Virus record (IMG/VR): IMGVR_UViG_3300010163_000009
Location: 43,198 to 107,197 of that record
DNA length: 64,000 nt
Direction: 5' to 3' (one strand)
Origin: a virus
Lineage: Duplodnaviria > Caudoviricetes
Under the pieces are notes generated by a model. It had not been told where the DNA came from and searched no databases. It saw nothing but the letters and a program-made list of their open reading frames with translations. This document shows positions 1 through 64,000 of this stretch, one piece after another; the stretch's first letter is position 1; every line of letters starts with the position of its first letter. The translations under genes and the position numbers were made by a program.

Positions 1-1
1 G

Positions 2-166
2 CCAGATTGGTTTAATCGTACATTCAAAGAAAGCGTGGCTTTGGGTGGCCGCATTTTTTCTGATGAACATCCATATTTTCAAGTTGATGAGCGGCATGTT
101 GGCCGTCTCAATGCCATAGCAAAGCGTATTAAAGCAAAGTATTTGGAAGATGGCGAAGAACAATAG
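2..166 (+). CDS. 3' end of minor head morphogenesis protein (Mu gpF/SPP1 gp7-like), partial
   Basis: Open frame from window start, PDWFNRTFKESVALGGRIFSDEHPYF...*. The G-x-IF-x3-HPYF tail and the position before a Mu gpG-like gene fit this family. Confidence 0.55.
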   Translation, partial: PDWFNRTFKESVALGGRIFSDEHPYFQVDERHVGRLNAIAKRIKAKYLEDGEEQ

Positions 167-683
167 AGGTATTCCGTTGACACCGCAACAATTTCGTGCT
201 CAATGGGAGCTATTACCTCACACTTTTGATTTGAATGTCTGGGATTTCCAAGTCTCGGTAGGTCAGTCTGCCGTAGATATTTTTCAAAAATCTTTTGATA
301 TGAAACGCTTCAATTCAAGAGGCAGTATGGTCTGGAAACATAACCCTAAACGGAATAAAGGCGGCTTTACCGTTGGTGGGCTTGTGGAATCTCGGTCATT
401 GAGAAACTCTATTGTCTATGAAGCTGAATCTTATAACCGTTCCAGAGGAAAAGTAAAGGTGTTCACTGACCCAAAAGCATTTAGTGGAACTTACAATCAT
501 AAAGGATTTTGCTTTGCCGCAGTACACAACTCGGATGACTCTTCTGTGAGAACCGGACGGGTGGCCAATATGCCCCAGCGTCAGTTTATGCCTACTGAGA
601 AACGAGACTCTTCGGTTATGAACGATAAGTTACGAGAATTGGAAAGAATATTTTTTAGAACATTCCCAGGTGTAAGACGATGA
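150..683 (+). CDS. Virion morphogenesis/neck protein (Mu gpG-like)
   Basis: LRNSI, FAAVHN and MPQRQFM motifs; head-neck context. Confidence 0.7.
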   Translation: MAKNNRGIPLTPQQFRAQWELLPHTFDLNVWDFQVSVGQSAVDIFQKSFDMKRFNSRGSMVWKHNPKRNKGGFTVGGLVESRSLRNSIVYEAESYNRSRGKVKVFTDPKAFSGTYNHKGFCFAAVHNSDDSSVRTGRVANMPQRQFMPTEKRDSSVMNDKLRELERIFFRTFPGVRR

Positions 684-1408
684 TAATTGATAAGCATAAA
701 CCAACACAACCGACAGTGCCGGAAGATGTTCCTGTTGTTTTCCAACCGGAGCTTGATGAAGTACAGGAAGTAGTTGAAACTAACGTTATGATTGAAGCAT
801 ATAAGGCTGTACGAAAGATTTTGGAGTCTATTCCTAAAGACCCCACAGATCCAAACAGCCCTCCTTTGTTTAAAACTATCAAATTGGATAACGGACAGTT
901 AACCCGTATTAAAAACAATGGGCATAATAAGGAATATGGAATAGTATTTCCTGCTGTATTCATTCACTATATCAATATTTATTACAATGTTGGTGCGGCG
1001 AATATAGCTGAAGGAAAAGGGACGATGCGTATTCATTATGTTCTCAATCGATTAAATAACAGTGATGATGAAGTTGAGTGTGAAGGTATGGAAGTATATA
1101 AACGTATTGTTTCTGCTATTGAATCACAAAAGAGTGATTTTCCTGCATTGGTGTCTCGATTCCAGTTGGAATACTGGGACCAGCCACTAACATTTGATGA
1201 TGCTTTACAGCCTTATTGGATAGATTATCAAATTTGGTTCCAAGACTTCACTGCATACGCCTACAAAAATTATAAAGACGTATATGTTACCGTGCCACCA
1301 TTTACTCAGCCAAGTGACCAAAATGAAATTGCGAATCCTGATAATATTCCAAATCACGAATATCCGAAGTTTGAAGACATTGCAGGATTTAGAGATAAAA
1401 AGCAATGA
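680..1408 (+). CDS. Putative neck/tail-completion protein
   Basis: 242-aa ORF coupled by an ATGA overlap; FPAVFI motif; neck context. Confidence 0.45.
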   Translation: MIIDKHKPTQPTVPEDVPVVFQPELDEVQEVVETNVMIEAYKAVRKILESIPKDPTDPNSPPLFKTIKLDNGQLTRIKNNGHNKEYGIVFPAVFIHYINIYYNVGAANIAEGKGTMRIHYVLNRLNNSDDEVECEGMEVYKRIVSAIESQKSDFPALVSRFQLEYWDQPLTFDDALQPYWIDYQIWFQDFTAYAYKNYKDVYVTVPPFTQPSDQNEIANPDNIPNHEYPKFEDIAGFRDKKQ

Positions 1409-1442
1409 TTTCACCCTACCATATTTGCAATCCTCTATTCTT
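1409..1442 (+). promoter_or_regulatory. Putative phage late promoter (TTTCACCC-N18-CTATTCTT)
   Basis: CACCC 1412-1416, 18-nt spacer, CTATTCTT 1435-1442. The same motif recurs before other late operons. Confidence 0.75.
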
Positions 1443-1461
1443 GGAAAAAGAGTAATCAATC

Positions 1462-2733
1462 ATGGATGCAGAAAATTTGAAATATGTAGTTGGTAGGGCT
1501 GAGGAAGGTCGGCCAGCTATCATTCGTTTTTTTTCAGCTGTAGATGAGTATAGTGTTCGTTGTTTTAACGATGAATTTTTGTGGTTGCAAGACTATGTAA
1601 AGCCTTCAAAGATTATCGTAATGATTAACTCTGAAGGAGGCTCTGTGCTGTACGGAATGAGCACGTTCTCAGTCATCCGCTCTTGTCCGATTGAAGTTGA
1701 TTGTGTGATAGAAGGCATTGCTGCTTCAATGGCCAGTGTTATTTGGGCTGCTGGTGACAATCTTTATATGCACGATTATTCATTGCTGATGATTCACAAT
1801 CCTTTTAACACAAACGTGGAAGATGCTGACCCATCAGTGAAGCAAACTGTTGAAGCATTCCGATCACAACTGGAAACTATCTACACTAAACGGTTTGGAC
1901 TTGCCAAAGACAAGGTTGCAGAAATTATGAACGGCGAAGGCGATGCCGACGGCACGTTCTTTAGCGCTAAGGACGCTGTTAAGGCAGGGTTCCTCCCTTC
2001 GGAGAATGTTATCAAGACCTCTAAAAAGGTACGAGACAAAGTGAAAAGCGAAATGATAGGCATTGATAACGCAGCAGATATGCGCAACATCATGTCAGCC
2101 GTATCTGCCGAGGTCGATGAAAATAAACTTATCGAAGCTATTTGTGCTATTCGTAATCAGACAGATAATAATTATTCACCAATCCAAGAAAACAAAATGG
2201 AAAATAACGAAAAAAACAATTTCGACGCCATTTCAGCACAACTTGGACTCGCTAAGGACACTCAGGCCGCAGCGATTGAAGCTCGCATTGCTGAGTTGAT
2301 CAATGCAGAAGCAGCACTCAAGGAAACTCAGAGTGAGCTCACTGCTACGAAGATCAAACTTGAAGGCAAGGAAGCCGAACTCGCTAACGCCAACAGCGAA
2401 ATTACCGAGACTAAGGCAGCGCTTCAGGCGTACAAGGATGCAGAGCAAGCAGCTCGCACAGCCGAGATTGAAGCCGTTATCGACGATGCAATCAAGGCAG
2501 GTAAAATTGAGGCTTCTGCAAAAGATGCTTGGACTAAGATGGCTGAGTCTGACTTCGCCACCGTAAAGAGCACTCTTGCATCAATCCAAGCACGTGAAAA
2601 AATCACAGAGAAAATCGCTGAAGACCCGGAAAACGTGGCCAAGATTGAGGACACCATGAAAGATGTGGATGCCAAAATGAAGGAGGCCATCAAGGAACAT
2701 CTGGGTGAGGTGAAATTCGAGAAATTTGACTAA
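1462..2733 (+). CDS. ClpP-like prohead protease fused to coiled-coil scaffold
   Basis: INSEGGSV, IAASMASVI (catalytic Ser) and MIHNP (His); Ala/Glu/Lys-rich helical C-terminus; directly upstream of the capsid gene. Confidence 0.9.
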   Translation: MDAENLKYVVGRAEEGRPAIIRFFSAVDEYSVRCFNDEFLWLQDYVKPSKIIVMINSEGGSVLYGMSTFSVIRSCPIEVDCVIEGIAASMASVIWAAGDNLYMHDYSLLMIHNPFNTNVEDADPSVKQTVEAFRSQLETIYTKRFGLAKDKVAEIMNGEGDADGTFFSAKDAVKAGFLPSENVIKTSKKVRDKVKSEMIGIDNAADMRNIMSAVSAEVDENKLIEAICAIRNQTDNNYSPIQENKMENNEKNNFDAISAQLGLAKDTQAAAIEARIAELINAEAALKETQSELTATKIKLEGKEAELANANSEITETKAALQAYKDAEQAARTAEIEAVIDDAIKAGKIEASAKDAWTKMAESDFATVKSTLASIQAREKITEKIAEDPENVAKIEDTMKDVDAKMKEAIKEHLGEVKFEKFD

Positions 2734-2748
2734 TCCCAATTAACCAAC

Positions 2749-3840
2749 ATGGCAACAATCAATTTTGCCGGTAACACTTACGCGGGTGAGGTTCTTGAAG
2801 ACCTCCTTGTTTATACCGCGAAGGGAAATGAGACCTATGAGGCTGGTCTTGTTCATGTGAAGCCCGGTATTCAGAAACGTTACGTTTTGCCTCACATTCA
2901 GCTGGGTTCGATTATTCAGGATAACAAGCCCACGCCTACTTCTACTGAAGGAGCTGCCAATGATGACACTGGCTTTAACCAGTATAAACTCTCTGAGCGT
3001 TATCTCGACCCTCAGGACTTTATGGTCTATTTGGAGTTCAATCCCCGTGACTTTGAGGAGTATTGGCGTTTCGCTCAGCCGGAAGGTCCGCTGGTTTTCC
3101 GTGAACTGGCTCCTGAGGTTCAGAAGACCATGCTTCGTCTGCTTCTGGACAAGAAAGATCAGTATATCAACGACTGCATCTGGTGTGGTAAGAAGGGTGG
3201 CGTAGATGCCAACATCGCCGGCCCTGCCAATGGCACTCAGCTTGGTGGTGCGACTTCTGCCGGTTTGATGAAGTATTTTGACGGTGCTCTCGCTCGTGTA
3301 CTCGCCAATTTCAAAGCCCAGGCGGCTGTATCTGCCGGTACTGCAACTGATGCAGACAAGAACGAGGTAGCTTCCGGTAAAGTTATCCTCGCCGGTTCAA
3401 CAGAGTTCAAGGATGGTAAGGACGTTGAAGACGCTCTCTATGCTATCTGGATGAAAACTCCGGCACATGTCCGTAAATCCAAGAAGCTCAAGTTCGTCAT
3501 GGGCTGGGATGTATGGGATACGTATGACCAGTACCTGACAACTCAGAAAGAGTTCAAGTATGTTGAGAACCCGGATGTCAATAAGCGCACTTTCAAGGGA
3601 AAGCAGATTGTCGTTATCGATGGCCTGCCTGAGTCAACAATCTTCTTTGGCAAGTTCTCGACCGATCAGGATTCTTGCCTCTGGATGGCAATTGACTACA
3701 GCACCGATGAAGAGAGCGTAAAGGTTGAGCGTCTTCAGGCCAATTCGGAGATGTATTTCTTCCAGATGCGAATGAAGATGGACATCAATCTGGTTCGTCC
3801 CGGTGAACTGGTAGTGTGGACACCCTACACAAACGCATAA
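2749..3840 (+). CDS. Major capsid protein
   Basis: 363 aa after protease/scaffold; strongly biased codon usage; followed by a terminator. Confidence 0.8.
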   Translation: MATINFAGNTYAGEVLEDLLVYTAKGNETYEAGLVHVKPGIQKRYVLPHIQLGSIIQDNKPTPTSTEGAANDDTGFNQYKLSERYLDPQDFMVYLEFNPRDFEEYWRFAQPEGPLVFRELAPEVQKTMLRLLLDKKDQYINDCIWCGKKGGVDANIAGPANGTQLGGATSAGLMKYFDGALARVLANFKAQAAVSAGTATDADKNEVASGKVILAGSTEFKDGKDVEDALYAIWMKTPAHVRKSKKLKFVMGWDVWDTYDQYLTTQKEFKYVENPDVNKRTFKGKQIVVIDGLPESTIFFGKFSTDQDSCLWMAIDYSTDEESVKVERLQANSEMYFFQMRMKMDINLVRPGELVVWTPYTNA

Positions 3841-3863
3841 CCCGATAACAGCAAGTATCATCG

Positions 3864-3903
3864 GAAAGAGGAGTGGAGACAGCGAAACTCCGCTCCTCTT
3901 TTC
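3864..3903 (+). terminator. Rho-independent terminator after capsid gene
   Basis: AAAGAGGAGTGGAG / CTCCGCTCCTCTTT stem (one G-U pair) ending in a T-run. Confidence 0.75.
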
Positions 3904-3925
3904 AATTTAAGACCACTTTATAACT

Positions 3926-4312
3926 ATGGCTAAGAAGAAAACCACAGAAACGGCTGAAGCAACTGCACCTGAAGTGACAACGCTTGAGACTCCTGTACAA
4001 GAAGTATCTGAAGCATCGACAGCCGAAGCCAATCAGCCTGAACCTACAGAGGTTAAGACTGAAACAGAGACCAATGTTGAGACCGAGGCAACAAGCCATG
4101 AAGAGGAAACTGCTACAGAACAAGCTCCCGCAGAAGTTGCTCCAGAACCTGTTACTCCGGTAATTCCGGATAAGGCATTGGCATATCTCCGTCGTCACCC
4201 TGAAGACAAGGAAGTGTACATCGACAAGTTCGGCGGTGTATTTCCGGTAAGCATCCCCAAAGTGTTTGTGACGGATGCCGTCCTCTACCAAAATCCATTT
4301 TACAAACAATAA
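3926..4312 (+). CDS. Hypothetical virion-associated protein with acidic low-complexity N-terminus
   Basis: 128 aa: E/T/A/P-rich N-terminus and a compact ~40-aa C-terminal domain; lies between capsid and sheath. Confidence 0.6.
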   Translation: MAKKKTTETAEATAPEVTTLETPVQEVSEASTAEANQPEPTEVKTETETNVETEATSHEEETATEQAPAEVAPEPVTPVIPDKALAYLRRHPEDKEVYIDKFGGVFPVSIPKVFVTDAVLYQNPFYKQ

Positions 4313-4324
4313 AACTATCATACA

Positions 4325-5659
4325 ATGGCATTAGGAAATGTTTTTATGAGAGACACGGATGGCAATATTCCAGTATTGCGATCCAACACTATTGAAAAAG
4401 TGTGTGGTCTCATTTTCGACATCTCTGGTCAGACTAACTTCTGGACTGAAGGCGGTGGAGCCAACATTGCTGACACTTGGAAGGACAAGATAATAGAGCT
4501 TAATAGCCTCAATGATGCTATTGAAGCTGGTATTACTGCTTATACCGGAGAAGTTGACAGCGAGACCAGTGTAAGCACCGATGTCTTGGCAGGTATTCCT
4601 TATTATCACATTCGCCAGTTCTTTAATATGGCTGGCGGTAGTGGTCGTCTGTTTGTCATGTTCGCAGATTGTTCTAATGATTGGAACGCAATTATTGAAA
4701 TGCAGCGTGCAGCCAGTGGGTCGATTTTCCAAATTGGCGTATGGACAGAACAGCAACTTTGGAATAAGCCTGATGAGAGTGCTAACGCTTATTCTATCGG
4801 TCTTGTAGCCGATATTAACCGTGCAGCAGTTGAGCTTGCTGATGAGTATTTTGCTCCGGCATCGATCCTTCTCTGTGCTAATACTTCCAAGGTAAAGGTA
4901 GGTACTGCAACAACCAATCAGGTTGCAATCAGTCAGATACCTTCGTGTGTAGTTGATGCCCGTTATGTTACGGTGCTTTTGTCTCAGTCAATGGAAGAGG
5001 ATGTTCGACGTATGCAGGCTTCTCTCGCATCGACAACCCCTGTTGGCGTTTTGGGTCTTGCCCTTGGAACCCTTACACAAGCCGGTGTCGGTGAGTCTAT
5101 CGGTTGGGTTCGTCAGTTTGATCTTGTGAATTATGTTCCGGCAATCGAAATGGGATTTGGTGACTCTACTGTTGTCGAAGGTCTTATCACCAATGGACTT
5201 AGCTACTCTGCATTGAGCAAGGCTCAACTTAATGCGTTGGAGGAAGCTGGTTATGTGTTTGTCCGCTCTTTTGAGGGGCTGGAAGGACATACTTACTTTG
5301 CTAACGACCACACTTGCTCTGCTGGAGACTTCTGTACCATTTCACGTAACAGAACAATCAACAAGTCCCGTCGTCTCATTCGTATTGCGTTGCTTCCTTA
5401 TGTGAACTCGCCAATTAAAGTTGATCCCTCTAATGGCAATCTGTCTTCCGCTCAGGTAACTGTTTTCGAGAATTTGCTCAAAGACATCCTGGATGAGATG
5501 GAAAGCGCAGAGGAAATCAGCGGAACATCTTTTATAACTGTTCCTGCTGAACAGAATATTCTCGTCACCAAAAAGTTGACTCTCTCGTATGGTATCGTTC
5601 CGATGGGCTGTGCCGAGTCTATCGAAGTCACGGAAGGTCTCTACGTTAGTCAGCAGTAA
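4325..5659 (+). CDS. Contractile tail sheath protein
   Basis: 444 aa; GYVF, YFANDHTC, NRTINK and IVPMG sheath-type C-terminal motifs; precedes the tube gene. Confidence 0.85.
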   Translation: MALGNVFMRDTDGNIPVLRSNTIEKVCGLIFDISGQTNFWTEGGGANIADTWKDKIIELNSLNDAIEAGITAYTGEVDSETSVSTDVLAGIPYYHIRQFFNMAGGSGRLFVMFADCSNDWNAIIEMQRAASGSIFQIGVWTEQQLWNKPDESANAYSIGLVADINRAAVELADEYFAPASILLCANTSKVKVGTATTNQVAISQIPSCVVDARYVTVLLSQSMEEDVRRMQASLASTTPVGVLGLALGTLTQAGVGESIGWVRQFDLVNYVPAIEMGFGDSTVVEGLITNGLSYSALSKAQLNALEEAGYVFVRSFEGLEGHTYFANDHTCSAGDFCTISRNRTINKSRRLIRIALLPYVNSPIKVDPSNGNLSSAQVTVFENLLKDILDEMESAEEISGTSFITVPAEQNILVTKKLTLSYGIVPMGCAESIEVTEGLYVSQQ

Positions 5660-5677
5660 TAAAAATCACATACGACA

Positions 5678-6127
5678 ATGATTATCAATAATGTGGCCTA
5701 TTCGTGGGCAATGGTTCAGCTGACTTCTTTGGCACTCACAGGGTCAGCAAACCCGAATCCTATCATTCTTCAGGGTGTGAATGCTATCAAGTGGAACAGG
5801 AAGAAGAAGGTGGAGACTAACTATGGTCTTGGTGGTGAGCCGGTAAATCGTGGTTTTGGTAACACTGAATACACAGCTCAAATCACGATGGATTACAACA
5901 CTCAGGTTCAGCTTCGAGCACTCAAAGGTTCTTTGATGGCTATTGGTGAATTTGACTTGGTAATTTCGTTCGCAAATGAGTTTAATTCTGAAGACTTCTC
6001 AACAGAGACTGTTACATTGAAGGGTTGTCTCTTTAACGAAGACGGTATGGAAGTTTCTCAGGATGACACCAACATCACCAAGGAGTTCGAGCTTAATCCT
6101 TTCAAGATTGAACTGAGTATTAAATAA
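5678..6127 (+). CDS. Tail tube protein
   Basis: 149 aa after the sheath; NNVAYSW and YGLGGEPVNRGFGN motifs. Confidence 0.85.
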   Translation: MIINNVAYSWAMVQLTSLALTGSANPNPIILQGVNAIKWNRKKKVETNYGLGGEPVNRGFGNTEYTAQITMDYNTQVQLRALKGSLMAIGEFDLVISFANEFNSEDFSTETVTLKGCLFNEDGMEVSQDDTNITKEFELNPFKIELSIK

Positions 6128-6157
6128 TTTCTTCCATAGGATTTATTAGAGTGAATG

Positions 6158-6196
6158 GATGCGGCACTGGTATTATTCTGGTGTCGCATTTTATTT
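6158..6196 (+). terminator. Putative terminator after tail tube gene
   Basis: GATGCGGCACTGG / CTGGTGTCGCATT stem with G-U pairs, followed by TTATTT. Confidence 0.6.
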
Positions 6197-6201
6197 GAGG
6201 A

Positions 6202-6236
6202 TTTTCACCCACGTAAACAATGGATGTTCTATTCTT
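6202..6236 (+). promoter_or_regulatory. Putative phage late promoter
   Basis: CACCC 6206-6210, N18, CTATTCTT 6229-6236. Confidence 0.75.
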
Positions 6237-6269
6237 TATTGAATATCAATTTTAATCACAATTAAAATT

Positions 6270-6665
6270 ATGGAAGAAAAAGAAACCCTTGAACTTCAGG
6301 CAATCGAAGAAATCGATCCTAAGCTTCGTGCAGCCGTTGAGAAGAAGGTTGCAGACTTGAAAGCAAATAACCCAAAGGCAAAAATTTTCCCGCTCATGGT
6401 GGATGGTGATCCTGATGACGAGAAAGAAGTGTATATCGGCTATTTCACACAGCCATCGTTTATCACTTTCTCCAAGTACATGACTTTCGCTCAGAAAGAT
6501 CAAGTATCTGCTATGCGCCAGCTCGCCCGCGACTGTTTCCTTGATGGAGACCGTGAACTCATTGACGACGATTCTCTGTTCCTTTTCGGTCTTATGGGGC
6601 AGTTAAACAATATAATCCAGATGCGCGGCGGTCGTGTTATAAATTTATCGAAGCCTGGGAAGTAA
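6270..6665 (+). CDS. Tail assembly chaperone (gpG-like)
   Basis: 131 aa between tube and tape measure, with a slippery site near its 3' end. Confidence 0.8.
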   Translation: MEEKETLELQAIEEIDPKLRAAVEKKVADLKANNPKAKIFPLMVDGDPDDEKEVYIGYFTQPSFITFSKYMTFAQKDQVSAMRQLARDCFLDGDRELIDDDSLFLFGLMGQLNNIIQMRGGRVINLSKPGK

Positions 6666-6832
6666 GAGAGGGCGATTATTTTCGTCAAAAAATAATTCTC
6701 TTACGACATTACTTTCCAGGCATCAATATCGATGACCTTGACGAAGAAGAATTTGCCAGACTTGTCTGTGACGCAGAATGGATGCACAGCCAAATGGTTA
6801 TCACAAGACATGCAAATGCTTTAGGATTATAA
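6641..6832 (+). CDS. -1 frameshift extension of tail chaperone (gpGT-like C-terminus)
   Basis: In-frame A-AAT-TTA heptamer at 6641-6647. The -1 frame is open for 63 codons (KFIEAWEVREGDYFRQKIILLRHYFPG...GL*) with no early ATG. Not in the ORF track. Confidence 0.8.
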   Translation, partial: KFIEAWEVREGDYFRQKIILLRHYFPGINIDDLDEEEFARLVCDAEWMHSQMVITRHANALGL

Positions 6833-6850
6833 TGCGATAACTCGTTGAAA

Positions 6851-6890
6851 AGCCCCGTTGTAAATCTTGTACAACGGGGCTAATCTTTTC
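6851..6890 (+). terminator. Hairpin/terminator before tape measure gene
   Basis: Perfect 12-bp stem AGCCCCGTTGTA / TACAACGGGGCT. Confidence 0.7.
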
Positions 6891-6919
6891 CCCATGCCAT
6901 TGCTTCTATCTCTATTCTT
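6886..6919 (+). promoter_or_regulatory. Putative phage late promoter
   Basis: TTTTCCCC ending 6893, N18, CTATTCTT 6912-6919. Confidence 0.7.
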
Positions 6920-6939
6920 TGTAAAAGACATATTTAATT

Positions 6940-9900
6940 ATGGCCGGACAAACATATCAAGTAAACTATATAGTCAATGTTGATGCTGCTAATGCACAAT
7001 CTGCGATAAATTCGTTTAAGCGTGCGGTTGCCTCAATGGATAAAGCTACGAAACCTATTATCGACTTACAGAATAAAGTTCGTGGCCTCGTAGAGACTAT
7101 GAGTGCGCTTAACAGAGGAAAATATTCTGTTAAGATAGATACTCGACCTGCCACTCAAAAGATAGGGAAACTGATTCGTGCTTTGCAGATGGCTAAGGCC
7201 GAAGTGCAGCAACTAAATGCTATGGGGGTAACTTTGGGAGGTGCAGGAACCAAAAGGAAAACCACATCTCGTACAACTGCTGCTTCTGTTGGCAGCTCTG
7301 CATCTCGCACACGAACAACACCTTCCAGTTCATCTCGCACAGCAACGTCTTCAACAAGACGTTACGTTTCCCCAATAATGAAGCATCCCACTAATCTCGG
7401 ATATAAACTTTGGGGTCCAACTCCGCTGCCTAATAACGGAGGCATGGCTATTGATATGCTTAAAGGTATGGGGATTGCTTACGGGCTTGCTGGTGCTGGA
7501 ATGATGGTGTCAAATGTTGTTAATCAAGCTGCTGAGTACGACAACTTGATGAAGACAGTTGAAAATATTCTGAAGTCCCATGATACTGAAGAAGATTTTG
7601 CAGGCAGATTTGCCCAGATGACTCAAACGGTTCGTAATGTCGGCATGAAAACGAAATTTACAGTAGTAGAGGTTGCTGATGCCGCACGTTTCCTTGCTAT
7701 GGCCGGTTTGAATGTAAATGCAATCCAACAAGCAATCAGTCCTATTGCCGATATAGCTTTGGTTGGAGATACTGAACTTGGTAAAACCGCTGATTTGGTC
7801 ACTAATATTATGACCGCATATAACATTGCGCCTAACCAAATGCGTAATACAGCAGATATTATGACCAATACATTTACTATGTCAAATACTACTTTGACCG
7901 AAATCGCTGAAGCTTATAAATATGCTGCATCGTTGCTTTCTGCTGGTAAAGTTCCGTTTGAAGAAGCTACGGCTGCTATTGGTGTATTGGGTGATGCCGG
8001 TATCAAAGGTTCACAGGCTGGTACGACAATGCGTACTATTATGGCAAACATTGCAAACCCGACTAAGAAGCAAAGGGAAGCATGGGATGCGATAGGCGTT
8101 AGCCGTATTGATAAAAACGGAAAACGGAAAAGCCTCCTTCAGATATTTCAGGAACTACATGACAAAAATCTTGATGTTGATGCGTATTACAATATATTTC
8201 ATAAAACCGCAGCTTCTGGAGCTGTAGCTCTTGCTGCACACGCAGATAAATGGGAAACTGTTTATCTTGAAAATTTCTTGTCTGGCGGCATGACACGTCG
8301 TTTGGCAGAAGAAAAACAAAATACTTTTAAAGGCTTGGTTGCACAGCTTGAATCTGTTTTTACCGATCAAGGAGTGACAGCGTTTAATGGAGTGCAGGGA
8401 ATATTGCGTGGTTGGATGAAATCGTCAATCAATTGGATGGATCCTAATAAAAACCCTGATGCACAAAAAGTATTCAAAGAGGTTGCCAATAGTTTGATAG
8501 AGTTTATACAAGTTCTTATCGATGCTTCTAAATGGTTTGTTTGGTTTTTTGATAAATTCGGTAGAATAGTGAAAACATGGGCCAAATTTCAGTTAATGAT
8601 TTGGCCTGTAGTAAAAGCTGTTACTGCTTTTAGAAGTGCGTTCCTTGGTCTTTTGGGATTAAGAAAGGTTAGTAGCGTACTTATAGGTTTCTCCAGCATC
8701 TTTGGCAATCTCAACAAAAAGCTTCTCGTTTTAGGAACTACGTTAAAGCAAGGTGGGTGGTTTAAGCAAAAGATAGGTGGTAGCATAGCAACTTTTCTTG
8801 GTAACACAGTTCCTGTAGCACCTCCGGGAAATACGTCTGGTGTCACACAAGTATCTCCATTTGGCTTTACAACTGGCATGGCTGGGTTTGCTCCATTGTC
8901 ATATAAACAGTACATGAAAGCAGCTAAAGGTTTGGACTTATCCAGACCTCATGCTTCAACCAGTGGCTATTACCTGAACAATATAGACAATTTCGGTCGT
9001 GAGGCAGAGGTTGCTGCATGGAACTCTGGAGTGTATGCTAATCGTCAGGCTGAGGATAAAGCCGCATTAAATCGATACAAGCAAAACCAAAAGACATTCA
9101 ATAAGCGTGTTCGTAACATGCAAATAAAGAATGGTCTTGGTGGTTTGGGTAAAATGGGGCTTGGCACAGCCGGTATGATGTTGGGTATGCACCAAATGAC
9201 TAAAGAAAATGCAAATGGTTGGGATGTTGCTTCTGGTGGACTCTTTGCTGCGGCAGGAATGGCTGCAATGGTTGGTGGTCCGGTTGGATGGATAGCTGCT
9301 GCTGGTTTGGCTCTTGGCGCATTGGGTTCTTCTTTGATGAGCTTCAACCAAAATCTTAATGCACTTTCTGACTTTGTTAATAGTTTCAGTAGAAGCCATC
9401 AACTTCTTGATGGAGCTTTACTTAATGGTAATACTCGTACAGAGCGTTATCTTGAATTTATATGGCGTAAGAACTACGATATAAATGACCTTATTCAACG
9501 TCGTATTGAGTTGATGAAGGAACTTCTTGGTATTGAAACACCAAATGCTACTACTACAAAAGATGTTGGCAATGAAGTGTATAAAACCATGTATGAGAAG
9601 TTTTACGCAGCTGACTCATTATGGGGGAGTTCTCCTGCCGCATCACGTGCCGCAGAACTTTTTAATAAATATGGTAAAGAGTTTGGTCTATCTATTGATA
9701 AACGTACAGAGACGTATTTGACAGGATATGATAGATATGGTAGACCTATGTATAACTCTCGTACTTATTGGGGTTATAAAGACGCTGAAGGAAACATTAT
9801 AAAGTTCAATAATCCGGATGGAACTTCTGATGCAAATGATGCTGTAATGTATGACGTTGCCGCTGCAATGGAAATGTTGCACGGACAGTATCGTTCTAAG

Positions 9901-11175
9901 ATAATTGACGAGAACCAACATCGTTTGGCACAAATCCTTTATGGTAAGGCAACTGCTGAAGACGCTAAAAATTGGCGTGACACATTTGCCACTACATACG
10001 GACCTTCTTCATGGACACATTTGACTCGTCCAGACCAGTGGAACGAAGATACTGATGTAGCAAAATATTGGTCTGGAGAAGATATTGCTCAGTCTTATAT
10101 AGCTGCTCAACTCCTTTGGAAGTCAATGTACCAAATGGTAGAGGCTCAAAACGCCATTGTTGCGTTCAAAGAAAAAATAGCGAATGGCAATTTAACCGAG
10201 AATGATGTTGTTAAGGCTTTACGATGGGGAGACTATGATATTCTTGGTCAAACGCTTGTTGATTATAATCCGAACGACATTGCAGGGTGGTTCAGGAATC
10301 TCGGATACTTTGGTGATGGAATTTGGCGTGACCCGTCAGGAAGGGAGACACCGGAAGTTATGGCTCAGACCGCCGCAGGGCAAATGCAACGTCTTTTAGA
10401 TTCAATACAGAAACTTGGACTTGAAGCAGATCCTTCCACTCGGGCACTTCAGACATACGCCAATACGTTACTTACGTTAGCCCAATCGTTTATGGGTTCT
10501 AATGAAGCTCTGTCGGGTTCACATGAAGGTGAAATTAAAGAATTGAATGGACAAAAATGGCGTTGGAACGCTACTACAAAACAGTGGGAACTCGTTGATG
10601 ACAATAACCAACCTGCGCAAATTTCACAGGGATTGTTAGATCTGTCTAACAATATGAATAACTTGTTGACAACGGTACAAACTGTTAATTCCCAATGGCC
10701 AACGCTTTCTCCTATTATTTATCCTTCTAATGCAGATACAGGGTGGCGTTTCCCTTATGATTGGGGTACAGAGGGACAATATGGTTGGCAGACTCCGTGG
10801 AATAATGGGAGTCATTTGATACCCCCCTCAATGACTTACACTACAACAGGTATAACTATGACCCCTTTACAGATGGGTAATGCTATCGCCAAACCCAGTC
10901 TTCCAGGGGTAAAAAATGGTGCTGGAACTGATAGTAATGGTAAAGATGGGCATACGGGTACTAAAACATCTGATTATAAATCCCACCAGAAGGAGCGTGC
11001 TATTCCAAAACAAATTAATATCAATATTCAGAATTTGATGAATGTTGACTCAATTGACTTGACCAACGAAAATAACGTTGCCATAATCGATGAAATTAAA
11101 CGTAAAGTCGCCTATGCACTTTATGAAGCCGCCGCAGACGGTACAATGATGCTGAATGGCCTTGCAAATACATAA
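6940..11175 (+). CDS. Tail tape measure protein (TP901-type core)
   Basis: 1411 aa; TKFT..EVA.A..FLAMAG and LGDAGIKGSQAGTTMR motifs; hydrophobic Gly/Ala segments. Confidence 0.92.
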   Translation: MAGQTYQVNYIVNVDAANAQSAINSFKRAVASMDKATKPIIDLQNKVRGLVETMSALNRGKYSVKIDTRPATQKIGKLIRALQMAKAEVQQLNAMGVTLGGAGTKRKTTSRTTAASVGSSASRTRTTPSSSSRTATSSTRRYVSPIMKHPTNLGYKLWGPTPLPNNGGMAIDMLKGMGIAYGLAGAGMMVSNVVNQAAEYDNLMKTVENILKSHDTEEDFAGRFAQMTQTVRNVGMKTKFTVVEVADAARFLAMAGLNVNAIQQAISPIADIALVGDTELGKTADLVTNIMTAYNIAPNQMRNTADIMTNTFTMSNTTLTEIAEAYKYAASLLSAGKVPFEEATAAIGVLGDAGIKGSQAGTTMRTIMANIANPTKKQREAWDAIGVSRIDKNGKRKSLLQIFQELHDKNLDVDAYYNIFHKTAASGAVALAAHADKWETVYLENFLSGGMTRRLAEEKQNTFKGLVAQLESVFTDQGVTAFNGVQGILRGWMKSSINWMDPNKNPDAQKVFKEVANSLIEFIQVLIDASKWFVWFFDKFGRIVKTWAKFQLMIWPVVKAVTAFRSAFLGLLGLRKVSSVLIGFSSIFGNLNKKLLVLGTTLKQGGWFKQKIGGSIATFLGNTVPVAPPGNTSGVTQVSPFGFTTGMAGFAPLSYKQYMKAAKGLDLSRPHASTSGYYLNNIDNFGREAEVAAWNSGVYANRQAEDKAALNRYKQNQKTFNKRVRNMQIKNGLGGLGKMGLGTAGMMLGMHQMTKENANGWDVASGGLFAAAGMAAMVGGPVGWIAAAGLALGALGSSLMSFNQNLNALSDFVNSFSRSHQLLDGALLNGNTRTERYLEFIWRKNYDINDLIQRRIELMKELLGIETPNATTTKDVGNEVYKTMYEKFYAADSLWGSSPAASRAAELFNKYGKEFGLSIDKRTETYLTGYDRYGRPMYNSRTYWGYKDAEGNIIKFNNPDGTSDANDAVMYDVAAAMEMLHGQYRSKIIDENQHRLAQILYGKATAEDAKNWRDTFATTYGPSSWTHLTRPDQWNEDTDVAKYWSGEDIAQSYIAAQLLWKSMYQMVEAQNAIVAFKEKIANGNLTENDVVKALRWGDYDILGQTLVDYNPNDIAGWFRNLGYFGDGIWRDPSGRETPEVMAQTAAGQMQRLLDSIQKLGLEADPSTRALQTYANTLLTLAQSFMGSNEALSGSHEGEIKELNGQKWRWNATTKQWELVDDNNQPAQISQGLLDLSNNMNNLLTTVQTVNSQWPTLSPIIYPSNADTGWRFPYDWGTEGQYGWQTPWNNGSHLIPPSMTYTTTGITMTPLQMGNAIAKPSLPGVKNGAGTDSNGKDGHTGTKTSDYKSHQKERAIPKQININIQNLMNVDSIDLTNENNVAIIDEIKRKVAYALYEAAADGTMMLNGLANT

Positions 11176-11178
11176 TAT

Positions 11179-12294
11179 ATGGGTTACTTTAACAGTGTAT
11201 GGTCTAACCTTGTTTTCAATACAGGAAATGCGACCTCTCAATTTGTAAATAGTCTTAACTGGCGCTATCAAAACATGCAAGGGGGGATTGAGTATGTGTC
11301 CCAATCCGCCTACAAAAGTGTTTTGGTTCATATAGCCAAGCAACTTGCCATGTCAACTTTGGAAGGAGAGTTAAACAGTCTTCTTCCAAAGTATGAGAAG
11401 TACGCTCGTGATAAGATGAGGGATGCGATGCGTGTTCAACAAGATGCGAATCGTAAGGTTCTCATTAACAATGGCAAAAAATCAACTGAAGATTTCGGAT
11501 TTATTATATGCGAGGGTGGTCACAAACTTATCGCAAAGACAAAATATGGCACTCCGGTTCCAGAAGCACTTATTCTGTCGTTTGATGGCCAAGAGAAAGT
11601 ACATTATGAAGATGTGTTATGGGATGAAAATTCAGTTGAATCTTATACTATAAAGAAAAAGAGTACACTTGAAAAGCTATGGAATCCCGGCAATGAAATT
11701 GAACACACATCTCAGTCTTACAAATCAGATCCTTTTGATACAAAGACCGTGTTTCATATAGACCTTGCGCCAAAAGTTTCAATGAGCAGTAATAAAAATG
11801 TCATTCTTACGCAAGTACAAGGCAGGGATTTTACTCGAAAAGAACTTGTGTCAGGTGGAGATATGACTTATACTATTAGCGGCTCTATCGTTTCAAATGA
11901 TGAAGGTGTGTACCCTACTGAAGCCGTGAAACGCTTTGTGAAAATCATGCAATACAATGGCGTGGTTAATGTTAACTTTATTACATTCGGATTGCTTGGC
12001 GTTACTCGCGTTATTATTAAGGATTTCTCGCTGGATTCCATTGAATATAAAAATATTCAACCTTATAGTTTTACATGTGTAGCTGTAGAGCCTGACGATG
12101 CCATAAGTCTTCAGGCCGATACAATTGCGACTATTAATAAAGACCTTGCGGATTCAAAATGGGACACTTGGTATAAATCTATTCTTGATAACAAATTGGC
12201 ACAAATGGCTGCTAAGACAGCTTTGAATGTTGCAACAAGTGCGGCGACATCTTCAGCTGGTGCCGGACTGGATGAATTACTTCCTAATATTTAA
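11179..12294 (+). CDS. Tail tube initiator/baseplate-proximal protein
   Basis: Follows the tape measure gene; KNVILTQVQGRD.TRKELVSGGD motif. Confidence 0.6.
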   Translation: MGYFNSVWSNLVFNTGNATSQFVNSLNWRYQNMQGGIEYVSQSAYKSVLVHIAKQLAMSTLEGELNSLLPKYEKYARDKMRDAMRVQQDANRKVLINNGKKSTEDFGFIICEGGHKLIAKTKYGTPVPEALILSFDGQEKVHYEDVLWDENSVESYTIKKKSTLEKLWNPGNEIEHTSQSYKSDPFDTKTVFHIDLAPKVSMSSNKNVILTQVQGRDFTRKELVSGGDMTYTISGSIVSNDEGVYPTEAVKRFVKIMQYNGVVNVNFITFGLLGVTRVIIKDFSLDSIEYKNIQPYSFTCVAVEPDDAISLQADTIATINKDLADSKWDTWYKSILDNKLAQMAAKTALNVATSAATSSAGAGLDELLPNI

Positions 12295-12304
12295 TTAGTA
12301 TAGT

Positions 12305-13786
12305 ATGGCAGATTTTGATACAAATAAACAACCTGGTTATCACATTCTCATTTCTCTAATCGAAGTGTGGACACCGAAGGATAAGAAGAAGCCAAATGGC
12401 GATGTGAATGGTGATATTATGCGCATTTGTGAAGTCGAAGATGTTCAAATCGAAGAATCATTCAAAAAACTGATTGGTACTGCTTCGGTGCGTTTTCCGC
12501 GTGGTACCATTATTCGCAAAACAGTTACCGCCAGAACAGCAGAGGAAGAGAAAGACTTTCAGAAAATCAGTGCCAACCTTTCAAATAGTGGTGTTGTTGA
12601 GGAAACTCGTACAGAAACTTCTGTGGCATCCGTTAACACGTTCAAAGTAGGTCAGCGTATAAAGATTTATCTTGGCTACACAACTGATCCGCTGGTAGCA
12701 GAGATGGCTAAAACAGGAAATACGGGTAAAACCATTTATAATGATAACGACACGTATCAAGAATACTTGTCCAATTTCAAGAATACCGGCCCAGACTCAA
12801 AGAAGTATATGAGTCTGATGTTTGATGGGTACATTACAAAAGTTAGTTTGGACACTCCAATTGAACTGGAGTGTGAAAACCTTGCCAGTTATCTGAAAAC
12901 CATATCTTGCCCGAAAGTCAAGCTCAAAAAATGTGAAGTGAAAGATTTTCTTGGGGATAAAGGACAATATAGGATGCTCCAAGATACAGGTTTGATATTG
13001 CATCCAGATACAGCAGGGATGGATTTTGACCTTGGAGCTGTCGAATTGAGTACTGATTTGACCGTGGCTGATGTGTTAGCAGAATGGGCAAAATATGGTC
13101 TATTCTGTTATGTCAGTGATTATAACGGGCAGCCAGCCATTCAGATTGGGCGAGCTTATTTTTCAAATCCCGGAAAAGATTCATTGTTGAATGCGACAAC
13201 CACTCCTGTTGTAGTACCTATTCATTTTGATTATCATGTAGCAAATAATGGGTTGACATTGACATCTTCCGATAAAAATTTTTTGGCTGTTCAGGCAAAA
13301 GGTATATCGTCGGATGATAAGTTTATCAATATTACCATTTTGCGAAATCCTAAATATGACTCGGCAAAAGAAGAGTCTAAGAGTAATTCGCGTTATCGCT
13401 ATGTTAATGAAACTAAGTTGAGCAAGAAAGCTTTGAAAGCTGGCAAGAGATACTTGACTGATGCCCCCAATGATAAAGTAGATATGAAGTTATACACACA
13501 AATTGCTTTTGTATCTAAAACCATTCCGACAACAATCGAAAAGTTATCAGAGGAGGCAATAAAGTATTTTGAAGGGTATAATATGACAGGAATCGAAGGC
13601 TCGTTGACCTTGTTTGGTGATTTATATATCCGTACAGCTCAACAAGTTCAGTTTATTGATAACAGATACCCTGGGAAGAATGGTATTTATTTAGTTGAAG
13701 AGGTAACTACAACCTTTGGCACAGATGGTTTCCGTCAAAGAATTACATTGCCATATTGCATTAAGCGAGAAGGCAACAAAGAGTAA
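12305..13786 (+). CDS. Baseplate hub protein (P2 gpD/Mu gpP-like)
   Basis: KVGQRIKIYLGY, FDGYI and GIYLVEEVTTTFG..GFRQ motifs. Confidence 0.75.
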   Translation: MADFDTNKQPGYHILISLIEVWTPKDKKKPNGDVNGDIMRICEVEDVQIEESFKKLIGTASVRFPRGTIIRKTVTARTAEEEKDFQKISANLSNSGVVEETRTETSVASVNTFKVGQRIKIYLGYTTDPLVAEMAKTGNTGKTIYNDNDTYQEYLSNFKNTGPDSKKYMSLMFDGYITKVSLDTPIELECENLASYLKTISCPKVKLKKCEVKDFLGDKGQYRMLQDTGLILHPDTAGMDFDLGAVELSTDLTVADVLAEWAKYGLFCYVSDYNGQPAIQIGRAYFSNPGKDSLLNATTTPVVVPIHFDYHVANNGLTLTSSDKNFLAVQAKGISSDDKFINITILRNPKYDSAKEESKSNSRYRYVNETKLSKKALKAGKRYLTDAPNDKVDMKLYTQIAFVSKTIPTTIEKLSEEAIKYFEGYNMTGIEGSLTLFGDLYIRTAQQVQFIDNRYPGKNGIYLVEEVTTTFGTDGFRQRITLPYCIKREGNKE

Positions 13787-13795
13787 AAAATAACT

Positions 13796-14770
13796 ATGAA
13801 CGATAAGAAAAAGTATCTGACAGACCATTCATCAAACGAAATGATACGCGAGGCTATACGTTCTATAGCTTTAAAAGGTATTGTTAATCGTCAGACAGGC
13901 GCTGTTCGTGGTACATCAAAAGTAACAGGATTCGTCTCCAAAATTCACACAGATGAAAGCGATGAACTGTTCGGAACTATAGATGTGCAAGAATATGCAG
14001 ATTGGTCTGTTGCTGAGTCTGAAGATGCCAAAATCGGCTATCACGAAGGTGTGTTACTGACCGCCATTCAGAAAGATAATCAAGGATATATCATAATTCC
14101 AAAGCTTCATTCGGATGTGCTGGTAAGTAAAGACCCTGAGACGGGCAACGAATATGTAACGATGTTTTCTCATGTAGATCTTATCCAGCTTGATTCTCAC
14201 GAAAAAATTTCTATTGGAGTCAGAGAGCGTGAAGAATATAAACCGGATGATGAGAACGCACCGGATATTCACGAATTGGAATTGACCGGTGTTCAGACGA
14301 ATACTACCTACGAAAAAGATAAGATCGTAACAACCGTTCAAGGCGAAGATGATGAAAACAAGGTTTATCAAACAATCGACAGCACCCAGATAGCTCAGGT
14401 TGTAGGAGATAATAAAACATCTTCAACTATGACCCAAGACGGTTTGAATATTACACATGATAAGACGAAGCTGGATTTAAATGATGACGAGGCAACTTTG
14501 AATCAGGGCAAATCAAAAGTCAAAGTGACGGATGGTATAGTTTACTTGGGCAGTGATAGCGGAACAGATGACGCTGTGCTTGGTCAACAGTTAGCAACTA
14601 TTTTATCAGACCTCGTTGGCTACCTCGGACAAATGATGACTCCGACAATGATGGGACCACAACCGCCGGCCAACGTCCTTGCAAGTTTTATCTCGCTGAA
14701 GGCAAAAATACAGTCATTTGCTTCCAGTCATAGTGGATTCCTAACGAATAAAGTTCAAATTCAGAAATAG
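13796..14770 (+). CDS. Baseplate spike protein (gpV/gp5-like)
   Basis: OB-like N-terminus (IIPKLHSDVLV), beta-repeat region, and AVLG..L..IL C-terminus; follows the hub gene. Confidence 0.65.
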   Translation: MNDKKKYLTDHSSNEMIREAIRSIALKGIVNRQTGAVRGTSKVTGFVSKIHTDESDELFGTIDVQEYADWSVAESEDAKIGYHEGVLLTAIQKDNQGYIIIPKLHSDVLVSKDPETGNEYVTMFSHVDLIQLDSHEKISIGVREREEYKPDDENAPDIHELELTGVQTNTTYEKDKIVTTVQGEDDENKVYQTIDSTQIAQVVGDNKTSSTMTQDGLNITHDKTKLDLNDDEATLNQGKSKVKVTDGIVYLGSDSGTDDAVLGQQLATILSDLVGYLGQMMTPTMMGPQPPANVLASFISLKAKIQSFASSHSGFLTNKVQIQK

Positions 14771-14772
14771 TT

Positions 14773-16605
14773 ATGGCAGACGCACAGCTCAATTTTAACG
14801 AGGAAGAACTTGATGAAAAAAGTGACTTATATCATTTGTATGACAGGCTTTATCAGGGGATGGTGAAAGCTAATGAGATTGATCCTCCAACTTTTCCATC
14901 TTCTGAAGATTTGCTTGTTTTGGATGGCAACGGTAATCCGGTTTTCGATTCTAACGGAGAGCCGGTACTTGATCAAGACAAGAAGGAGGAAGTAGATAAG
15001 GCAGCATCGAATTATTCTACCATTCTGATGAAAAACTCTGCATATCTTTTCGCCAATTCCATTTTATCTGTTATGAGCGGTGGAGGTGGAAATGAAGGTG
15101 TAGAAACTATAGGTTTTGTATCTCGTGGTGGTGATTCAATGAAAGGGGCGTTGTCTGCATGGTATGGCTTTGATGCAGGTGTAAACGGACAAAAGATATT
15201 TGAGGTTTCTATTGATGCAGATGAGAAGAAATGGGCTATCGTTCATGGAGGCTTTCAAGTCAAAGGCGATGCTGATATTACCGGAATATTGAATTTTGGA
15301 GATGGCATTGCATTTGGCAATAACAAAACAATTTATTTAGATAATGATTCGCTTATCATAGAACGTCAAAAAATATCTATGAAAGGCGACATTATGGTTG
15401 ACGGCACCTTCAAATTGGGAGATGTTATCATTAATAAAAACGGTATTTTCTGGGATAAATATGAGTTTTATCATTCTGATAATTCTAATAAGTCCGATGT
15501 GGACTGGACAATGAAAGATGCCAATATACATGGCAATTTGTCAGTCAAGCAAAATGCTTCAGTAGATGGTACCCTTTCTGTTGACGGTGGTTTCTCTTTG
15601 GGAACCATACAGAAGAATTTGCTTTATTCTGAAACGATAGACCAAATTGAAGAAGATGGTAATGTAACCTCAATAGCTCGCACCGTTCTTGATTCTGATT
15701 TGCGAATCATTAACGGTCATGGAATCAAATTCGATGAAGACTATATCATAAATGTACGTAATAGTCAGGTAGTGTCATTTTCAGCTCCTGGAATGATAAT
15801 GAATCTGGGAGATAGCGACAATGGAAAGCAGACAGGCAAAATATCACTTCAGTCGGATATTTGGGATTACTCAAACAATTTCAAACTTGTTTCTAAAGAA
15901 GGTACAGGAAACTTTGTTAATGGGCTAAGGGCGCAATGCGCAGTAAATGGCTCTTCTGTACTGGAAACGTTTCGCACAGATACCGATAATTTGGGTGTTT
16001 TGTTTCCTAAGCAAATCCGCTTTGGTACTACCGATGGACCGGCTATTTATCAAGATACAGATACTGGAGGATTGAATATTCAAATACCTTATGTCAACGG
16101 TGAGGCCGAAGGGTATCCAACTGAGCAATTAAAGTTTAACACGTTTTTTGCTCAGACTACTTCTCCATTTAGAAACCAAGCGTTAGACTGGTCTGCAACG
16201 CTTCATTTTATGACTGATGGTGAGTTCTTTGCTTTTGACAAGCCTATTGAAGCGGAATATTTTGCAATAAAAAGTGAGCAATATCACACCAGACTGATTG
16301 AAGATGCTCTATTCTTTGATGACGGAAAGTTCATTGAAGGAGTAGTTGATGGTCTCCGGTATTCAGGTAACGGGTACTTTGACGGAAATATTTCATCACC
16401 CAGTTTTGCAAGCGGCTTTGCAGGTTACGGGTGGGCTGTCAAATATGAGATTACCAATGGCGGTTTTCATGCTACTGTTGATTCTCTCACTGTTCGCAAG
16501 AAAATGAGAGTATATGAACTGGAAGTCCAAAAAAATTCAGTTACAAATGGTTCTCTGTGGGTAAGTGATAGTTGCTCAGGAGACGAGGTTATAGCAATAG
16601 AGTAA
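14773..16605 (+). CDS. Tail/baseplate-associated structural protein
   Basis: 610 aa, beta-rich; FASGFAGYGW...DSLTVRKKMRVYELEVQK motif typical of Bacteroidales phage tail proteins. Confidence 0.6.
   Translation: MADAQLNFNEEELDEKSDLYHLYDRLYQGMVKANEIDPPTFPSSEDLLVLDGNGNPVFDSNGEPVLDQDKKEEVDKAASNYSTILMKNSAYLFANSILSVMSGGGGNEGVETIGFVSRGGDSMKGALSAWYGFDAGVNGQKIFEVSIDADEKKWAIVHGGFQVKGDADITGILNFGDGIAFGNNKTIYLDNDSLIIERQKISMKGDIMVDGTFKLGDVIINKNGIFWDKYEFYHSDNSNKSDVDWTMKDANIHGNLSVKQNASVDGTLSVDGGFSLGTIQKNLLYSETIDQIEEDGNVTSIARTVLDSDLRIINGHGIKFDEDYIINVRNSQVVSFSAPGMIMNLGDSDNGKQTGKISLQSDIWDYSNNFKLVSKEGTGNFVNGLRAQCAVNGSSVLETFRTDTDNLGVLFPKQIRFGTTDGPAIYQDTDTGGLNIQIPYVNGEAEGYPTEQLKFNTFFAQTTSPFRNQALDWSATLHFMTDGEFFAFDKPIEAEYFAIKSEQYHTRLIEDALFFDDGKFIEGVVDGLRYSGNGYFDGNISSPSFASGFAGYGWAVKYEITNGGFHATVDSLTVRKKMRVYELEVQKNSVTNGSLWVSDSCSGDEVIAIE
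16284..16316 (+). promoter_or_regulatory. Putative internal late promoter
   Basis: CACACC ending 16290, N18, CTATTCTT 16309-16316, about 290 nt upstream of the next gene. Confidence 0.55.
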
Positions 16606-19133
16606 TGGCAGCACCGGTAAAACTGGGAAAATACCAAATACTGATAGCCCCGGATTCGAAGAAGGTTCAGGGTTTACGAACAGGTGATATTGTGCGTCGT
16701 CAATATTTTGATGGTGCTAATATCATTTATTCGCTTATGTGTGTATTGTCGTATGGCACAACGAAGCGGTTCTACACAGAGGCGCAATACGATTCTAATG
16801 GAGAACCGATATTCAATCCAGACGGCACTATAGTTACTCAAAACGTTGAGAAAGATGTTCCTTATTTTATAGGCGCTCTCCTTGAAGGTGATGCTCCAAA
16901 GACTAAAGAACTGCTTGATTTTGCCAGAATAACAAATCTTTTTGATGCTGACCGGTCTGGGGCACTGTATCTTACTGCATCTGACGATAATGCTCCTTTC
17001 ATGGATATTATCGATGGGATTGGTCGCAATAAAAGCTTGTGCTGGCCGGAAAACATTGCCAGTGATGCTTTTGAAGATTCACATTCTCAGTATATTGTGA
17101 GAGGAAATGGTTTAACTCAACTTTACAAAGGTAGCGACGGTGATCATAATCGTATTGTTCGTTTGACTCGGAGTGAAACTTCTACAGGTTTTTGTGGGTT
17201 AAACCAAGATTTTTATGAATTGGTTGCAGCACAGAAACGAGTACTTGTTTCCTATAAAGCAAGGGCTAATAAGGCTGTAATGGTTAATGCTGAAATTGGT
17301 TATTCTGTTGGTGACGTAAAAGATGCAGAATGGACTGAAGATCTGGCTGAAGACTGGCATTATTATTTCCAGGCTATCAATGTTCTTAATTCAGGAAGAC
17401 ATCTTCGTACATTTAAACTCGATTTGCAAAATTTAGGTGTAAACGACTGGGTTGAGATCGCTGACTTTAACATTATATTGTTGGATAGCATTTCTAATTT
17501 TGGAGATGCCACTTCTATGCGTATAGGCAAGCTGGAAGGAGTTAATGACCCTGTATTTGGTACACTCACAGGTTATGGAGCTTATATTCAAAAACTGTAT
17601 GCTTCACAGACTGCACATATATCCGGTACGCTGACTGCCGGAGATGAAAATGGATTTGCTTCCACATTTTATGCCGGTAAGATTCATCGTAATTGTTTTA
17701 GGAACTCGTGTGATGTCAATTTTTTGAGTGACATTACAATTGATAATGATACGCTTTTGAATCCGACAGGCATGGGTAATGTGTACAAGACGATGAACTC
17801 CAGCGAATTGATTATGTTCGCTCAGAGCAGAAGTTGGCTAAATGACCATGCAAAAAAAAGGTATTGCTTTTCGTTATGGGGATATACCAAAAAGCCATGC
17901 CAGATTGGGATTAAGCAGAACGGTAAAGTCGTTGGAACGATACAAATAGCATCAGATCAATGTCACGAATGGCGGCGGCTTCATGTATTCTTTGACTTGC
18001 TTATACCGGAAAAATATACAGATGACCTATTGATAAGTCTAATACCGACATTCACCAGTTCTATATATCAATCAGTAGCTGGTAGTATCAACCCAGATGA
18101 ACAGGTATTGTTTCTAACTGCACCTCAGTTAGAGTCTGGTGAATATTGTACACAATATCAGCCGACCGATGATATTCTGAATGAAACTAATGATTATGGC
18201 GCATGGTTTGCCCGCGGTGGCATTGGAGGTACAATTCAGAACCCATTGCTTAGGTTGAATTACGATGGAACAGGAGCTATTGATACACGAACAAATTCGT
18301 TCAGGCTCAATCAAGACGGATCTGGTTATCTTGCTAATGAAAATATTAAATGGAATCCTGATGGAAAGGTCACATTCGGTAAAGATGTTACTTTGAATTG
18401 GGATAATCTCTCCGATGACGCTCAAAATGAAATGGCAAACCGATATATGCGAATCCTTGGGCAAGACACTTTTACCATTATAGGTCAAGAAGATACAACT
18501 AATGGTAAAACTTGTAGCCCGTCTTCAATTGTAATGACACTTGAAGAAGTTGGCTTTTCATCTGCATCCAGTCAACGTCAATGGTATTTGCAAGTCGGAG
18601 ATGAATGGATAGCAATACCTGGAGCGAATGGAAAATCATTGGAGGTGTTTCCGGATTCTTGTTACTGGCTTGGATATGTAACAGATCCTCCTGAAACTGA
18701 TGTTAATGGGAACCCGATTACTTATCATGGTGAGAGCAGAGTCTCTTTTCAGTGTGTTATCAAGTTAAATGATTCACGAACCTACACAGACACCTTCAAC
18801 ATTATAAAACAATATGTTCAGGGATATACGGTACAGGTCACATCGTCTAAAGGGAATGCTTTTCAGAATGGAGTTTGCTCTACCGTTCTGACGGCCACTG
18901 TTTATTATCAAGGACAGCCAGTAAATTTGGAGTATGCGTTGGAGCATTTTACGTTCACATGGCACCGATATAAAGATAATGACCTCACTACTGATCTTGG
19001 ATTTGAAGACCTTGATGCTACCGATGGCGACAATGTGTTGACATTAAACTATGAGATGGACGGCACCGATGTCTTTGTGTGTGAGATTGGACTTGCAGAC
19101 CATTTCGATTATTCATTTCCTATAATTTTCTAA
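16605..19133 (+). CDS. Tail-associated protein with carbohydrate-binding-like and Ig-like segments
   Basis: Start moved to the ATG of the TAATG overlap (MAAPV...); RIGKLEG...GYGAY motif; CBM-like W-x-R/Y segments and PQLESG motif. Confidence 0.6.
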   Translation: MAAPVKLGKYQILIAPDSKKVQGLRTGDIVRRQYFDGANIIYSLMCVLSYGTTKRFYTEAQYDSNGEPIFNPDGTIVTQNVEKDVPYFIGALLEGDAPKTKELLDFARITNLFDADRSGALYLTASDDNAPFMDIIDGIGRNKSLCWPENIASDAFEDSHSQYIVRGNGLTQLYKGSDGDHNRIVRLTRSETSTGFCGLNQDFYELVAAQKRVLVSYKARANKAVMVNAEIGYSVGDVKDAEWTEDLAEDWHYYFQAINVLNSGRHLRTFKLDLQNLGVNDWVEIADFNIILLDSISNFGDATSMRIGKLEGVNDPVFGTLTGYGAYIQKLYASQTAHISGTLTAGDENGFASTFYAGKIHRNCFRNSCDVNFLSDITIDNDTLLNPTGMGNVYKTMNSSELIMFAQSRSWLNDHAKKRYCFSLWGYTKKPCQIGIKQNGKVVGTIQIASDQCHEWRRLHVFFDLLIPEKYTDDLLISLIPTFTSSIYQSVAGSINPDEQVLFLTAPQLESGEYCTQYQPTDDILNETNDYGAWFARGGIGGTIQNPLLRLNYDGTGAIDTRTNSFRLNQDGSGYLANENIKWNPDGKVTFGKDVTLNWDNLSDDAQNEMANRYMRILGQDTFTIIGQEDTTNGKTCSPSSIVMTLEEVGFSSASSQRQWYLQVGDEWIAIPGANGKSLEVFPDSCYWLGYVTDPPETDVNGNPITYHGESRVSFQCVIKLNDSRTYTDTFNIIKQYVQGYTVQVTSSKGNAFQNGVCSTVLTATVYYQGQPVNLEYALEHFTFTWHRYKDNDLTTDLGFEDLDATDGDNVLTLNYEMDGTDVFVCEIGLADHFDYSFPIIF

Positions 19134-19137
19134 CAAT

Positions 19138-19359
19138 ATGGCAATGGACAAACTTACTATAGGTACGAAGACCGCCAATCAAGGGGTCAATGCGAATGGA
19201 AAATTAACAGCTGTTGAGTTCAATCAGTTGGTTTCCAAAGTAAACGAAATGATTGAGTCTCTAAATTCAAAGGTATATGTCTCTCAAGAAGAGTATGACG
19301 CATTAGTAGCTAACAACCAAATAATTGATACAGTAGAATATAACGTGTACGAAGAATGA
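19138..19359 (+). CDS. Small tail-fibre-associated protein
   Basis: 73 aa; LTAVEFNQLV and SQEEYDAL motifs. Confidence 0.55.
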   Translation: MAMDKLTIGTKTANQGVNANGKLTAVEFNQLVSKVNEMIESLNSKVYVSQEEYDALVANNQIIDTVEYNVYEE

Positions 19360-19529
19360 TTACAAAAAACAACATAGAGCTCACTGCCAGATATTATGGA
19401 TTGAAAACCATATCAGCTGTTTATAGAGGAACAAGACTGATATGGGAGGCTATCAACAGTTGTTTTGGCAGTGGGTATTGGGTTCGAGAAAAAGCCTGGA
19501 GCAATACTGACTCTTGGCGTAACAACTAA
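19356..19529 (+). CDS. Small Trp-rich hypothetical protein (57 aa), absent from ORF track
   Basis: ATGA overlap with the upstream gene; MITKNNIELTARYYGLKTISAVYRGTRLIWEAINSCFGSGYWVREKAWSNTDSWRNN*; ends 11 nt before the DGR target gene. Confidence 0.7.
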   Translation: MITKNNIELTARYYGLKTISAVYRGTRLIWEAINSCFGSGYWVREKAWSNTDSWRNN

Positions 19530-19540
19530 TAAATACGAGT

Positions 19541-22500
19541 ATGGCAAAAAGAATTATTATCGACGATGACATCCCATCTATTGAAGTGCCTTGGGATGAT
19601 GGAACGCAAGCCTATAGCGGTAGAGCTGTAGAAAAGTTTATCAAAAGTCAATTGTCTTCAAAGATTGGCTATATAATCATTCCACAGACAAAAGACACTG
19701 ATGGATATTACCATATTTGGGGATTCTCTGACCAAGCAGCCTATAATGACTATATGACCGACACTGATGCTAATGCTGCGCTTCGGTTATTGAATGTTGC
19801 AATTCCCTTGCTTGAAGAACAAGGTGGAGTAAGCAATATCGTTAAACTAACCAGAATATCTTCAGGGTCACTTGTAACGAGCAAACCGATTGCAAGCGTG
19901 GAAGTATCTTATTTGTGGCAGCAATATAATCCAATCACTCAGGAAACTACGGATCAAGATGAAGATGCAACTATCGTGGTGTCTTGCCGTACACAAAATG
20001 CAAACGGTGCGTGGGGGACTTGGGATTCCAGTAAAGAGTTCACTGTGAACATTCAGTCAGGGCAAACCAAGATCATAGACCTTAGCAAGCTGTTGACATC
20101 TGATGCCACTTATCAAGTTCGTCTGATAGCAACAGGAGAGACGAGTGGCATTTCTGCCAGCCCGGTAACGATGACAATTATCTATTCCAATGTAGCCGTA
20201 AATTATGAAGGGTCGATTGCAACTGCATACCAAGGTGCAAGCATCCAGTTGCCGTTCCGTATTTCAGGTAGTGTACAAAAACAGCTTCGTATAAAAATCA
20301 ATGGATATACCAAGAATTATACACTTGGAACCACAACATATACGGATAATACTTATGGGGCTACTCTCACTCAGGCGGAGTTTACATTAACACGTGGAGC
20401 AGTTAAGGCAGAAGCATGGATTGCGTTTGGAGAAGGATATACTGCTGAAACGGAGCATCAGGAATTTCAGTTCATCTATATTCCAGAAGGAGATACTTCG
20501 ATTACTCCGATTTTGGCCGTTACAGATATTATGGAAGAGTTTCCAAACTGGACGCGTGCTACAATCTTTCGCTATGCCATTTACAATCCGGTAGATAGCG
20601 AAACCCAGCTAAATATTACGTTACAAGACAGAGATTCTGGTCAAATATATATTCAAAAGAAGATTGTTTGTGTGAATGGTGAAGGATATGATTTCGATGA
20701 GAATTTTTCTATGGAGTATGAAGGAGATGAACAGCCTAATGTTATCAATGCTCAGGCTGTATTTACCAATGCTGCCGGAGTAACGTTTGGTAATAACATT
20801 AACTTTACAGTAGATAATTCAGAGAATTTCGCACCAACTAAAGGTGCGAATGTGGTGATTTCAGCAGAAAAGCAAACTATTGTCATTGACGGTGTTGAGT
20901 ATGAGTTGAATGACCTCCTTTCTGATGCAAAAGATACAAATACCGGTTGGCTTAGTAACGTAGAAACAGACACGACCGGTGCGCAAGTAAATGTTCCTGT
21001 TCTTAGTATTGGTGCTGGAAACAGTCTTACGTTACCGTATGAGCTTTTTGATGAAAACACAGGTCATAATACCAATGGTGTTGAGGGGTCAATCACTATT
21101 GAGTTTGACATCAAGGTAAAAAACATTGTTGGAGATTCGCCAATCATTGATGCTTCTTCAGCTTTCAGTAACGCATATACCGGGTTAAAGTTCTATCCAA
21201 CACGTGTCGTATGTCTCAGCCGTAATAATTTTACAGAGGAAATTTGCGATGACCATTATCAGGAAGAAGTGCGTGAACATATTGCAATCAATATCATTCG
21301 CAATCTTCGTGGAGAGGGTATGAACCTTGTTCGTATATACATCAATGGTAAGTCGAATCGCTCATTCATTTATACTGATGAAGATAGATTTGTCCCAATT
21401 GGAACGAGTGGATCTCAGGAAATAGTAATCGGTTCGGATGAAGCAGATGTTGATATTTATGGTGTTCGTATATATAAAGGTCAGCAACTTGGTTCAACTC
21501 AGATTCAGAATGATTATATGGCTGGAATGCCAACTATTGAAGATAAGAAACTATTCAAACGATTCAATTCTATCTTTAATGGTACAGAGATTGGTTACGA
21601 TTTATGTAATGCAATGGGACTTAACACCATTCTTCGCAGGATTCCAGAAGGAGGTCATTATCCTTCCCGTGAAAATCAGAGTAAACAGAAAGATGTAACC
21701 ATAGATGTACGTATTTATACAGAACGTGGTAATGCTGAAAGTCTTGATACCAAGCATTCGGGTACTTTTACTGGCATGACAGATAAAGGTCAGGGTACTT
21801 CGGCAAAAGGTTATTATTGGTGGAATATTTCCGATGGTTTTGAAGACGATGAGGAAATATCTGCTGATGAATATAACGCAAATGACCCTACGCACTATAC
21901 AGAAGAGGGAAAATATTATAAGAAAATATCGTATTTTAACTCGCTTGATGGCGTGAGTCAGGTATATGCCAGTGAGTATGAATTGGAAGATGGTCGTGGG
22001 GGGATTACGAAACTTGTTGGCAAATGTAATTACGCTTCTCCTATGCAGAGTCACAAGCTCGGTGCTATTTGGGCTTATGATGAACTTTGGCAAGTACTTG
22101 TCAACGATGGCAGTGATAGTCGCCCTGTACTGCAAGACACCCATGCCTGCTGCTACGAAAAACCATTTCTGTGTTTTTATCAAATTGGAAATGAGAATCC
22201 GGTATTTTGTGGCTTTCAAACTTGGGGTAGCGGCAAAGGTGATAAAAAGACTTTTGGTTATGATAAGAAGAAAAGTCCTGGCTATCTGTGTATTTCTGGT
22301 GCTGATAATGGTGCAGTTGCAGCTCTTTATCAGATGCCGTGGAATGTCACCAAGAATGCTCAGGGGGCATGGGAGGGTAATATTTATCCTAAAAGTGTTA
22401 CTATTAATACTGGTGATGTAAAAAATGGTTACTGTTATAAAAGCGGTAGCAGTGACACTCTTTCATTTGAAGTTGAAATAGGACAAAAATATGATGGAGG

Positions 22501-25500
22501 TGAAACGGACAAAGGCGTACTTCGTATCGAGGATGAAGCTAAAGGAGAATCGGAAACTACTCTGTTTACTACTTTTGCGGAGTTCGCGAATTTCGTGTTT
22601 TCCTGTTCACCGCTTCTTAAACCCTATGCAGGTACTGAAGCTCAATTGATAGAGGACAGTGCCAATCTTGTACGAGATCACCAGTATTGGCTTTTCAATT
22701 CCGGCTCTGACCGGTATAATGTCTATTATTACAATCCGGAAACATCCAAGTTTGAGAAAATTATCAAGGTTCCCACAGCTTGGGGAAGTGACAACCGTGC
22801 ATACGCTTATGGCAGTCCAAAACTAACTGAACAGCTTGCCGGTGTAACCATTTCCATCGACACGGTTGGTGGAACACAGAATGTAACGTTGGAAGAGGCA
22901 ATGGAAATTCTCGGCACTTCTGACATGGATGTTCTGAATGAGTGTTTCTGTAAGGCTCGTGTGGCATACTTCGTCAATCATGCAGACGCTTATCTTGACA
23001 TCAAGGACATTATCTTTCATCAGACGTTCTTGAAGCTCGAAGCCGGGACCGACAACCGCACGAAAAATGTTTATCCATTTATCGACCCATCGGTTGACAA
23101 ATTAGTGCGTTGGAAACAGGATGACCTTGACACTATCAAGAAGACCGATAATCAGGGACGTCAGACCAAGCCTTACTATGTACTGGAGCATACAAAGGAT
23201 GCCAATGGCAGCAATTATTGGAATGGTGAGAACAATGTACTTTTCACACTGATAGAGCGAGCTTATCCAGACCGTATGCGAAATATGATGAGGGACATAT
23301 TTACCATGATGGCTCAGATTGCTGGAAGTGTCGAAAACTATATGCAACAGCGTTTCTATTGGGTTCAAGAGTATTTCCCCGCTGTAGCCTATAATGAAAC
23401 GAGTCGCGTTCTTTACGAGGTTGCTCAGGTAAAATTGATGAATGGTCTTATTGATGTAAGCCAAGACCCTATAACCCAGGCTGTAGGCGATCAGTTGGAG
23501 TGCGAGAAACAATTTATGAATCAACGCCTCCCTATGTTGATGTCGTGGTGTGAGTATGAAACCGGAGGCGACGGTACACTTAGTTTCCGTTCCGTCAATA
23601 CTGTTGGTGGAGCTGCTCCAACTTATGATATAGAATATACCGCCTATCAATACATCTATCCAAAATTGGCAATCGGTGGAAAACTCGCTTCGATTTATGC
23701 AAAAAAAGATGGAGAATGGATAGACCAAGGCAGTGACCCCTATCTTTGTGCTCCGGGGGAAACGGTACGTTTGGTCGCTGACACAGACTCAAACACTCAG
23801 TTTACTATGCGTTGGATGCACTATGCTAAGGGCATTGGTAATCTCGGATCGTTACCTTGTGGTGAAGACGGTAATGTAAATATCACAGGGCGGCGTCTTC
23901 GTAAACTGGAATGTTGGTCTTCTGATGGCGTTCCGATCGAATTTCACCCAAAAGGTTTAGTGATTTCCAATTGTCGTAATTTGGAAGAAATAAACCTTAC
24001 TAACGCATCGGCGTTCTCTGGTACATTCTCGGCTGACCTCCCTCGATTGAAAAAACTTAGTTTGATGGGATCGTCTTATACGAGTGTAACGCTTCCTAAA
24101 ACCTCAACATTGACAGAAGTGGAATTACCGACATCTGTCAATTCAATCTTGGTTGATGGTCAACCCAATCTTTCATCAATCTTGGTTGAAGGTATGGAAA
24201 ACCTTCGTACATTCCAGGTTATTGGTACGCACAAAATTCAAAATCAGACACAATCGCTTATTCAACTTGCTTTTTCACAGGCGAAAAACCTTACTCTTGT
24301 ACAGATTGAAGATGTGACGTGGACAGGTTTTGCTGTGGATGTTATGATGTGGTTACATAGTATAAAAGCCTCGCTGACAGGAACTATCAGCTTGACCGGA
24401 AATTTGACATTTGACAATAAGCTTGCTTTGGCAGAAATTTATGGCAATATAGATGATACAAATAATGATTTATATATAAGTTATTCTAAACGTGCTATTA
24501 ATAGTGTGTCTATTAATGGGGCGTCCTATATTAGTGAGACAGGGACATATAAGTATAACCTTGTTTGTTCCCCTTCTACTGGAAATGATGTGGCTTTGAA
24601 GGATGGGCGACTGGCAATTGAGTGGTCGATTGACGATAGCGCCAAGACTTATAGCTCATTTATTGATGCTGTGAACGGTCAGTTGAAAGTAATTAAACTG
24701 GATGAGAGCGGGACAGACATGCGTTATATTATCCAGTGCAATCTTACAAAAACAAGCGGTGCAGTTATGACTGCGGAGTATATGGTAGGTTTTTATCGTC
24801 GTATTCCCAAAATAGGTGACTTTGCTTATGCAGACGGTACATTCGACGATCAGTTCTTGAAAGACAAAACTGTTGTTGGTATTGTCTACAAGATAGAAGA
24901 GATGTGGCAAGGCGATAATGAATCGGAACCGACCATCTTTTCAGGTTATAATAAGCCAACCGAGTTGTTCAAACAAAATCGTCATTTGGTTGGCTACCAG
25001 ATTAGAGTTGATGCCAAAGAGAATGTACCATTTAAGAGTACCGATGGTTTTATTAACACAGGAAGTACAGTTTGGGGGCTTTATTCTTCTACTGACAGCA
25101 ACGGACATGGCGACATACAGACTGAAATCAGTGCTGCTACAGGTATCTCCTCTATTTTCGATTTGCCTGGGATTAGTAATATTACAAGTCGAGGTTGGTC
25201 AGGTGGCGTTGATGACAATTATCTGACTACTGGTAATTATCTTGACACGGACGAAGACGATGGCTTTAAAGATTGGAGTTCAGCTTCCGGCACTGTAACT
25301 GATTGGCAAGGCAAACAGAAAACTCAAGCCATTATTCGTCACGCCAATCAAATTATCAATGCGTATCTGCTTTCTGATGAAAACGAGTCTGTATCTACAT
25401 ATTATACTGATGAAAATGACGAGGGGCATGAGTTCTCTGAACTTCCAACTACTGTTGAAGAGTTGGCTAACGCTATGGAAATACTTCATAAAGCCAATAA

Positions 25501-26095
25501 CAGTCTTACAAAGTATCAGCAGTTCCTTTATCCTGCTGCTTATGGGTGCTATCTATATCAGCCCCAAGTTAAGGAAGGTGAGACGCTTGATCCTCAGTAT
25601 GCTATTAATCAATGGTATCTTCCAGCTTGCGGAGAACTTTATCGTCAATATAGCTTCTTCGCTAAGTCGAGAACTGGTGGCATGGGAGAAACTTATACTG
25701 AAGGTCAAGGTACTTCCCCTGCAAGAAGTGTTATTGATGACATGATTCTTGCAGCTATCAATTCATCTGAGGACAATGAAATCAAAATGAATGTTTCTCC
25801 TTCACATGTAGAGTATAGTGATTATACTGGATTGGAGTTAGCTGCAATCAACCGATATTTTCATTCTCTCGTAGAAGCAGAAAAACCTATTTATTCAATG
25901 ATTTTATGGCGAGCCTTGGTTGCAAACGGTTCTGCACCGTTCACCCAGCACAGCACAGGCTACCACTGGTCATCCGCTGAGTACTCTGCCAACGGCTCGT
26001 GGTTCGTGTACTTCGTCAGTGGTAGTAGCTACGGCAATAGCAAGTACAGCACTTACGTGGTTCGCCCTGCTGTAGCCTATCAGTTTTTTCTTTAA
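19541..26095 (+). CDS. DGR target: large putative adhesin/receptor-binding protein (LamG-like, CotH-kinase-like, LRR, Ig-like, C-terminal C-type lectin with VR)
   Basis: C-terminal WYLPACGEL...YHWSSAEYS...W.V.F..G...K....VRP lectin motif carrying the VR; QGTS, DNRTKN and DDLDT kinase-like motifs; LxxLxL repeats. Confidence 0.85.
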   Translation: MAKRIIIDDDIPSIEVPWDDGTQAYSGRAVEKFIKSQLSSKIGYIIIPQTKDTDGYYHIWGFSDQAAYNDYMTDTDANAALRLLNVAIPLLEEQGGVSNIVKLTRISSGSLVTSKPIASVEVSYLWQQYNPITQETTDQDEDATIVVSCRTQNANGAWGTWDSSKEFTVNIQSGQTKIIDLSKLLTSDATYQVRLIATGETSGISASPVTMTIIYSNVAVNYEGSIATAYQGASIQLPFRISGSVQKQLRIKINGYTKNYTLGTTTYTDNTYGATLTQAEFTLTRGAVKAEAWIAFGEGYTAETEHQEFQFIYIPEGDTSITPILAVTDIMEEFPNWTRATIFRYAIYNPVDSETQLNITLQDRDSGQIYIQKKIVCVNGEGYDFDENFSMEYEGDEQPNVINAQAVFTNAAGVTFGNNINFTVDNSENFAPTKGANVVISAEKQTIVIDGVEYELNDLLSDAKDTNTGWLSNVETDTTGAQVNVPVLSIGAGNSLTLPYELFDENTGHNTNGVEGSITIEFDIKVKNIVGDSPIIDASSAFSNAYTGLKFYPTRVVCLSRNNFTEEICDDHYQEEVREHIAINIIRNLRGEGMNLVRIYINGKSNRSFIYTDEDRFVPIGTSGSQEIVIGSDEADVDIYGVRIYKGQQLGSTQIQNDYMAGMPTIEDKKLFKRFNSIFNGTEIGYDLCNAMGLNTILRRIPEGGHYPSRENQSKQKDVTIDVRIYTERGNAESLDTKHSGTFTGMTDKGQGTSAKGYYWWNISDGFEDDEEISADEYNANDPTHYTEEGKYYKKISYFNSLDGVSQVYASEYELEDGRGGITKLVGKCNYASPMQSHKLGAIWAYDELWQVLVNDGSDSRPVLQDTHACCYEKPFLCFYQIGNENPVFCGFQTWGSGKGDKKTFGYDKKKSPGYLCISGADNGAVAALYQMPWNVTKNAQGAWEGNIYPKSVTINTGDVKNGYCYKSGSSDTLSFEVEIGQKYDGGETDKGVLRIEDEAKGESETTLFTTFAEFANFVFSCSPLLKPYAGTEAQLIEDSANLVRDHQYWLFNSGSDRYNVYYYNPETSKFEKIIKVPTAWGSDNRAYAYGSPKLTEQLAGVTISIDTVGGTQNVTLEEAMEILGTSDMDVLNECFCKARVAYFVNHADAYLDIKDIIFHQTFLKLEAGTDNRTKNVYPFIDPSVDKLVRWKQDDLDTIKKTDNQGRQTKPYYVLEHTKDANGSNYWNGENNVLFTLIERAYPDRMRNMMRDIFTMMAQIAGSVENYMQQRFYWVQEYFPAVAYNETSRVLYEVAQVKLMNGLIDVSQDPITQAVGDQLECEKQFMNQRLPMLMSWCEYETGGDGTLSFRSVNTVGGAAPTYDIEYTAYQYIYPKLAIGGKLASIYAKKDGEWIDQGSDPYLCAPGETVRLVADTDSNTQFTMRWMHYAKGIGNLGSLPCGEDGNVNITGRRLRKLECWSSDGVPIEFHPKGLVISNCRNLEEINLTNASAFSGTFSADLPRLKKLSLMGSSYTSVTLPKTSTLTEVELPTSVNSILVDGQPNLSSILVEGMENLRTFQVIGTHKIQNQTQSLIQLAFSQAKNLTLVQIEDVTWTGFAVDVMMWLHSIKASLTGTISLTGNLTFDNKLALAEIYGNIDDTNNDLYISYSKRAINSVSINGASYISETGTYKYNLVCSPSTGNDVALKDGRLAIEWSIDDSAKTYSSFIDAVNGQLKVIKLDESGTDMRYIIQCNLTKTSGAVMTAEYMVGFYRRIPKIGDFAYADGTFDDQFLKDKTVVGIVYKIEEMWQGDNESEPTIFSGYNKPTELFKQNRHLVGYQIRVDAKENVPFKSTDGFINTGSTVWGLYSSTDSNGHGDIQTEISAATGISSIFDLPGISNITSRGWSGGVDDNYLTTGNYLDTDEDDGFKDWSSASGTVTDWQGKQKTQAIIRHANQIINAYLLSDENESVSTYYTDENDEGHEFSELPTTVEELANAMEILHKANNSLTKYQQFLYPAAYGCYLYQPQVKEGETLDPQYAINQWYLPACGELYRQYSFFAKSRTGGMGETYTEGQGTSPARSVIDDMILAAINSSEDNEIKMNVSPSHVEYSDYTGLELAAINRYFHSLVEAEKPIYSMILWRALVANGSAPFTQHSTGYHWSSAEYSANGSWFVYFVSGSSYGNSKYSTYVVRPAVAYQFFL
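25951..26076 (+). repeat. DGR variable repeat (VR) including GC-rich 3' end/IMH
   Basis: 126-bp ungapped match to 26781-26906 with 14 mismatches, all opposite TR adenines. Confidence 0.97.
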
Positions 26096-26102
26096 TCTTT
26101 CT

Positions 26103-26127
26103 GGCGAGCTGCTTTAAGCAGCTCGCC
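26103..26127 (+). other. DGR target-recognition hairpin/cruciform downstream of VR
   Basis: GGCGAGCTGCTT-T-AAGCAGCTCGCC near-perfect palindrome, 26 nt after the VR. Confidence 0.8.
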
Positions 26128-26153
26128 TATAACAGTTAAATAGTATTAAAATT

Positions 26154-26669
26154 ATGGATATAAACGGAAAAACAATGTCTTATAAGGAAGTTTGTGAATT
26201 ATTTGATAACACAATTCCTGCCGAAACAGAAGATGCGGTAATACTTTCCAACGATGAGATAAATCGGGCTCGTCGCAATAAAAGAGAGATGCGTAAGAAA
26301 GCTACTGGATTTCAGAATACACCAATTTACAGGTCGTTACACGCATCTATGCGACTTATCATAGAAATTGTACAACTGATGCCAAAGAAGTCGGTTAAGG
26401 TATCTGACATCTTGCTCCAAAATTTTACTGAATTGATTCGTTGGTCTGCTGCGGCTTATAATCATCAAGACGATTTACTTAAACAAAATGCACTTGAAGA
26501 AGCTATATCTTTAATGAGTGTAGTTAAGATTACACTTAACTGTATGTCCAACCTCGTTAGCGAAACGAAGCACAAGCAGCTGATTGCGTCGTTTGACGCG
26601 GTGATACGTCAACTTGTAGCATGGCGTGGCTCACTTATACAAAGCCAGGGTTCCGATGATGAAGCCTAA
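26154..26669 (+). CDS. avd: DGR accessory variability determinant (Avd-like four-helix bundle)
   Basis: Located between target and TR/RT; helical; PIYR... and IRQLVAW motifs. Confidence 0.8.
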   Translation: MDINGKTMSYKEVCELFDNTIPAETEDAVILSNDEINRARRNKREMRKKATGFQNTPIYRSLHASMRLIIEIVQLMPKKSVKVSDILLQNFTELIRWSAAAYNHQDDLLKQNALEEAISLMSVVKITLNCMSNLVSETKHKQLIASFDAVIRQLVAWRGSLIQSQGSDDEA

Positions 26670-28137
26670 TAACTGTAACATCGGAAGAGAGCTTAGAGCT
26701 TTGCTCGGATATGGGCGGCTGACTCCGTGGCATGGTTTTAACTATGTTCGGAGTTACGAAGCTGCACAGCCGCATATTAACAGCACAGGCTACCACTGGT
26801 CATCCACTGAGTACTCTGCCAACAACTCGTGGATCGTGAACTTCAACAGTGGTAATAGCAACAACAATAACAAGTACAACACTAACGTGGTTCGCCCTGC
26901 TGTAGCTCATCCGACAAAGGCTTGGCTTCAATTGAGGGAAAGTTTACAAGCGGCTTATGAAGATTGCTGTCGTGGCAAATCTTCCAGCCAACAATATCAA
27001 GACTATATCCCTCACGCTAATGAGGATTTGGATTTACTTACAACCCAGCTAATTGAACGTACTTATCAGCCATCGACATCGACTTGCTTCCTTGTTAGAT
27101 TTCCAAAATTGCGCGAGGTGTTTGCCGCCGCTTTCCGAGACCGTATCATACATCATTGGATATGTATGCGGTTGGTTCCACATTTTGAGGAACTTAACGA
27201 GAATATTGGAAATGTTACTCATAATTGCCGAGTCGGATTTGGGACAAAATCGGCAGTTGATGGGGTTTACCAAGCAATCAAAGAAGTCACATATAATTAC
27301 GGTATTGAAGCCGACCTGTTTAGAGGAGATTTGGTAGGCTTCTTTATGTCGTTACCTCAGCGTCGTATGTGTGATAATTTGATAGAGTTTGCGCAAGAAG
27401 AATATCATGGTGATTTTAAAAACTTGTTGATATGGTTATTGGACGTGGTTGTGATGCACCGTCCAGAATTGAATTGTATGTTCAATTCATCGCCTAAAGA
27501 TTGGGTCGGCCTGGCTCATAACAAGTCATTATTTAGGACTGGAAAGGGTCGAGGTGCCCCGATTGGGAACTTAACAACCCAGCTATTTGCCAATTTTTAT
27601 ATGGCGGATTTTGATGCTTTTATGGTTGATTGTGTCAAGAAACTGAAGAAAAGAGGTATTCGTGCTGCTTATCATCGTTTCGTGGACGATTTCATTTTGA
27701 TATGTAACGATAAATATGCGTTGAAATGGTTGATACATGCTGCTGAGATTAAAATCAACTCAATGGGTTTGACCATGCACAAAGATAAACGATACATCCA
27801 GCCTGCCAGTCACGGCGTTTTGTTTGTCGGTACACAAATCAAGAATGGCAGATTGTATCTTAGCAATCGAACTGTAGGTCGATTTACAGATAAAGCAAAG
27901 GAGATTGCAAAATTCATGCAACAGCCAGCAAAAGAAATCACCTCAGCAGATCTCGACCATATTCTTGCTACTCTTAATTCATATTTAGGATTTTGTAAAT
28001 ATCGACAGACATATCGAATCAGACGTAAGATAATGAAACCACTAATTTATTCGCATGATTTCAAGCGATATTTTAAAATTAATAGAAATGTATCTAAAGT
28101 CACCTTGCGGAAAGAGTGGAAAACTATTATTAAATAG
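26626..28137 (+). CDS. DGR reverse transcriptase (true start uncertain, possibly just after TR)
   Basis: REVFAAAFRDRIIHH, DL.GFFMS, GAPIGNLTTQLFANFYM and RFVDDF motifs. Confidence 0.93.
   Translation: MAHLYKARVPMMKPNNCNIGRELRALLGYGRLTPWHGFNYVRSYEAAQPHINSTGYHWSSTEYSANNSWIVNFNSGNSNNNNKYNTNVVRPAVAHPTKAWLQLRESLQAAYEDCCRGKSSSQQYQDYIPHANEDLDLLTTQLIERTYQPSTSTCFLVRFPKLREVFAAAFRDRIIHHWICMRLVPHFEELNENIGNVTHNCRVGFGTKSAVDGVYQAIKEVTYNYGIEADLFRGDLVGFFMSLPQRRMCDNLIEFAQEEYHGDFKNLLIWLLDVVVMHRPELNCMFNSSPKDWVGLAHNKSLFRTGKGRGAPIGNLTTQLFANFYMADFDAFMVDCVKKLKKRGIRAAYHRFVDDFILICNDKYALKWLIHAAEIKINSMGLTMHKDKRYIQPASHGVLFVGTQIKNGRLYLSNRTVGRFTDKAKEIAKFMQQPAKEITSADLDHILATLNSYLGFCKYRQTYRIRRKIMKPLIYSHDFKRYFKINRNVSKVTLRKEWKTIIK
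26699..26919 (+). ncRNA. Putative structured DGR template RNA (5' leader, TR, 3' spacer)
   Basis: Nested stems at 26715-26773, plus long-range pairing of 26699-26710 with 26909-26919 that encloses TR (folded by eye). Confidence 0.6.
26781..26906 (+). repeat. DGR template repeat (TR)
   Basis: AAC/AAT-rich copy of the VR; differs from it only at adenines. Confidence 0.97.
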
Positions 28138-28149
28138 AAAGAGTAAATT

Positions 28150-28803
28150 ATGAAGCAGATTTGTAAATTCGATACCAAGCCCGTTACAATCAATAACGGA
28201 GGGTGTAAAAAAGGACACTGGATAGTGTGGCTTAATCTCAATATATCAGAGATTGAGAATCCTGAAGAAAATGAAACTGAACTATACCAAAGCATGACAG
28301 ACCGACTTGTCATGTCTGATAGTTCCTTATCGGCATTTCTTGATGTTGTGGATCCGTCCCATATTGCTTTGGCAACTATAGAAGAATTAGAGGAAATCCT
28401 GCGTTATTTTTGCTCTGAATATGATTTGGAAGCATGGAAGGCTATCCGTAAAATCCAGATACAAGGATATGACATTAGCGAGAATGTTAATTGTTTCTAT
28501 CTGAACGGTCTTCCACTTTGGCTTGACAAAGCTACCAGAGTGGGGCTTGTAAATTCTATAACAATTGAGAAAAATTCCAATCGCAGCGAAACTTGCCTGT
28601 GGTTTGGAAAACATTACATAAAGATGGGCATTAATGTGGCTCTTGAAGCTTTATCCCAGCTTGAACTTTATGCTCTTGAATGTTATAATGTAACGGCACT
28701 ACATTTAGTTCAAATAGAGCAGTGTAATTCTGTTGACGAGCTAAGGTCGTTTAATATAAGTTCTGACTATCCTGAAATCCTTCAGTTCAAAATTGAAGAA
28801 TAA
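28150..28803 (+). CDS. DUF4376-like tail-fibre-associated protein
   Basis: VNCFYLNG..LWLDK.TRVGL and LELYALECYNVT..H...YPE motifs. Confidence 0.65.
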   Translation: MKQICKFDTKPVTINNGGCKKGHWIVWLNLNISEIENPEENETELYQSMTDRLVMSDSSLSAFLDVVDPSHIALATIEELEEILRYFCSEYDLEAWKAIRKIQIQGYDISENVNCFYLNGLPLWLDKATRVGLVNSITIEKNSNRSETCLWFGKHYIKMGINVALEALSQLELYALECYNVTALHLVQIEQCNSVDELRSFNISSDYPEILQFKIEE

Positions 28804-28811
28804 AACCTTTG

Positions 28812-28846
28812 TTTGAACCCGTAGCAATCATGTTTTGACTATTCTT
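28812..28846 (+). promoter_or_regulatory. Putative phage late promoter
   Basis: AACCC 28816-28820, N18, CTATTCTT 28839-28846. Confidence 0.75.
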
Positions 28847-28865
28847 GATAAAGGCTTAAAATATA

Positions 28866-31307
28866 ATGGGAACAATTGCAAAAGGAGGAATAACACTTAA
28901 TCCGGTGAACGATGCTTATACAGTATTGCTCACTCCATCTTCGTGTTCTATTTCGGCTGATTTTGACGGCTCTAATCCCGCTTTGGATAATGCTAAAGGT
29001 TCCATTACAGTAAAACGTGGTACTAAAATTGTCCCGTTCAAAGTGAATGAGGTTACATATTCCGCATCTGGTATAAAAGCAAGTTGGAGTACGCAAGAAG
29101 TAACCACAATGCCTTTTGTTATCACCCAGATACCTAACACTGTTTTAGATGGTTTTATAAAGTTTCATATTACTACACAGGACGGATTTAACTATTCTAC
29201 CGAAGTTCAATTTTCTTTTAATATTGTCCGTGAGTCTACAATGCTTGATTGGATTCAGGACTGGGAAGGCAGTAAGACTAAAATCGGTGGCACTTACATA
29301 ATGACGCCGAAACTGTTTGTCGGTAAAAAAGAGGCCGTTCTTGATATGACAGGATTAGAACCAACATGGAAAGAAGGGGCATTGACCGGTGTGTATATCG
29401 GTCCTGATTTGCTTGCTTCCGGTGAAAGCAGCGTCGGTATTTATGGCTACCTCAAAGATGAAAAGATTTTTTATATCAACGCCGATGGTGGATTTATTGG
29501 TGGCTGGACTTTTAATAAAGGAGGGCTTCAGTCTGCTAATGGAGTTGTAAATATATTGTCTGAAGGTTCTATATACTCTCAGAATCCCGATTCTGAAATT
29601 CCTTATTGGGGAATTTATGCTAATGGTACCGCATCGTTTGCAAACGGGAACGTGAAATTCTTTTCAGACGGTAGTGCAGAATTTGCAGGTAAAATTACAT
29701 CTATACAAGGAATGATTGGCGGCTGGGCCATCACAAAAAAACAATTGTGTAGTGGAAGAATTTTTTTGGATTCGTCTGAAGGGCTTATCGGTATAAATGC
29801 TTCGGACATACAGCATGTAGATGGGCTTACAGGAGCCTATATATTTCCAGAGACACCTGATGGTGGTCTGAAACTGTGGTATAGTTCTGCAACTGATTTC
29901 GGCATGGCAGGTTGGACTACTGGAGAAAAGGTATTTCAATTGGGCTCTACTAATTTTATTGCTGGATGGAGTTTCAATCATCAGGCAATATGGACTGGTG
30001 CTGAAGCACCATCATTAACACAGGGTGGTTATACTTCGGATTCTAATGCACTCACCATTGCTCCAAATGGCATCCGCAGTTCCAAATGGTATGTGGATGC
30101 TAATGGTACCGCATCGTTTGTCGGTGGTTCTGTGAAATTTAATACAGAAAACGCAGAGATGTTTGGGTGGCTGATGAGAAATGGCCGCTTTTCATCTAAA
30201 CACGCCGCTCTAATTTCAGATGATTACGATGCAGGAGTCTATGTTTCTGTTGCCGACATTAGCGAAGTTAGCGGAGTAAATTTAAGAAGTACAATCAGTA
30301 ATAATGGTGGTATTTATTTGTACTCCGATGGCGAAAACTCAATTATGCGTGCTTACGATAAATCCGGAAATATTGGCTTTTTCTTGAGCACGTCTGGATA
30401 TAACGCCATTTCCAGCTGGGCGTTTGATGCAACTGCAATTTATATTGGCTCCAAGAACCTTTCCCAAGAAGGTTATATAGCGGCAGAAGGTTCAATGGCT
30501 CTGATGTCGTCTGGTATATTTGGTTATAAGTGGAAGTTTCTTGCAGATGGTTCAGGAGCCTTAGCAGGTGGTAAAATCAATTGGGACAAGGACGGGAATA
30601 TTAATGTCGATGCCAAGATTAGCGCAAATAATATTACAGCTGGAACTATATCTACAGCGTCTATAAAATGTGAAGGAAAATGGTATCTGAGCCAAAATGG
30701 TGACGGCTATATTGCAAGCAAAAATATTGAGTGGGACAAAGATGGTAATATGAATGTTAAAGGCTCATTTAGCCAAAATATTCATTACGTTTATAAATGT
30801 GACGTTACTATCGTTTCACGAGTACAGGGTAACTTAGAAGATGAGGTTGAATTAAAATTAAATAATCATTTATACTTAGCTACAAACGTATTGGATGAAG
30901 CCGATTTTGAGCTTTGGTATAATAGTAAAATTTTGGGTGGTAATGAATGGCCATATCAGTTGGATTATGGACATTATTACACTATTCGTCTTCCATTAAA
31001 TTATAAGTTTATTGGAAAAGAAGTTAAAATTTACGACTGTAATTATGGACCGTTTACCAGACAGATTTACGGTTGGTGTAATACAACGATTAAAGTTGAA
31101 AATGACGTGGCTTTTGTCGCAAAAATCACTTACGAAGACGATTATTCCAGAAATAATTTATGGAAGTCTATAACAATTAGAGGGGGGTGTGCTTCTTTTG
31201 TTTGTATTCCAACTACTAATGGTGGCCTTACTTGGATATGTGTGGATTTTTATGGAGCTAAGTGTGAGGGTGTTGATGTAAAAGGGCAAATACATTATGA
31301 TTTATAA
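28866..31307 (+). CDS. Tail fibre/tail protein with repeated IGGW and DGSG/A modules
   Basis: 813 aa of Gly/Trp beta repeats, with a distinct AT-rich C-terminal domain. Confidence 0.65.
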   Translation: MGTIAKGGITLNPVNDAYTVLLTPSSCSISADFDGSNPALDNAKGSITVKRGTKIVPFKVNEVTYSASGIKASWSTQEVTTMPFVITQIPNTVLDGFIKFHITTQDGFNYSTEVQFSFNIVRESTMLDWIQDWEGSKTKIGGTYIMTPKLFVGKKEAVLDMTGLEPTWKEGALTGVYIGPDLLASGESSVGIYGYLKDEKIFYINADGGFIGGWTFNKGGLQSANGVVNILSEGSIYSQNPDSEIPYWGIYANGTASFANGNVKFFSDGSAEFAGKITSIQGMIGGWAITKKQLCSGRIFLDSSEGLIGINASDIQHVDGLTGAYIFPETPDGGLKLWYSSATDFGMAGWTTGEKVFQLGSTNFIAGWSFNHQAIWTGAEAPSLTQGGYTSDSNALTIAPNGIRSSKWYVDANGTASFVGGSVKFNTENAEMFGWLMRNGRFSSKHAALISDDYDAGVYVSVADISEVSGVNLRSTISNNGGIYLYSDGENSIMRAYDKSGNIGFFLSTSGYNAISSWAFDATAIYIGSKNLSQEGYIAAEGSMALMSSGIFGYKWKFLADGSGALAGGKINWDKDGNINVDAKISANNITAGTISTASIKCEGKWYLSQNGDGYIASKNIEWDKDGNMNVKGSFSQNIHYVYKCDVTIVSRVQGNLEDEVELKLNNHLYLATNVLDEADFELWYNSKILGGNEWPYQLDYGHYYTIRLPLNYKFIGKEVKIYDCNYGPFTRQIYGWCNTTIKVENDVAFVAKITYEDDYSRNNLWKSITIRGGCASFVCIPTTNGGLTWICVDFYGAKCEGVDVKGQIHYDL
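29617..30120 (+). repeat. Exact 24-bp direct repeat ATGCTAATGGTACCGCATCGTTTG (29617-29640 and 30097-30120)
   Basis: Identical copies 480 bp apart, in the same frame. Confidence 0.9.
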
Positions 31308-31312
31308 ATATA

Positions 31313-31993
31313 ATGCGTAGAGATATTGAAATACATATTATAACCGGTGATGTTGCTATCATCCCTCAGAACAAAATCAAAATAAGAGAGTTCCGATGGG
31401 TTGATGAACCGACATTGTTATCTCGCTATATTTATGGCGAGGTAGATGTGCCATATACTCTCAGTGAGCGAACGGTTCGGAATCAAGGTGTTCATTTTAT
31501 TGTTCCTTATACACCAAAGTACAAAGAATTTATGATTCGAGTACGCCGAGTAAATGAGGACGGATCGTTTGTTTATGTAAATAACGATGTAGATGGTTCA
31601 CAGTGGTTTTTGGTTAAGTCATCGGTATATGGAACAGCATTAAGGAATGTGTTTGCATCCGAATTGCCGACAATTTCCGAGGATAGTTTCTTTGTTATGC
31701 TCAAAAGCGGCATTGCTCAACTATATGCAAGCAGCCAATCGGATTTTAATATTATCAAAGCAGGACGACAGAACGCAAATTGCTTGCTTGCCTGTTTTCC
31801 TGGCGGCAATTATCGTTACCCGCTGACAGGAGTCGGCTTGGCACGCTGGATTAACTCTAATAATGTAGCATCAGCCAGCTTAACCAAAGTGCTTCAGGAC
31901 GAATTTAGTGCAGATGGCGTAACTATTCGCAATGCAGCCTACAATTACGAGACTCAACAAATTGAGTTGGACGCTAAAGATTTGGAGGAATAA
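31313..31993 (+). CDS. Baseplate wedge protein (gp25/GpW-like C-terminus)
   Basis: LL..PG...RYPLTGVGL...DG motif. Confidence 0.6.
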   Translation: MRRDIEIHIITGDVAIIPQNKIKIREFRWVDEPTLLSRYIYGEVDVPYTLSERTVRNQGVHFIVPYTPKYKEFMIRVRRVNEDGSFVYVNNDVDGSQWFLVKSSVYGTALRNVFASELPTISEDSFFVMLKSGIAQLYASSQSDFNIIKAGRQNANCLLACFPGGNYRYPLTGVGLARWINSNNVASASLTKVLQDEFSADGVTIRNAAYNYETQQIELDAKDLEE

Positions 31994-31994
31994 A

Positions 31995-32897
31995 ATGGCT
32001 ATATATACAGTAAAACCCAATCAGAATCTATTCGATGTTGCCCTGCATTTGTATGGCAGCATCGAAGGATTGTTTGACCTTCTTATCAGTAATCCGGATC
32101 TCAATATGACTTCTGAACTCACGTATGGGCAGGAACTTGTCTATCACGAGGAGTTTGTATTGAATGAATCGATTGTCAGTGAGTTTAAGAATCATAATAT
32201 CACACCGTCATCCGGTTCACGTAAGGTCTATTTCAAACGTCCAGACGAAGACTTGATATTCTTGATAGGAGTTAATGCGGATATGGCTTTTACTGCTTTT
32301 AAAGCGGCAGGGACTGGCGTGATGATTATTGATTGGGGAGATAACTCTGAACTGGAATACATTCATTTGACTGCGCACATTCAATCTATAGAGCATTATT
32401 TTGATAATGAAACTGAGAAACGCCGCATCCGTATTTATGGAAACACTGACACTCTTAAATTCACCCAGCTTGATACTACAGGATTGGGTGGCGCTCTGCT
32501 TTTATGTAAGCCTGTAGTCGTGGATGAATATGCTTGTACAAATCAAGGATATTCACTTGTCGGATTGTCTATGTTTGAAAGAACATATAAATTGGATCTA
32601 CATTCGACTACTATTGATAATCTCTTGCCGATTGGCGATATGAGCCTTCAGGAACTTGATTTGACTGGTGTACATTTTTTATATGACAATACAGTCGATG
32701 ATTATCTGGAATATATTGTAGCTCATCACGCAGATCGTCGTCCTTGTACAGTACGCCTTACGACAGAGCCTTCAGCAAGAGGTTATTCTGCAATTGACAC
32801 AATTCTAAGTGAACCGGAGTGGAATATCTCCGATACATGGAAATTTTATATTAACAATCAACTATACCAACCTAACAATGGCACGGACACTGAGTGA
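31995..32897 (+). CDS. LysM/P2 gpX-like baseplate protein with C-terminal extension
   Basis: Start moved to MAIYTVKPNQNLFDVALHLYGS, a LysM-like motif. Confidence 0.65.
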   Translation: MAIYTVKPNQNLFDVALHLYGSIEGLFDLLISNPDLNMTSELTYGQELVYHEEFVLNESIVSEFKNHNITPSSGSRKVYFKRPDEDLIFLIGVNADMAFTAFKAAGTGVMIIDWGDNSELEYIHLTAHIQSIEHYFDNETEKRRIRIYGNTDTLKFTQLDTTGLGGALLLCKPVVVDEYACTNQGYSLVGLSMFERTYKLDLHSTTIDNLLPIGDMSLQELDLTGVHFLYDNTVDDYLEYIVAHHADRRPCTVRLTTEPSARGYSAIDTILSEPEWNISDTWKFYINNQLYQPNNGTDTE

Positions 32898-33786
32898 AAT
32901 ATACGCCGAGGCTAAGGATTGCCGTAATAGTTATCTTGAGCTAACAGAGTTTGAGAATAGCTCCAAGATGTCAATACTTGATGCGTTTACATGGGTCACA
33001 TCAGCATGTATATGGACTTTTGAAAACATAATGGATGTCTTCAAGATAGACCTTGCTAAAGACCTTCAGAATCGAATCAACGGAACTCCTGCATATTTTG
33101 CAAACGCATTGTTGAAATATCAGTCCGGAGATGATCTGGTGATGAATGAGGATGGCACAGCTTTTTCTTATCCGAATATTGATGCTTCCAAACGTGTAGT
33201 CACAAAGGTGGCTTATTTCGAGGAAGAAGAGGCTGGGTTCCACGATAAAGTAGTTCGTTTTAAAATTGCTACAGGACAGCCTGGTGCTTATTCTCGTATT
33301 GAGGAGGACGAATTAGTGGCAATTAGGAGTTATCTTAATCAAATATTGTTTGCCGGTCAGCACGCAAGAGTTGTCAGTCGTATCGGGGATGTGCTTATCC
33401 CGAGAGTGGTGGTGTATTATGATGGAGCTGTCACGGAAGATGAATTATATCAAGAAATAGAGAACGCTCTAAACGATTATATCGCCAATATCGAGTTTAA
33501 CGGCCTTGTTTACGCCCAGAAAGTGATTGACAGCATACAAAATGTTGAACACGTAACAGACGTATCGATATCTTCAGATGATACAGATTATCAAGGTATA
33601 TTTGTTGCCAAATATGATGACGACAATCATCTTATCAAGGACGAGAAAGGCAATGTTCAGACCAAAATCGGGCGTTATTATATTCCAAACTCAGGGTATA
33701 TTAAACAAAGTTCCTGTGCCGGAGAGGAGGCCGATATTCCTTTATGGCGTGACACAATAATTCTTAAACTGGAGGATAATGTATGA
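32878..33786 (+). CDS. Baseplate wedge protein (gpJ-like)
   Basis: Start MARTLSEI; C-terminal I.NALNDYI.NIEFNG...DSIQNVE.V.DV motif. Confidence 0.7.
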   Translation: MARTLSEIYAEAKDCRNSYLELTEFENSSKMSILDAFTWVTSACIWTFENIMDVFKIDLAKDLQNRINGTPAYFANALLKYQSGDDLVMNEDGTAFSYPNIDASKRVVTKVAYFEEEEAGFHDKVVRFKIATGQPGAYSRIEEDELVAIRSYLNQILFAGQHARVVSRIGDVLIPRVVVYYDGAVTEDELYQEIENALNDYIANIEFNGLVYAQKVIDSIQNVEHVTDVSISSDDTDYQGIFVAKYDDDNHLIKDEKGNVQTKIGRYYIPNSGYIKQSSCAGEEADIPLWRDTIILKLEDNV

Positions 33787-34316
33787 GGTATTTTATCAAC
33801 TTTGATAAGACGATAAATCAGCTTGTACCCTACTATATCGGTGGACGTAAACTGATTCTGTACCTACAAGCGTTGATGTCACCATTGAGGCGGCTCAATG
33901 ATGATTTTGTAACATACGCCAAAGAAACAAGAATCGAAGCTGCCATGACCTCTCAGATTTTTAAGTTTGAATGGTACCTTAATCGTAAATTTAGAAAGTA
34001 TTTTGCTAACGGTGGACGTATCTCAATTAAAAATTCAGAAAGTCTTGGTGCTCCGATTTACAAGGAATCTGCCAACATTGATGTGAGCCAGAATATACTT
34101 GTTTATTATGATAATGAAACAGACATAACTCGCCAGTTGGTTCTATATCGTAGCGATGAGCAGACAGAAGAAAGTAGTGTTAGCTTCATCGTGACAACTC
34201 CTCAAATTGATACAAAGCTTATTTCAGAGCAAAAATATGTCGCAATGCTGAAATATGTCATTGACAGGTATCGGCTTGCCAATAAAACTTATATTATCAA
34301 ATACGAATCGAAATGA
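33783..34316 (+). CDS. Baseplate wedge protein (gpI-like)
   Basis: Lies between the gpJ-like and fibre genes; SQ...EWYLN.KF and YRLA.K.Y.I motifs. Confidence 0.6.
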   Translation: MRYFINFDKTINQLVPYYIGGRKLILYLQALMSPLRRLNDDFVTYAKETRIEAAMTSQIFKFEWYLNRKFRKYFANGGRISIKNSESLGAPIYKESANIDVSQNILVYYDNETDITRQLVLYRSDEQTEESSVSFIVTTPQIDTKLISEQKYVAMLKYVIDRYRLANKTYIIKYESK

Positions 34317-36073
34317 AAGAATTTAGCGCACAAACAGGTGGACGCTACACCTATGCTGATGATCTGGAAAACCTTCAGGATTTGGCGTTAGCTTTCGCTC
34401 AGATTTTCGATGACTGTGACAATTTCATAGTAAGTGGATGCGAAATAACATCAGGGGCTATTAGTGCCGGTTATGTGTTCCTGAATGGTAAACTACGTTA
34501 TTTCTCTGGTGCTACCGGAATTACGTCATGGCCTCAGTACATCTATGAATTAAACTCAACGGAAAATGTGACTTATGAGAGTGGTGGTTCTAAAATAGGA
34601 CGTAACATCTATGGGTGTGCCATTGCCAAGTCCGTTCCTGTTAAGCAAGACGAGCTCACAGGGAAAGCACTTCAATCAATTACTATTACATCTAATGGAG
34701 GTTTACGCATGAAGGATGCTTTTATTGGGAAATATGCCCTTCTGCTAAATCCGGCAAGTGGTTCGCAAACCGTTGACAGTATTGTGAATTTTGTTAAGGC
34801 AATCAATGCGGGCAGTGATATTACCGCAAACAAAAATGTCATCATAAAATCTGGCGCGATTAAAACTGAAATGAGTTACGATGGTAGCACGTTTAGCGTC
34901 AAATATACTGGCGATTCCAACAATTATCAGTTATCGTTAATAGATGGTATTGGTTTCCGTTTCTACGCCAACGGTACTTTAATTGCAACAATAGGTTCAT
35001 CTTCTATAACATTTAGCCAACCTGTTTCTGCAAGTAAAGGCATATTTGGCGGGCTGGTGCTGACTGGTAATCAAATCTATCAGGGAACAGCTAATGCGGT
35101 TGGAGAGATTGGGATTAACGTATATGGTTATAATGGAGATACTACTCAATTTAGAAACACTCATATTGGGAATGGTAAAGGTAAAATTGTTTTTAGTATA
35201 ACCGGTTCTGACGGGAGTGTGAATATATATGGCGTTACTAAGATTGATGCTGGTACTACCGATGGACTCATTCTGAAAGCAAATATGTTGAAGGAAAATA
35301 ATAGCCTGACAAACGCAATTTCTTGGCGTGATTCTGCCAATGCTGTAATGGCACGTGTTGGGTTCATTAATACCACAGATCAGACATTTTCCATTTCTGC
35401 ATCTGCATATAATATAAGCATTGCAGGTCATACCACGGTCAATATTGGTCCAGCTATTATGGAAAATGGAGTGTTGCTTTCTGAAAAGTATGCTACAGTT
35501 ACTAATTTGACTGAAGGCTTAGAGAAAAAAGCCAATTCATCGGACGTGTACACCCAGACTCAGGCTAATAAGAAGTTTGCAGTCAAAACAGAAGGACTCC
35601 TTCAGTTTGTGACATCTAATGTAAGTGAAGCCGACTGCCGTTCTCACATTGGTGCTATAGGTAAAAGCGATTTAAACTCTTACGCGAAACTGGAAAATTA
35701 TCTTTCTGATATGGCAACGGATGAGGCAGAGAAACAGACAATTCGTAATAACATCGGTGCTGCCGGTGTTGGAGACTTCCAACCTAAGTTATCTGATTCT
35801 GGCTGGAAGCACATCAAAGATTCGCTTTACGTCCGACAAATTGGTAATATCGTTTGCATACAAGGTTCTATAAAAACCGTTCATTCGGGTACGGTATTTA
35901 CCATTCCGAATACAATATCAGCTCCAAGCCATGCGGTTAAATATACCATCGCATTTAACAATAATAGAAACTGGGTTTGTAAAATAGAAGCCGGTCAAAG
36001 AGCATGTACAGTTGTCTATTGTAATGGAAGCTGCGGAAACTCTACACAATTTTCAATCACATATATGGTATAA
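34313..36073 (+). CDS. Tail fibre protein
   Basis: N-terminal GG....DDL..LQ / SGC...I..GYV.LNG baseplate-attachment motif; C-terminal DSGW...VRQIGNIVCIQG domain. Confidence 0.7.
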   Translation: MKEFSAQTGGRYTYADDLENLQDLALAFAQIFDDCDNFIVSGCEITSGAISAGYVFLNGKLRYFSGATGITSWPQYIYELNSTENVTYESGGSKIGRNIYGCAIAKSVPVKQDELTGKALQSITITSNGGLRMKDAFIGKYALLLNPASGSQTVDSIVNFVKAINAGSDITANKNVIIKSGAIKTEMSYDGSTFSVKYTGDSNNYQLSLIDGIGFRFYANGTLIATIGSSSITFSQPVSASKGIFGGLVLTGNQIYQGTANAVGEIGINVYGYNGDTTQFRNTHIGNGKGKIVFSITGSDGSVNIYGVTKIDAGTTDGLILKANMLKENNSLTNAISWRDSANAVMARVGFINTTDQTFSISASAYNISIAGHTTVNIGPAIMENGVLLSEKYATVTNLTEGLEKKANSSDVYTQTQANKKFAVKTEGLLQFVTSNVSEADCRSHIGAIGKSDLNSYAKLENYLSDMATDEAEKQTIRNNIGAAGVGDFQPKLSDSGWKHIKDSLYVRQIGNIVCIQGSIKTVHSGTVFTIPNTISAPSHAVKYTIAFNNNRNWVCKIEAGQRACTVVYCNGSCGNSTQFSITYMV

Positions 36074-36075
36074 AA

Positions 36076-36285
36076 ATGAAAACGTACAATTCACCTGCAC
36101 AGGCTCGCAATTTGCGAGAAATTGAGGCCGCTGCTGCCTCTCCAGTAATTAACATTATTCCAGAAATTAATGGCACTATTCAACCCGTACAAACCGCTGA
36201 AGAAGGGGAAAAAGAGAGGCCGGAAGCCGAAACCGAAATCCCCGCCAAAAAAACGCGGACGAAAAAGAATACCAAGGAAGTTTGA
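36076..36285 (+). CDS. Hypothetical protein overlapping the next gene
   Basis: 69 aa; starts 2 nt after the fibre stop codon; overlaps the next ORF by 116 nt. Confidence 0.45.
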   Translation: MKTYNSPAQARNLREIEAAAASPVINIIPEINGTIQPVQTAEEGEKERPEAETEIPAKKTRTKKNTKEV

Positions 36286-36577
36286 TGAGGTTCCACTTGG
36301 TTATAATCTGCGGCTCAATGCCCCATTAGAGTTCGATCTTATCATGCAAGTGGTCGGAGTCAATGGGGTTCCAGATGCAGATTTGGTAGAGGTGATCAGC
36401 TATTCGTCTAAGAATCCATACTTCCGAACTGAGGATTTTAGACGTTTTTTGATTTTGTACAGAAATGAAGGGTGTTATGCAGAACATCCGAAGAAACCTC
36501 CAAAACCTCAGACCATTGTGGCTGCCATCAATCGAAGAAAAAAATGCAGTAAAAGAATTAAATTGAAACTGTATTAA
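36170..36577 (+). CDS. Basic protein with AT-hook-like RGRK motifs (putative DNA-binding)
   Basis: KKRGRKPK and KKRGRKR motifs; ends at the terminator. Confidence 0.55.
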   Translation: MALFNPYKPLKKGKKRGRKPKPKSPPKKRGRKRIPRKFDEVPLGYNLRLNAPLEFDLIMQVVGVNGVPDADLVEVISYSSKNPYFRTEDFRRFLILYRNEGCYAEHPKKPPKPQTIVAAINRRKKCSKRIKLKLY

Positions 36578-36612
36578 AAAAGTGCGAATGATAGAATTGT
36601 TCGCACTTTTTT
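36576..36612. terminator. Bidirectional-type terminator ending the structural operon
   Basis: AAAAAAGTGCGAA / TTCGCACTTTTTT 13-bp inverted repeat. Confidence 0.75.
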
Positions 36613-36634
36613 CACGCTCTTGAAAATTTTTGAT

Positions 36635-36642
36635 TACCTTTG
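36635..36642 (+). promoter_or_regulatory. Bacteroidota sigma-A type -7 element (TACCTTTG)
   Basis: Matches TAnnTTTG upstream of thyX-nrdD-nrdG; no clear -33 element. Confidence 0.55.
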
Positions 36643-36703
36643 TACTGTATTTCAAATTGATTTCGTACAGAATCCGCTTTAACAATTATGCAAATCCCTG
36701 CAA

Positions 36704-37426
36704 ATGAAGAACTTTACTGTGTCTGTACGAAAACTTACAGACTTAGAACTTTTACAGGAGGCGTGTGCGACGACATTTTTGGGAACCAGTCACGCAACAC
36801 TAATTTCCCTTTATAAGTCTGAACACTCTCCAGTGCGAACTCAGCTATTTTGGATAAGCCTCAAAAACATTCCACTTTACATTAGTACGCACCTGATTCG
36901 TCACCACGTCGGGTCGGTTCCTTTCCAATTAACTTGTCGAGATGACAGAAGTGGTGGCAATCCCGGTTTGCCCGGCAAGATTGATTCAGTCGTTGAACGA
37001 TTGAAGGGTTTGGTTGATGTCTGGTATAAGGGCGGTGCATTCATCGACAACCATCAGCATGAAATAGATTTTATCTATAAAGAGCTGGAGTGGCTTAAAA
37101 ACAATGCTGACCGTGAAACACCTGTCAACCTCAGTCTTTGTATAAATGCTCAGTCATTGATTGATATGGCTAAGTTGAGACTATGTACAGGATGTGCGTC
37201 GCCCGGCACCGTAGTTGTATTCCAGGCGATAAAAGATGAAATTTTAAAAGTTGACCCAGATTTGGCTTCAACAATGGTGCGCAAATGCGTATATCGAGGT
37301 GGCATTTGCGGAGAGCCAAGATGCTGTGGATTTAACGGAACCCAAAAATTCCGTGAAGAATTGTCCCAATATTTATCCAATTTCAATGAAAAACAAAAGG
37401 GGGTACTGCATGAAAACTGTAATTAA
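36704..37426 (+). CDS. thyX: Divergent flavin-dependent thymidylate synthase (ThyX-like)
   Basis: EHSP motif, STHLIRHH...TCR (variant of RHR-x7-S-x-R), and KLRLC; adjacent to nrdD. Confidence 0.65.
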   Translation: MKNFTVSVRKLTDLELLQEACATTFLGTSHATLISLYKSEHSPVRTQLFWISLKNIPLYISTHLIRHHVGSVPFQLTCRDDRSGGNPGLPGKIDSVVERLKGLVDVWYKGGAFIDNHQHEIDFIYKELEWLKNNADRETPVNLSLCINAQSLIDMAKLRLCTGCASPGTVVVFQAIKDEILKVDPDLASTMVRKCVYRGGICGEPRCCGFNGTQKFREELSQYLSNFNEKQKGVLHENCN

Positions 37427-39611
37427 ACGTGATGGCCGCAAAATGCCGTTTGACCATACACTTATCACTAAAGCAGTTCTTGCTGCCATGAAAGAAGTCG
37501 GCACAATTGACGAAGATTATGCAGTGAAAATCGCCAACAAGATTGCATCAAAATGTAAAAGTGAAATTTCCGTGGAGGAAATTCAAAATCTTGTGGAAGA
37601 GAGTTTGATGGCTTCTAAATATAAAGATGCGGCCCGTGCATACATCTGCTATCGCAATGAACGCAATAAAGCTCGTCATCGTGAAAGCGACCAAATTATT
37701 CTCAGTATCATTGCCGCTGAGAAGAACGACATTACTCGTGAAAACGCAAACATGAATGCCGATACACCAGCCGGTATGGTAATGAAAATTGCCAGTGAGA
37801 GAAGCAAAGAGTTGGTAGATGATTACCTTTTGTCGGAAGAAGCGAAGAAAGCAGCAGCCGATAACATTCTTCATATTCACGACAAGGATTATTTGCCTAC
37901 CAGAAGTTTGACTTGCATCCAGCATCCCGTAGATAAAATTCTTAGTGGAGGTTTTCAAGCTGGTCATGGAGAGTCACGTCCGGCAAAGCGTATTGAAACA
38001 GCCAGCATTTTGAGTTGTATTTCTATGGAGTCGGTTCAAAACGTTATGCACGGAGGTCAGGCTATTCCGGCATTTGATTTCTATATGGCACCCTATGTTC
38101 GCGTCACTTTCAAGGAAGAACTCAAAAAACTGGAAATGGTAAATGAGGTTGACTTATCCGAGGCATACGATGCACCTTACGACGATTTCATTATTAAGCC
38201 TTTGGATGGTATGAAATCATGGGAACGTATGGTACAACACGCCATGAACGAAACTGTTCGTCGTGTGCATCAGTCGATGGAAGCTTTCGTGCATAATTTA
38301 AATACAATTCATTCTCGTGGTGGGAATCAGGTTGTCTTCAGTTCGGTCAATTACGGTACAGATACGTCGGCAGAGGGTCGTTGTGTAATTCGTGAGCTTC
38401 TGCTTACTACCGAAAAAGGAATAGGTAATGGTTCTACTGCGATATTCCCGATTCAGATTTGGAAGAAAAAGCGCGGTGTAAGTTATTTACCGGGCGACCC
38501 GAACTATGACCTCTATAAACTCGCTTGCCGTGTTACCGCCAAGCGTTTCTTTCCGAACTTTGTGAATCTCGATGCACCATTTAATCAACATGAAAAATGG
38601 CGTGCCGATGATCCGAAACGATATATGTACGAGGTTGCCACAATGGGATGTCGTACTCGTGTGTTTGAGAACCGTCATGGTGAAAAAACTTCGGTGGGTC
38701 GTGGCAATCTTAGCTTTTCAACAATCAATCTTCCAGGCATTGCTCTTAGCGTTCAGCACATAGAAGATAAAAATGAGCGTACTATGGCTTTTTTTGAAAA
38801 GCTTATTGATGCTATGAATGTGGCAGCACGTCAATTGCTTGATCGGTATGAATTTCAGTGTACGGCTCAAGCCAAGCAGTTTCCATTGCTGATGCAGGGA
38901 TTGTGGATTGGCTCTGAAGCACTCGGTCCCAACGATGAAGTGAGAGCGGTACTTAAACATGGTACACTTGGAATCGGTTTTATTGGTCTTGCAGAATGTC
39001 TTGTGGCGCTTATCGGGCAGCATCACGGAGAAAGTGTTGCCGCACAGGAACTTGGTTTGAAAATAGTAGGCACTATGCGCAATTGTGTACAAGCGTTCTC
39101 TGACAACTACGATATGAACTTTTCAGTTCTTGCAACTCCAGCAGAAGGTCTTTCTGGAAAGTTCACAAAGAAAGACAGACAGCAATATGGTATTATTCCG
39201 GGTGTAACCGATAGGGATTACTATACCAATTCTAACCATGTTCCGGTGTATTACAAATGCAGTGCTTCTCACAAAGCTCGGATAGAAGCTCCTTACCATG
39301 AAATGACTCGTGGCGGACATATATTCTATGTGGAACTGGATGGCGATGCTACACACAATGTAGAAGCTGTGATGAACGTGGTGGATTTGATGGACCAATT
39401 CAATATAGGATATTGCTCTATCAACCACACTCGCAATCGTTGTCTTGATTGTGGCTATGAAGATGCTCAAAAAGAACTTCTTACATGCCCAAATTGCGGA
39501 AGTGAGAATATAGACACTCTCCAGCGTATCACCGGCTATCTTGTAGGAACTACAGACCGTTGGAACTCCGCTAAACTTGCAGAGCTAAAAGACAGGAAAA
39601 CGCATGAGTAA
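37410..39611 (+). CDS. nrdD: Anaerobic (class III) ribonucleoside-triphosphate reductase
   Basis: Start moved to the MKTVIKRDG ATP cone; MGCRT, YYTNS, CxxC...CxxC and RITGY glycyl-radical loop. Confidence 0.97.
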   Translation: MKTVIKRDGRKMPFDHTLITKAVLAAMKEVGTIDEDYAVKIANKIASKCKSEISVEEIQNLVEESLMASKYKDAARAYICYRNERNKARHRESDQIILSIIAAEKNDITRENANMNADTPAGMVMKIASERSKELVDDYLLSEEAKKAAADNILHIHDKDYLPTRSLTCIQHPVDKILSGGFQAGHGESRPAKRIETASILSCISMESVQNVMHGGQAIPAFDFYMAPYVRVTFKEELKKLEMVNEVDLSEAYDAPYDDFIIKPLDGMKSWERMVQHAMNETVRRVHQSMEAFVHNLNTIHSRGGNQVVFSSVNYGTDTSAEGRCVIRELLLTTEKGIGNGSTAIFPIQIWKKKRGVSYLPGDPNYDLYKLACRVTAKRFFPNFVNLDAPFNQHEKWRADDPKRYMYEVATMGCRTRVFENRHGEKTSVGRGNLSFSTINLPGIALSVQHIEDKNERTMAFFEKLIDAMNVAARQLLDRYEFQCTAQAKQFPLLMQGLWIGSEALGPNDEVRAVLKHGTLGIGFIGLAECLVALIGQHHGESVAAQELGLKIVGTMRNCVQAFSDNYDMNFSVLATPAEGLSGKFTKKDRQQYGIIPGVTDRDYYTNSNHVPVYYKCSASHKARIEAPYHEMTRGGHIFYVELDGDATHNVEAVMNVVDLMDQFNIGYCSINHTRNRCLDCGYEDAQKELLTCPNCGSENIDTLQRITGYLVGTTDRWNSAKLAELKDRKTHE

Positions 39612-40098
39612 TTATTTATATGTAGCAAAAATTGTCAGCTCAACCTCTGTCGATGGGGTTGGGCTGCGAAATTCGCTTTATGTATCCGGGTGTAATCTTC
39701 ATTGCCCCGGATGTCATAATAAGGAATGGTGGCCATTAAAATCTGGGAGAAAAATGACAGTTGAAGAGGTCTATGCAGCTCTTAATACTGACAACTTCAA
39801 TATTTCAATTCTCGGAGGCGAGCCTCTTATGCAATACCCGGCAATTCTTGAACTTTGCCAGCTTATTAAAGAACGCACCGGCAAAACCATTTGGTTGTGG
39901 ACCGGATATGAAATAATACAAGTTCAGGATTCATTTGGAGACCTGATAAATTATGTGGATGTCATAGTTGATGGGGCGTTTAAAGAGGACTTGCGCGACA
40001 CCAGTCTGTCTTTTAGAGGGTCCAAAAATCAGCGGATATATGAGATAGTACATAATCCGGAGATTTGCGTTACTGATATATCTGATATGTTTGTGTAG
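39604..40098 (+). CDS. nrdG: NrdD-activating radical SAM enzyme
   Basis: VDGVGLR, CNLHCPGC, GGEP, and VDG.F...FRGS.NQR motifs. Confidence 0.96.
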   Translation: MSNYLYVAKIVSSTSVDGVGLRNSLYVSGCNLHCPGCHNKEWWPLKSGRKMTVEEVYAALNTDNFNISILGGEPLMQYPAILELCQLIKERTGKTIWLWTGYEIIQVQDSFGDLINYVDVIVDGAFKEDLRDTSLSFRGSKNQRIYEIVHNPEICVTDISDMFV

Positions 40099-40218
40099 TG
40101 CAAAATATAACATTTTTAAAAATAATCTTTTTGATATATTTGAAAATAATAATAACTTGATTTACAGTAATATTATCAATTTTATTTTTAACTGCTTGAA
40201 AATTTTTATTCAAATGTT

Positions 40219-40250
40219 TTTGTTAAGTTTAAAATTTGTCTTAATTTTGC
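40219..40250 (+). promoter_or_regulatory. Bacteroidota sigma-A consensus promoter for the replication operon
   Basis: TTTG 40219-40222, 19-nt spacer, TAATTTTG 40242-40249, inside an AT-rich intergenic region. Confidence 0.8.
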
Positions 40251-40281
40251 ATCGTAACCAATAATAACGAATGAATATGAC

Positions 40282-40755
40282 ATGATTAGAAGTAAGGGTA
40301 TAGTCGAAGTCCATGAGGGCTATGCCGACATCAGCGAGCTTAAAGAGGCTGTGGACATTCTACCGGATGGAGAATACGGTTATCTCCTTTTCGATAAGAA
40401 CAAAAACCGCTCGCTACCTCAGTTGAAGTTTCTTTTCGGGTATCTGTTGAAAACCTTGAGCGAAGAGCTGGAGGGCAACCCGGATCCAGAAGCATTATAC
40501 AGTTATTTTGAAGAGCTTTACGCACCACTTCATCGCTGTAAAATCCCAGGAGAGGCAAATGTATTTGAATACTTTGACCTCAAAAATGAACCAGCAACTG
40601 AGATGGATTATGTTATCAACAAGATTATCCATCATGCCAAGACAGAATGGGGCATTGACCTGTTGACCCGTGAGGGAATAAAAGCCGCAGAAGCAGCGGA
40701 ACTTTACGCAGGAGCCTATGCTGATACTTGGAAGAATTATCAAAGAAAAGTCTAA
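40282..40755 (+). CDS. Putative NinB/Orf-like recombination protein
   Basis: RSLPQLKFLFG resembles the NinB RS..Q motif; precedes SSB. Confidence 0.45.
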   Translation: MIRSKGIVEVHEGYADISELKEAVDILPDGEYGYLLFDKNKNRSLPQLKFLFGYLLKTLSEELEGNPDPEALYSYFEELYAPLHRCKIPGEANVFEYFDLKNEPATEMDYVINKIIHHAKTEWGIDLLTREGIKAAEAAELYAGAYADTWKNYQRKV

Positions 40756-40769
40756 ACGACAATTCTCTT

Positions 40770-42170
40770 ATGATGGAACAAGAAAAATCACGTTCACTCT
40801 TTGACGTGTTTGCGGCTTCCCAAGAAACATTTGAAGACGCAAAGAAAAAGAGCAGTGAAGAGAGCAGTAAACGCGCCTCATTTTTCCGTTTTGCCAAGGA
40901 CGGCACTTATGCTATTCGTATTCTTCCTCTTGCCCCCGTTCAGGACAAGGAAGGGAATTTCCTTCCATTGGAGCGTAAAGGTTATGAATATCCTCTTCGA
41001 TCTCTAATGCTTAAAATCGAGAACGATAAAAAGCTTGTCAAGGGTAAACCTTCTATTACCTATGTTACAGTTTGTAACGCTAAGTATGCTTTTAAGGATA
41101 TTGACGCAGACCTAATTGACACATACGTTTCGGTCGCTTGCGAAAAGTATGTCGATGATGACAAACTTTGTAAGAAATTGCGTGAAGGAAGCTTCTCTGG
41201 TGGTTTGAAATGGGATTCTCGCCGTTGTATGTACATCATTGACCTTGACAATCCCGGTGACGGCATTCAAATCCTCCAGCTTTCTTATTCACAATATAAA
41301 GATTTGGAAGAGCGTAAGCTGAATCTGTGGGGCAAACTTAACAAAAACGGCAAAAATGTACCGTGCCCTATTTCGTCAATCGATTCTGCATATCCGGTAG
41401 AAATCACACGCAAAACAGAAAATGGGAAAGCCGCATATAGCTTTAACATTGACACAGTATCAGACAAAGACATTTTGGATGAGACAGTGCTCCAACGTCT
41501 CCTTGATATGCCTCGTTTGCCTGAACAAATATACCGTTACACCCGCTATCATTTAGAAGCTACTATCGCTTACCTCACTCAGCTTGATGAAAAGTTTGAT
41601 ATTGATGTGGTGAATGAAGAAGAAATTCAGAATTGTATCACACAAATCAAGACTTTGTTGCCAGCCGATGACCAATCTCACTTTACTCTTAGTGAAGGCA
41701 AAGACGATGGAGATGATGAAGGTTCTACAAATGACATTGACTCGCTTTGGGAGCGTTATGATGCACTTTGTAAAGAAGACCTTGATGATCAGACCGCAGA
41801 GGGACAAGAACTCCGCACGGCTATTATGGCTTATATTGAAGCTAATGACCTGAACGTTAAGGTTACTCGTAAGAAGACTAACGAGGACATCCTTAATGAG
41901 ATTGAGGACGAGCTTGCTAATGCCGATAATAAGAGCGAAGACGACGAGGAAGAAGAACCGGAACAGGTTCCTGCCCCTAAACGTCGTTCTATCCCTGTTG
42001 AAGAAGAAGAGGATGATGCAGAACCGACACAGCCTGAAGATGATGAAGAAGCTGCTGCGCCAGAGCCAGAACGTCCTGCACGCTCACGCCGTGAACACAA
42101 TGATGACACAAATGAACCGGCTGCACGTGCAAGTCGTCGTGGAACCCGTCCACCTCGCCGCCGTGATTAA
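40770..42170 (+). CDS. Single-stranded DNA-binding protein (T4 gp32-like) with long acidic tail
   Basis: Start moved to MMEQEK; FFRF..G...IRILP motif; very acidic C-terminus. Confidence 0.7.
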   Translation: MMEQEKSRSLFDVFAASQETFEDAKKKSSEESSKRASFFRFAKDGTYAIRILPLAPVQDKEGNFLPLERKGYEYPLRSLMLKIENDKKLVKGKPSITYVTVCNAKYAFKDIDADLIDTYVSVACEKYVDDDKLCKKLREGSFSGGLKWDSRRCMYIIDLDNPGDGIQILQLSYSQYKDLEERKLNLWGKLNKNGKNVPCPISSIDSAYPVEITRKTENGKAAYSFNIDTVSDKDILDETVLQRLLDMPRLPEQIYRYTRYHLEATIAYLTQLDEKFDIDVVNEEEIQNCITQIKTLLPADDQSHFTLSEGKDDGDDEGSTNDIDSLWERYDALCKEDLDDQTAEGQELRTAIMAYIEANDLNVKVTRKKTNEDILNEIEDELANADNKSEDDEEEEPEQVPAPKRRSIPVEEEEDDAEPTQPEDDEEAAAPEPERPARSRREHNDDTNEPAARASRRGTRPPRRRD

Positions 42171-42189
42171 ATAACAACGCACTCTAACC

Positions 42190-42225
42190 GAAATGCTCGT
42201 CCATACTTAATTGGATGAGCATTTC
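42190..42225 (+). terminator. Hairpin after SSB gene
   Basis: GAAATGCTCGTCCA / TGGATGAGCATTTC stem (one G-U pair); weak T-tail. Confidence 0.55.
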
Positions 42226-42244
42226 TCCTAAAGCATTATTGATT

Positions 42245-43285
42245 ATGTCAAAGATATTTCCATGTGCGTTGTTGATTAACGACATTCACGCCAGCAAAGA
42301 TAATATTTCCGAGTTCCGTAAGAATTGGGACGAAGCACTTGAACTATGCAAGCAGAACGAAGTACAGTATCTGATTGTAGGAGGCGATATGTGGCTTTCA
42401 CGAAGCTCTCAAACTTTGGATGTCCTTATGGCAGTCCGTTGGGCTATCTTGAAAGCTACTAAACAATACGGACTTTATGTGATTATCGCTGAAGGCAATC
42501 ATTGTAAGGTCAATCTTGAAAACATAGAGGGTTACAGCCATGTGTTTTCTGATTATGAAAACGTAGAAGTCGTTAATGATTTCACAGAGATTGTTCTTTC
42601 AGATGAAGTATCATTATGGGTAATGAGTTATTTCCCTGAAAACGGTTCGTTCATCAATAAACTGGACGCTATTAAACAAGAATATAGCACCAAGAAGAAT
42701 GTGCTATATATTCACGAAGGAATCCGTGGTGGCTTAGCTACTCCCAGTGATGATGAATTACCCGCCAATATCTTTAATGGATTCAATTCCGTATTGGTTG
42801 GACATTACCATAATCGTAAACAAATTCATGGTACAATAATAGAATATATCGGTTCTTCTCGCCAGCACAATTTTGGTGAAGATGAGGAGAAAGGTTATAC
42901 TATACTTTATTCAGATGGTTCTACTAAGTTTATCAAGAACGAGGTGAACCTGCGATACAAGGTCATCGAGGTAGATGTTGCAGACATGGATGACGATTTT
43001 ATGAATATGCTGGCTGAAATTAAAACCGATAGCCGCTATAAAGTCAAGGTTCGTGTTAAATGCGATTCTTCCCAGTCTTCCGCTATCAACAAACAGAAAC
43101 TTGCCGAAACCGGAGCTAACAAAATTGAGCTTGTCACAGAGCAAACAGAAGTGATGCGCACAGACCATCAGAGCATTACCCAGAAGTTTGACAAGTCAGG
43201 CATTAAGGAAGAGTACACTAACTTCTGTACTCAGAAATCCATCGATAATCAGCTTGGTCTCCACTATCTTGAAAAACTTAATTAA
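42245..43285 (+). CDS. sbcD: SbcD/Mre11-like metallophosphoesterase nuclease
   Basis: NDIH, GGD, GNH, GHYH and YIGS motifs; start moved to MSKIFP. Confidence 0.9.
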   Translation: MSKIFPCALLINDIHASKDNISEFRKNWDEALELCKQNEVQYLIVGGDMWLSRSSQTLDVLMAVRWAILKATKQYGLYVIIAEGNHCKVNLENIEGYSHVFSDYENVEVVNDFTEIVLSDEVSLWVMSYFPENGSFINKLDAIKQEYSTKKNVLYIHEGIRGGLATPSDDELPANIFNGFNSVLVGHYHNRKQIHGTIIEYIGSSRQHNFGEDEEKGYTILYSDGSTKFIKNEVNLRYKVIEVDVADMDDDFMNMLAEIKTDSRYKVKVRVKCDSSQSSAINKQKLAETGANKIELVTEQTEVMRTDHQSITQKFDKSGIKEEYTNFCTQKSIDNQLGLHYLEKLN

Positions 43286-43287
43286 GT

Positions 43288-45624
43288 ATGTGGCATCTTA
43301 AATCCATTCACGCTAAAAACCTTTGCTCGTTCCTTGAATTGGATTATTCCCCCAAGCAGGGAGCGGCAACCCTCATATTTGGCAATAACCTTGATAGCGA
43401 TTCCCAGAACTCAAATGGCTCCGGGAAATCCGCATTGATAGAGGCTATTGCAATAGGACTTACCGGAGAACCGCTTCGTAAAGTCAATGTCGATGAAATT
43501 ATCAATGACATGAAAGACGAGGCGATAATCAATATTATCCTAACCAATGATGTCTTGGGAGAACGAATGACTATTAATCGCCGTTTGTCTCGTAAACAAC
43601 CTCAGCAAATTAATATTATAAAGCAGTCTGGTCCATACGATACCGATACTGAGGACATCATTCAAGCTACGGTTGCGGATTATAACAAGTATATTCTCGA
43701 ACAAATAGGTTTGTCTAAGGAGGACATCTTCGGCAATTTTATACTAACTGCTCGCAAATACAAGTCTTTTCTTTCCAGCTCAGACAAAGAGAAAAAAGAG
43801 ATTATCAATCGTTTCAGCAATGGTATTATGGTGGATCAGTCCATCGAAGAACTCCATGCAGATATAGAGCCTATTGAAGCTGAGATGAAAGAAGCAGAAA
43901 AAGAGGTAGCTACATGCACCGGTCGTGTAGAAGCGCTTGGTGCTGAAATCGAGAAAGCTATCAATGAGTCCGCAGAACGCAGAGCAACCAATGAAACTCG
44001 CATAAAGAACTGGGAGGATTTGATTGCTCGGAAACGTTCTGACATCCGTATGGCCAATGACAATATCGAAAAGATAGATGATAGTCTTGGTAGTCTGGAT
44101 GAACTTGATGTCGAAATGCAGAAACTTGAAAAGTGTGACAAAGATGTCAACGAAACGCTCAACGTTATTATAGAGCGGTTCAATGCCAATGGTCTTGCTC
44201 TTACTACGGATTATGCACACGAGATGACTGTTCTTGGTACTCAGCTTGATTCTGTTTCTCAAAATGCAAAAGAAGTGGCGGATAAAGTAAAGGAACTATA
44301 TGAATCATTAGAGAAAGCTGAAGATGAGTACACACAAACTTGCGCCACGCTTAAATTCAAATTGGAGAAAAATGAAGCCAATCGCGCAGAGTGTGCCGAT
44401 CGTTTGGAAAAACTTGCTAAGGCAGTAACACGTCTTCAGAACAAAGCCGATTCATTGAATAATGATGAACGTGCAAAAAAACGTGAGGCGGCATCTCTTG
44501 AAAATCAACTTGCCGGTGTCATCCAGTGTCCGAAATGCAAGCATGAGTTTACCCTTAATGCGCAATTGGACATTGAATCCGCACGTAAAAGTTTGGAATC
44601 CGTAAAAAATGCGATTGTTCAAATAGGAAATGATATTATATCTAATAATAAGGAGTATAGTAAAACAGTTTTAGACGGTAAGAACCAGCGTGAGATAGCA
44701 ATATCGCTTGAAAACGAGCGTCGCCAAATTGCACAGGATTCCGATAATGCAGAAAAAATCATAAAAGAATCCCGGCAGACTTATGCGCAATATGAAGAAA
44801 AAGTAGAAGAGGCTAACTCCAAACTTCTCTTGATTCAAGACAAACTTTCTAAAATCCGTAAGCGTATTTTCGATGAGGTATTTGAGATTATAGATGGTGC
44901 ATATAAGCGTCGTGAGAATCAGATAAAATCTTTGGAAGAAGATATAAATACGATGAAAGGTTCCATTGCATCTTACGAAAAGGCAATAGAGGATGCCAAA
45001 AACGCTTCTGAGGAGGATATGCTTGCTTCTTTGAGAAAGAGCCAAACTGAATATCAGAAAGCATTACAAGAAGCTGTAGAAGCAAAGAATGAGGTTGAAA
45101 GCAGACTGAATGAGCTTAAAGCTCAGGAGTTATATTTCATTGAGTTTAAGACATACCTTGCGAATACAAAAATCAATGCCATATCACAGATAACTAATGA
45201 GTTTTTAGAGACTATTGGTAGTGATATACGCGTTGCACTTTCCGGATATACTATTTTGAAATCTGGAAAAGTACGTGATAAAATTTCTGTCTCACTGCTT
45301 AGAGACGGGGTTGATTGCGGTTCATTCGAGAAGTTTTCAGCAGGAGAACGTGTGCGAGTTGAACTTGCAAGCATATTGAGTATGAATCAATTGACGAATC
45401 TGAATTGCGAAGATGGGAAAGGTCTTGACCTTCTTATCGCGGATGAGGTTCTTGACAGCGCTGATGAGCAAGGTCTTGCCAGCGTCTTCAAGGCACTAAA
45501 CCAAACGCAAATCACTTCATTAGTGGTTAGTCACGGCCAAGTGCATGAGGGCTATCCCAACAAAATTACTGTAACAAAAAGTAATGGGATTTCCTCAATT
45601 TATGAAACAGCAGACAACAACTGA
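43288..45624 (+). CDS. sbcC: SbcC/Rad50-like ATPase
   Basis: NGSGKS Walker A, coiled coil with CPKC zinc hook, FSAGE signature, LIADE Walker B. Confidence 0.92.
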   Translation: MWHLKSIHAKNLCSFLELDYSPKQGAATLIFGNNLDSDSQNSNGSGKSALIEAIAIGLTGEPLRKVNVDEIINDMKDEAIINIILTNDVLGERMTINRRLSRKQPQQINIIKQSGPYDTDTEDIIQATVADYNKYILEQIGLSKEDIFGNFILTARKYKSFLSSSDKEKKEIINRFSNGIMVDQSIEELHADIEPIEAEMKEAEKEVATCTGRVEALGAEIEKAINESAERRATNETRIKNWEDLIARKRSDIRMANDNIEKIDDSLGSLDELDVEMQKLEKCDKDVNETLNVIIERFNANGLALTTDYAHEMTVLGTQLDSVSQNAKEVADKVKELYESLEKAEDEYTQTCATLKFKLEKNEANRAECADRLEKLAKAVTRLQNKADSLNNDERAKKREAASLENQLAGVIQCPKCKHEFTLNAQLDIESARKSLESVKNAIVQIGNDIISNNKEYSKTVLDGKNQREIAISLENERRQIAQDSDNAEKIIKESRQTYAQYEEKVEEANSKLLLIQDKLSKIRKRIFDEVFEIIDGAYKRRENQIKSLEEDINTMKGSIASYEKAIEDAKNASEEDMLASLRKSQTEYQKALQEAVEAKNEVESRLNELKAQELYFIEFKTYLANTKINAISQITNEFLETIGSDIRVALSGYTILKSGKVRDKISVSLLRDGVDCGSFEKFSAGERVRVELASILSMNQLTNLNCEDGKGLDLLIADEVLDSADEQGLASVFKALNQTQITSLVVSHGQVHEGYPNKITVTKSNGISSIYETADNN

Positions 45625-46084
45625 AAAACTTACCCGGAACGAAGTGGCCGCACTTGACATCGCTACGCATACAGGCTTCTTTTGCTTAAACGAACGTGGT
45701 ACATGGGATTTTACTGAGTCCATGCGCCGGAACAACAATAAACAACACAAGGCGTTCCGCGACACGTTGATTGATTTCATCCAACGTAATGGTATAAAGC
45801 AAATAGTGGCTGAAGATGTTAGTGTGAATAATCATTTCACTGACACACGCAAACTTTCAGAGTTCCGTGGAATACTATTCGAGGTGTGCGACACTCTCGA
45901 TCTCCCTGAACCTCATTTCATCAATCCGGCTTCACTTAAAAAGTTCGCTACAGGAGATGGGAAGGCTACAAAGGAGAAAATGATTGAGTTTTGTAAACTC
46001 AGATGGCAAATTGAGCCCGGCGATGATAATGAGGCCGACGCGATTCACATATTCTTCTGTTATATCAAGCGTTTCAACCTCTAA
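45602..46084 (+). CDS. RuvC-like Holliday junction resolvase
   Basis: ALDIATHTG, AED, KKFATGDGKATK and DDNEADA motifs. Confidence 0.85.
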   Translation: MKQQTTTEKLTRNEVAALDIATHTGFFCLNERGTWDFTESMRRNNNKQHKAFRDTLIDFIQRNGIKQIVAEDVSVNNHFTDTRKLSEFRGILFEVCDTLDLPEPHFINPASLKKFATGDGKATKEKMIEFCKLRWQIEPGDDNEADAIHIFFCYIKRFNL

Positions 46085-46086
46085 TC

Positions 46087-46356
46087 ATGCAAAAGTTGAA
46101 TTACAATGATAGATTAAAAAAGGAAGGCAAAAAGCATAAAAAGGTTCTTGATAAGCATCTCAAAGATTTCTTTCAGTTACTTGATTCAAAGCCAAAGCCT
46201 ACCAATGAAAAAGTTCGAGCTGAGTTCATAAGACATGAGGCAGAATGGCGCTTGTATAGTGTCACGCACGGTCTTGGGACACGTATAGCAGATTTGTTTA
46301 ACGCTAACGTGTCACTCGAATGGGAACGAAAGTACACCTTACCGAGCAAAAAGTAG
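46087..46356 (+). CDS. Hypothetical protein
   Basis: 89-aa ORF coupled within the operon. Confidence 0.55.
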   Translation: MQKLNYNDRLKKEGKKHKKVLDKHLKDFFQLLDSKPKPTNEKVRAEFIRHEAEWRLYSVTHGLGTRIADLFNANVSLEWERKYTLPSKK

Positions 46357-46970
46357 ATGTCGATTGCCTTCCAGAAGTCATAGCCCGCAGAACAGCTCTC
46401 TTCAATAAATACATTCGTCCTTTCTCCAATATGATATTCAAGTTATGCAAGGATTACAGTTGGAGACCTCAGAATGTTGAAGAGAACTATTCTGAGGTTA
46501 TGGTAAACTTCTATCGCAGAATAGAGACCTACGATACAAATCGGCCAATAAAAGCATGGATTCATACTTGTGTTAAACATCAGGTTTGGGCGTGCGAGCG
46601 TCAACGTCAAGCTCATAATAACAAGAGCGATGACCTTGACATCGAGGATTATAAAGACGACATATTGGACGATGAACACGTAAGTGGGAATGTATTAGGC
46701 ATAGACAACTGGCGGGAGCATTATAATTCCGACATCATAGAGGTTCTTGAGGAGTTGAAACCGCGCCACCGTGACGCACTTATACTCCAAGAAGCTGGGT
46801 ATTCGCTTAAAGAAATTGCGGAAATTGAATATGCTAAAGGGTCGTTAAAAACGCCAAATATAGAAACGATTAAAAGCCGGCTAAGGTTGGCAAGACAACA
46901 TCTAAAAAACAATATCACTAAAGATGGTCAACGAATATCTTATAAAACAGACATTGAAGATGTTCCATGA
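46320..46970 (+). CDS. Phage sigma-70-family (ECF-like) RNA polymerase sigma factor
   Basis: Region 2 (EENYSEV..NFYR.IETYD..RPIKAWI) and region 4 HTH (L.PRHRDALIL...GYSLKEIAEI...TIKSRLRLAR..L). Confidence 0.88.
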   Translation: MGTKVHLTEQKVDVDCLPEVIARRTALFNKYIRPFSNMIFKLCKDYSWRPQNVEENYSEVMVNFYRRIETYDTNRPIKAWIHTCVKHQVWACERQRQAHNNKSDDLDIEDYKDDILDDEHVSGNVLGIDNWREHYNSDIIEVLEELKPRHRDALILQEAGYSLKEIAEIEYAKGSLKTPNIETIKSRLRLARQHLKNNITKDGQRISYKTDIEDVP

Positions 46971-47511
46971 GATTGCAATCAAACTCATACATCCAGGCTA
47001 TCGATTTCCACAAGGAGGGGAACCGACAAGAATCATGCGTACAGCCCTTCAGAGAATAGAGAAAAAACATGGTGTGCTTACCGCACAAAGAATAATTGAT
47101 TATGTGGTATGCTCGTCCTATGCTTTCAAAGACAGAGGCTCTAATTGGAAATTGAATCAAGTGTTTGGTCCCAAATCTATTGAACGTTTCAATTCAGACA
47201 AAGGCAGGGTATATTTTGAAAATAAATGGCTGGAGTCTGAAGGGCTCAGTCGTTCATCATTGCTCAATATGATTATTGACCGCAGTGAACACCCAAAAGC
47301 AAAGTTCATTTTCATCCCCAGTGAAGAAGGTACAAAACAACGGCTTCTTAATAGAAATGTAGGATTTGTCGTGTGCCAGACATCTACCCTTGGGTGGTCT
47401 CCATTGTCAACAGCATGTTCAGAGTGCGTATTCGTGGAAAAATGTAAAACAGAAACTCAAAAAAAATATCCGGAAATATTCCGATTAAGAATAGAATATG
47501 TCAGCAAGTAA
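46924..47511 (+). CDS. Hypothetical replication-associated protein (Cys cluster near C-terminus)
   Basis: 195 aa just before the helicase; CSEC..C motif. Confidence 0.55.
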   Translation: MVNEYLIKQTLKMFHEIAIKLIHPGYRFPQGGEPTRIMRTALQRIEKKHGVLTAQRIIDYVVCSSYAFKDRGSNWKLNQVFGPKSIERFNSDKGRVYFENKWLESEGLSRSSLLNMIIDRSEHPKAKFIFIPSEEGTKQRLLNRNVGFVVCQTSTLGWSPLSTACSECVFVEKCKTETQKKYPEIFRLRIEYVSK

Positions 47512-48844
47512 TAAAACAAACGTTCTTTCTGAAGCTTTCATCGAAGACTTATTCGTCACATGTATTGAAGACAGCTACATTCTTTCGATGGTATGCGAGC
47601 ATTTGGAAGAAGAACACCTTCCAGATCGCAATACAGCGGCTGTTCTAAAGGCTTTCAAGGAATACTATAGAACTTACCGGAGAGTTCCAAATTATTCTAT
47701 AATCCAACAAAAACTCGCCGGTAAGAATGGTGCTCTTAGATTTTGGGAAGAGGCGTATGACAATGGGGAAGCATTTGCTACCGATGAATGTCTTGGTCTG
47801 TTGGAAGAATATCTGAAACGTGTCGAGTTCCAGAAAATGTATAAAAAGGTCGGAGAAATATATAATCGTGAAGGATTGGAAAATGCCCAGCTAATGCTTT
47901 CTAAACATGTAGATTGGATGAGAACATTTTCCTTGACGGAATCGACATATACTGACGTGATTGATACATTCATTACCCGGCATATCCAGAATCGGGCAAA
48001 AAACAATGCGCGTGGAGCAATCAGGGCTATTACTCGATTCTATATCGATGAGTTGGATAACCTTAATCAAGACAGAGACCTTCGTGGGCAGTTATCTTGT
48101 ATTTTGGCTCCGACTGGCGTAGGTAAAAGCCATGCCTCACGTTGGATTGGTTCACAGGCTTGCATTGACGGCTTTAATGTTCTTCATTTTCAGTTGGAAG
48201 GCAGTCGAGAAGAAGTCGAAAACGCTTACTCGGCAGCGTTGGTTGCTTGTAACGCTTACAGCTATGAGAAAGGGTTTATCAAGGACAAGGATATGGATGT
48301 CTTCGCTAAAGAAATTGAGGATATTGCCGGTAAATTGTTTGTAAGAAGTTACCCTAAATTCAATCAGCACGTTTCCACAATCAATATTAAAGAAGCCATT
48401 GCTGAATTTCGTAAAAACTACAATGTCAAGCCTGATATAGTCATCATTGACTCTATGGACTTGCTGACAGATTCTTCAGGACGAAAATATGGAGATAGTG
48501 GAGAGCGTTTGAAACGTATCGCAGTGGCCAATGACCTTAAAGATATTGCCAGTGAAGAAGAAGTCTGGGTGGTGGTTACATATCAGGCCCGCATTGAAAA
48601 CCCTGATTGGGTGAATGATGAGAAAAACGTACTGACGGAGTATTTTTCTTCGGAAGCGAAAGGCATAGCTCAGCCACTGACTCACTTGATTACCCTTAAT
48701 CAATCAGCTAATGAACGCAGGGAAAAGACAATGAGAATACACGTGGCCAAAAGCAGATTCTTCCCCAAAGGAGATACGATTAAAATCGCCACTGATTATG
48801 ACCATGAAAGATTTTTTGACCGGACCAGAACAGCTAATCTTTAA
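47498..48844 (+). CDS. Replicative SF4 helicase (DnaB/T4 gp41-like)
   Basis: APTGVGKS, QLE, IIDSMD, TYQ and KSRF motifs. Confidence 0.9.
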   Translation: MSASNKTNVLSEAFIEDLFVTCIEDSYILSMVCEHLEEEHLPDRNTAAVLKAFKEYYRTYRRVPNYSIIQQKLAGKNGALRFWEEAYDNGEAFATDECLGLLEEYLKRVEFQKMYKKVGEIYNREGLENAQLMLSKHVDWMRTFSLTESTYTDVIDTFITRHIQNRAKNNARGAIRAITRFYIDELDNLNQDRDLRGQLSCILAPTGVGKSHASRWIGSQACIDGFNVLHFQLEGSREEVENAYSAALVACNAYSYEKGFIKDKDMDVFAKEIEDIAGKLFVRSYPKFNQHVSTINIKEAIAEFRKNYNVKPDIVIIDSMDLLTDSSGRKYGDSGERLKRIAVANDLKDIASEEEVWVVVTYQARIENPDWVNDEKNVLTEYFSSEAKGIAQPLTHLITLNQSANERREKTMRIHVAKSRFFPKGDTIKIATDYDHERFFDRTRTANL

Positions 48845-48859
48845 TATACGGAGGTGTTT

Positions 48860-49906
48860 ATGTATATCAGCAAAGAGGATAAGGAATATTTGATACGTGA
48901 GCTTCAAACGGAGCTTCATGCAAGATTGGATGGAGGTCGTAAAAATCTGATTGTACCCGAATGTATGTGGTGCGGAAAGACCGGTGGCAAACTTGGAATT
49001 TACGTTGGTCCCGAAAAGAATGGAAAAATCTTTGGGATGGCTCATTGCTTTTCTTGTGGTAGGACTTGTAAAGATCTCAACCGATTTGTAGATGAGATTG
49101 GTCGTTCAGACCTACAAATTCAAGATACAGTTAAATTTACTCCAGTGGAAGTACCTGAGTTCTTCAATCTGGAAGAAGATGAAATTGACGATGAGTTAGT
49201 GGTCGTGGAGATGCCAGAGTCATGGAAACGATGCTTTAAAAATTCATATTTGAAGTCTCGTGGCTTTACAGCTGATGACTATGCTTATTTCCCAGTTGGA
49301 ACCACTCGCGGTTTGAATTTCAAGTTCGATGATTATGTGGTTTTTCCTATTTATGATGAAGGTGATATAGTAGGATATGTTTCACGTCACGTTTGGAGCA
49401 AGGCTGACATTGACGAATATAACGATAGAGCAAAACGTAACGGCAAATACCAAATTCGCAGATACAATAACAGCATTGAAAACGATTTTGTCAAGCTATT
49501 ATACAATTATGATTCTGTGATAGAAGACGAGACAGACACTGTAATATTGGTTGAGGGTATATTTGATGTCATTGCCCTTACCCGAAAACTCGACTTGTAT
49601 GACAATCATCGAATTGTAGCTGTCTGTACGTTTGGAAAGAAAATAAGTGACACCCAAATTTACAAGCTTCAAAGCAAGGGTGTTCGTGACATTATTATAG
49701 GTTACGATGCCGATGCGTCTGACGCAATTAATGTAGCCGCCGACAAATTGAATGAGTATTTTGACAATGTAATGATTGCCAAACTCGTAGGAGAAGGTAA
49801 GGATTTTGATGATGCTGACTTTTGGGACATCTACGATACCTTTTCAGAATCTCTTTTTACTCCAATCGAATATAAATTGAGTAACGTAGATGGCAAAATC
49901 AGATAG
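48860..49906 (+). CDS. DNA primase (zinc finger plus TOPRIM)
   Basis: CMWC...HCFSC; VEGIFD; YDAD; KD motifs. Confidence 0.88.
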   Translation: MYISKEDKEYLIRELQTELHARLDGGRKNLIVPECMWCGKTGGKLGIYVGPEKNGKIFGMAHCFSCGRTCKDLNRFVDEIGRSDLQIQDTVKFTPVEVPEFFNLEEDEIDDELVVVEMPESWKRCFKNSYLKSRGFTADDYAYFPVGTTRGLNFKFDDYVVFPIYDEGDIVGYVSRHVWSKADIDEYNDRAKRNGKYQIRRYNNSIENDFVKLLYNYDSVIEDETDTVILVEGIFDVIALTRKLDLYDNHRIVAVCTFGKKISDTQIYKLQSKGVRDIIIGYDADASDAINVAADKLNEYFDNVMIAKLVGEGKDFDDADFWDIYDTFSESLFTPIEYKLSNVDGKIR

Positions 49907-51623
49907 AATAACAGAGCTATATGAATGGCTTGAAAAGAATAAAATCAAGTACATTCTGGTGGATTCGGACGTGATTGATATTCCTGGTTTTGGGAAAGCT
50001 TACTTCCAAGACACACAGCGTTCAACCTATAATTCCATTTTCCGCAAAGACGTGGACGGCAATTTTATTTTTAATAGCATGGTACGTCCAGAAGAATTGC
50101 TGAACGATGGAATTGAAAATATCGTGTTCAAATTTGGCAATAACTTTTACTACCACAATCTCAACCAAGATTTTAAACTGAATATCTTGAAATATGTTGG
50201 TGAACGTACTCCGCTTCGGCATAATATTCCATTTGTTAACCTTGGAGTGCATACCCCCTTTGAACTTCTGAACGGAAGTTTTATGCCGGATGAATGGATT
50301 CGCAAAGCAAAATACCTTGGACACACTGCACTTGGAATCTGTGATTACAATACGATGGCCGCTTGCTTTATCTTCCAAAAAGAATGTGACGCAGCCGGAA
50401 TCAAACCAGTGTTCGGGTATTCACTTACTGTGGAAGCCGAAGATTTCAAGTTTGGAGCAAAGGTCTATGTCCAGACACAACGTGGTTTCCGTAATTTGCT
50501 GAGGATTCAAAAAGCCATTATGGTTGATAATGTAGAAAATAAAACCATTGACATATCTGAACTTCTTAATCGGGCTGAAGGAAACGTGCTGGTGCTGGAC
50601 AAATACGCACCCACTTCTTTTGTAGAAAATGAGGACGTGGTTTCTATATTGAGTAAGGATTTTGACGCTATTTACTATCAAGTCGATTTATCTGAATACA
50701 AAGCAGAGCGTATTGATATTAAAATTTTAGAAGCGACCAAGAAATACTTCCATGAATGGTATGGTAATCCTCAAATGCCGAGACCGGTTCTCCTCAGTGA
50801 CGCATATTATTTGGATGTTGATGACGCTAAAAACAAAATCATTCTTAATAAGGTCGCTGAAGGTGCAGCACATGAGCAAAGCAACGACCAATATTTTAAG
50901 GACGCAGACGAGCATTATGCTTTATTTGAAGCATTGTTTGGAGAAGACTGGGATATAGAAGAACTATTTCGTGAGTGCGCAGAAAATACATTCGCTATTG
51001 CAAATAACGCCAAAGGTCGTATGGACACTACCAGAAACTATATGCCAAAGTATGATATGACGGAAGTGGAGCGGGAAAAGTATGGTACCACTCACAATAT
51101 GTTCAATCAACTTTTGGAAGAAGGTCTTCAGCGTTTGGCCCCTAAAGATAAGATTGAGCAATACAGGAAGCAAATGGAATATGAGAAGTACATTATCGAA
51201 TCTACTGATAATGTGGATTATTTGCTGGTGCAATACGATACTTGTAACTGGGCACGTAAGAACAACATCTTTGTAGGATGTGGTCGTGGCTCAGCAGCGG
51301 GCTCGCTACTTCTCTATTTGCTGGGCATTACGCTTATCGATCCTATCAAATACAATCTCATCTTTGAGCGTTTCTTGCTACCTGAGCGTGCCGGGCTATC
51401 CCAGGCAGACACTACCATTATCGGTAACGATATTGATTCTAACCATTATATTGAACTCACATTGGATAATAGTAAAACTATTATGGTTGATGTCGATGCT
51501 GAATTTATGGTTAGGAGATACGGCGAACAAGAACCTGTCAGGGTTTATGCCGATGAATTACAGAAAGATGATGATATTATCTTTGATAACAAAGACATTC
51601 TTTTCACAATCAACGAGTTATAA
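49890..51623 (+). CDS. dnaE: DNA polymerase III alpha, N-terminal half (PHP plus start of palm), ending in a degenerate IntN-like segment
   Basis: HTPFELLNG, GRGSAAGSLL.YLLGIT.IDP and FERFLLPER motifs. Confidence 0.92.
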   Translation: MAKSDRITELYEWLEKNKIKYILVDSDVIDIPGFGKAYFQDTQRSTYNSIFRKDVDGNFIFNSMVRPEELLNDGIENIVFKFGNNFYYHNLNQDFKLNILKYVGERTPLRHNIPFVNLGVHTPFELLNGSFMPDEWIRKAKYLGHTALGICDYNTMAACFIFQKECDAAGIKPVFGYSLTVEAEDFKFGAKVYVQTQRGFRNLLRIQKAIMVDNVENKTIDISELLNRAEGNVLVLDKYAPTSFVENEDVVSILSKDFDAIYYQVDLSEYKAERIDIKILEATKKYFHEWYGNPQMPRPVLLSDAYYLDVDDAKNKIILNKVAEGAAHEQSNDQYFKDADEHYALFEALFGEDWDIEELFRECAENTFAIANNAKGRMDTTRNYMPKYDMTEVEREKYGTTHNMFNQLLEEGLQRLAPKDKIEQYRKQMEYEKYIIESTDNVDYLLVQYDTCNWARKNNIFVGCGRGSAAGSLLLYLLGITLIDPIKYNLIFERFLLPERAGLSQADTTIIGNDIDSNHYIELTLDNSKTIMVDVDAEFMVRRYGEQEPVRVYADELQKDDDIIFDNKDILFTINEL

Positions 51624-51625
51624 TT

Positions 51626-52951
51626 ATGGAATTGACAGAAGAAATGAGTCGTGCGTTTCAAATCATAGAAGAAACGACAGACAGCCTTTTCATCACCGGA
51701 AAGGCTGGAACCGGGAAGACTACATTCCTGAAGTACATAGTTGAACACACCCACAAAAATATCATTGTGGCTGCATCAACTGGAATAGCAGCTATAAATG
51801 CGGGAGGTGTGACGTTGCATAGTTTGTTTGGAATCCCGTTTGAACTGCAAGGACCTAACACTCCGATTAAAGGAAAACTGTATCAAGATAAATTTGAGCT
51901 ATTTGGTAAACTTGATACCATTATCATTGATGAGGCAAGCATGGTTCGTCCGGATGTTCTGGATTATGTGGATCGTAAGCTGAGGCTCTACCGGATGAAT
52001 GAATTACCATTTGGAGGTGTTCAGGTTGTGTTGTTCGGAGATTTGTTCCAGTTGCCGCCTGTCATTAAAAAAAACGAAGAAGTTATTTTGCATCAGTGGT
52101 ATCGAGGCAATTATTTCTTTCATTCTCATGCACTGAGAGAGTCAGGTTTCCAGATTGTCGAACTTACCAAAGTGTTTCGTCAAAGGGATGAGCGCTTCGT
52201 GAATATGTTGAACCGCATACGGGAATACCAACTTCTTCCTATGGATATTGATGACCTCAGTGAATTACGTGATAACCGTGAGAGCAAAGATTTCACAACA
52301 CAAGCCATTCATATTTGTTCTTTGCGCCGTGATGCAGACAGAATCAATAATCAAATGATTGGAGAAGCCACACACACATTCCCAGCAGAGTTCAAAGATG
52401 CTTTTAACCCCAAGAATGCTCCATGCGACTTGAATTTGAAGCTGCGTGAAGGTGCACGAGTTATGACACTTGTGAATGACAACCAACAAGGATTTTATAA
52501 TGGCTCTATGGGTACTGTTAGCTGGATAAGTACGACAAAAATAGGAGTGCTATTGGATGCCGGACATGAAGTTATTATTGAACCATTTACTTGGATTGAT
52601 CGTGAATATAAAGTTAATGGAAATGAAATAAAAACGATTGAAAAGGGAAGCTGTAGGCAATTCCCCCTTACCCTTGGATGGGCTATTACAATCCATAAAA
52701 GCCAGGGGCTGACATTTGACAATGTGGTTATTCATTGCCCTTATGTATTTGCCCCTGGAATGTTATATGTTGCACTTAGCCGATGTACTTCAATGGAAGG
52801 AATTGTAACCGATTTCTTCATTAACAAGAGAGCCATCATTCAAGACAAAGAACTTATCGCTTTTAATAAAATTTGCCAAAATAACGGGAATAAATTTAAC
52901 CTGGACGTATATCGCTCCATTTGCAGGATTTTATGTTATGAAGATAACTAA
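51626..52951 (+). CDS. Pif1/RecD-like SF1B helicase inserted between the dnaE halves
   Basis: GKAGTGKT, DEASM, FGDLFQLPPV, VFRQ, AITIHKSQG and YVALSR motifs. Confidence 0.92.
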   Translation: MELTEEMSRAFQIIEETTDSLFITGKAGTGKTTFLKYIVEHTHKNIIVAASTGIAAINAGGVTLHSLFGIPFELQGPNTPIKGKLYQDKFELFGKLDTIIIDEASMVRPDVLDYVDRKLRLYRMNELPFGGVQVVLFGDLFQLPPVIKKNEEVILHQWYRGNYFFHSHALRESGFQIVELTKVFRQRDERFVNMLNRIREYQLLPMDIDDLSELRDNRESKDFTTQAIHICSLRRDADRINNQMIGEATHTFPAEFKDAFNPKNAPCDLNLKLREGARVMTLVNDNQQGFYNGSMGTVSWISTTKIGVLLDAGHEVIIEPFTWIDREYKVNGNEIKTIEKGSCRQFPLTLGWAITIHKSQGLTFDNVVIHCPYVFAPGMLYVALSRCTSMEGIVTDFFINKRAIIQDKELIAFNKICQNNGNKFNLDVYRSICRILCYEDN

Positions 52952-55115
52952 GATACAAGAATATAATACAAAGCATCCAGTTAAAGTGCTGGATTGCTTT
53001 GTTGACTCCGGCTATGTCAAGACGGAGCATGGCAGTTTGCCTGATGTGGACAACGATTTCCAATCTGATAAACGACAGGAAGTAAAAGAATATATAGAGC
53101 GTCGTTACAATCACGATGGAAAACAGCGCGTATTCTCTGCCGGTACATTTACAACTTTGAAAGCCAAAGCGGTAATCAAGGATGTAGCCAGAACAATGCG
53201 CATCAGTCCATCTTTGACGAATTATTTAACAGCAATCATTGAAGATGATGCGGCTGATTATACCGAAATATTCAAGTTGGCTGCAACCAATCGTAAGATT
53301 GCAAAGTTTATCCACGACTATCCACAACTGTTCGAGGACATCCGAACCTTGATGTTCCAGCCTCGCTCCAGTTCCGTCCACGCTTCAGCACTATTGGTAA
53401 CTCCTGATGAAATGGACGGTGAAGACGTAGAATGTTTTGACTTTGTTCCTATCAAAAAAGTAGATGATATACTTGTCAGCGAAAACAGTGGTTATGACCT
53501 TGATGAACTCGGACTTCTTAAAAATGACTGCCTGGCAACAAAAGAACTCTCGAAATTGCACCAAACTTTTGATTTGGTAAATGAACATTATGATGCCGGA
53601 CTCACAATGGAAAGCGTGGTGGAAAGTAATTTGTCGGATGAGCGTGCATACGAACTTCTGCGCCAAGGATTCACTCAGAATGTATTTCAGCTGTCATCAC
53701 GAGGCATGACTAAGTTCTTGGTTGAGATGCAACCGACTTGTATTCACGACCTGATTGCCGCCAATGCACTGTTCCGCCCGGCAACACTGGAGAATGGCTC
53801 GACTGAAGCTTATGTGGATCGTAAGAAAGGTTTAGTAGCACCGACGTATCTATGGGGAACGTACAATTCCTTAAATGACACTTTCGGACTGATCACTTAT
53901 CAGGAACAAGTTGCCCAGATTGCTCGTGAAGTCGGCGGCTTTTCGTTGGGGGAAGGTGTGAAACTCGTTAAATTCATTTCAAAGAAGAAGACCGAGAAGA
54001 TTCAAGCTATGCGTGAAAAATTCCTTAAAGGAGCAAAGAAAAACGGCTGTCCTATCGAAGATGCTATATCCATTTGGCAGCAGATTGAAGCTTGCGGGTC
54101 CTACCTCTTTAATAAATCACATGCCACAGCCTATGCTGTTACATCTTACATAGGGGCCTATCTCAAAGCTCAGTACCCGACAGCTTTCTACACGGTGGCT
54201 TTGGAATGGGCTGATGATAAGGAACTCATCCCTATAATGTCCGAAATGGAAGCTTGTAGCAGCGCCAAAGTAGTGTCACCGGATATTAACAAGAGTGCGA
54301 TGAATTTCTATACCGATTATGAGACCAATCAGATATTTTGGTCACTCTCTCGTATAAAAATGGTAGGTACAAAAGCTGTTGACTGGATTATCAACGAGCG
54401 AGACAAGAATGGTGAGTTCACTGGTATTATCAATTTCATTGAGCGCATTTTCAAATATAAGTTGAAGAAGTACCAGTATTGGGACGATCCCGACAATGAG
54501 GATGAAATCAAGCGTTGCCCGGTAAATGCCCGACATGTTCTCAATCTCATTCTTGCCGGTTGTTTCGATCATGTTGAAAATGCTTTATCGGTAGTGGAAC
54601 GGTACGCGATCGTGGAAAAAGCAGCCGAGACTCTTGGCTTTGAAATTAAAGTTAAAGATTTCCCTGAAGATTTGATAGGGAAGCATTATTTCTGGTCCCA
54701 GCAACAAATCAAAGTGTCTGGTCTTGGTGCTATAGACTATAAGCGAATATACGACAACAGTGCCATCAAGGAACAGATTCGCGGACGTGCCTCTTACACG
54801 TCCCTCAAAGACACATTGAGCAATGACAAGGATGGGCGTAAAGCCGCTATTGCCGCAACTATTGTAGAGATGGAAGAAAAGAAATTTACCAGCAAAAAAA
54901 CTGGTGAACAAGAAGTGTTCTGTAAAATAACGCTTCAACAGAATAATGATATGGCAGAACTGGTGATATGGCCAGAAGAATATCGCAATGCACGGGCATT
55001 ACTTGTTGGAGCCAAGAACAAATTGATAATCTGTATGGCCGCTATTAAATATAACGACTATGTTGGACACAACAATCTTCAACTAACACGCAATAATTTC
55101 ATTGAAGTAATATGA
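52938..55115 (+). CDS. dnaE: DNA polymerase III alpha, C-terminal half, starting with a degenerate IntC-like segment
   Basis: SLPDVDNDF catalytic aspartates, LLKND.L, YQEQ, FNKSHATAY, PDINKS, and OB fold. Confidence 0.93.
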   Translation: MKITKIQEYNTKHPVKVLDCFVDSGYVKTEHGSLPDVDNDFQSDKRQEVKEYIERRYNHDGKQRVFSAGTFTTLKAKAVIKDVARTMRISPSLTNYLTAIIEDDAADYTEIFKLAATNRKIAKFIHDYPQLFEDIRTLMFQPRSSSVHASALLVTPDEMDGEDVECFDFVPIKKVDDILVSENSGYDLDELGLLKNDCLATKELSKLHQTFDLVNEHYDAGLTMESVVESNLSDERAYELLRQGFTQNVFQLSSRGMTKFLVEMQPTCIHDLIAANALFRPATLENGSTEAYVDRKKGLVAPTYLWGTYNSLNDTFGLITYQEQVAQIAREVGGFSLGEGVKLVKFISKKKTEKIQAMREKFLKGAKKNGCPIEDAISIWQQIEACGSYLFNKSHATAYAVTSYIGAYLKAQYPTAFYTVALEWADDKELIPIMSEMEACSSAKVVSPDINKSAMNFYTDYETNQIFWSLSRIKMVGTKAVDWIINERDKNGEFTGIINFIERIFKYKLKKYQYWDDPDNEDEIKRCPVNARHVLNLILAGCFDHVENALSVVERYAIVEKAAETLGFEIKVKDFPEDLIGKHYFWSQQQIKVSGLGAIDYKRIYDNSAIKEQIRGRASYTSLKDTLSNDKDGRKAAIAATIVEMEEKKFTSKKTGEQEVFCKITLQQNNDMAELVIWPEEYRNARALLVGAKNKLIICMAAIKYNDYVGHNNLQLTRNNFIEVI

Positions 55116-55627
55116 AACCATTAATCATTTGTATAGTAGGAGCATCCGGAAGTGGAAAAACTACCGCTTCCATGATTCTCCAGAAACAATTTGGCTGGAA
55201 TGCCATTGTGTCATATATCACACGCCCTATGCGTAAGGGAGAAATAAATGGGAAAGATCATTGGTTTGTCAAGAAAGACCAAATGCCACCTCTAAATAGA
55301 ATGTGCGCCTATACCCAATTTGGAGGCTACGAATACTGGACGGAGTGGAACCAGTTCCAGACACTCTTTCCCAGTATTTATGTAATTGACGAGAAAGGTC
55401 TTGTAAACCTGCAAAGCAAAATCTGCTCTTTCCCCTTCGATTTGGTTACAATCCAAATCAAACGTGATAATCTTCAGGAGATTGACGATAAACGCAGAGA
55501 ACGAGACAATGAACGAATATGTGTTCCCGATGAGCAGTATGACTACATCGTCGAAAATAATGGTTCAATGGAAGAATTTCGCACCTCCCTTTATTTAACC
55601 GCACAATGTATCATCCAAAAACAATAA
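55112..55627 (+). CDS. Guanylate-kinase-like nucleotide kinase
   Basis: GASGSGKT and S.ITRPMRKGE.NGKDHWFV motifs. Confidence 0.85.
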   Translation: MKPLIICIVGASGSGKTTASMILQKQFGWNAIVSYITRPMRKGEINGKDHWFVKKDQMPPLNRMCAYTQFGGYEYWTEWNQFQTLFPSIYVIDEKGLVNLQSKICSFPFDLVTIQIKRDNLQEIDDKRRERDNERICVPDEQYDYIVENNGSMEEFRTSLYLTAQCIIQKQ

Positions 55628-55631
55628 AAAT

Positions 55632-56408
55632 ATGGCAGCACCTAAAGAAGAATCCCCGGTAATTGTAGCATTTACTATTGACTTTGAGACCGGTGGGCTC
55701 AAATGTCAAACATCAGCTTGCACGCAGATTGCAATACACGCTACCAGACTCGATACATTCGAGAAAATTGGTTCATACCAAAGTTATATCGCTCCTTATA
55801 ACCGTAAGGAGATAGCCGGAGCAACAAAAAAGCGTAAAACACTGAAATCAAAATATGAAGACGAGTCCATTTCTATGGATTATGAGACAAGAGCATTGGA
55901 ATATTCCGCTATCACCATGGATATGCTGGAATCCTATGGAAAACCCATTGAAATTGTGGCGCAGGAGGTGCTTCAGTTTATCATCGACAATACGCCTAAG
56001 TGCCCGAAAAACATGAAACCGTTCTTAATCGGCCAGCATATCGCCTTTGATGAAGGCTTCCTCTGTCAGATGATGGAGTATGCCGGTCTGATGAATGAAC
56101 TAAAAAAGGTTCTTCGTGGGGATGAGGATTTTTATGGTAATTGGCATCCGCTTTATGTGGACACGATAGTTCTTGGACAACTTGCGTTGTGTCATTTACC
56201 GGATGTCAATTCATACAAGCTGGAGATCATGTGCGAAAATCTTGGGATTGAATTAGATGATGCCCATGATGCAGATGCGGACGTGTCAGCAACCACCAAC
56301 GTTGCCGCAGTCCTCACCCAGCGTATGAGAAGTATAGGCGGCGAGTATGATGGTGAAAATCTCGCGATTTCAAAAGCGGAAAAGACTCGTAAACATTTTA
56401 AAATATAA
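55632..56408 (+). CDS. DEDDh 3'-5' exonuclease (DnaQ/epsilon-like)
   Basis: DFETGG, H..FD and HDADADV motifs. Confidence 0.88.
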   Translation: MAAPKEESPVIVAFTIDFETGGLKCQTSACTQIAIHATRLDTFEKIGSYQSYIAPYNRKEIAGATKKRKTLKSKYEDESISMDYETRALEYSAITMDMLESYGKPIEIVAQEVLQFIIDNTPKCPKNMKPFLIGQHIAFDEGFLCQMMEYAGLMNELKKVLRGDEDFYGNWHPLYVDTIVLGQLALCHLPDVNSYKLEIMCENLGIELDDAHDADADVSATTNVAAVLTQRMRSIGGEYDGENLAISKAEKTRKHFKI

Positions 56409-56414
56409 TAAACT

Positions 56415-56687
56415 ATGTTAGAGCAGAAGCAAGAAGGAACTTATTCCCATATAGATGAACCTACTGTACAATTCAAGGCAATTTCAGACAGAATAGTTCG
56501 CGAAGTTATCAATGCCGATACAAAACAGGTGTTAGTCCACATTTCCGGTTATGACCTTCAAATTAACTTTAATATGCAATATTTGAAGTCAGTTGAGGAT
56601 GTTGAAGCCGCTTGTAGTGGTATTGCACAATTATTCCGTGACTTTATCATGGATAAATTACTGGAGGGTAATAAACCATCAAAGTAA
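56415..56687 (+). CDS. Hypothetical protein
   Basis: 90-aa ORF at the end of the replication operon. Confidence 0.55.
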   Translation: MLEQKQEGTYSHIDEPTVQFKAISDRIVREVINADTKQVLVHISGYDLQINFNMQYLKSVEDVEAACSGIAQLFRDFIMDKLLEGNKPSK

Positions 56688-56754
56688 AAAACGACTATTC
56701 GTTAATGACAGAGGATTAATTATAAATAGTTCGCATTAACGAATTAGCGTTAAA

Positions 56755-57234
56755 ATGGAAAATAAGAATAAACTTACAGATCAAGAGATACTTTTCTGTG
56801 ACCTCTATGCAAATGGAGAAGCACCTTATGGGGGCAATGCTGCAAGATGTTACGAAGAAGTATTCAATGACAAATCAAAGCGAGCAAAAAGTCTTGCTAC
56901 TCGTATGCTGGCCCGTCCTGAGATTCAGGAATATCTGGAATCTCTTGACGGGCTGCCGTATGAGGAGGCCAAGTATATGAAAACATTCCTCCGAGAAAAT
57001 CTTATGAGTATCATTCAGGAATGTTCAAGTGCGAAATACAGAGACAGGAAAGGTATTTTGCAATCTCCGGCAGCACTCAGAAGTGTAGCGGTAAACGCAT
57101 CCAAGGCTCTTATGGACCTTTATCCAGTCAAAGAAGCACATGTGAGTAAAATCAATATTGACGGTGCCGGTGAAGGTGGCATTACTTTTAATGTCATCAT
57201 GCCCGATCAGACTAAAAACGAAAAAGAAGACTAA
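56755..57234 (+). CDS. Terminase small subunit
   Basis: LTDQEILFCDLY...GNAA...A.RML.RPEIQEYL HTH motif. Confidence 0.75.
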   Translation: MENKNKLTDQEILFCDLYANGEAPYGGNAARCYEEVFNDKSKRAKSLATRMLARPEIQEYLESLDGLPYEEAKYMKTFLRENLMSIIQECSSAKYRDRKGILQSPAALRSVAVNASKALMDLYPVKEAHVSKINIDGAGEGGITFNVIMPDQTKNEKED

Positions 57235-57243
57235 AATTTCCCT

Positions 57244-57855
57244 ATGAACGAATTACAGAATTTGGATAAGCTCACGAAAGCGAGCATTGAATTGAGTGAA
57301 GCAGCCAGCAATTATGGTGCACTGAAAGTTATCTTCGGCGTGTTCCTTTTAGTTTTTCTGTTATTGGTGCTGCTGTTCGTATGGCAGTTGCTCTCAACGC
57401 AGGGTAAATTGGCTACAATAGAAAAGGCGAGCAACAAAAGTATGGAATACTTTGCATCGTTGAGTGACCATACAATCGGCAAGGAAGAAGCGAAGATGAT
57501 AGTACGCGAGAGTTTCAATCGGAGCGAGGCCCTGATAAAATACTATATCCTTAAAATCAGGTTGGAGAACCATACGGCTGACAAGGCATTTACGGAAGAT
57601 AAGATACGATCGCTCGTTGACAATGACTTTTCATCGCGTAGAGTATTCCTTTCCCGCTTTGCCTGCCACGGACATCCTATCAGCTTCACGGCAACTATTG
57701 ACGATAATTCTGCCATCACAAAACTGATGCAAGACTGGGTGTATAAGGATGAGAAGAATTTCACAGTCAGTCTTATGGCACAAGCCGTCAGCTTGTATTA
57801 TGACGGTATTAAAATTAATGCGCAAGGGAAAATAGATGATATTTCAGTGGAATAA
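57244..57855 (+). CDS. Single-TM membrane protein, putative holin
   Basis: One long hydrophobic helix (VIFGVFLLVFLLLVLLFVW) plus a soluble C-domain; lysis context. Confidence 0.5.
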   Translation: MNELQNLDKLTKASIELSEAASNYGALKVIFGVFLLVFLLLVLLFVWQLLSTQGKLATIEKASNKSMEYFASLSDHTIGKEEAKMIVRESFNRSEALIKYYILKIRLENHTADKAFTEDKIRSLVDNDFSSRRVFLSRFACHGHPISFTATIDDNSAITKLMQDWVYKDEKNFTVSLMAQAVSLYYDGIKINAQGKIDDISVE

Positions 57856-57857
57856 AA

Positions 57858-58058
57858 ATGAAACCTGGGGATAAAATCAGAATCCTTCCATCTTTCTCTT
57901 TGTCAGAGTTAAAATTGGAAGCACTCGTTGGATTGACTGCGACAATCGTTGAAGTAAACGGAGATTTTAATGGCTTTAGAGGTTGCTGGGTAATGCTTTC
58001 AGGAAAATACCTTGGAGAGCGAGAGTGGTATATCCCCTATAATTCAATAGGAGTATGA
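57858..58058 (+). CDS. Small hypothetical protein (KOW/SH3-like)
   Basis: KPGDKIRI...G....IVEV motif. Confidence 0.5.
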   Translation: MKPGDKIRILPSFSLSELKLEALVGLTATIVEVNGDFNGFRGCWVMLSGKYLGEREWYIPYNSIGV

Positions 58059-58573
58059 GATTTAACTCGTTTTTAACCGGATGTGTTATAACTTTAGTAA
58101 TAGTGGCTTGTATCGCTTGGTTTTATCATGAACGCCAAAAATATGTAATGGCATCTTCAGAAAAAACAACTGAGACTGTGTATGATACAATACAAGTTTT
58201 TATAGACACGCCCATACTGAGAGATAGTATGGTTATTCGGTATGCTACGGTCACTTTACCGGTGTATGACACAATCAAGATACATCATGCTGACACGCTT
58301 TTTTCTAACAGTGTATCTGTCACGTTACCGATTACTCAGAAAGTCTATAAGGACTCGACTTACGAGGCTTGGGTAAGCGGGTATATGCCGGTTTTGGATA
58401 GCATCAGGATATTTCAACCGATGACAACTATCACAAATACCATATCCAATACAGAGATTAGGTATAGGCAGAAACGTTGGGGGTTGGGAGTACAAGTTGG
58501 CATAGGAGTCATCTCAGGTAAAATAGATCCTTATGTTGGCATTGGTGTGTCATACAATATTTTTTCTTGGTAA
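58055..58573 (+). CDS. Putative spanin-like lysis protein
   Basis: N-terminal TM helix, Thr/Val-rich linker, C-terminal amphipathic beta hairpin ending in Trp; next to the endolysin. Confidence 0.5.
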   Translation: MRFNSFLTGCVITLVIVACIAWFYHERQKYVMASSEKTTETVYDTIQVFIDTPILRDSMVIRYATVTLPVYDTIKIHHADTLFSNSVSVTLPITQKVYKDSTYEAWVSGYMPVLDSIRIFQPMTTITNTISNTEIRYRQKRWGLGVQVGIGVISGKIDPYVGIGVSYNIFSW

Positions 58574-58608
58574 AACTCACCCAATACTATTTTATCAAAG
58601 CTATTCTT
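58574..58608 (+). promoter_or_regulatory. Putative phage late promoter
   Basis: CACCC 58578-58582, N18, CTATTCTT 58601-58608. Confidence 0.75.
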
Positions 58609-58631
58609 TAATGAAGTAAAAATTCAAGCAC

Positions 58632-59264
58632 ATGAAAATATTGATTGATAATGGCCACGGCATAAACACTTCTGGTAAGTGTTCGCCTGATAAACAATAT
58701 AAAGAGTACGCCCATGCACGGAAATTGGCTGCTGCCATTGTTAACGGCTTGGTCAATAAAGGCTATGATGCAGAGTTGCTTGTTCCTGAAACTACGGACG
58801 TGCCACTTAAAGAGCGTTGCCTAAGAGTTAATAGCTGGTGCGATAAATTAGGCACTAAAAACGTCATTATGGTTTCTGTCCATTCCAATGCCGGAGGGAA
58901 TGGTCAATGGGTCAATGCCCGAGGCTGGAGCGTTTGGACAAGTCCGGGAAAGACAAAAGCAGATGATTTAGCAACGTGCATTTATAATGCGGCGGACATT
59001 TGCTTGGCAGATTATAAGCAGTTGTTCACTGCTGAAGATACGGCCCGTCACCAAAAAGCCATGCGAGCCGATTGGAGTGACGGAGACCCTGATTATGAAG
59101 CCAACTTTTATATTTTGGTACATACCAAATGCCCTGCGGTATTGACCGAGAATTTGTTCCACGACAATAAAACGGATTTGGCATTTCTCACATCAGATGC
59201 CGGTGTAACGGCGATTGTCAACGCTCATGTTCAGGGTATAATGCAATATGTAAAATCACTCTAA
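58632..59264 (+). CDS. Endolysin, N-acetylmuramoyl-L-alanine amidase (Amidase_3)
   Basis: IDNGHG, E, SVHSNA and PAVLTEN motifs. Confidence 0.93.
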   Translation: MKILIDNGHGINTSGKCSPDKQYKEYAHARKLAAAIVNGLVNKGYDAELLVPETTDVPLKERCLRVNSWCDKLGTKNVIMVSVHSNAGGNGQWVNARGWSVWTSPGKTKADDLATCIYNAADICLADYKQLFTAEDTARHQKAMRADWSDGDPDYEANFYILVHTKCPAVLTENLFHDNKTDLAFLTSDAGVTAIVNAHVQGIMQYVKSL

Positions 59265-59276
59265 AATAGATAAAAT

Positions 59277-59609
59277 ATGGAATTACACATCATCGACCGA
59301 ATCTCTATTCCGTCAATTCTCCCATCGGAGAACTCGTTCATGGATTATAATCTGAAACGTTCAATCATCAAGAAGGTTGGCATCAATAAGAATGATGTCG
59401 AGAAGTACAAAATCAAAGAGGACACGGAGAACAGACGTACCACATGGGACATAAACATTGACCGCGAAAATCCTCTTGTGGTTGATTTCACAGCGCAGGA
59501 ACTGGCTTATTTGAAAAGCGCCTGTGAGAAGCTCTCAGACACACCAGCCCCGGACTATCTTTGGGACACAGTAGAAAAAATATACGAAGCCGCACAAGTA
59601 ACGGCATAG
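59277..59609 (+). CDS. Hypothetical protein
   Basis: 110-aa ORF after the endolysin. Confidence 0.6.
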   Translation: MELHIIDRISIPSILPSENSFMDYNLKRSIIKKVGINKNDVEKYKIKEDTENRRTTWDINIDRENPLVVDFTAQELAYLKSACEKLSDTPAPDYLWDTVEKIYEAAQVTA

Positions 59610-59643
59610 TTTTTCTTGATTCCTGATATATCCATAAACGCCA

Positions 59644-59675
59644 GAGGCGTATTCAATGAGAATTGGATACGCCTC
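59644..59675 (+). terminator. Hairpin after lysis operon
   Basis: GAGGCGTATTCAAT / ATTGGATACGCCTC stem; poor T-tail. Confidence 0.5.
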
Positions 59676-59700
59676 ACTTATATGGGTAAAGCCGATAATT

Positions 59701-59734
59701 TTTAACTCCTTGAAGATTGTACTTTTCTATTCTT
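59701..59734 (+). promoter_or_regulatory. Putative phage late promoter (variant)
   Basis: AACTCC, then CTATTCTT 59727-59734 (CC at 17-nt spacing). Confidence 0.55.
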
Positions 59735-59751
59735 CATAAAAGATATGATTT

Positions 59752-60057
59752 ATGAAGAAAGAAATAGACAACAAGACCCGTGGAAAAGCCATCGGATTCC
59801 TGATTTGGTTTAGGAATCAATACAAGGTCTGGACTAACGATACCTATTACAAGATAGCCGAAAAGTATGGACAGTGCAATTACGGAACGTGCCGCAACCT
59901 TCTGTTTGAACTTGTGGATGCAGGTTACATTACGGTATGGAATGACGGAATCCACAAACGCAGGTTTTATCTGAATCAGGAGAAGTACAACGAATTAGTT
60001 AACCCTTTTATTTTCAGGAAGCATGATACCCGGATTGAAGGAACGCGAGCCGATTGA
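59752..60057 (+). CDS. Small winged-helix-like DNA-binding protein
   Basis: IAEKYG.C.YGT.RNLL.ELVDAGYI...RRFY pattern. Confidence 0.6.
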   Translation: MKKEIDNKTRGKAIGFLIWFRNQYKVWTNDTYYKIAEKYGQCNYGTCRNLLFELVDAGYITVWNDGIHKRRFYLNQEKYNELVNPFIFRKHDTRIEGTRAD

Positions 60058-61237
60058 AATTCCTTTCGGTAATAGTTGCAAACTACTTGTACATATTCCT
60101 ACCTCATTCTATACGATGAATGAGGCTGATGAAATTTGCAGAAATCTTAGGAAACAAGGCTATCATTGTGGAGTGATATATGAGTATTGCTATCGTGGTA
60201 ATGGTAAAAAGTATATAGGGCAAACGATGTGTCCCAAGCACCGCCATTTAACACATCTTCATTCAGCACAAAATTGCAAAAGCAATAGTGCTTGGAGTCA
60301 GGCACTCAAAAAATACGGAATTACGTGGTTTGATTACCAAATACTTGAGATTGTTTCAGACCTTGACGAGCAACACTTCCATGAACTATTAGATGAGCGA
60401 GAAAAATATTTCATTGAGCTACACCTCTCTTCTGTCAGGATACATGGGTATAATGTTTCCACTGGTGGGACAAAGCGTCCGACTAAATCTACAGTTGAAA
60501 AACCGGTGGATATGTTTGATGATGAAGGAAACTATATAAAGACATTTCCATCATTGTCTAAAGCGAGTGCTGCATTTGGATTTTCCGGTCCGACGATTCG
60601 TCAGGTTTGTAATCATGTTCACCATATTGCTGGAGGGTACTTATGGGCTTGGCATGGCGAACCTCCTGTAATTCCACCATCTAAAAATAAAATATATGCC
60701 TACGATGAAGATGGACGATATTTGGCTGAATACGAAAATATGTACGACGCATCTAAGAAGTTAGGATGCACTTATGCCAACATATACAACGCTTTTAGGG
60801 ACAAATATCGTCTTTGTCATGGAATGTATTGGCGTGACTATAAAGCCGGCCAAATTCCTTTGTCTGATTTTCCTAAAGCTGTCTATGCGTATGATTGCAA
60901 TGGAAAATTTGTAAAAGGGTTTATCAATCTGACTAAAGCTAAAGAATTTATAGGAGATGCACAATCCAGCAATATAAGCCATGCGATAATTAACAAGACT
61001 GCACATAAAGGATATTTATGGCGTACTGAATATTATGAAAGAATTGATCCTACAGATGGTCGTTTCATAAATAAAGTCCCAGTGATTGCCATCTTCCCGG
61101 ATGGAAGCCAAAAACGATATGAAATGATTAAGGATGCAGCAGCTGATAACTGCGTAGCCACATCAAGCGTTCAACGCTCCATTAAACATGCGACCAAGAC
61201 AGCAACAGGTTTTCGGTTTATTCGAGCGAATGATTAA
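60023..61237 (+). mobile_element. Free-standing GIY-YIG homing endonuclease with NUMOD1-type repeats
   Basis: GVIY...YIGQT and ERE..FI...GYN motifs; four KPV..FD.EG.YI..F.S...A-type repeats. Confidence 0.88.
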
Positions 61238-61249
61238 ATTGGATAAAAC

Positions 61250-62839
61250 ATGCAAGTAAAAGGGTTAAAACATCCAGGCAATATAACAATCAATTTCACA
61301 CCATCAAAAAGGCAGTTGGAATTGTGGAAACTTCTGCAACCTAACTGTTGTCCTCACTGTGGTAGTGAGATTGAAATAAAATTGTCATCGTATGACCAAA
61401 AAGGATTACCGGTTTACGCTCCTGTATGTAAAAAATGCGGGTCTGATGAACTTCCTCAGATAATCTTAGGGGGTGGAGCCGGTGGTGGCGGGAAAAGTTA
61501 CGTTGGTAGTTGCTGGGTAATTATCAACTGTTTGCGATTCCCAGAATTGAAAGCTGTGGTTGCTCGTAAAACCATTAAAGCCCTGAAAGGGTCAACCTTC
61601 AACACCATCAAACTCGTGCTTAGAACATGGGGACTGGAGGAAGGTGTAAACTATAAAATCAACAATTTGGATGGTATAGTCACATTCTACAATGGCTCAA
61701 CAATCTCATTGATAGAATTGGAAGACTTGCCTTCCGATGTGGAGTTTGAACGTCTTGGTTCAAATGAATGGTCTATCGGTTTTGTTGATGAATGTAGTCA
61801 AATTTCCGAAAAAGCTGTTGAAGTGTTGTTTTCTCGATTACGATGGAATATCGCTGATACGTTTATCTATCCCCGTTTGCTTCTTACCACTAACCCTTGC
61901 ATGAATTGGGTTCGCTCAAGATTTGTGCAAGACGAAGAAGGGAATAAGGTTAAATGTTCAAAGCATGATGCTTATGTTCAGTTTACGGTTTACGATAATC
62001 CTAACAAACAATTTGTTGCAACATATCGTGCCTCTTTGGATAAAATCAGTGATGTTGTTACAAGAAACCGCATCTTATACGGGAACTGGGATTTCATTGC
62101 TTCTAATGAAGCGGCTGCATATTGGAATTTTGATGGAAACAAACACTTGATTACGGAGCTTCGAGAAAAGGCATACGATCCGCTAAAGCCTCTCATACTT
62201 AGTTTTGACTTTAATGTTGCGCCTTATATGAGTTGCCTCATTGCACAAATGGATTACGAAAACCATAAGGTGTATGTAATTGAAGAGGTTGTCGGTCGTC
62301 CTGAAGCCAAAGAGAACAACACTCCGAAATTTGCTGAGAAAATTAAAAGTAAATTGCTTGAAATAGGACATATTGGAGGCATAGTTGTTACAGGAGACCC
62401 GGCAGGAATGGCACGTTCAACCACAACGGAAGAAGGCGTTAACAATTATTCTATTATTATGTCCGTGCTTGATATTCCTCAACTTCGCCCTAAAAAGAAG
62501 CTTCTCAGCAAACAGCCAGCTCAAAAGACCCGTCTTGAATTTGTCAATTCTGTATTAGCCGGTAAAGAAGGTTGGGATATTCTTATTGACCTCCGTTGTC
62601 GTAAATTAACTGAGGACCTTATTAACCAGCGCAAGGAAATGGACGGCTCGAAATCAAAGGCAAAAGTCATGGATTCCAAGCTCGGTATAAAATATGAGAA
62701 ATACGGCCATTTTTCTGACACCTTGGACTATCTGCTGGTACTATTCTTAAATGAACCTTGGAGGAAGTTCAACGCGTCGGGAAGTTCAGGAATAACGACT
62801 TTCAACGGTACGCCAATCTACGGTTCCTTTGAATATTAA
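61250..62839 (+). CDS. Terminase large subunit
   Basis: GGGAGGGKS, FVDE, TTNP, SFDFN, GDPAG and HFSDTLDY motifs. Confidence 0.93.
   Translation: MQVKGLKHPGNITINFTPSKRQLELWKLLQPNCCPHCGSEIEIKLSSYDQKGLPVYAPVCKKCGSDELPQIILGGGAGGGGKSYVGSCWVIINCLRFPELKAVVARKTIKALKGSTFNTIKLVLRTWGLEEGVNYKINNLDGIVTFYNGSTISLIELEDLPSDVEFERLGSNEWSIGFVDECSQISEKAVEVLFSRLRWNIADTFIYPRLLLTTNPCMNWVRSRFVQDEEGNKVKCSKHDAYVQFTVYDNPNKQFVATYRASLDKISDVVTRNRILYGNWDFIASNEAAAYWNFDGNKHLITELREKAYDPLKPLILSFDFNVAPYMSCLIAQMDYENHKVYVIEEVVGRPEAKENNTPKFAEKIKSKLLEIGHIGGIVVTGDPAGMARSTTTEEGVNNYSIIMSVLDIPQLRPKKKLLSKQPAQKTRLEFVNSVLAGKEGWDILIDLRCRKLTEDLINQRKEMDGSKSKAKVMDSKLGIKYEKYGHFSDTLDYLLVLFLNEPWRKFNASGSSGITTFNGTPIYGSFEY
62711..62748 (+). promoter_or_regulatory. 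Putative late promoter inside terL 3' end
   Basis: ACACC 62718-62722, N18, CTATTCTT 62741-62748, about 105 nt before the next gene. Confidence 0.65.
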
Positions 62840-62851
62840 ACGGCATTGACT

Positions 62852-63874
62852 ATGTATCAAAGATTTCTCAACAACGAAGACTACACGAGCCAGATTTCGG
62901 ACGAGCTGTTCGACCAGCTTATCCGTAAGAAACAGATTCGTGTAAATCAGGCAGAGGAAGCTGCTGAAACTTCCATTGTCGAGTATCTTACCGACAATTA
63001 CGAGGTGGAGAAAGCACTGGAAGTGGGCAAGAACCTCCGAGAGTACAATCCGCGCATAACATATCCGGTCGGCGTTCACTTTTACCATGAAGGAAAGATC
63101 GTGGAAGCCTTGCGTTCCATCAATGGAATCAAAGCACCGGCACTCGTGGAATATTGGCTGGAATGTGAAGATGTGGAACGGATAGATCGTGACTCCATTA
63201 AGACTTATTCCCAGCTTCTCAACTACCATCCGGGTGATTTGGTGTATTTTTCAGGTGTCGTGTATGAGTGTCTGGAACATAACGGATTAGATTATTCGGA
63301 CATTCGCATACCTGGCATAAACGCATGGGAACATGTGGAGACGACATCTTGGGAGCCTAATGTGGAATACGGGCTTTGGGCGGTCGTTGAATGGGATGGC
63401 AGATTCTTCGCGCTTCTTACCACAGAAGACATAGACCTTACCGTCAACCCGATGGAGTCCGACAACTGGGGTCTGATAGGCGACTATGATCCTGAATACA
63501 AGTATGAGTTCAAGGACACCGAGTATGTGGTCTCCGGAGGTAAGGTGTGGATTCCAACCATGCTTCCTATTGCAGATGAACTCAAAGAGGGGTACAATTT
63601 CCGCTATCACGACCCTCGTAACCCGAATATCAAAAAGCACATGGTCAGGATAGCCTTGTATGAGTTGCACAAATTGATTTCCCCCAATAATATAAGCACA
63701 GCTCGCATAACAGACTATGAAACATCTATGCGATGGCTGCATGATGCCAACCGGTGCAAAATCAATCCTCAGATTCAGCGCAAGCTGGACGATGAGAAGA
63801 AGCCTGTCAGTGAAATCGCTATGGCAACATTCCAACGCGACTACGACCCATATAAAAATCCGTGGCAGATTTAG
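62852..63874 (+). CDS. Head-tail adaptor (Mu gp36/DUF1320-like) with inserted CBM5/12-like repeats
   Basis: N-terminal FL..EDY...AE..A....YL...Y and C-terminal RNP.I......IALYEL.......R...Y.....WL halves flank four aromatic repeats. Confidence 0.7.
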   Translation: MYQRFLNNEDYTSQISDELFDQLIRKKQIRVNQAEEAAETSIVEYLTDNYEVEKALEVGKNLREYNPRITYPVGVHFYHEGKIVEALRSINGIKAPALVEYWLECEDVERIDRDSIKTYSQLLNYHPGDLVYFSGVVYECLEHNGLDYSDIRIPGINAWEHVETTSWEPNVEYGLWAVVEWDGRFFALLTTEDIDLTVNPMESDNWGLIGDYDPEYKYEFKDTEYVVSGGKVWIPTMLPIADELKEGYNFRYHDPRNPNIKKHMVRIALYELHKLISPNNISTARITDYETSMRWLHDANRCKINPQIQRKLDDEKKPVSEIAMATFQRDYDPYKNPWQI

Positions 63875-63905
63875 TGCGACCGCCTGGAACAACCCCGACA
63901 AGGTG

Positions 63906-63941
63906 CGAATCCCCAGCCATTTCGGTCGGGGATTCGTTTTT
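63906..63941 (+). terminator. Rho-independent terminator
   Basis: CGAATCCCC / GGGGATTCG stem followed by TTTTT. Confidence 0.8.
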
Positions 63942-64000
63942 CTATACCGCCCAAATAGGTAGTATAGAACTTGTATCTGTATAATTTGTTCTTATGATAT

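Follow-up and report, generated by a model that had tools for sequence, protein, structure and literature searches.

A candidate late promoter class in a Bacteroidales phage, probably read by the phage's own ECF-type sigma factor

Introduction

Several phages encode sigma factors that activate their middle or late genes; examples are gp28 and gp33/34 of the Bacillus phage SPO1, gp55 of T4 and gp36 of phiEco32. The primary promoters of Bacteroidetes consist of TTTG (-33) and TAnnTTTG (-7) elements, and the promoters of gut Bacteroidales phages beyond the crAss-like phages are, to our knowledge, essentially uncharted. The phage-encoded sigma switch of SPO1 (PMC13401047), like those of T4 and phiEco32, has the same logic as the one proposed here, in which the host sigma serves early genes including the phage sigma gene, and the phage sigma serves a class of virion and lysis promoters. 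However, the sigma factor studied here has no detectable sequence relation to those three systems; unlike T4 gp55 it has a sigma4 domain, and its promoter a clear -35 box; and the host phylum is Bacteroidota, with its unusual primary promoters. With the ECF sigma factors (group 4), represented by E. coli sigmaE and its GGAACTT -35 element, it shares sigma2 and sigma4 and an AAC-type promoter box (Lane and Darst, 2006, PMC1540707), but it is phage-encoded, has no recognisable anti-sigma and is predicted to drive virion genes and not a stress regulon.

Here, we describe a bipartite motif in a 64-kb stretch of DNA from a 107-kb Bacteroidales gut phage (the window, which denotes the whole stretch analysed). 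Judged from its sequence context, the motif would be the late promoter of this phage, very probably read by host RNA polymerase with the phage's own ECF-type sigma (46320-46970), a reading to which we give a probability of about 0.72. Literature searches on the motif, on the regulation of phage BS-TP1 and on the sigma factors of Quimby-, Flanders- and Gratiaviridae-type phages found nothing, and the sigma and promoter pair is previously undescribed.

The Phage Sigma Factor and Its Expression

The sigma gene (46320..46970, + strand) encodes 216 aa, with sigma2 at residues 18-101 and sigma4 at residues 131-198; only regions 2 and 4 are present, with neither region 1.1 nor region 3. Pfam places Sigma70_r2 at residues 33-88 and Sigma70_r4_2 at 139-169, the ECF superfamily model TIGR02937 is reached barely above its cut-off (43.8 against 42.9 bits), and no NCBIfam equivalog model is reached. 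A PDB profile search returned SigW, AlgU, SigH, SigE and sigmaE (E 2e-6 to 4e-4), the AF2 model has two helical domains with a disordered acidic linker between them, and the top 30 Foldseek matches to this predicted fold are all ECF sigmas (probability 1.00). PHROG 1740 is the only phage-family match, the others being generic ECF models. Pfam, NCBIfam, PDB profiles and predicted fold thus bear out the earlier note, which had called the protein ECF-like, and by these sequence and model comparisons it is a divergent ECF-type sigma factor.

The recognition helix aligns with that of sigmaE residue for residue (TVKSRLFLAR against TVRSRIFRAR), the phage protein having Lys at the R171 position, which is compatible with the conserved C of the promoter box, and the C of AAC stands equally far from the -10 region in both systems. 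Unlike sigmaE, the phage protein has a turn lengthened by seven residues in its sigma4 helix-turn-helix and Leu in place of the otherwise conserved R176, which in sigmaE reads an upstream G; the phage promoter lacks the upstream GG, and no G stands upstream of its box. In this phage's clade the box is ACCC and Arg (R189) occupies the F175 position. The promoter core is an 8-mer, CTATTCTT (or CTACTCTT in MT835494), unlike the CGT/GTC types of ECF -10 elements, which weakens the resemblance of the promoter to ECF promoters but not the classification of the protein. Neither neighbour (46087-46356 or 46924-47511) matches Pfam, PHROG or NCBIfam or has a named look-alike, and no anti-sigma or cofactor was recognised beside the sigma gene by these searches.

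The sigma gene has no late motif of its own. ORFs run without large gaps from 40282 to 56687, the sigma gene included, and the host-type -7 element TAATTTTG with TTTG upstream (40242..40249, + strand) stands before this recombination/replication operon. Another host-type -7 element, TACCTTTG (36635..36642, + strand), follows a terminator (36576-36612) and precedes an operon with anaerobic NrdD/NrdG; host-type promoters also occur on the minus-strand early arm. The TAnnTTTG elements that the earlier note had placed before thyX/nrd and replication operons are present, although the ORF it named thyX matches no Pfam family and the reductase proves to be the anaerobic NrdD. From this layout we infer that a host-type promoter drives the sigma gene along with early or middle genes. 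Whereas the phage uses primary-type promoters for early and middle operons, the late motif lacks both TTTG and TAnnTTTG and forms a separate class on late genes only; no TAnnTTTG was found within 120 nt 5' of late genes.

A Bipartite Motif on the Late-Gene Strand

The core CTATTCTT occurs nine times on the + strand of the window (1435, 6229, 6912, 12179, 16309, 28839, 58601, 59727 and 62741) and once on the - strand (47494), and none of 100 shuffles reached this total of 10 (3.31 +/- 1.85 on average). Its extended form CC-N18-CTATTCTT has seven matches, every one on the + strand, against 0.11 expected. The recount thereby returned the nine copies and seven CC-N18 sites first counted by eye, and the box readings given with them (CACCC, AACCC, TCCCC and ACACC) agree with the sequences, which are TTCACCC, TTCACCC, TTTCCCC, TCACACC, TGAACCC, CTCACCC and TGACACC. 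The full motif is TTnA[A/C][A/C]C-N18-CTATTCT[T]-N3-AAAA, followed by an ATG 14-40 nt downstream. In an unbiased screen of upstream regions CTATTCTT was the top 8-mer (7/41 regions, 0.24 expected), and the motif also came first in two relatives with sigma factors only 42-46% identical. The earlier note's interpretation called for an excess on the + strand, which extends to 13 related genomes, where the bipartite form was found 69 times on the late-gene strand and four times on the opposite strand (0.25-1.05 expected per genome from shuffles).

The motif precedes the portal, protease/capsid, tail-chaperone, tape-measure, baseplate, endolysin and terL operons; the class occurs only with genes for virion, lysis and packaging functions, in the same orientation as these genes. 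In alignments of relatives both boxes are conserved at fixed spacing, while the spacer sequence diverges. The genes of the window all share one strand, ORFs contain three of the nine copies on the + strand (12179, 16309 and 62741), and the sequences at 12179 and 46487 behave like coding sequence, all of which would suit chance or codon usage as the origin of the motif. Such an origin is nevertheless extremely improbable, as the counts were never matched in shuffles, the enrichment is specific to the few intergenic gaps, and the motif is conserved while adjacent bases drift.

The copy at 12179, which has no box and is lost in two relatives (G004 and G001), was rejected as a promoter. The variant at 46487 (CTATTCTG, inside the sigma gene), proposed earlier, was likewise dropped, its flanks being at the 43rd percentile of background and its sequence conserved coding sequence. 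Scans for E. coli-type TTGACA/TATAAT promoters gained little, with 71 matches against 49.0 +/- 7.3 in shuffles for positions 1-20000 and 54 against 52.6 +/- 7.7 for 44001-64000, and no match in these two ranges coincides with any late promoter.

Candidate Late Promoters and Their Surroundings

Six sites (1435, 6229, 6912, 28839, 58601 and 59727) are intergenic, 17-33 nt 5' of an ATG, and all sites described below are on the + strand. Their flanks were scored against background with a matrix trained on distant genomes. The predicted promoter of the operon for the ClpP-like prohead protease (a Clp protease match) and capsid (1411..1449) consists of an ACCC box (1413-1416), the core CTATTCTT (1435-1442) and an A-run, with the ATG at 1462; the boxes are kept and the spacer has diverged in five genomes, and its flanks are at the 97th percentile. 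The one before the tail-chaperone-like ORF 6270-6665 (6205..6243, 99th percentile), with a core kept as CTATTCT[T/C/A], directly follows a hairpin at 6153-6196 (-19.4 kcal/mol, z -5.4). The candidate before the tape-measure gene 6940-11175 (PhageMin_Tail) lies at 6888..6926 (100th percentile) and overlaps the T-run of a 12-pair terminator (6851-6881). At 28815..28853 (99th percentile), before the baseplate/fibre gene 28866-31307, the core CTATTCT[T/C] and TTTTGA are conserved and the box region drifts. The amidase endolysin gene 58632-59264 (Amidase_3) is preceded by a site at 58577..58615 (99th percentile). The site before ORF 59752 and the terL operon (59703..59741) has the box TTTAACTC one base farther from the core; its flanks at the 100th percentile and the boxes of relatives (AACCT, AACCG or CACCC) uphold this variant of the earlier note, and it comes after a hairpin at 59644-59675. 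Outside the window, 2076 nt ahead of its first base, an eighth canonical site stands 5' of the portal gene.

Strong terminator-type hairpins are thus found directly 5' of three sites (6229, 6912 and 59727), where two had been claimed. These hairpins, the position of the motif at most 40 nt from start codons and the conserved A-rich stretch 3' of it, which could serve translation, would fit a signal at the RNA level, i.e., a processing, antitermination or translational leader signal of the late operons, or a protein-binding site other than a promoter. Translation in Bacteroidetes does not rely on Shine-Dalgarno pairing. This explanation is improbable, since paired boxes at a constant distance, separated by a spacer of free sequence, form a pattern of DNA recognition, sites directly after terminators require a new start, and processing would not call for an AAC box 18 nt 5' whose sequence co-varies with a sigma4 residue; moreover, no conserved RNA pairing across the motif was seen in the alignments of relatives.

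Within ORFs, the site at 16285..16323 lies in the fibre-like ORF 14773-16605, about 260-300 nt 5' of the next tail gene, and is kept in relatives. Its CTATTCTT stands exactly 293 nt from the ORF end in 11/13 genomes, down to 28% protein identity, with the rare Leu codon CTA retained and an AAC/ACC box upstream; by these alignments it is a deeply conserved candidate internal promoter. The internal candidate promoter within the final 100 nt of terL (62717..62755), before the Mu gp36-like adaptor gene at 62846, fared less uniformly: it is conserved 95 nt from the terL end in five genomes (G000, BS-TP1, G003, G004 and G014) and missing in four (G007, G009, G013 and G016), so that the earlier proposal stands for the close clade, to which the candidate appears specific, and coding constraint could also explain its conservation. 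Before terS, the earlier note's variant AAACC-N17-CTATTCGT (56671..56751) sits where distant relatives have a canonical CTATTCTT promoter. Its CTATTCGT (at 56695) also forms the left arm of an inverted repeat of 12-15 bp that is conserved; the hairpin (56690-56751, -17.5 kcal/mol) has conserved arms and a variable loop, and because of this overlap the call as a possible promoter is uncertain.

Distribution of the Sigma Factor and the Motif

Searches located the sigma factor at 234 places in IMG/VR contigs and also in some 40 Bacteroidales genomes; sigma-bearing genomes include Bacteroides, Prevotella, Alistipes, Dysgonomonas and Muribaculaceae. From the 234 places, 80 loci were fetched and 14 whole or near-whole records were examined for the motif; whole genomes were required because 20-kb loci with the sigma gene at their centre contain mainly replication genes and few late promoters. 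The motif stands before orthologues of the portal, protease, sheath, chaperone, tape-measure, baseplate and terS genes in genomes where the sigma is 42-52% identical, and a 40%-identical sigma (MT835494) is paired with CTACTCTT, which occurs seven times on the late strand and not on the other. In a 2-Mb MAG, five of 13 motif matches fall on a 97-kb phage contig and the host part is not enriched. Two sheath-related phages lack both the sigma and the bipartite motif, a comparison of two genomes only, one of them from a different host.

The Bacteroides phage BS-TP1 (PQ571274.1), a relative in culture, has about 82% nucleotide identity with this phage and a sigma with 86% amino-acid identity, and the motif is at orthologous places. 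Its sigma gene is only annotated and the motif is unremarked; the annotation includes HTH genes, and the paper on this phage contains no promoter or regulatory analysis (PMC12694917).

Co-variation of the -35 Box With Sigma4

In E. coli sigmaE, F175 makes contact with the T that pairs with the first A of AAC (PMC1540707). Most lineages of the phage sigma combine Phe at this position with an ECF-style AAC box; in lineages of the Phe/Leu/Tyr type, positions -21 to -19 relative to the core hold A in 30/33, A in 22/33 and C in 31/33 promoters. The clade of the present phage combines Arg (R189) with ACCC boxes, with C at -21 in 24/30. The change from Phe to Arg occurred once on the sigma tree, which makes the co-variation one observation that carries no statistic. 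The co-variation is described in positions counted from the core because the data leave the register of the box (ACCC or AAC shifted by 1-2 nt) unfixed, as in GAACCC and TAACTC. Boxes are still mixed in the basal Arg lineage (G016), and AAAC persists in the promoter of the portal gene. A tentative reading, which we hold to be somewhat less likely than its opposite, is that this single recognition-helix change at residue 189 re-aimed the sigma from AAC to CCC-type boxes, with the late promoters following one by one; together with the CTACTCTT lineage, this would provide natural, mutually orthogonal sigma/promoter pairs for Bacteroidales.

The same data bear on a host sigma (sigmaA or a host ECF) reading the late promoter with a phage activator on the upstream box, the phage sigma controlling something else. 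The core CTATTCTT has TA where TAnnTTTG has and shares its TT end, it differs from textbook ECF -10 elements, and the phage encodes other small DNA-binding candidates (e.g., ORF 59752, or the HTH genes annotated in BS-TP1). Against this, TAnnTTTG is at none of the late sites, the box carries AAC, a hallmark of ECF promoters, at the spacing of such promoters, host sequence in the MAG shows no enrichment of the motif, the two phages without the sigma lack it, and both box and core change along sigma lineages; together these points make reading of the late promoter by a host sigma unlikely. Reading by the phage sigma, as put forward in the earlier note, is supported in silico by a motif that is oriented, has fixed spacing, and travels and changes with the sigma family.

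Concluding Remarks

We infer from sequence that the motif is a start site, that the phage sigma reads it and that it acts late. In the proposed course of events, host sigmaA would initiate at TAnnTTTG promoters, including the one at 40242 before the replication operon with the sigma gene. As the phage sigma accumulates, its sigma4 would bind the box at -22 to -19 from the core (ACCC here, AAC in most relatives) and its sigma2 CTATTCT(T) 18 nt downstream. Transcription would start within the conserved A-run some 4-5 nt past the core, giving leaders of roughly 15 nt. In sigmaE numbering the C of AAC is -31 (PMC1540707); with the conserved C 18 nt 5' of the core, the start would land on a conserved A at +12. 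The outcome would be that the portal, protease/capsid, tail, baseplate, endolysin and terminase operons are turned on.

The motif provides a ready rule for locating late operons in gut Bacteroidales phages, in which a sigma of 216 aa probably suffices to switch these operons on. With its promoter of about 40 bp, this sigma is a candidate orthogonal expression switch for the engineering of Bacteroides, and the Arg/Phe and T/C variants suggest a route to pairs that do not cross-react. If the re-aiming of the sigma from AAC to CCC-type boxes is true, it would be a worked example of sigma-promoter co-evolution within a virus.

Genome Organization

The window corresponds to bases 43198-107197 of the source record (IMG/VR, 107,197 bp), which has a completeness estimate of 97%. 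The genes of the left arm (1-40.9 kb of the record) lie mostly on the minus strand, and from the portal gene (41.1 kb of the record) to the end all genes lie on the plus strand, in the order head, tail, DGR, baseplate, anaerobic NrdD/NrdG, recombination and replication, terS, lysis and terL; gene calls in this phage are simple ORF calls. Among cultured phages the closest relative is BS-TP1 (PQ571274.1; 111.7 kb), a Bacteroides phage that infects B. salyersiae and shares ~82% nucleotide identity; its published description covers the DGR and mentions neither a sigma factor nor promoters. Of the "thyX/nrd" operon named in the earlier note, the nrd part stands, the reductase being of the anaerobic NrdD type and accompanied by an NrdG-type activase; the thyX call at 36704-37426 has no Pfam match and its BS-TP1 counterpart is annotated as hypothetical. 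A NUMOD1/I-HmuI-like homing-endonuclease-type ORF (60023-61237) separates the proposed late promoter at 59727 from terL and has no counterpart at that place in BS-TP1. An 11-pair G+C-rich hairpin without a T-run (26103-26127, -22 kcal/mol) is found 3' of the 2184-aa DGR target gene.

A Probable Bipartite Late Promoter Motif

The 8-mer CTATTCTT occurs in the window nine times on the plus strand and once on the minus strand (expected 3.3). Seven copies, every one on the plus strand, carry CC 18 nt upstream, as previously proposed from the sequence, compared to 0.11 expected. In the upstream box a T-rich stretch leads into A[C/A][C/A]C, the final C of which is 19 nt 5' of the core; on the other side of the core, an A-run begins after three bases. 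The plus-strand block has few intergenic gaps, and six copies fall in these, with an ATG 17-33 nt further on. An eighth canonical copy, upstream of the portal gene, falls a short way outside the window. An unbiased count of all 8-mers in the genome's 41 upstream regions, made without the proposed motif, ranked CTATTCTT first (7 of 41 regions vs. 0.24 expected; Poisson p 7e-9). Two copies had been thought to follow terminator hairpins directly; strong hairpins in fact end immediately 5' of three sites (6229, 6912, and 59727). The box of the 6912 site overlaps the T-run of its hairpin, a terminator of 12 pairs at 6851-6881. No late motif was found before the avd/RT genes of the DGR in the window.

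Orthologous regions from the full record of this phage, BS-TP1 and three IMG/VR relatives were aligned. At the putative promoters of the portal, protease, chaperone, tape-measure, baseplate and endolysin genes and of the terL operon, the alignment shows conservation of the box, of the core CTATTCT[T>C,A] and of the A-rich region where transcription is predicted to start, and divergence of the 18-nt spacer and the surroundings. Scored with a flank-only matrix derived from three distant genomes, none of the seven intergenic sites in the present genome falls below the 97th percentile of background, and minus-strand and antisense copies score at background.

The strand preference extends to related genomes. 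CTATTCTT is skewed to the strand of the sigma and late genes in 15 of 15 relatives searched whole, weakly so in one (G002, 8 vs. 6). Across 13 whole or nearly whole genomes the 8-mer occurs 142 times on the late strand vs. 30 on the other, and the bipartite form 69 times vs. 4 (shuffles gave 0.25-1.05 per genome). In two relatives with sigma factors 42-46% identical (G006 and G007) the top upstream 8-mer is again CTATTCTT; in these and in G009 the motif lies 5' of the portal, protease, sheath, chaperone, tape-measure, baseplate and terS orthologues. In the 2-Mb MAG G016, 5 of 13 C-N18-CTATTCTT matches fall on the 97-kb phage contig. The bipartite motif is absent from two sheath-related control phages (n=2) lacking the sigma factor, a 42-kb human-gut phage and Flavobacterium phage pippi8-1.

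The Phage Sigma Factor

The ORF at 46320-46970 (216 aa), taken in the earlier note for an ECF-like sigma factor, is indeed ECF-type. It matches Pfam Sigma70_r2 and r4_2, PHROG 1740 and TIGR02937 (43.8 bits; cut-off 42.9), and a profile from 14 family members matches the solved ECF sigma factors SigW, AlgU, SigH, SigE, and sigmaE. In the AlphaFold model (mean pLDDT 74.8), a disordered acidic linker joins two helical domains, and the best PDB matches of the model are ECF sigma factors without exception. Compared to solved ECF sigma factors, the turn of the sigma4 helix-turn-helix (residues ~170-180) carries a 7-residue insertion (EY-KGSLKT) that is conserved across the family.

The gene lies inside a contiguous ORF run (40282-56687) that starts behind TAATTTTG with an upstream TTTG, the Bacteroidetes primary promoter type. 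A second host-type element, TACCTTTG at 36635, follows a terminator and precedes the NrdD operon, so the host-type elements previously noted before the nrd and replication operons are both present; further such elements serve the minus-strand early arm. In that arm, in a divergent early region 15-11 kb before the window start (G000:C1:27905-31700, G000 being the full record), GGCACACAT-like 7-9-mers occur in four upstream regions, and GGCACAC was found in 4 upstream regions vs. 0.17 expected; these repeats may be the operator of a lysogeny or early switch.

No late motif precedes the sigma gene of the window. The most distant lineage of the sigma factor (36% identity), represented by three Alistipes MAG contigs (L187:9803, L186:2181, and L189:487), has a canonical AAC-N18-CTATTCTT ~200 nt 5' of the sigma gene itself, which may reflect a positive autoregulation that is absent in the window.

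Database relatives of the sigma factor number 184, down to 55% identity, and IMG/VR holds 234 sigma loci, mostly on ~100 kb contigs. The gene is also present in ~40 Bacteroidales genomes, as large separate contigs or within chromosomes, in Prevotella, Palleniella, Muribaculaceae, Bacteroides, Tannerellaceae, Dysgonomonas, Alistipes, and Parabacteroides. Three sigma-bearing phage contigs (L170, L192, and L201) are binned in MAGs labeled Eggerthellaceae, Clostridiales, and Eubacteriales; these labels are probably binning errors, since the range of the sigma factor is otherwise strictly Bacteroidales.

Co-variation of Sigma Factor and Promoter

The sequence AAC is a hallmark of ECF -35 elements, and the putative late promoter combines this -35 logic with an unusual 8-mer -10 element. 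Lineages with the recognition helix KSRL[F/L/Y] have AAC at -21 to -19 (A 30/33, A 22/33, C 31/33), and the clade of the window, with Arg instead of Phe at 189, has ACCC boxes (C at -21 in 24/30, at -20 in 23/30). For some promoters the box register is ambiguous by 1-2 nt. In the sigmaE/-35 structure, F175 lies against the methyl group of the T that pairs with the first A of AAC, R171 is bonded to the G opposite the C, and R176 reads an upstream G (PMC1540707). HMM alignment places phage K185, R189, and L190 at sigmaE R171, F175, and R176, respectively. The Lys in place of R171 fits the conserved C, and the Leu in place of R176 fits the lack of any upstream G. In the sigma tree the Arg type forms one clade nested among Phe types, and the -35 co-variation thus represents a single evolutionary event; the basal Arg-type member, G016, has mixed boxes. 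A change of the core is independent of the Arg change: the GenBank relative MT835494 (sigma 40% identical) has two copies of CTATTCTT and seven of CTACTCTT, all seven on the late strand; AAACC precedes six of the seven at a distance of 17 nt.

Individual Sites

The 16309 site lies within a fibre-like ORF, with AAC/ACC upstream. In 11 of 13 genomes, including those with protein identity as low as 28-31%, exactly 293 nt separate its 8-mer from the end of the ORF; protein constraint alone would hardly account for such constancy, and we therefore count the site as a putative internal promoter. The copy at 62741, inside terL, is retained in the close clade only and is a possible, not secure, promoter. 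Neither 12179 nor 46487 is supported as a late promoter; the latter, listed earlier as a variant inside the sigma gene, scores at background on the flank matrix.

The proposed terS variant at 56695 (CTATTCGT) has AAACC 17 nt upstream and takes the position of the canonical terS promoter in distant relatives, but coincides with the left arm of an inverted repeat (56690-56751) that separates the replication operon from terS. Both arms of this repeat (TATTCGTTAATG and CATTAACGAAT, 12-15 bp) are conserved and the loop (25-35 nt) is variable. Since the conservation of the arms is in sequence and goes beyond pairing, it suggests a candidate protein-binding site (pac-like or operator) or a leader hairpin.

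Implications for Late Gene Expression

If the box C is taken as -31 by analogy with sigmaE, the core would lie at -12 to -5, and transcription would start on the conserved A 12 nt after the first core base (A in 88% of distant sites), giving predicted leaders of ~15 nt. For Bacteroidales phages, our literature search yielded no account of this motif or of a late switch driven by a sigma factor. Phage-encoded sigma cascades operate in SPO1, T4, and phiEco32, and the late switch proposed for the present phage would follow the same logic. Additional value may lie in natural specificity variants.

Follow-up and report, generated by a model that had tools for sequence, protein, structure and literature searches.

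How does a phage assemble its replicative DNA polymerase when the gene is cut through the palm, directly before the catalytic aspartates, and what are the extra residues that each half carries at the cut? The question arises from a 64,000-nucleotide stretch of a gut Bacteroides phage genome (the window), in which DnaE is encoded as two polypeptides. A first-pass annotation of the window proposed that the residues added at the break are the halves of a dead split intein, kept as a clasp between the two subunits. The features of the locus are as follows.

49890 to 51389, plus strand: DnaE-N body, with PHP and the first part of the palm, ending FERFLLPER (Pfam)
51390 to 51623, plus strand: IntN-like tail, 77 amino acids from Ala501, and the TAA stop (relatives, PF14890, AF2)
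51626 to 52951, plus strand: PIF1/Dda-like SF1 helicase gene between the DnaE halves (Pfam PIF1, E 3.7e-33)
52938 to 53033, plus strand: IntC-like head, 32 amino acids, Gly-terminated before Ser+1 (relatives, read-through model)
53034 to 55115, plus strand: DnaE-C body, with the SLPDVDNDF catalytic-aspartate motif, the rest of the palm, fingers and HhH (Pfam)

A polymerase divided over two reading frames

The DnaE-N ORF (49890-51623, 577 amino acids) runs through FERFLLPERA into GLSQADTTII...FTINEL and its TAA, and in the DnaE-C ORF (52938-55115) the 32-residue head, MKITKIQ...KTEHG, precedes SLPDVDNDF. These ORFs and their translations agree with those given in the first-pass annotation, including its 76-residue tail and 32-residue head. 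The ATG of the helicase (51626-51952 region; ORF of 441 amino acids) lies 2 nucleotides past the DnaE-N TAA, and the DnaE-C ATG at 52938 creates a 14-nucleotide overlap with the 3' end of the helicase gene. DnaE-N matches Pfam PHP (E 2.7e-13) and positions 3-105 of the DNA_pol3_alpha profile (PF07733; E 4.4e-28). DnaE-C matches positions 93-260 of the same profile, which is thus divided over the two ORFs, as well as DNA_pol3_finger (E 7.6e-40) and HHH_6 (E 4.7e-16). The DnaE domain set (PHP, palm with the PDxD aspartates, fingers, HhH) is complete, spread over the two ORFs. Around the junction the sequence aligns with residues 453-487 of Taq DnaE, and the break falls in the palm, directly before the catalytic aspartates. 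Unsplit phage DnaEs, such as that of Chryseobacterium phage MA9V-3 (...FERFLNEGRVGKSLPDIDND), are continuous across this position. Streptomyces phage OzzyJ and Bacteroides phage DAC16 were considered as same-site splits and rejected, as DnaE is unsplit in both.

No second DnaE, no PolA and no PolB was recognised in the 107-kb, 97%-complete phage genome, in which the split DnaE is the sole recognisable DNA polymerase. Because the genome has no other polymerase, both halves are needed, as had been supposed at the outset, and the split explains the apparent absence of a full-length polymerase in these phages. The helicase lies between the halves throughout the window's clade, whereas the L059 and P0038 contigs lack it and have abutting DnaE halves, and L002 has a methylase and an HNH gene in its place. 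Since the halves are adjacent in distant relatives, the helicase is no part of the device that would join them.

The split might be merely apparent if an intron, frameshift or read-through united the halves at the RNA or translation level. Some relatives do have probable recoding at the junction of head and DnaE-C body, and in L059 a single TAG is all that interrupts a common frame through both halves, but in the window an intact, conserved helicase ORF of 441 amino acids intervenes in a different frame, and both extensions evolve in the manner of translated protein. No Rfam family was found in 49800-55200 or in L053, and hence no group I or II intron in 49800-55200; together with the protein-like evolution of both extensions, this led us to reject an intron. 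We consider joining by any of these routes extremely improbable.

Conservation, splicing residues and predicted fold of the extensions

Our survey covered more than 50 relatives of 59-92% identity and a number of more distant ones. Both extensions persist in 55 IMG/VR loci, in phage BS-TP1 and in the more distant relatives, regardless of the intervening gene, the tail being present in 39 distinct relatives and the head in 23. Loss of the extensions was seen in none of this clade's relatives. With dN/dS at 0.11 in the tail and 0.08-0.09 in the head, both extensions are under purifying selection; the DnaE-N body has 0.05 and the DnaE-C body 0.03. The first-pass annotation had asked whether the tails are conserved and under purifying selection, and more than 50 relatives retain both extensions in this way. 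In the deposited BS-TP1 record, DnaE-C is unannotated. A tail-profile hmmsearch of 1.84 billion representatives returned 43 clusters, among which the confident full-length matches correspond to the C-terminal ends of split DnaE-N proteins or to fragments of such tails; the remaining matches (P0045, for example) are few, weak, and repetitive or short. No contiguous or active intein relative emerged from this search.

Intein position 1 is Ala in all 39 distinct tails of the clade, and in distant relatives it is Cys (L002, P0028, P0038) or Gly (P0009). The first-pass annotation was right that the window has no nucleophile here but took the residue to be Gly; given that PER-A-GL of the window corresponds to PER-C-GL in distant relatives, the position-1 equivalent is more likely Ala501 than the Gly that follows, and, both residues being non-nucleophilic, the earlier conclusion is unchanged. 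A quick tree of the DnaE-N body left the deep forks open, the ancestry of the position-1 Cys included. Two further losses had been pointed out, and both extend well beyond the window. The T-x-x-H of block B is absent, the aligned positions reading D-x-D-A across the clade (D in 36, D in 36 and A in 37 of the 39 tails). The terminal His-Asn is also gone: the last head residue before the extein is Gly in 23 of 23, preceded by G, H, S or N, and the L059 head terminates in ...GGRI. At +1, 21 of the 23 distinct heads have Ser, the window's among them, one has Ala and one has Gln (by locus, Ala in L015 and L054, and Gln in L029, L030 and L050). Because the position-1 nucleophile, the block-B Thr and His and the terminal His-Asn are all lost, the element should not splice by any known route. 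The loss of splicing residues is clade-wide, and in some members even the +1 residue is a non-nucleophile.

Some non-canonical chemistry could in principle still trans-splice the halves into a single-chain DnaE, or at least cleave them. The position-1 nucleophile is dispensable in intein classes 2 and 3, the window has Ser at +1, and a Cys at head position 20, after a conserved Asp, occurs in 17 of the 23 heads. However, the other 6 of 23 have Thr or Met in place of this Cys, some relatives have Ala or Gln at +1, the invariant terminal Gly (23/23) leaves no Asn, Gln or Asp to cyclise, and block B has neither Trp nor His. The class 3 triplet consists of Trp (block B), Cys (block F:4) and Thr (block G); here the block-B stretch lacks Trp, and no Thr is conserved towards the end of the head. 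Residual splicing or cleavage is accordingly highly improbable.

The two extensions nevertheless have the architecture of a naturally split intein: separate ORFs, a 32-residue head and opposite charges. The all-beta tail of the window has an acidic net charge of -12, and head residues 1-18 are basic; the median charge is -12 for tails (range -19 to -8) and +4 for these head residues. In sequence, the similarity to inteins reaches no curated threshold. PF14890 is the most frequent Pfam match among the tails and is found in 36 of 39 (E<=1; best E 5.4e-5), always under the gathering score; the window tail reaches 15.5 bits (E 0.016) against a gathering threshold of 35.8 bits. When PDB sequences were searched with tail and head profiles, no intein came up, and the head profile extended only into DnaE. 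Scores in an ESM Atlas feature search were low, at 0.86 for DnaE clusters and 0.76 for one intein cluster.

When the tail alone was modelled with AF2, 26 of its 28 top PDB matches were Hint structures. The joined AF2 model is the natural read-through of L059, whose halves are in frame with only TAG-CGT between them. It has pLDDT values of 94-98 in the tail core and 96-97 in the head, and in it the tail and head form a single domain to which the head contributes two long strands. In an exhaustive comparison of this model with 48,161 PDB representatives, the top 27 of 27 matches belonged to the Hint superfamily (best Z 8.5, with an rmsd of 2.4 Å over 65 residues; Z 7.8 over 92 residues), with alignments covering model residues about 17-125. 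The top 50 of 50 Foldseek matches were likewise inteins, Hedgehog or BIL domains (best E 1.4e-4). The modelled L059 is a relative 41-51% identical, with its pieces covalently linked by the read-through, and because its alignment is block-diagonal the inter-piece contacts rest on the learned fold and not on co-evolution. At the level of fold, then, the suspected Hint similarity is borne out, with inteins, Hedgehog and BIL standing nearly alone among the PDB matches. On the strength of these models, the tail and head are probably two parts of a miniaturised Hint domain of about 108 amino acids, to our knowledge smaller than any active intein.

The extensions could instead be generic beta-rich tails delivered by a homing-endonuclease cassette, comparable to the CTE and NTE of T4 MobA, their Hint likeness being convergent or an artefact. 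In line with this, the head of some relatives travels with a mobile HNH cassette, the sequence similarity to inteins is sub-threshold, and the best structural Z is only 8.5. Yet the Hint superfamily takes 27/27 and 50/50 of the top matches, and 26/28 with the tail alone, and PF14890 is the top recurrent family. The insertion at a catalytic-site motif, the 32-residue head and the charge pattern all suit split inteins, and three divergent relatives have Cys at position 1. An origin outside the inteins is thus very unlikely.

Probable assembly of a two-subunit polymerase

As such, we think it likely that a degenerate split intein has been kept as a non-covalent docking module for a two-subunit DnaE. 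With the only replicative polymerase encoded as two polypeptides cut in the palm, the DnaE-N tail and the DnaE-C head would descend from a split intein that lost its chemistry. The acidic tail and the basic head would meet electrostatically and co-fold into a single beta-rich domain, which would place PER(A) beside SLPD and hold the palm halves together without a covalent bond, the outcome being a two-subunit polymerase. We infer that the tail most likely binds the head, and that polymerase assembly most likely needs this binding.

Nine relatives show that the head can be exchanged. In these, an HNH cassette stands in place of the resident head, with HNH genes (NUMOD4+HNH_3) between the DnaE halves. 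All nine have a stop-led gap of 7-8 nucleotides between the head and the DnaE-C body, and a co-varying 10-bp hairpin lies upstream of it. L053 (9597-9720) is an example of such a cassette allele. The gap and hairpin together constitute a candidate ribosome hop, and with it a newly proposed case of short translational bypassing among phages of Bacteroidota. If the stop is not bypassed in the nine relatives, the head there would be unable to tether anything.

These exchanges bear on whether the Hint remnant does any work. It may be a tolerated passenger, with the palm halves pairing through their own interface and the extensions merely folding harmlessly. Heads that the HNH cassette moves between lineages share only about 50% identity with the resident one, which suggests that the fit of tail to head is not tightly matched, and dN/dS in the extensions is two to three times that in the bodies. 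There is precedent for phage enzymes that work in non-covalent pieces after being split by a homing-endonuclease insertion: Aeh1 NrdA is one, and T4 gp39/gp60 is another (bioRxiv 10.1101/2022.08.31.505936). On the other hand, the constraint is strong for a passenger, with dN/dS near 0.1 across more than 100 residues in all relatives and through deep divergence; no relative of the clade has lost the extensions; and their opposite charges suggest a selected association. We therefore regard an idle remnant as unlikely, and favor the docking module.

Taking these observations together, we tentatively suggest a wider scenario, about which we remain somewhat doubtful as a whole. A clade-wide, obligate heterodimer replicase would be held by a domesticated, dead mini split intein of about 108 amino acids, whose IntC-like half is mobile in an HNH cassette. 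The gap would protect the target, and a hairpin-aided hop from Pro CCG to NCG would restore SLP/DVD exactly.

Inteins are usually viewed as selfish elements that are either splicing or lost. If the docking module is real, it would represent a third fate, domestication within an essential enzyme, selected in dozens of phage genomes. It would also offer protein engineering a very small (about 76 + 32 amino acids), cysteine-independent and non-reactive heterodimerisation pair. Our literature search found no naturally inactive split intein serving as a dimerisation module, an absence that is not proof of novelty.

Comparison with known systems

The cyanobacterial Ssp/Npu DnaE intein also yields Pol III alpha as two polypeptides with complementary Hint halves. 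Unlike the window's element, it is catalytically active and trans-splices. The cyanobacterial element sits in the fingers, by an FNKSH motif that is intact in the window's DnaE-C, and the genes for its halves lie far apart. Hedgehog C-terminal domains and BIL domains, both among our structural matches, are Hint folds without canonical splicing. Those domains keep the position-1 nucleophile in a single chain and cleave, or transfer cholesterol or other groups, whereas the window's system has no nucleophile and divides the fold over two polypeptides.

A closer parallel is found in the fractured genes, phage-like loci in which a split intein divides a replication gene (gp41, NrdA/J, IMPDH, DnaE, ligase, terminase) and the two parts flank a free-standing gene for a homing endonuclease (Dassa et al. 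2009, PMC2677866). In both cases an N-extein with an IntN-like tail, an intervening gene, and an IntC-like head with its C-extein are tightly packed. The affected genes are phage replication enzymes including DnaE, IntC is about 32-37 amino acids, and the halves are oppositely charged, as in natural split inteins (PMC2677866). Some of the window's relatives also have an HNH gene between the halves. The fractured-gene inteins, however, retain the full set of five catalytic residues and six Hint motifs and are taken to splice (PMC2677866), whereas the system described here has lost every catalytic position and has a shorter domain (about 108 amino acids). The window's intervening gene encodes a PIF1-like helicase, not a homing endonuclease, and the PER/SLPD site may differ from the three DnaE sites in PMC2677866.

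The added tails have their nearest counterpart in T4 MobA, an HNH cassette that splits gene 39/60 at a catalytic metal-binding motif and encodes CTE and NTE tails proposed to restore assembly, with a 50-nucleotide ribosomal bypass (bioRxiv 10.1101/2022.08.31.505936). Some MobA lineages are without the endonuclease and bypass, and the tails are always retained (bioRxiv 10.1101/2022.08.31.505936). In the window's relatives, similarly, an HNH gene goes with a replaced head and a coding gap led by a stop, and this combination of cassette and gap ties the apparently intein-derived tails to gene splitting of the MobA type. Here, by contrast, the tails have a predicted Hint fold, the host gene is dnaE, the phages infect Bacteroides, and the candidate gap is 7-8 nucleotides rather than 50, with a single upstream hairpin. 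The first-pass annotation had put the locus forward as a candidate for an undescribed system; it is not of a wholly new kind, but a variant of the known fractured genes and of the tails that T4 MobA adds.

The split dnaE gene and its surroundings

The dnaE locus at 49890-55115 consists of three closely packed plus-strand ORFs, with the polymerase domains partitioned between the outer two:

49890-51623, plus strand: DnaE-N, 577 aa, with the PHP domain and PF07733 profile positions 3-105
51626-52951, plus strand: PIF1/Dda-like helicase, 441 aa, starting 2 nt past the DnaE-N stop
52938-55115, plus strand: DnaE-C, 725 aa, with PF07733 positions 93-260, the fingers and the HhH domain

The first 14 nt of DnaE-C overlap the end of the helicase ORF. 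DnaE-N runs on for 76 residues past ...FERFLLPERA (the tail), and DnaE-C carries 32 residues ahead of SLPDVDNDF (the head). There is no break at the split site in unsplit phage DnaE, exemplified by Chryseobacterium phage MA9V-3 (...FERFLNEGRVGKSLPDIDND), and the DnaE proteins of Streptomyces phage OzzyJ and Bacteroides phage DAC16 are likewise unsplit. The ORFs, the domain partition and these unsplit proteins confirm the first-pass annotation of a divided DnaE with an extra tail and head. Its further claim that both halves are needed is borne out by the source of the window, a 107-kb, 97% complete IMG/VR phage record in which we found no further DnaE, PolA or PolB.

The closest isolate is Bacteroides phage BS-TP1, with 91% protein identity. 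Its deposited record (PQ571274.1) labels DnaE-N merely 'DNA polymerase' and leaves DnaE-C unannotated because the record was linearised inside that gene; within DnaE-C (9049-10677) it places a 'hypothetical protein gp1' on the opposite strand.

The tail is present in all 55 IMG/VR loci (59-92% identity), and the head in all that reach far enough. Searching 1.84 billion representatives with a tail profile yielded just 43 clusters. Those matching confidently over the full length are the C-terminal ends of DnaE-N proteins (about 575-613 aa); fragments and a few weak matches make up the remainder. Pooled Nei-Gojobori dN/dS, from pairs with a body dS of 0.1-1.2, was 0.05 for the N body, 0.11 for the tail, 0.08-0.09 for the head and 0.03 for the C body. 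Given these low values, tail and head are both translated and constrained; they are genuine conserved protein. One tail-profile match, the 87-aa metagenomic protein P0045, opens with ...NA-CVVGDTKI, which has the form of a typical intein block A including Cys1; beyond that stretch it resembles the tail family (E 4e-4). Possibly an IntN-like piece of a different host gene, it could connect the dead tail family with live inteins.

In the clade of the window, the helicase gene lies between the DnaE halves. In two distant relatives the halves abut with nothing between them: on the contig of tail-profile match P0038 they overlap in ATGA, and in locus L059 they are in frame with just TAG-CGT between (1942-1950), so that stop read-through would yield one continuous polypeptide enclosing a dead Hint domain. 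The space between the halves is an insertion hot spot, holding extra small ORFs, one of them Cys-rich, at L011:7732-8112 and L038:7208-7474, and an N6-type DNA methylase and HNH gene at L002:7721-9393. Because this content varies across relatives, we regard the helicase as cargo, outside the device.

Predicted Hint fold and splicing residues

PF14890 (Intein_splicing) matched 36 of 39 tails (best E 5.4e-5), in each case under the gathering score. With four tails matching the Hint module family as well, sequence support for a Hint fold is weak but consistent. Structure prediction gives a clearer answer. On its own, the tail gave a moderate fold (pLDDT 61), and in an exhaustive comparison of this model with 48,161 PDB representatives, 26 of the top 28 matches were Hint structures (Z 5.9-2.8). 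Since the L059 halves are in frame, reading the TAG as Gln joins tail-Q-R-head in one chain, which we modelled by AlphaFold2 with a block-diagonal alignment of tails and heads. This model, of a relative 41-51% identical, covalently linked and with no paired co-evolution signal, reached pLDDT 94-98 in the tail core and 96-97 in the head, which forms two long strands. Every one of its top 27 VIA-align matches was an intein, Hedgehog or BIL structure, the best scoring Z 8.5 (65 residues at an rmsd of 2.4 A) and Z 7.8 (92 residues). The alignments cover model residues about 17-125, beginning at the N junction and reaching almost to the C junction. All top 50 Foldseek matches were Hint structures (best E 1.4e-4), and a viral structure library returned intein-bearing terminases, RNRs and 'Hint module' proteins. 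Tail and head are thus predicted to form a Hint fold, in keeping with the likeness first proposed.

The earlier description of lost splicing residues stands for block B, where the tail positions are D-x-D-A, and for the final head residue, Gly in 23 of 23; position 1 is more likely Ala, as in 39 of 39 tails, than the Gly first given, and neither is a nucleophile. Cys at position 1 is confined to divergent relatives (L002, P0028, P0038), and Gly occurs in P0009; L059 keeps Cys1, yet ends in ...GGRI, then SLPD. The +1 residue among 23 distinct heads is Ser in 21, Ala in one and Gln in one; six of these heads have Thr or Met in place of the common Cys. Judged from these residues, the DnaE Hint remnant cannot splice via known chemistry.

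In profile alignments, DnaE homology reaches into the final residues of the head (window 53010-53033, head residues about 25-32). There Y-L/V-x-G-x-G-G aligns with F-L-N-P-E-R-V of Taq DnaE, and PF07733 begins at position 74 or 93. Either a decayed copy of the junction motif, comparable to 'homR' of MobA elements, or alignment spill-over may explain this.

An HNH cassette and a stop-led gap in relatives

Nine related loci (L016, L023, L028, L042, L043, L052, L053, L055, L002) carry a mobile cassette in place of the resident head, for example L053:9043-9720; L066 is probably a further case. The cassette starts directly after the first codons of the resident head, includes a NUMOD4+HNH_3 endonuclease gene except in L028 and L042, and supplies a new head, about 50% identical to the resident one, that ends in ...GSLP and a stop codon. 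The stop and 4-5 further bases make a 7- or 8-nt gap, after which GAT-GTN-GAT (DVD) follows in another frame. Eight of the loci have CCG directly ahead of the stop, and the ninth has CCA; in all nine, GAT is immediately preceded by an NCG triplet (TCG 6, GCG 2, CCG 1). A 10-bp hairpin adjoins the Pro codon, paired in 90 of 90 cells with compensatory changes at six of ten pairs; it was matched by none of 500 shuffles and is missing from gap-less alleles. Complete genomes hold the interrupted DnaE-C copy and no other. In pairs near-isogenic save for the cassette, L052 is about 100% identical to L046 from DVD on, and L053 is 98-100% identical to L054 beyond a co-conversion tract of about 120 nt.

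By analogy with T4 mobA/gene 60, the gap is a candidate short ribosomal hop, in which peptidyl-tRNA-Pro would move from CCG to NCG, restoring ...SLP-DVD... exactly. The change of frame might instead be bridged by a +1 or +2 frameshift, or the DVD-frame body might be initiated separately; L016 and L055 have no upstream ATG, GTG or TTG in that frame.

A proposed clasp and known systems

The tail is strongly acidic, with a median charge of -12 against +4 for the basic first 18 head residues, a pattern also described for natural split inteins (PMC2677866). Most economically, the two would associate electrostatically and fold together into one Hint-like domain that places PER(A) beside SLPD and keeps both palm halves together, yielding a two-subunit polymerase from translationally coupled genes. 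We infer both the binding of tail to head and its necessity. Under the main rival reading, the palm halves come together unaided and the Hint remnant is merely tolerated. We consider the clasp the most likely reading, and the first reading of the locus is supported.

The literature searched offers no account of a split intein that is dead in its natural form and retained to clasp subunits. In the T4 MobA element, topoisomerase is split by an HNH cassette that brings conserved CTE/NTE tails and self-protects by a bypassed gap (bioRxiv 10.1101/2022.08.31.505936); the HNH cassette and gap in the nine relatives parallel it. The window locus shares the architecture of fractured genes (Dassa 2009) but has no endonuclease between its halves. 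With split inteins the DnaE locus has the predicted fold in common, but it lacks their nucleophile at position 1, the block-B T-x-x-H and the terminal Asn; +1 is Ser in the window.
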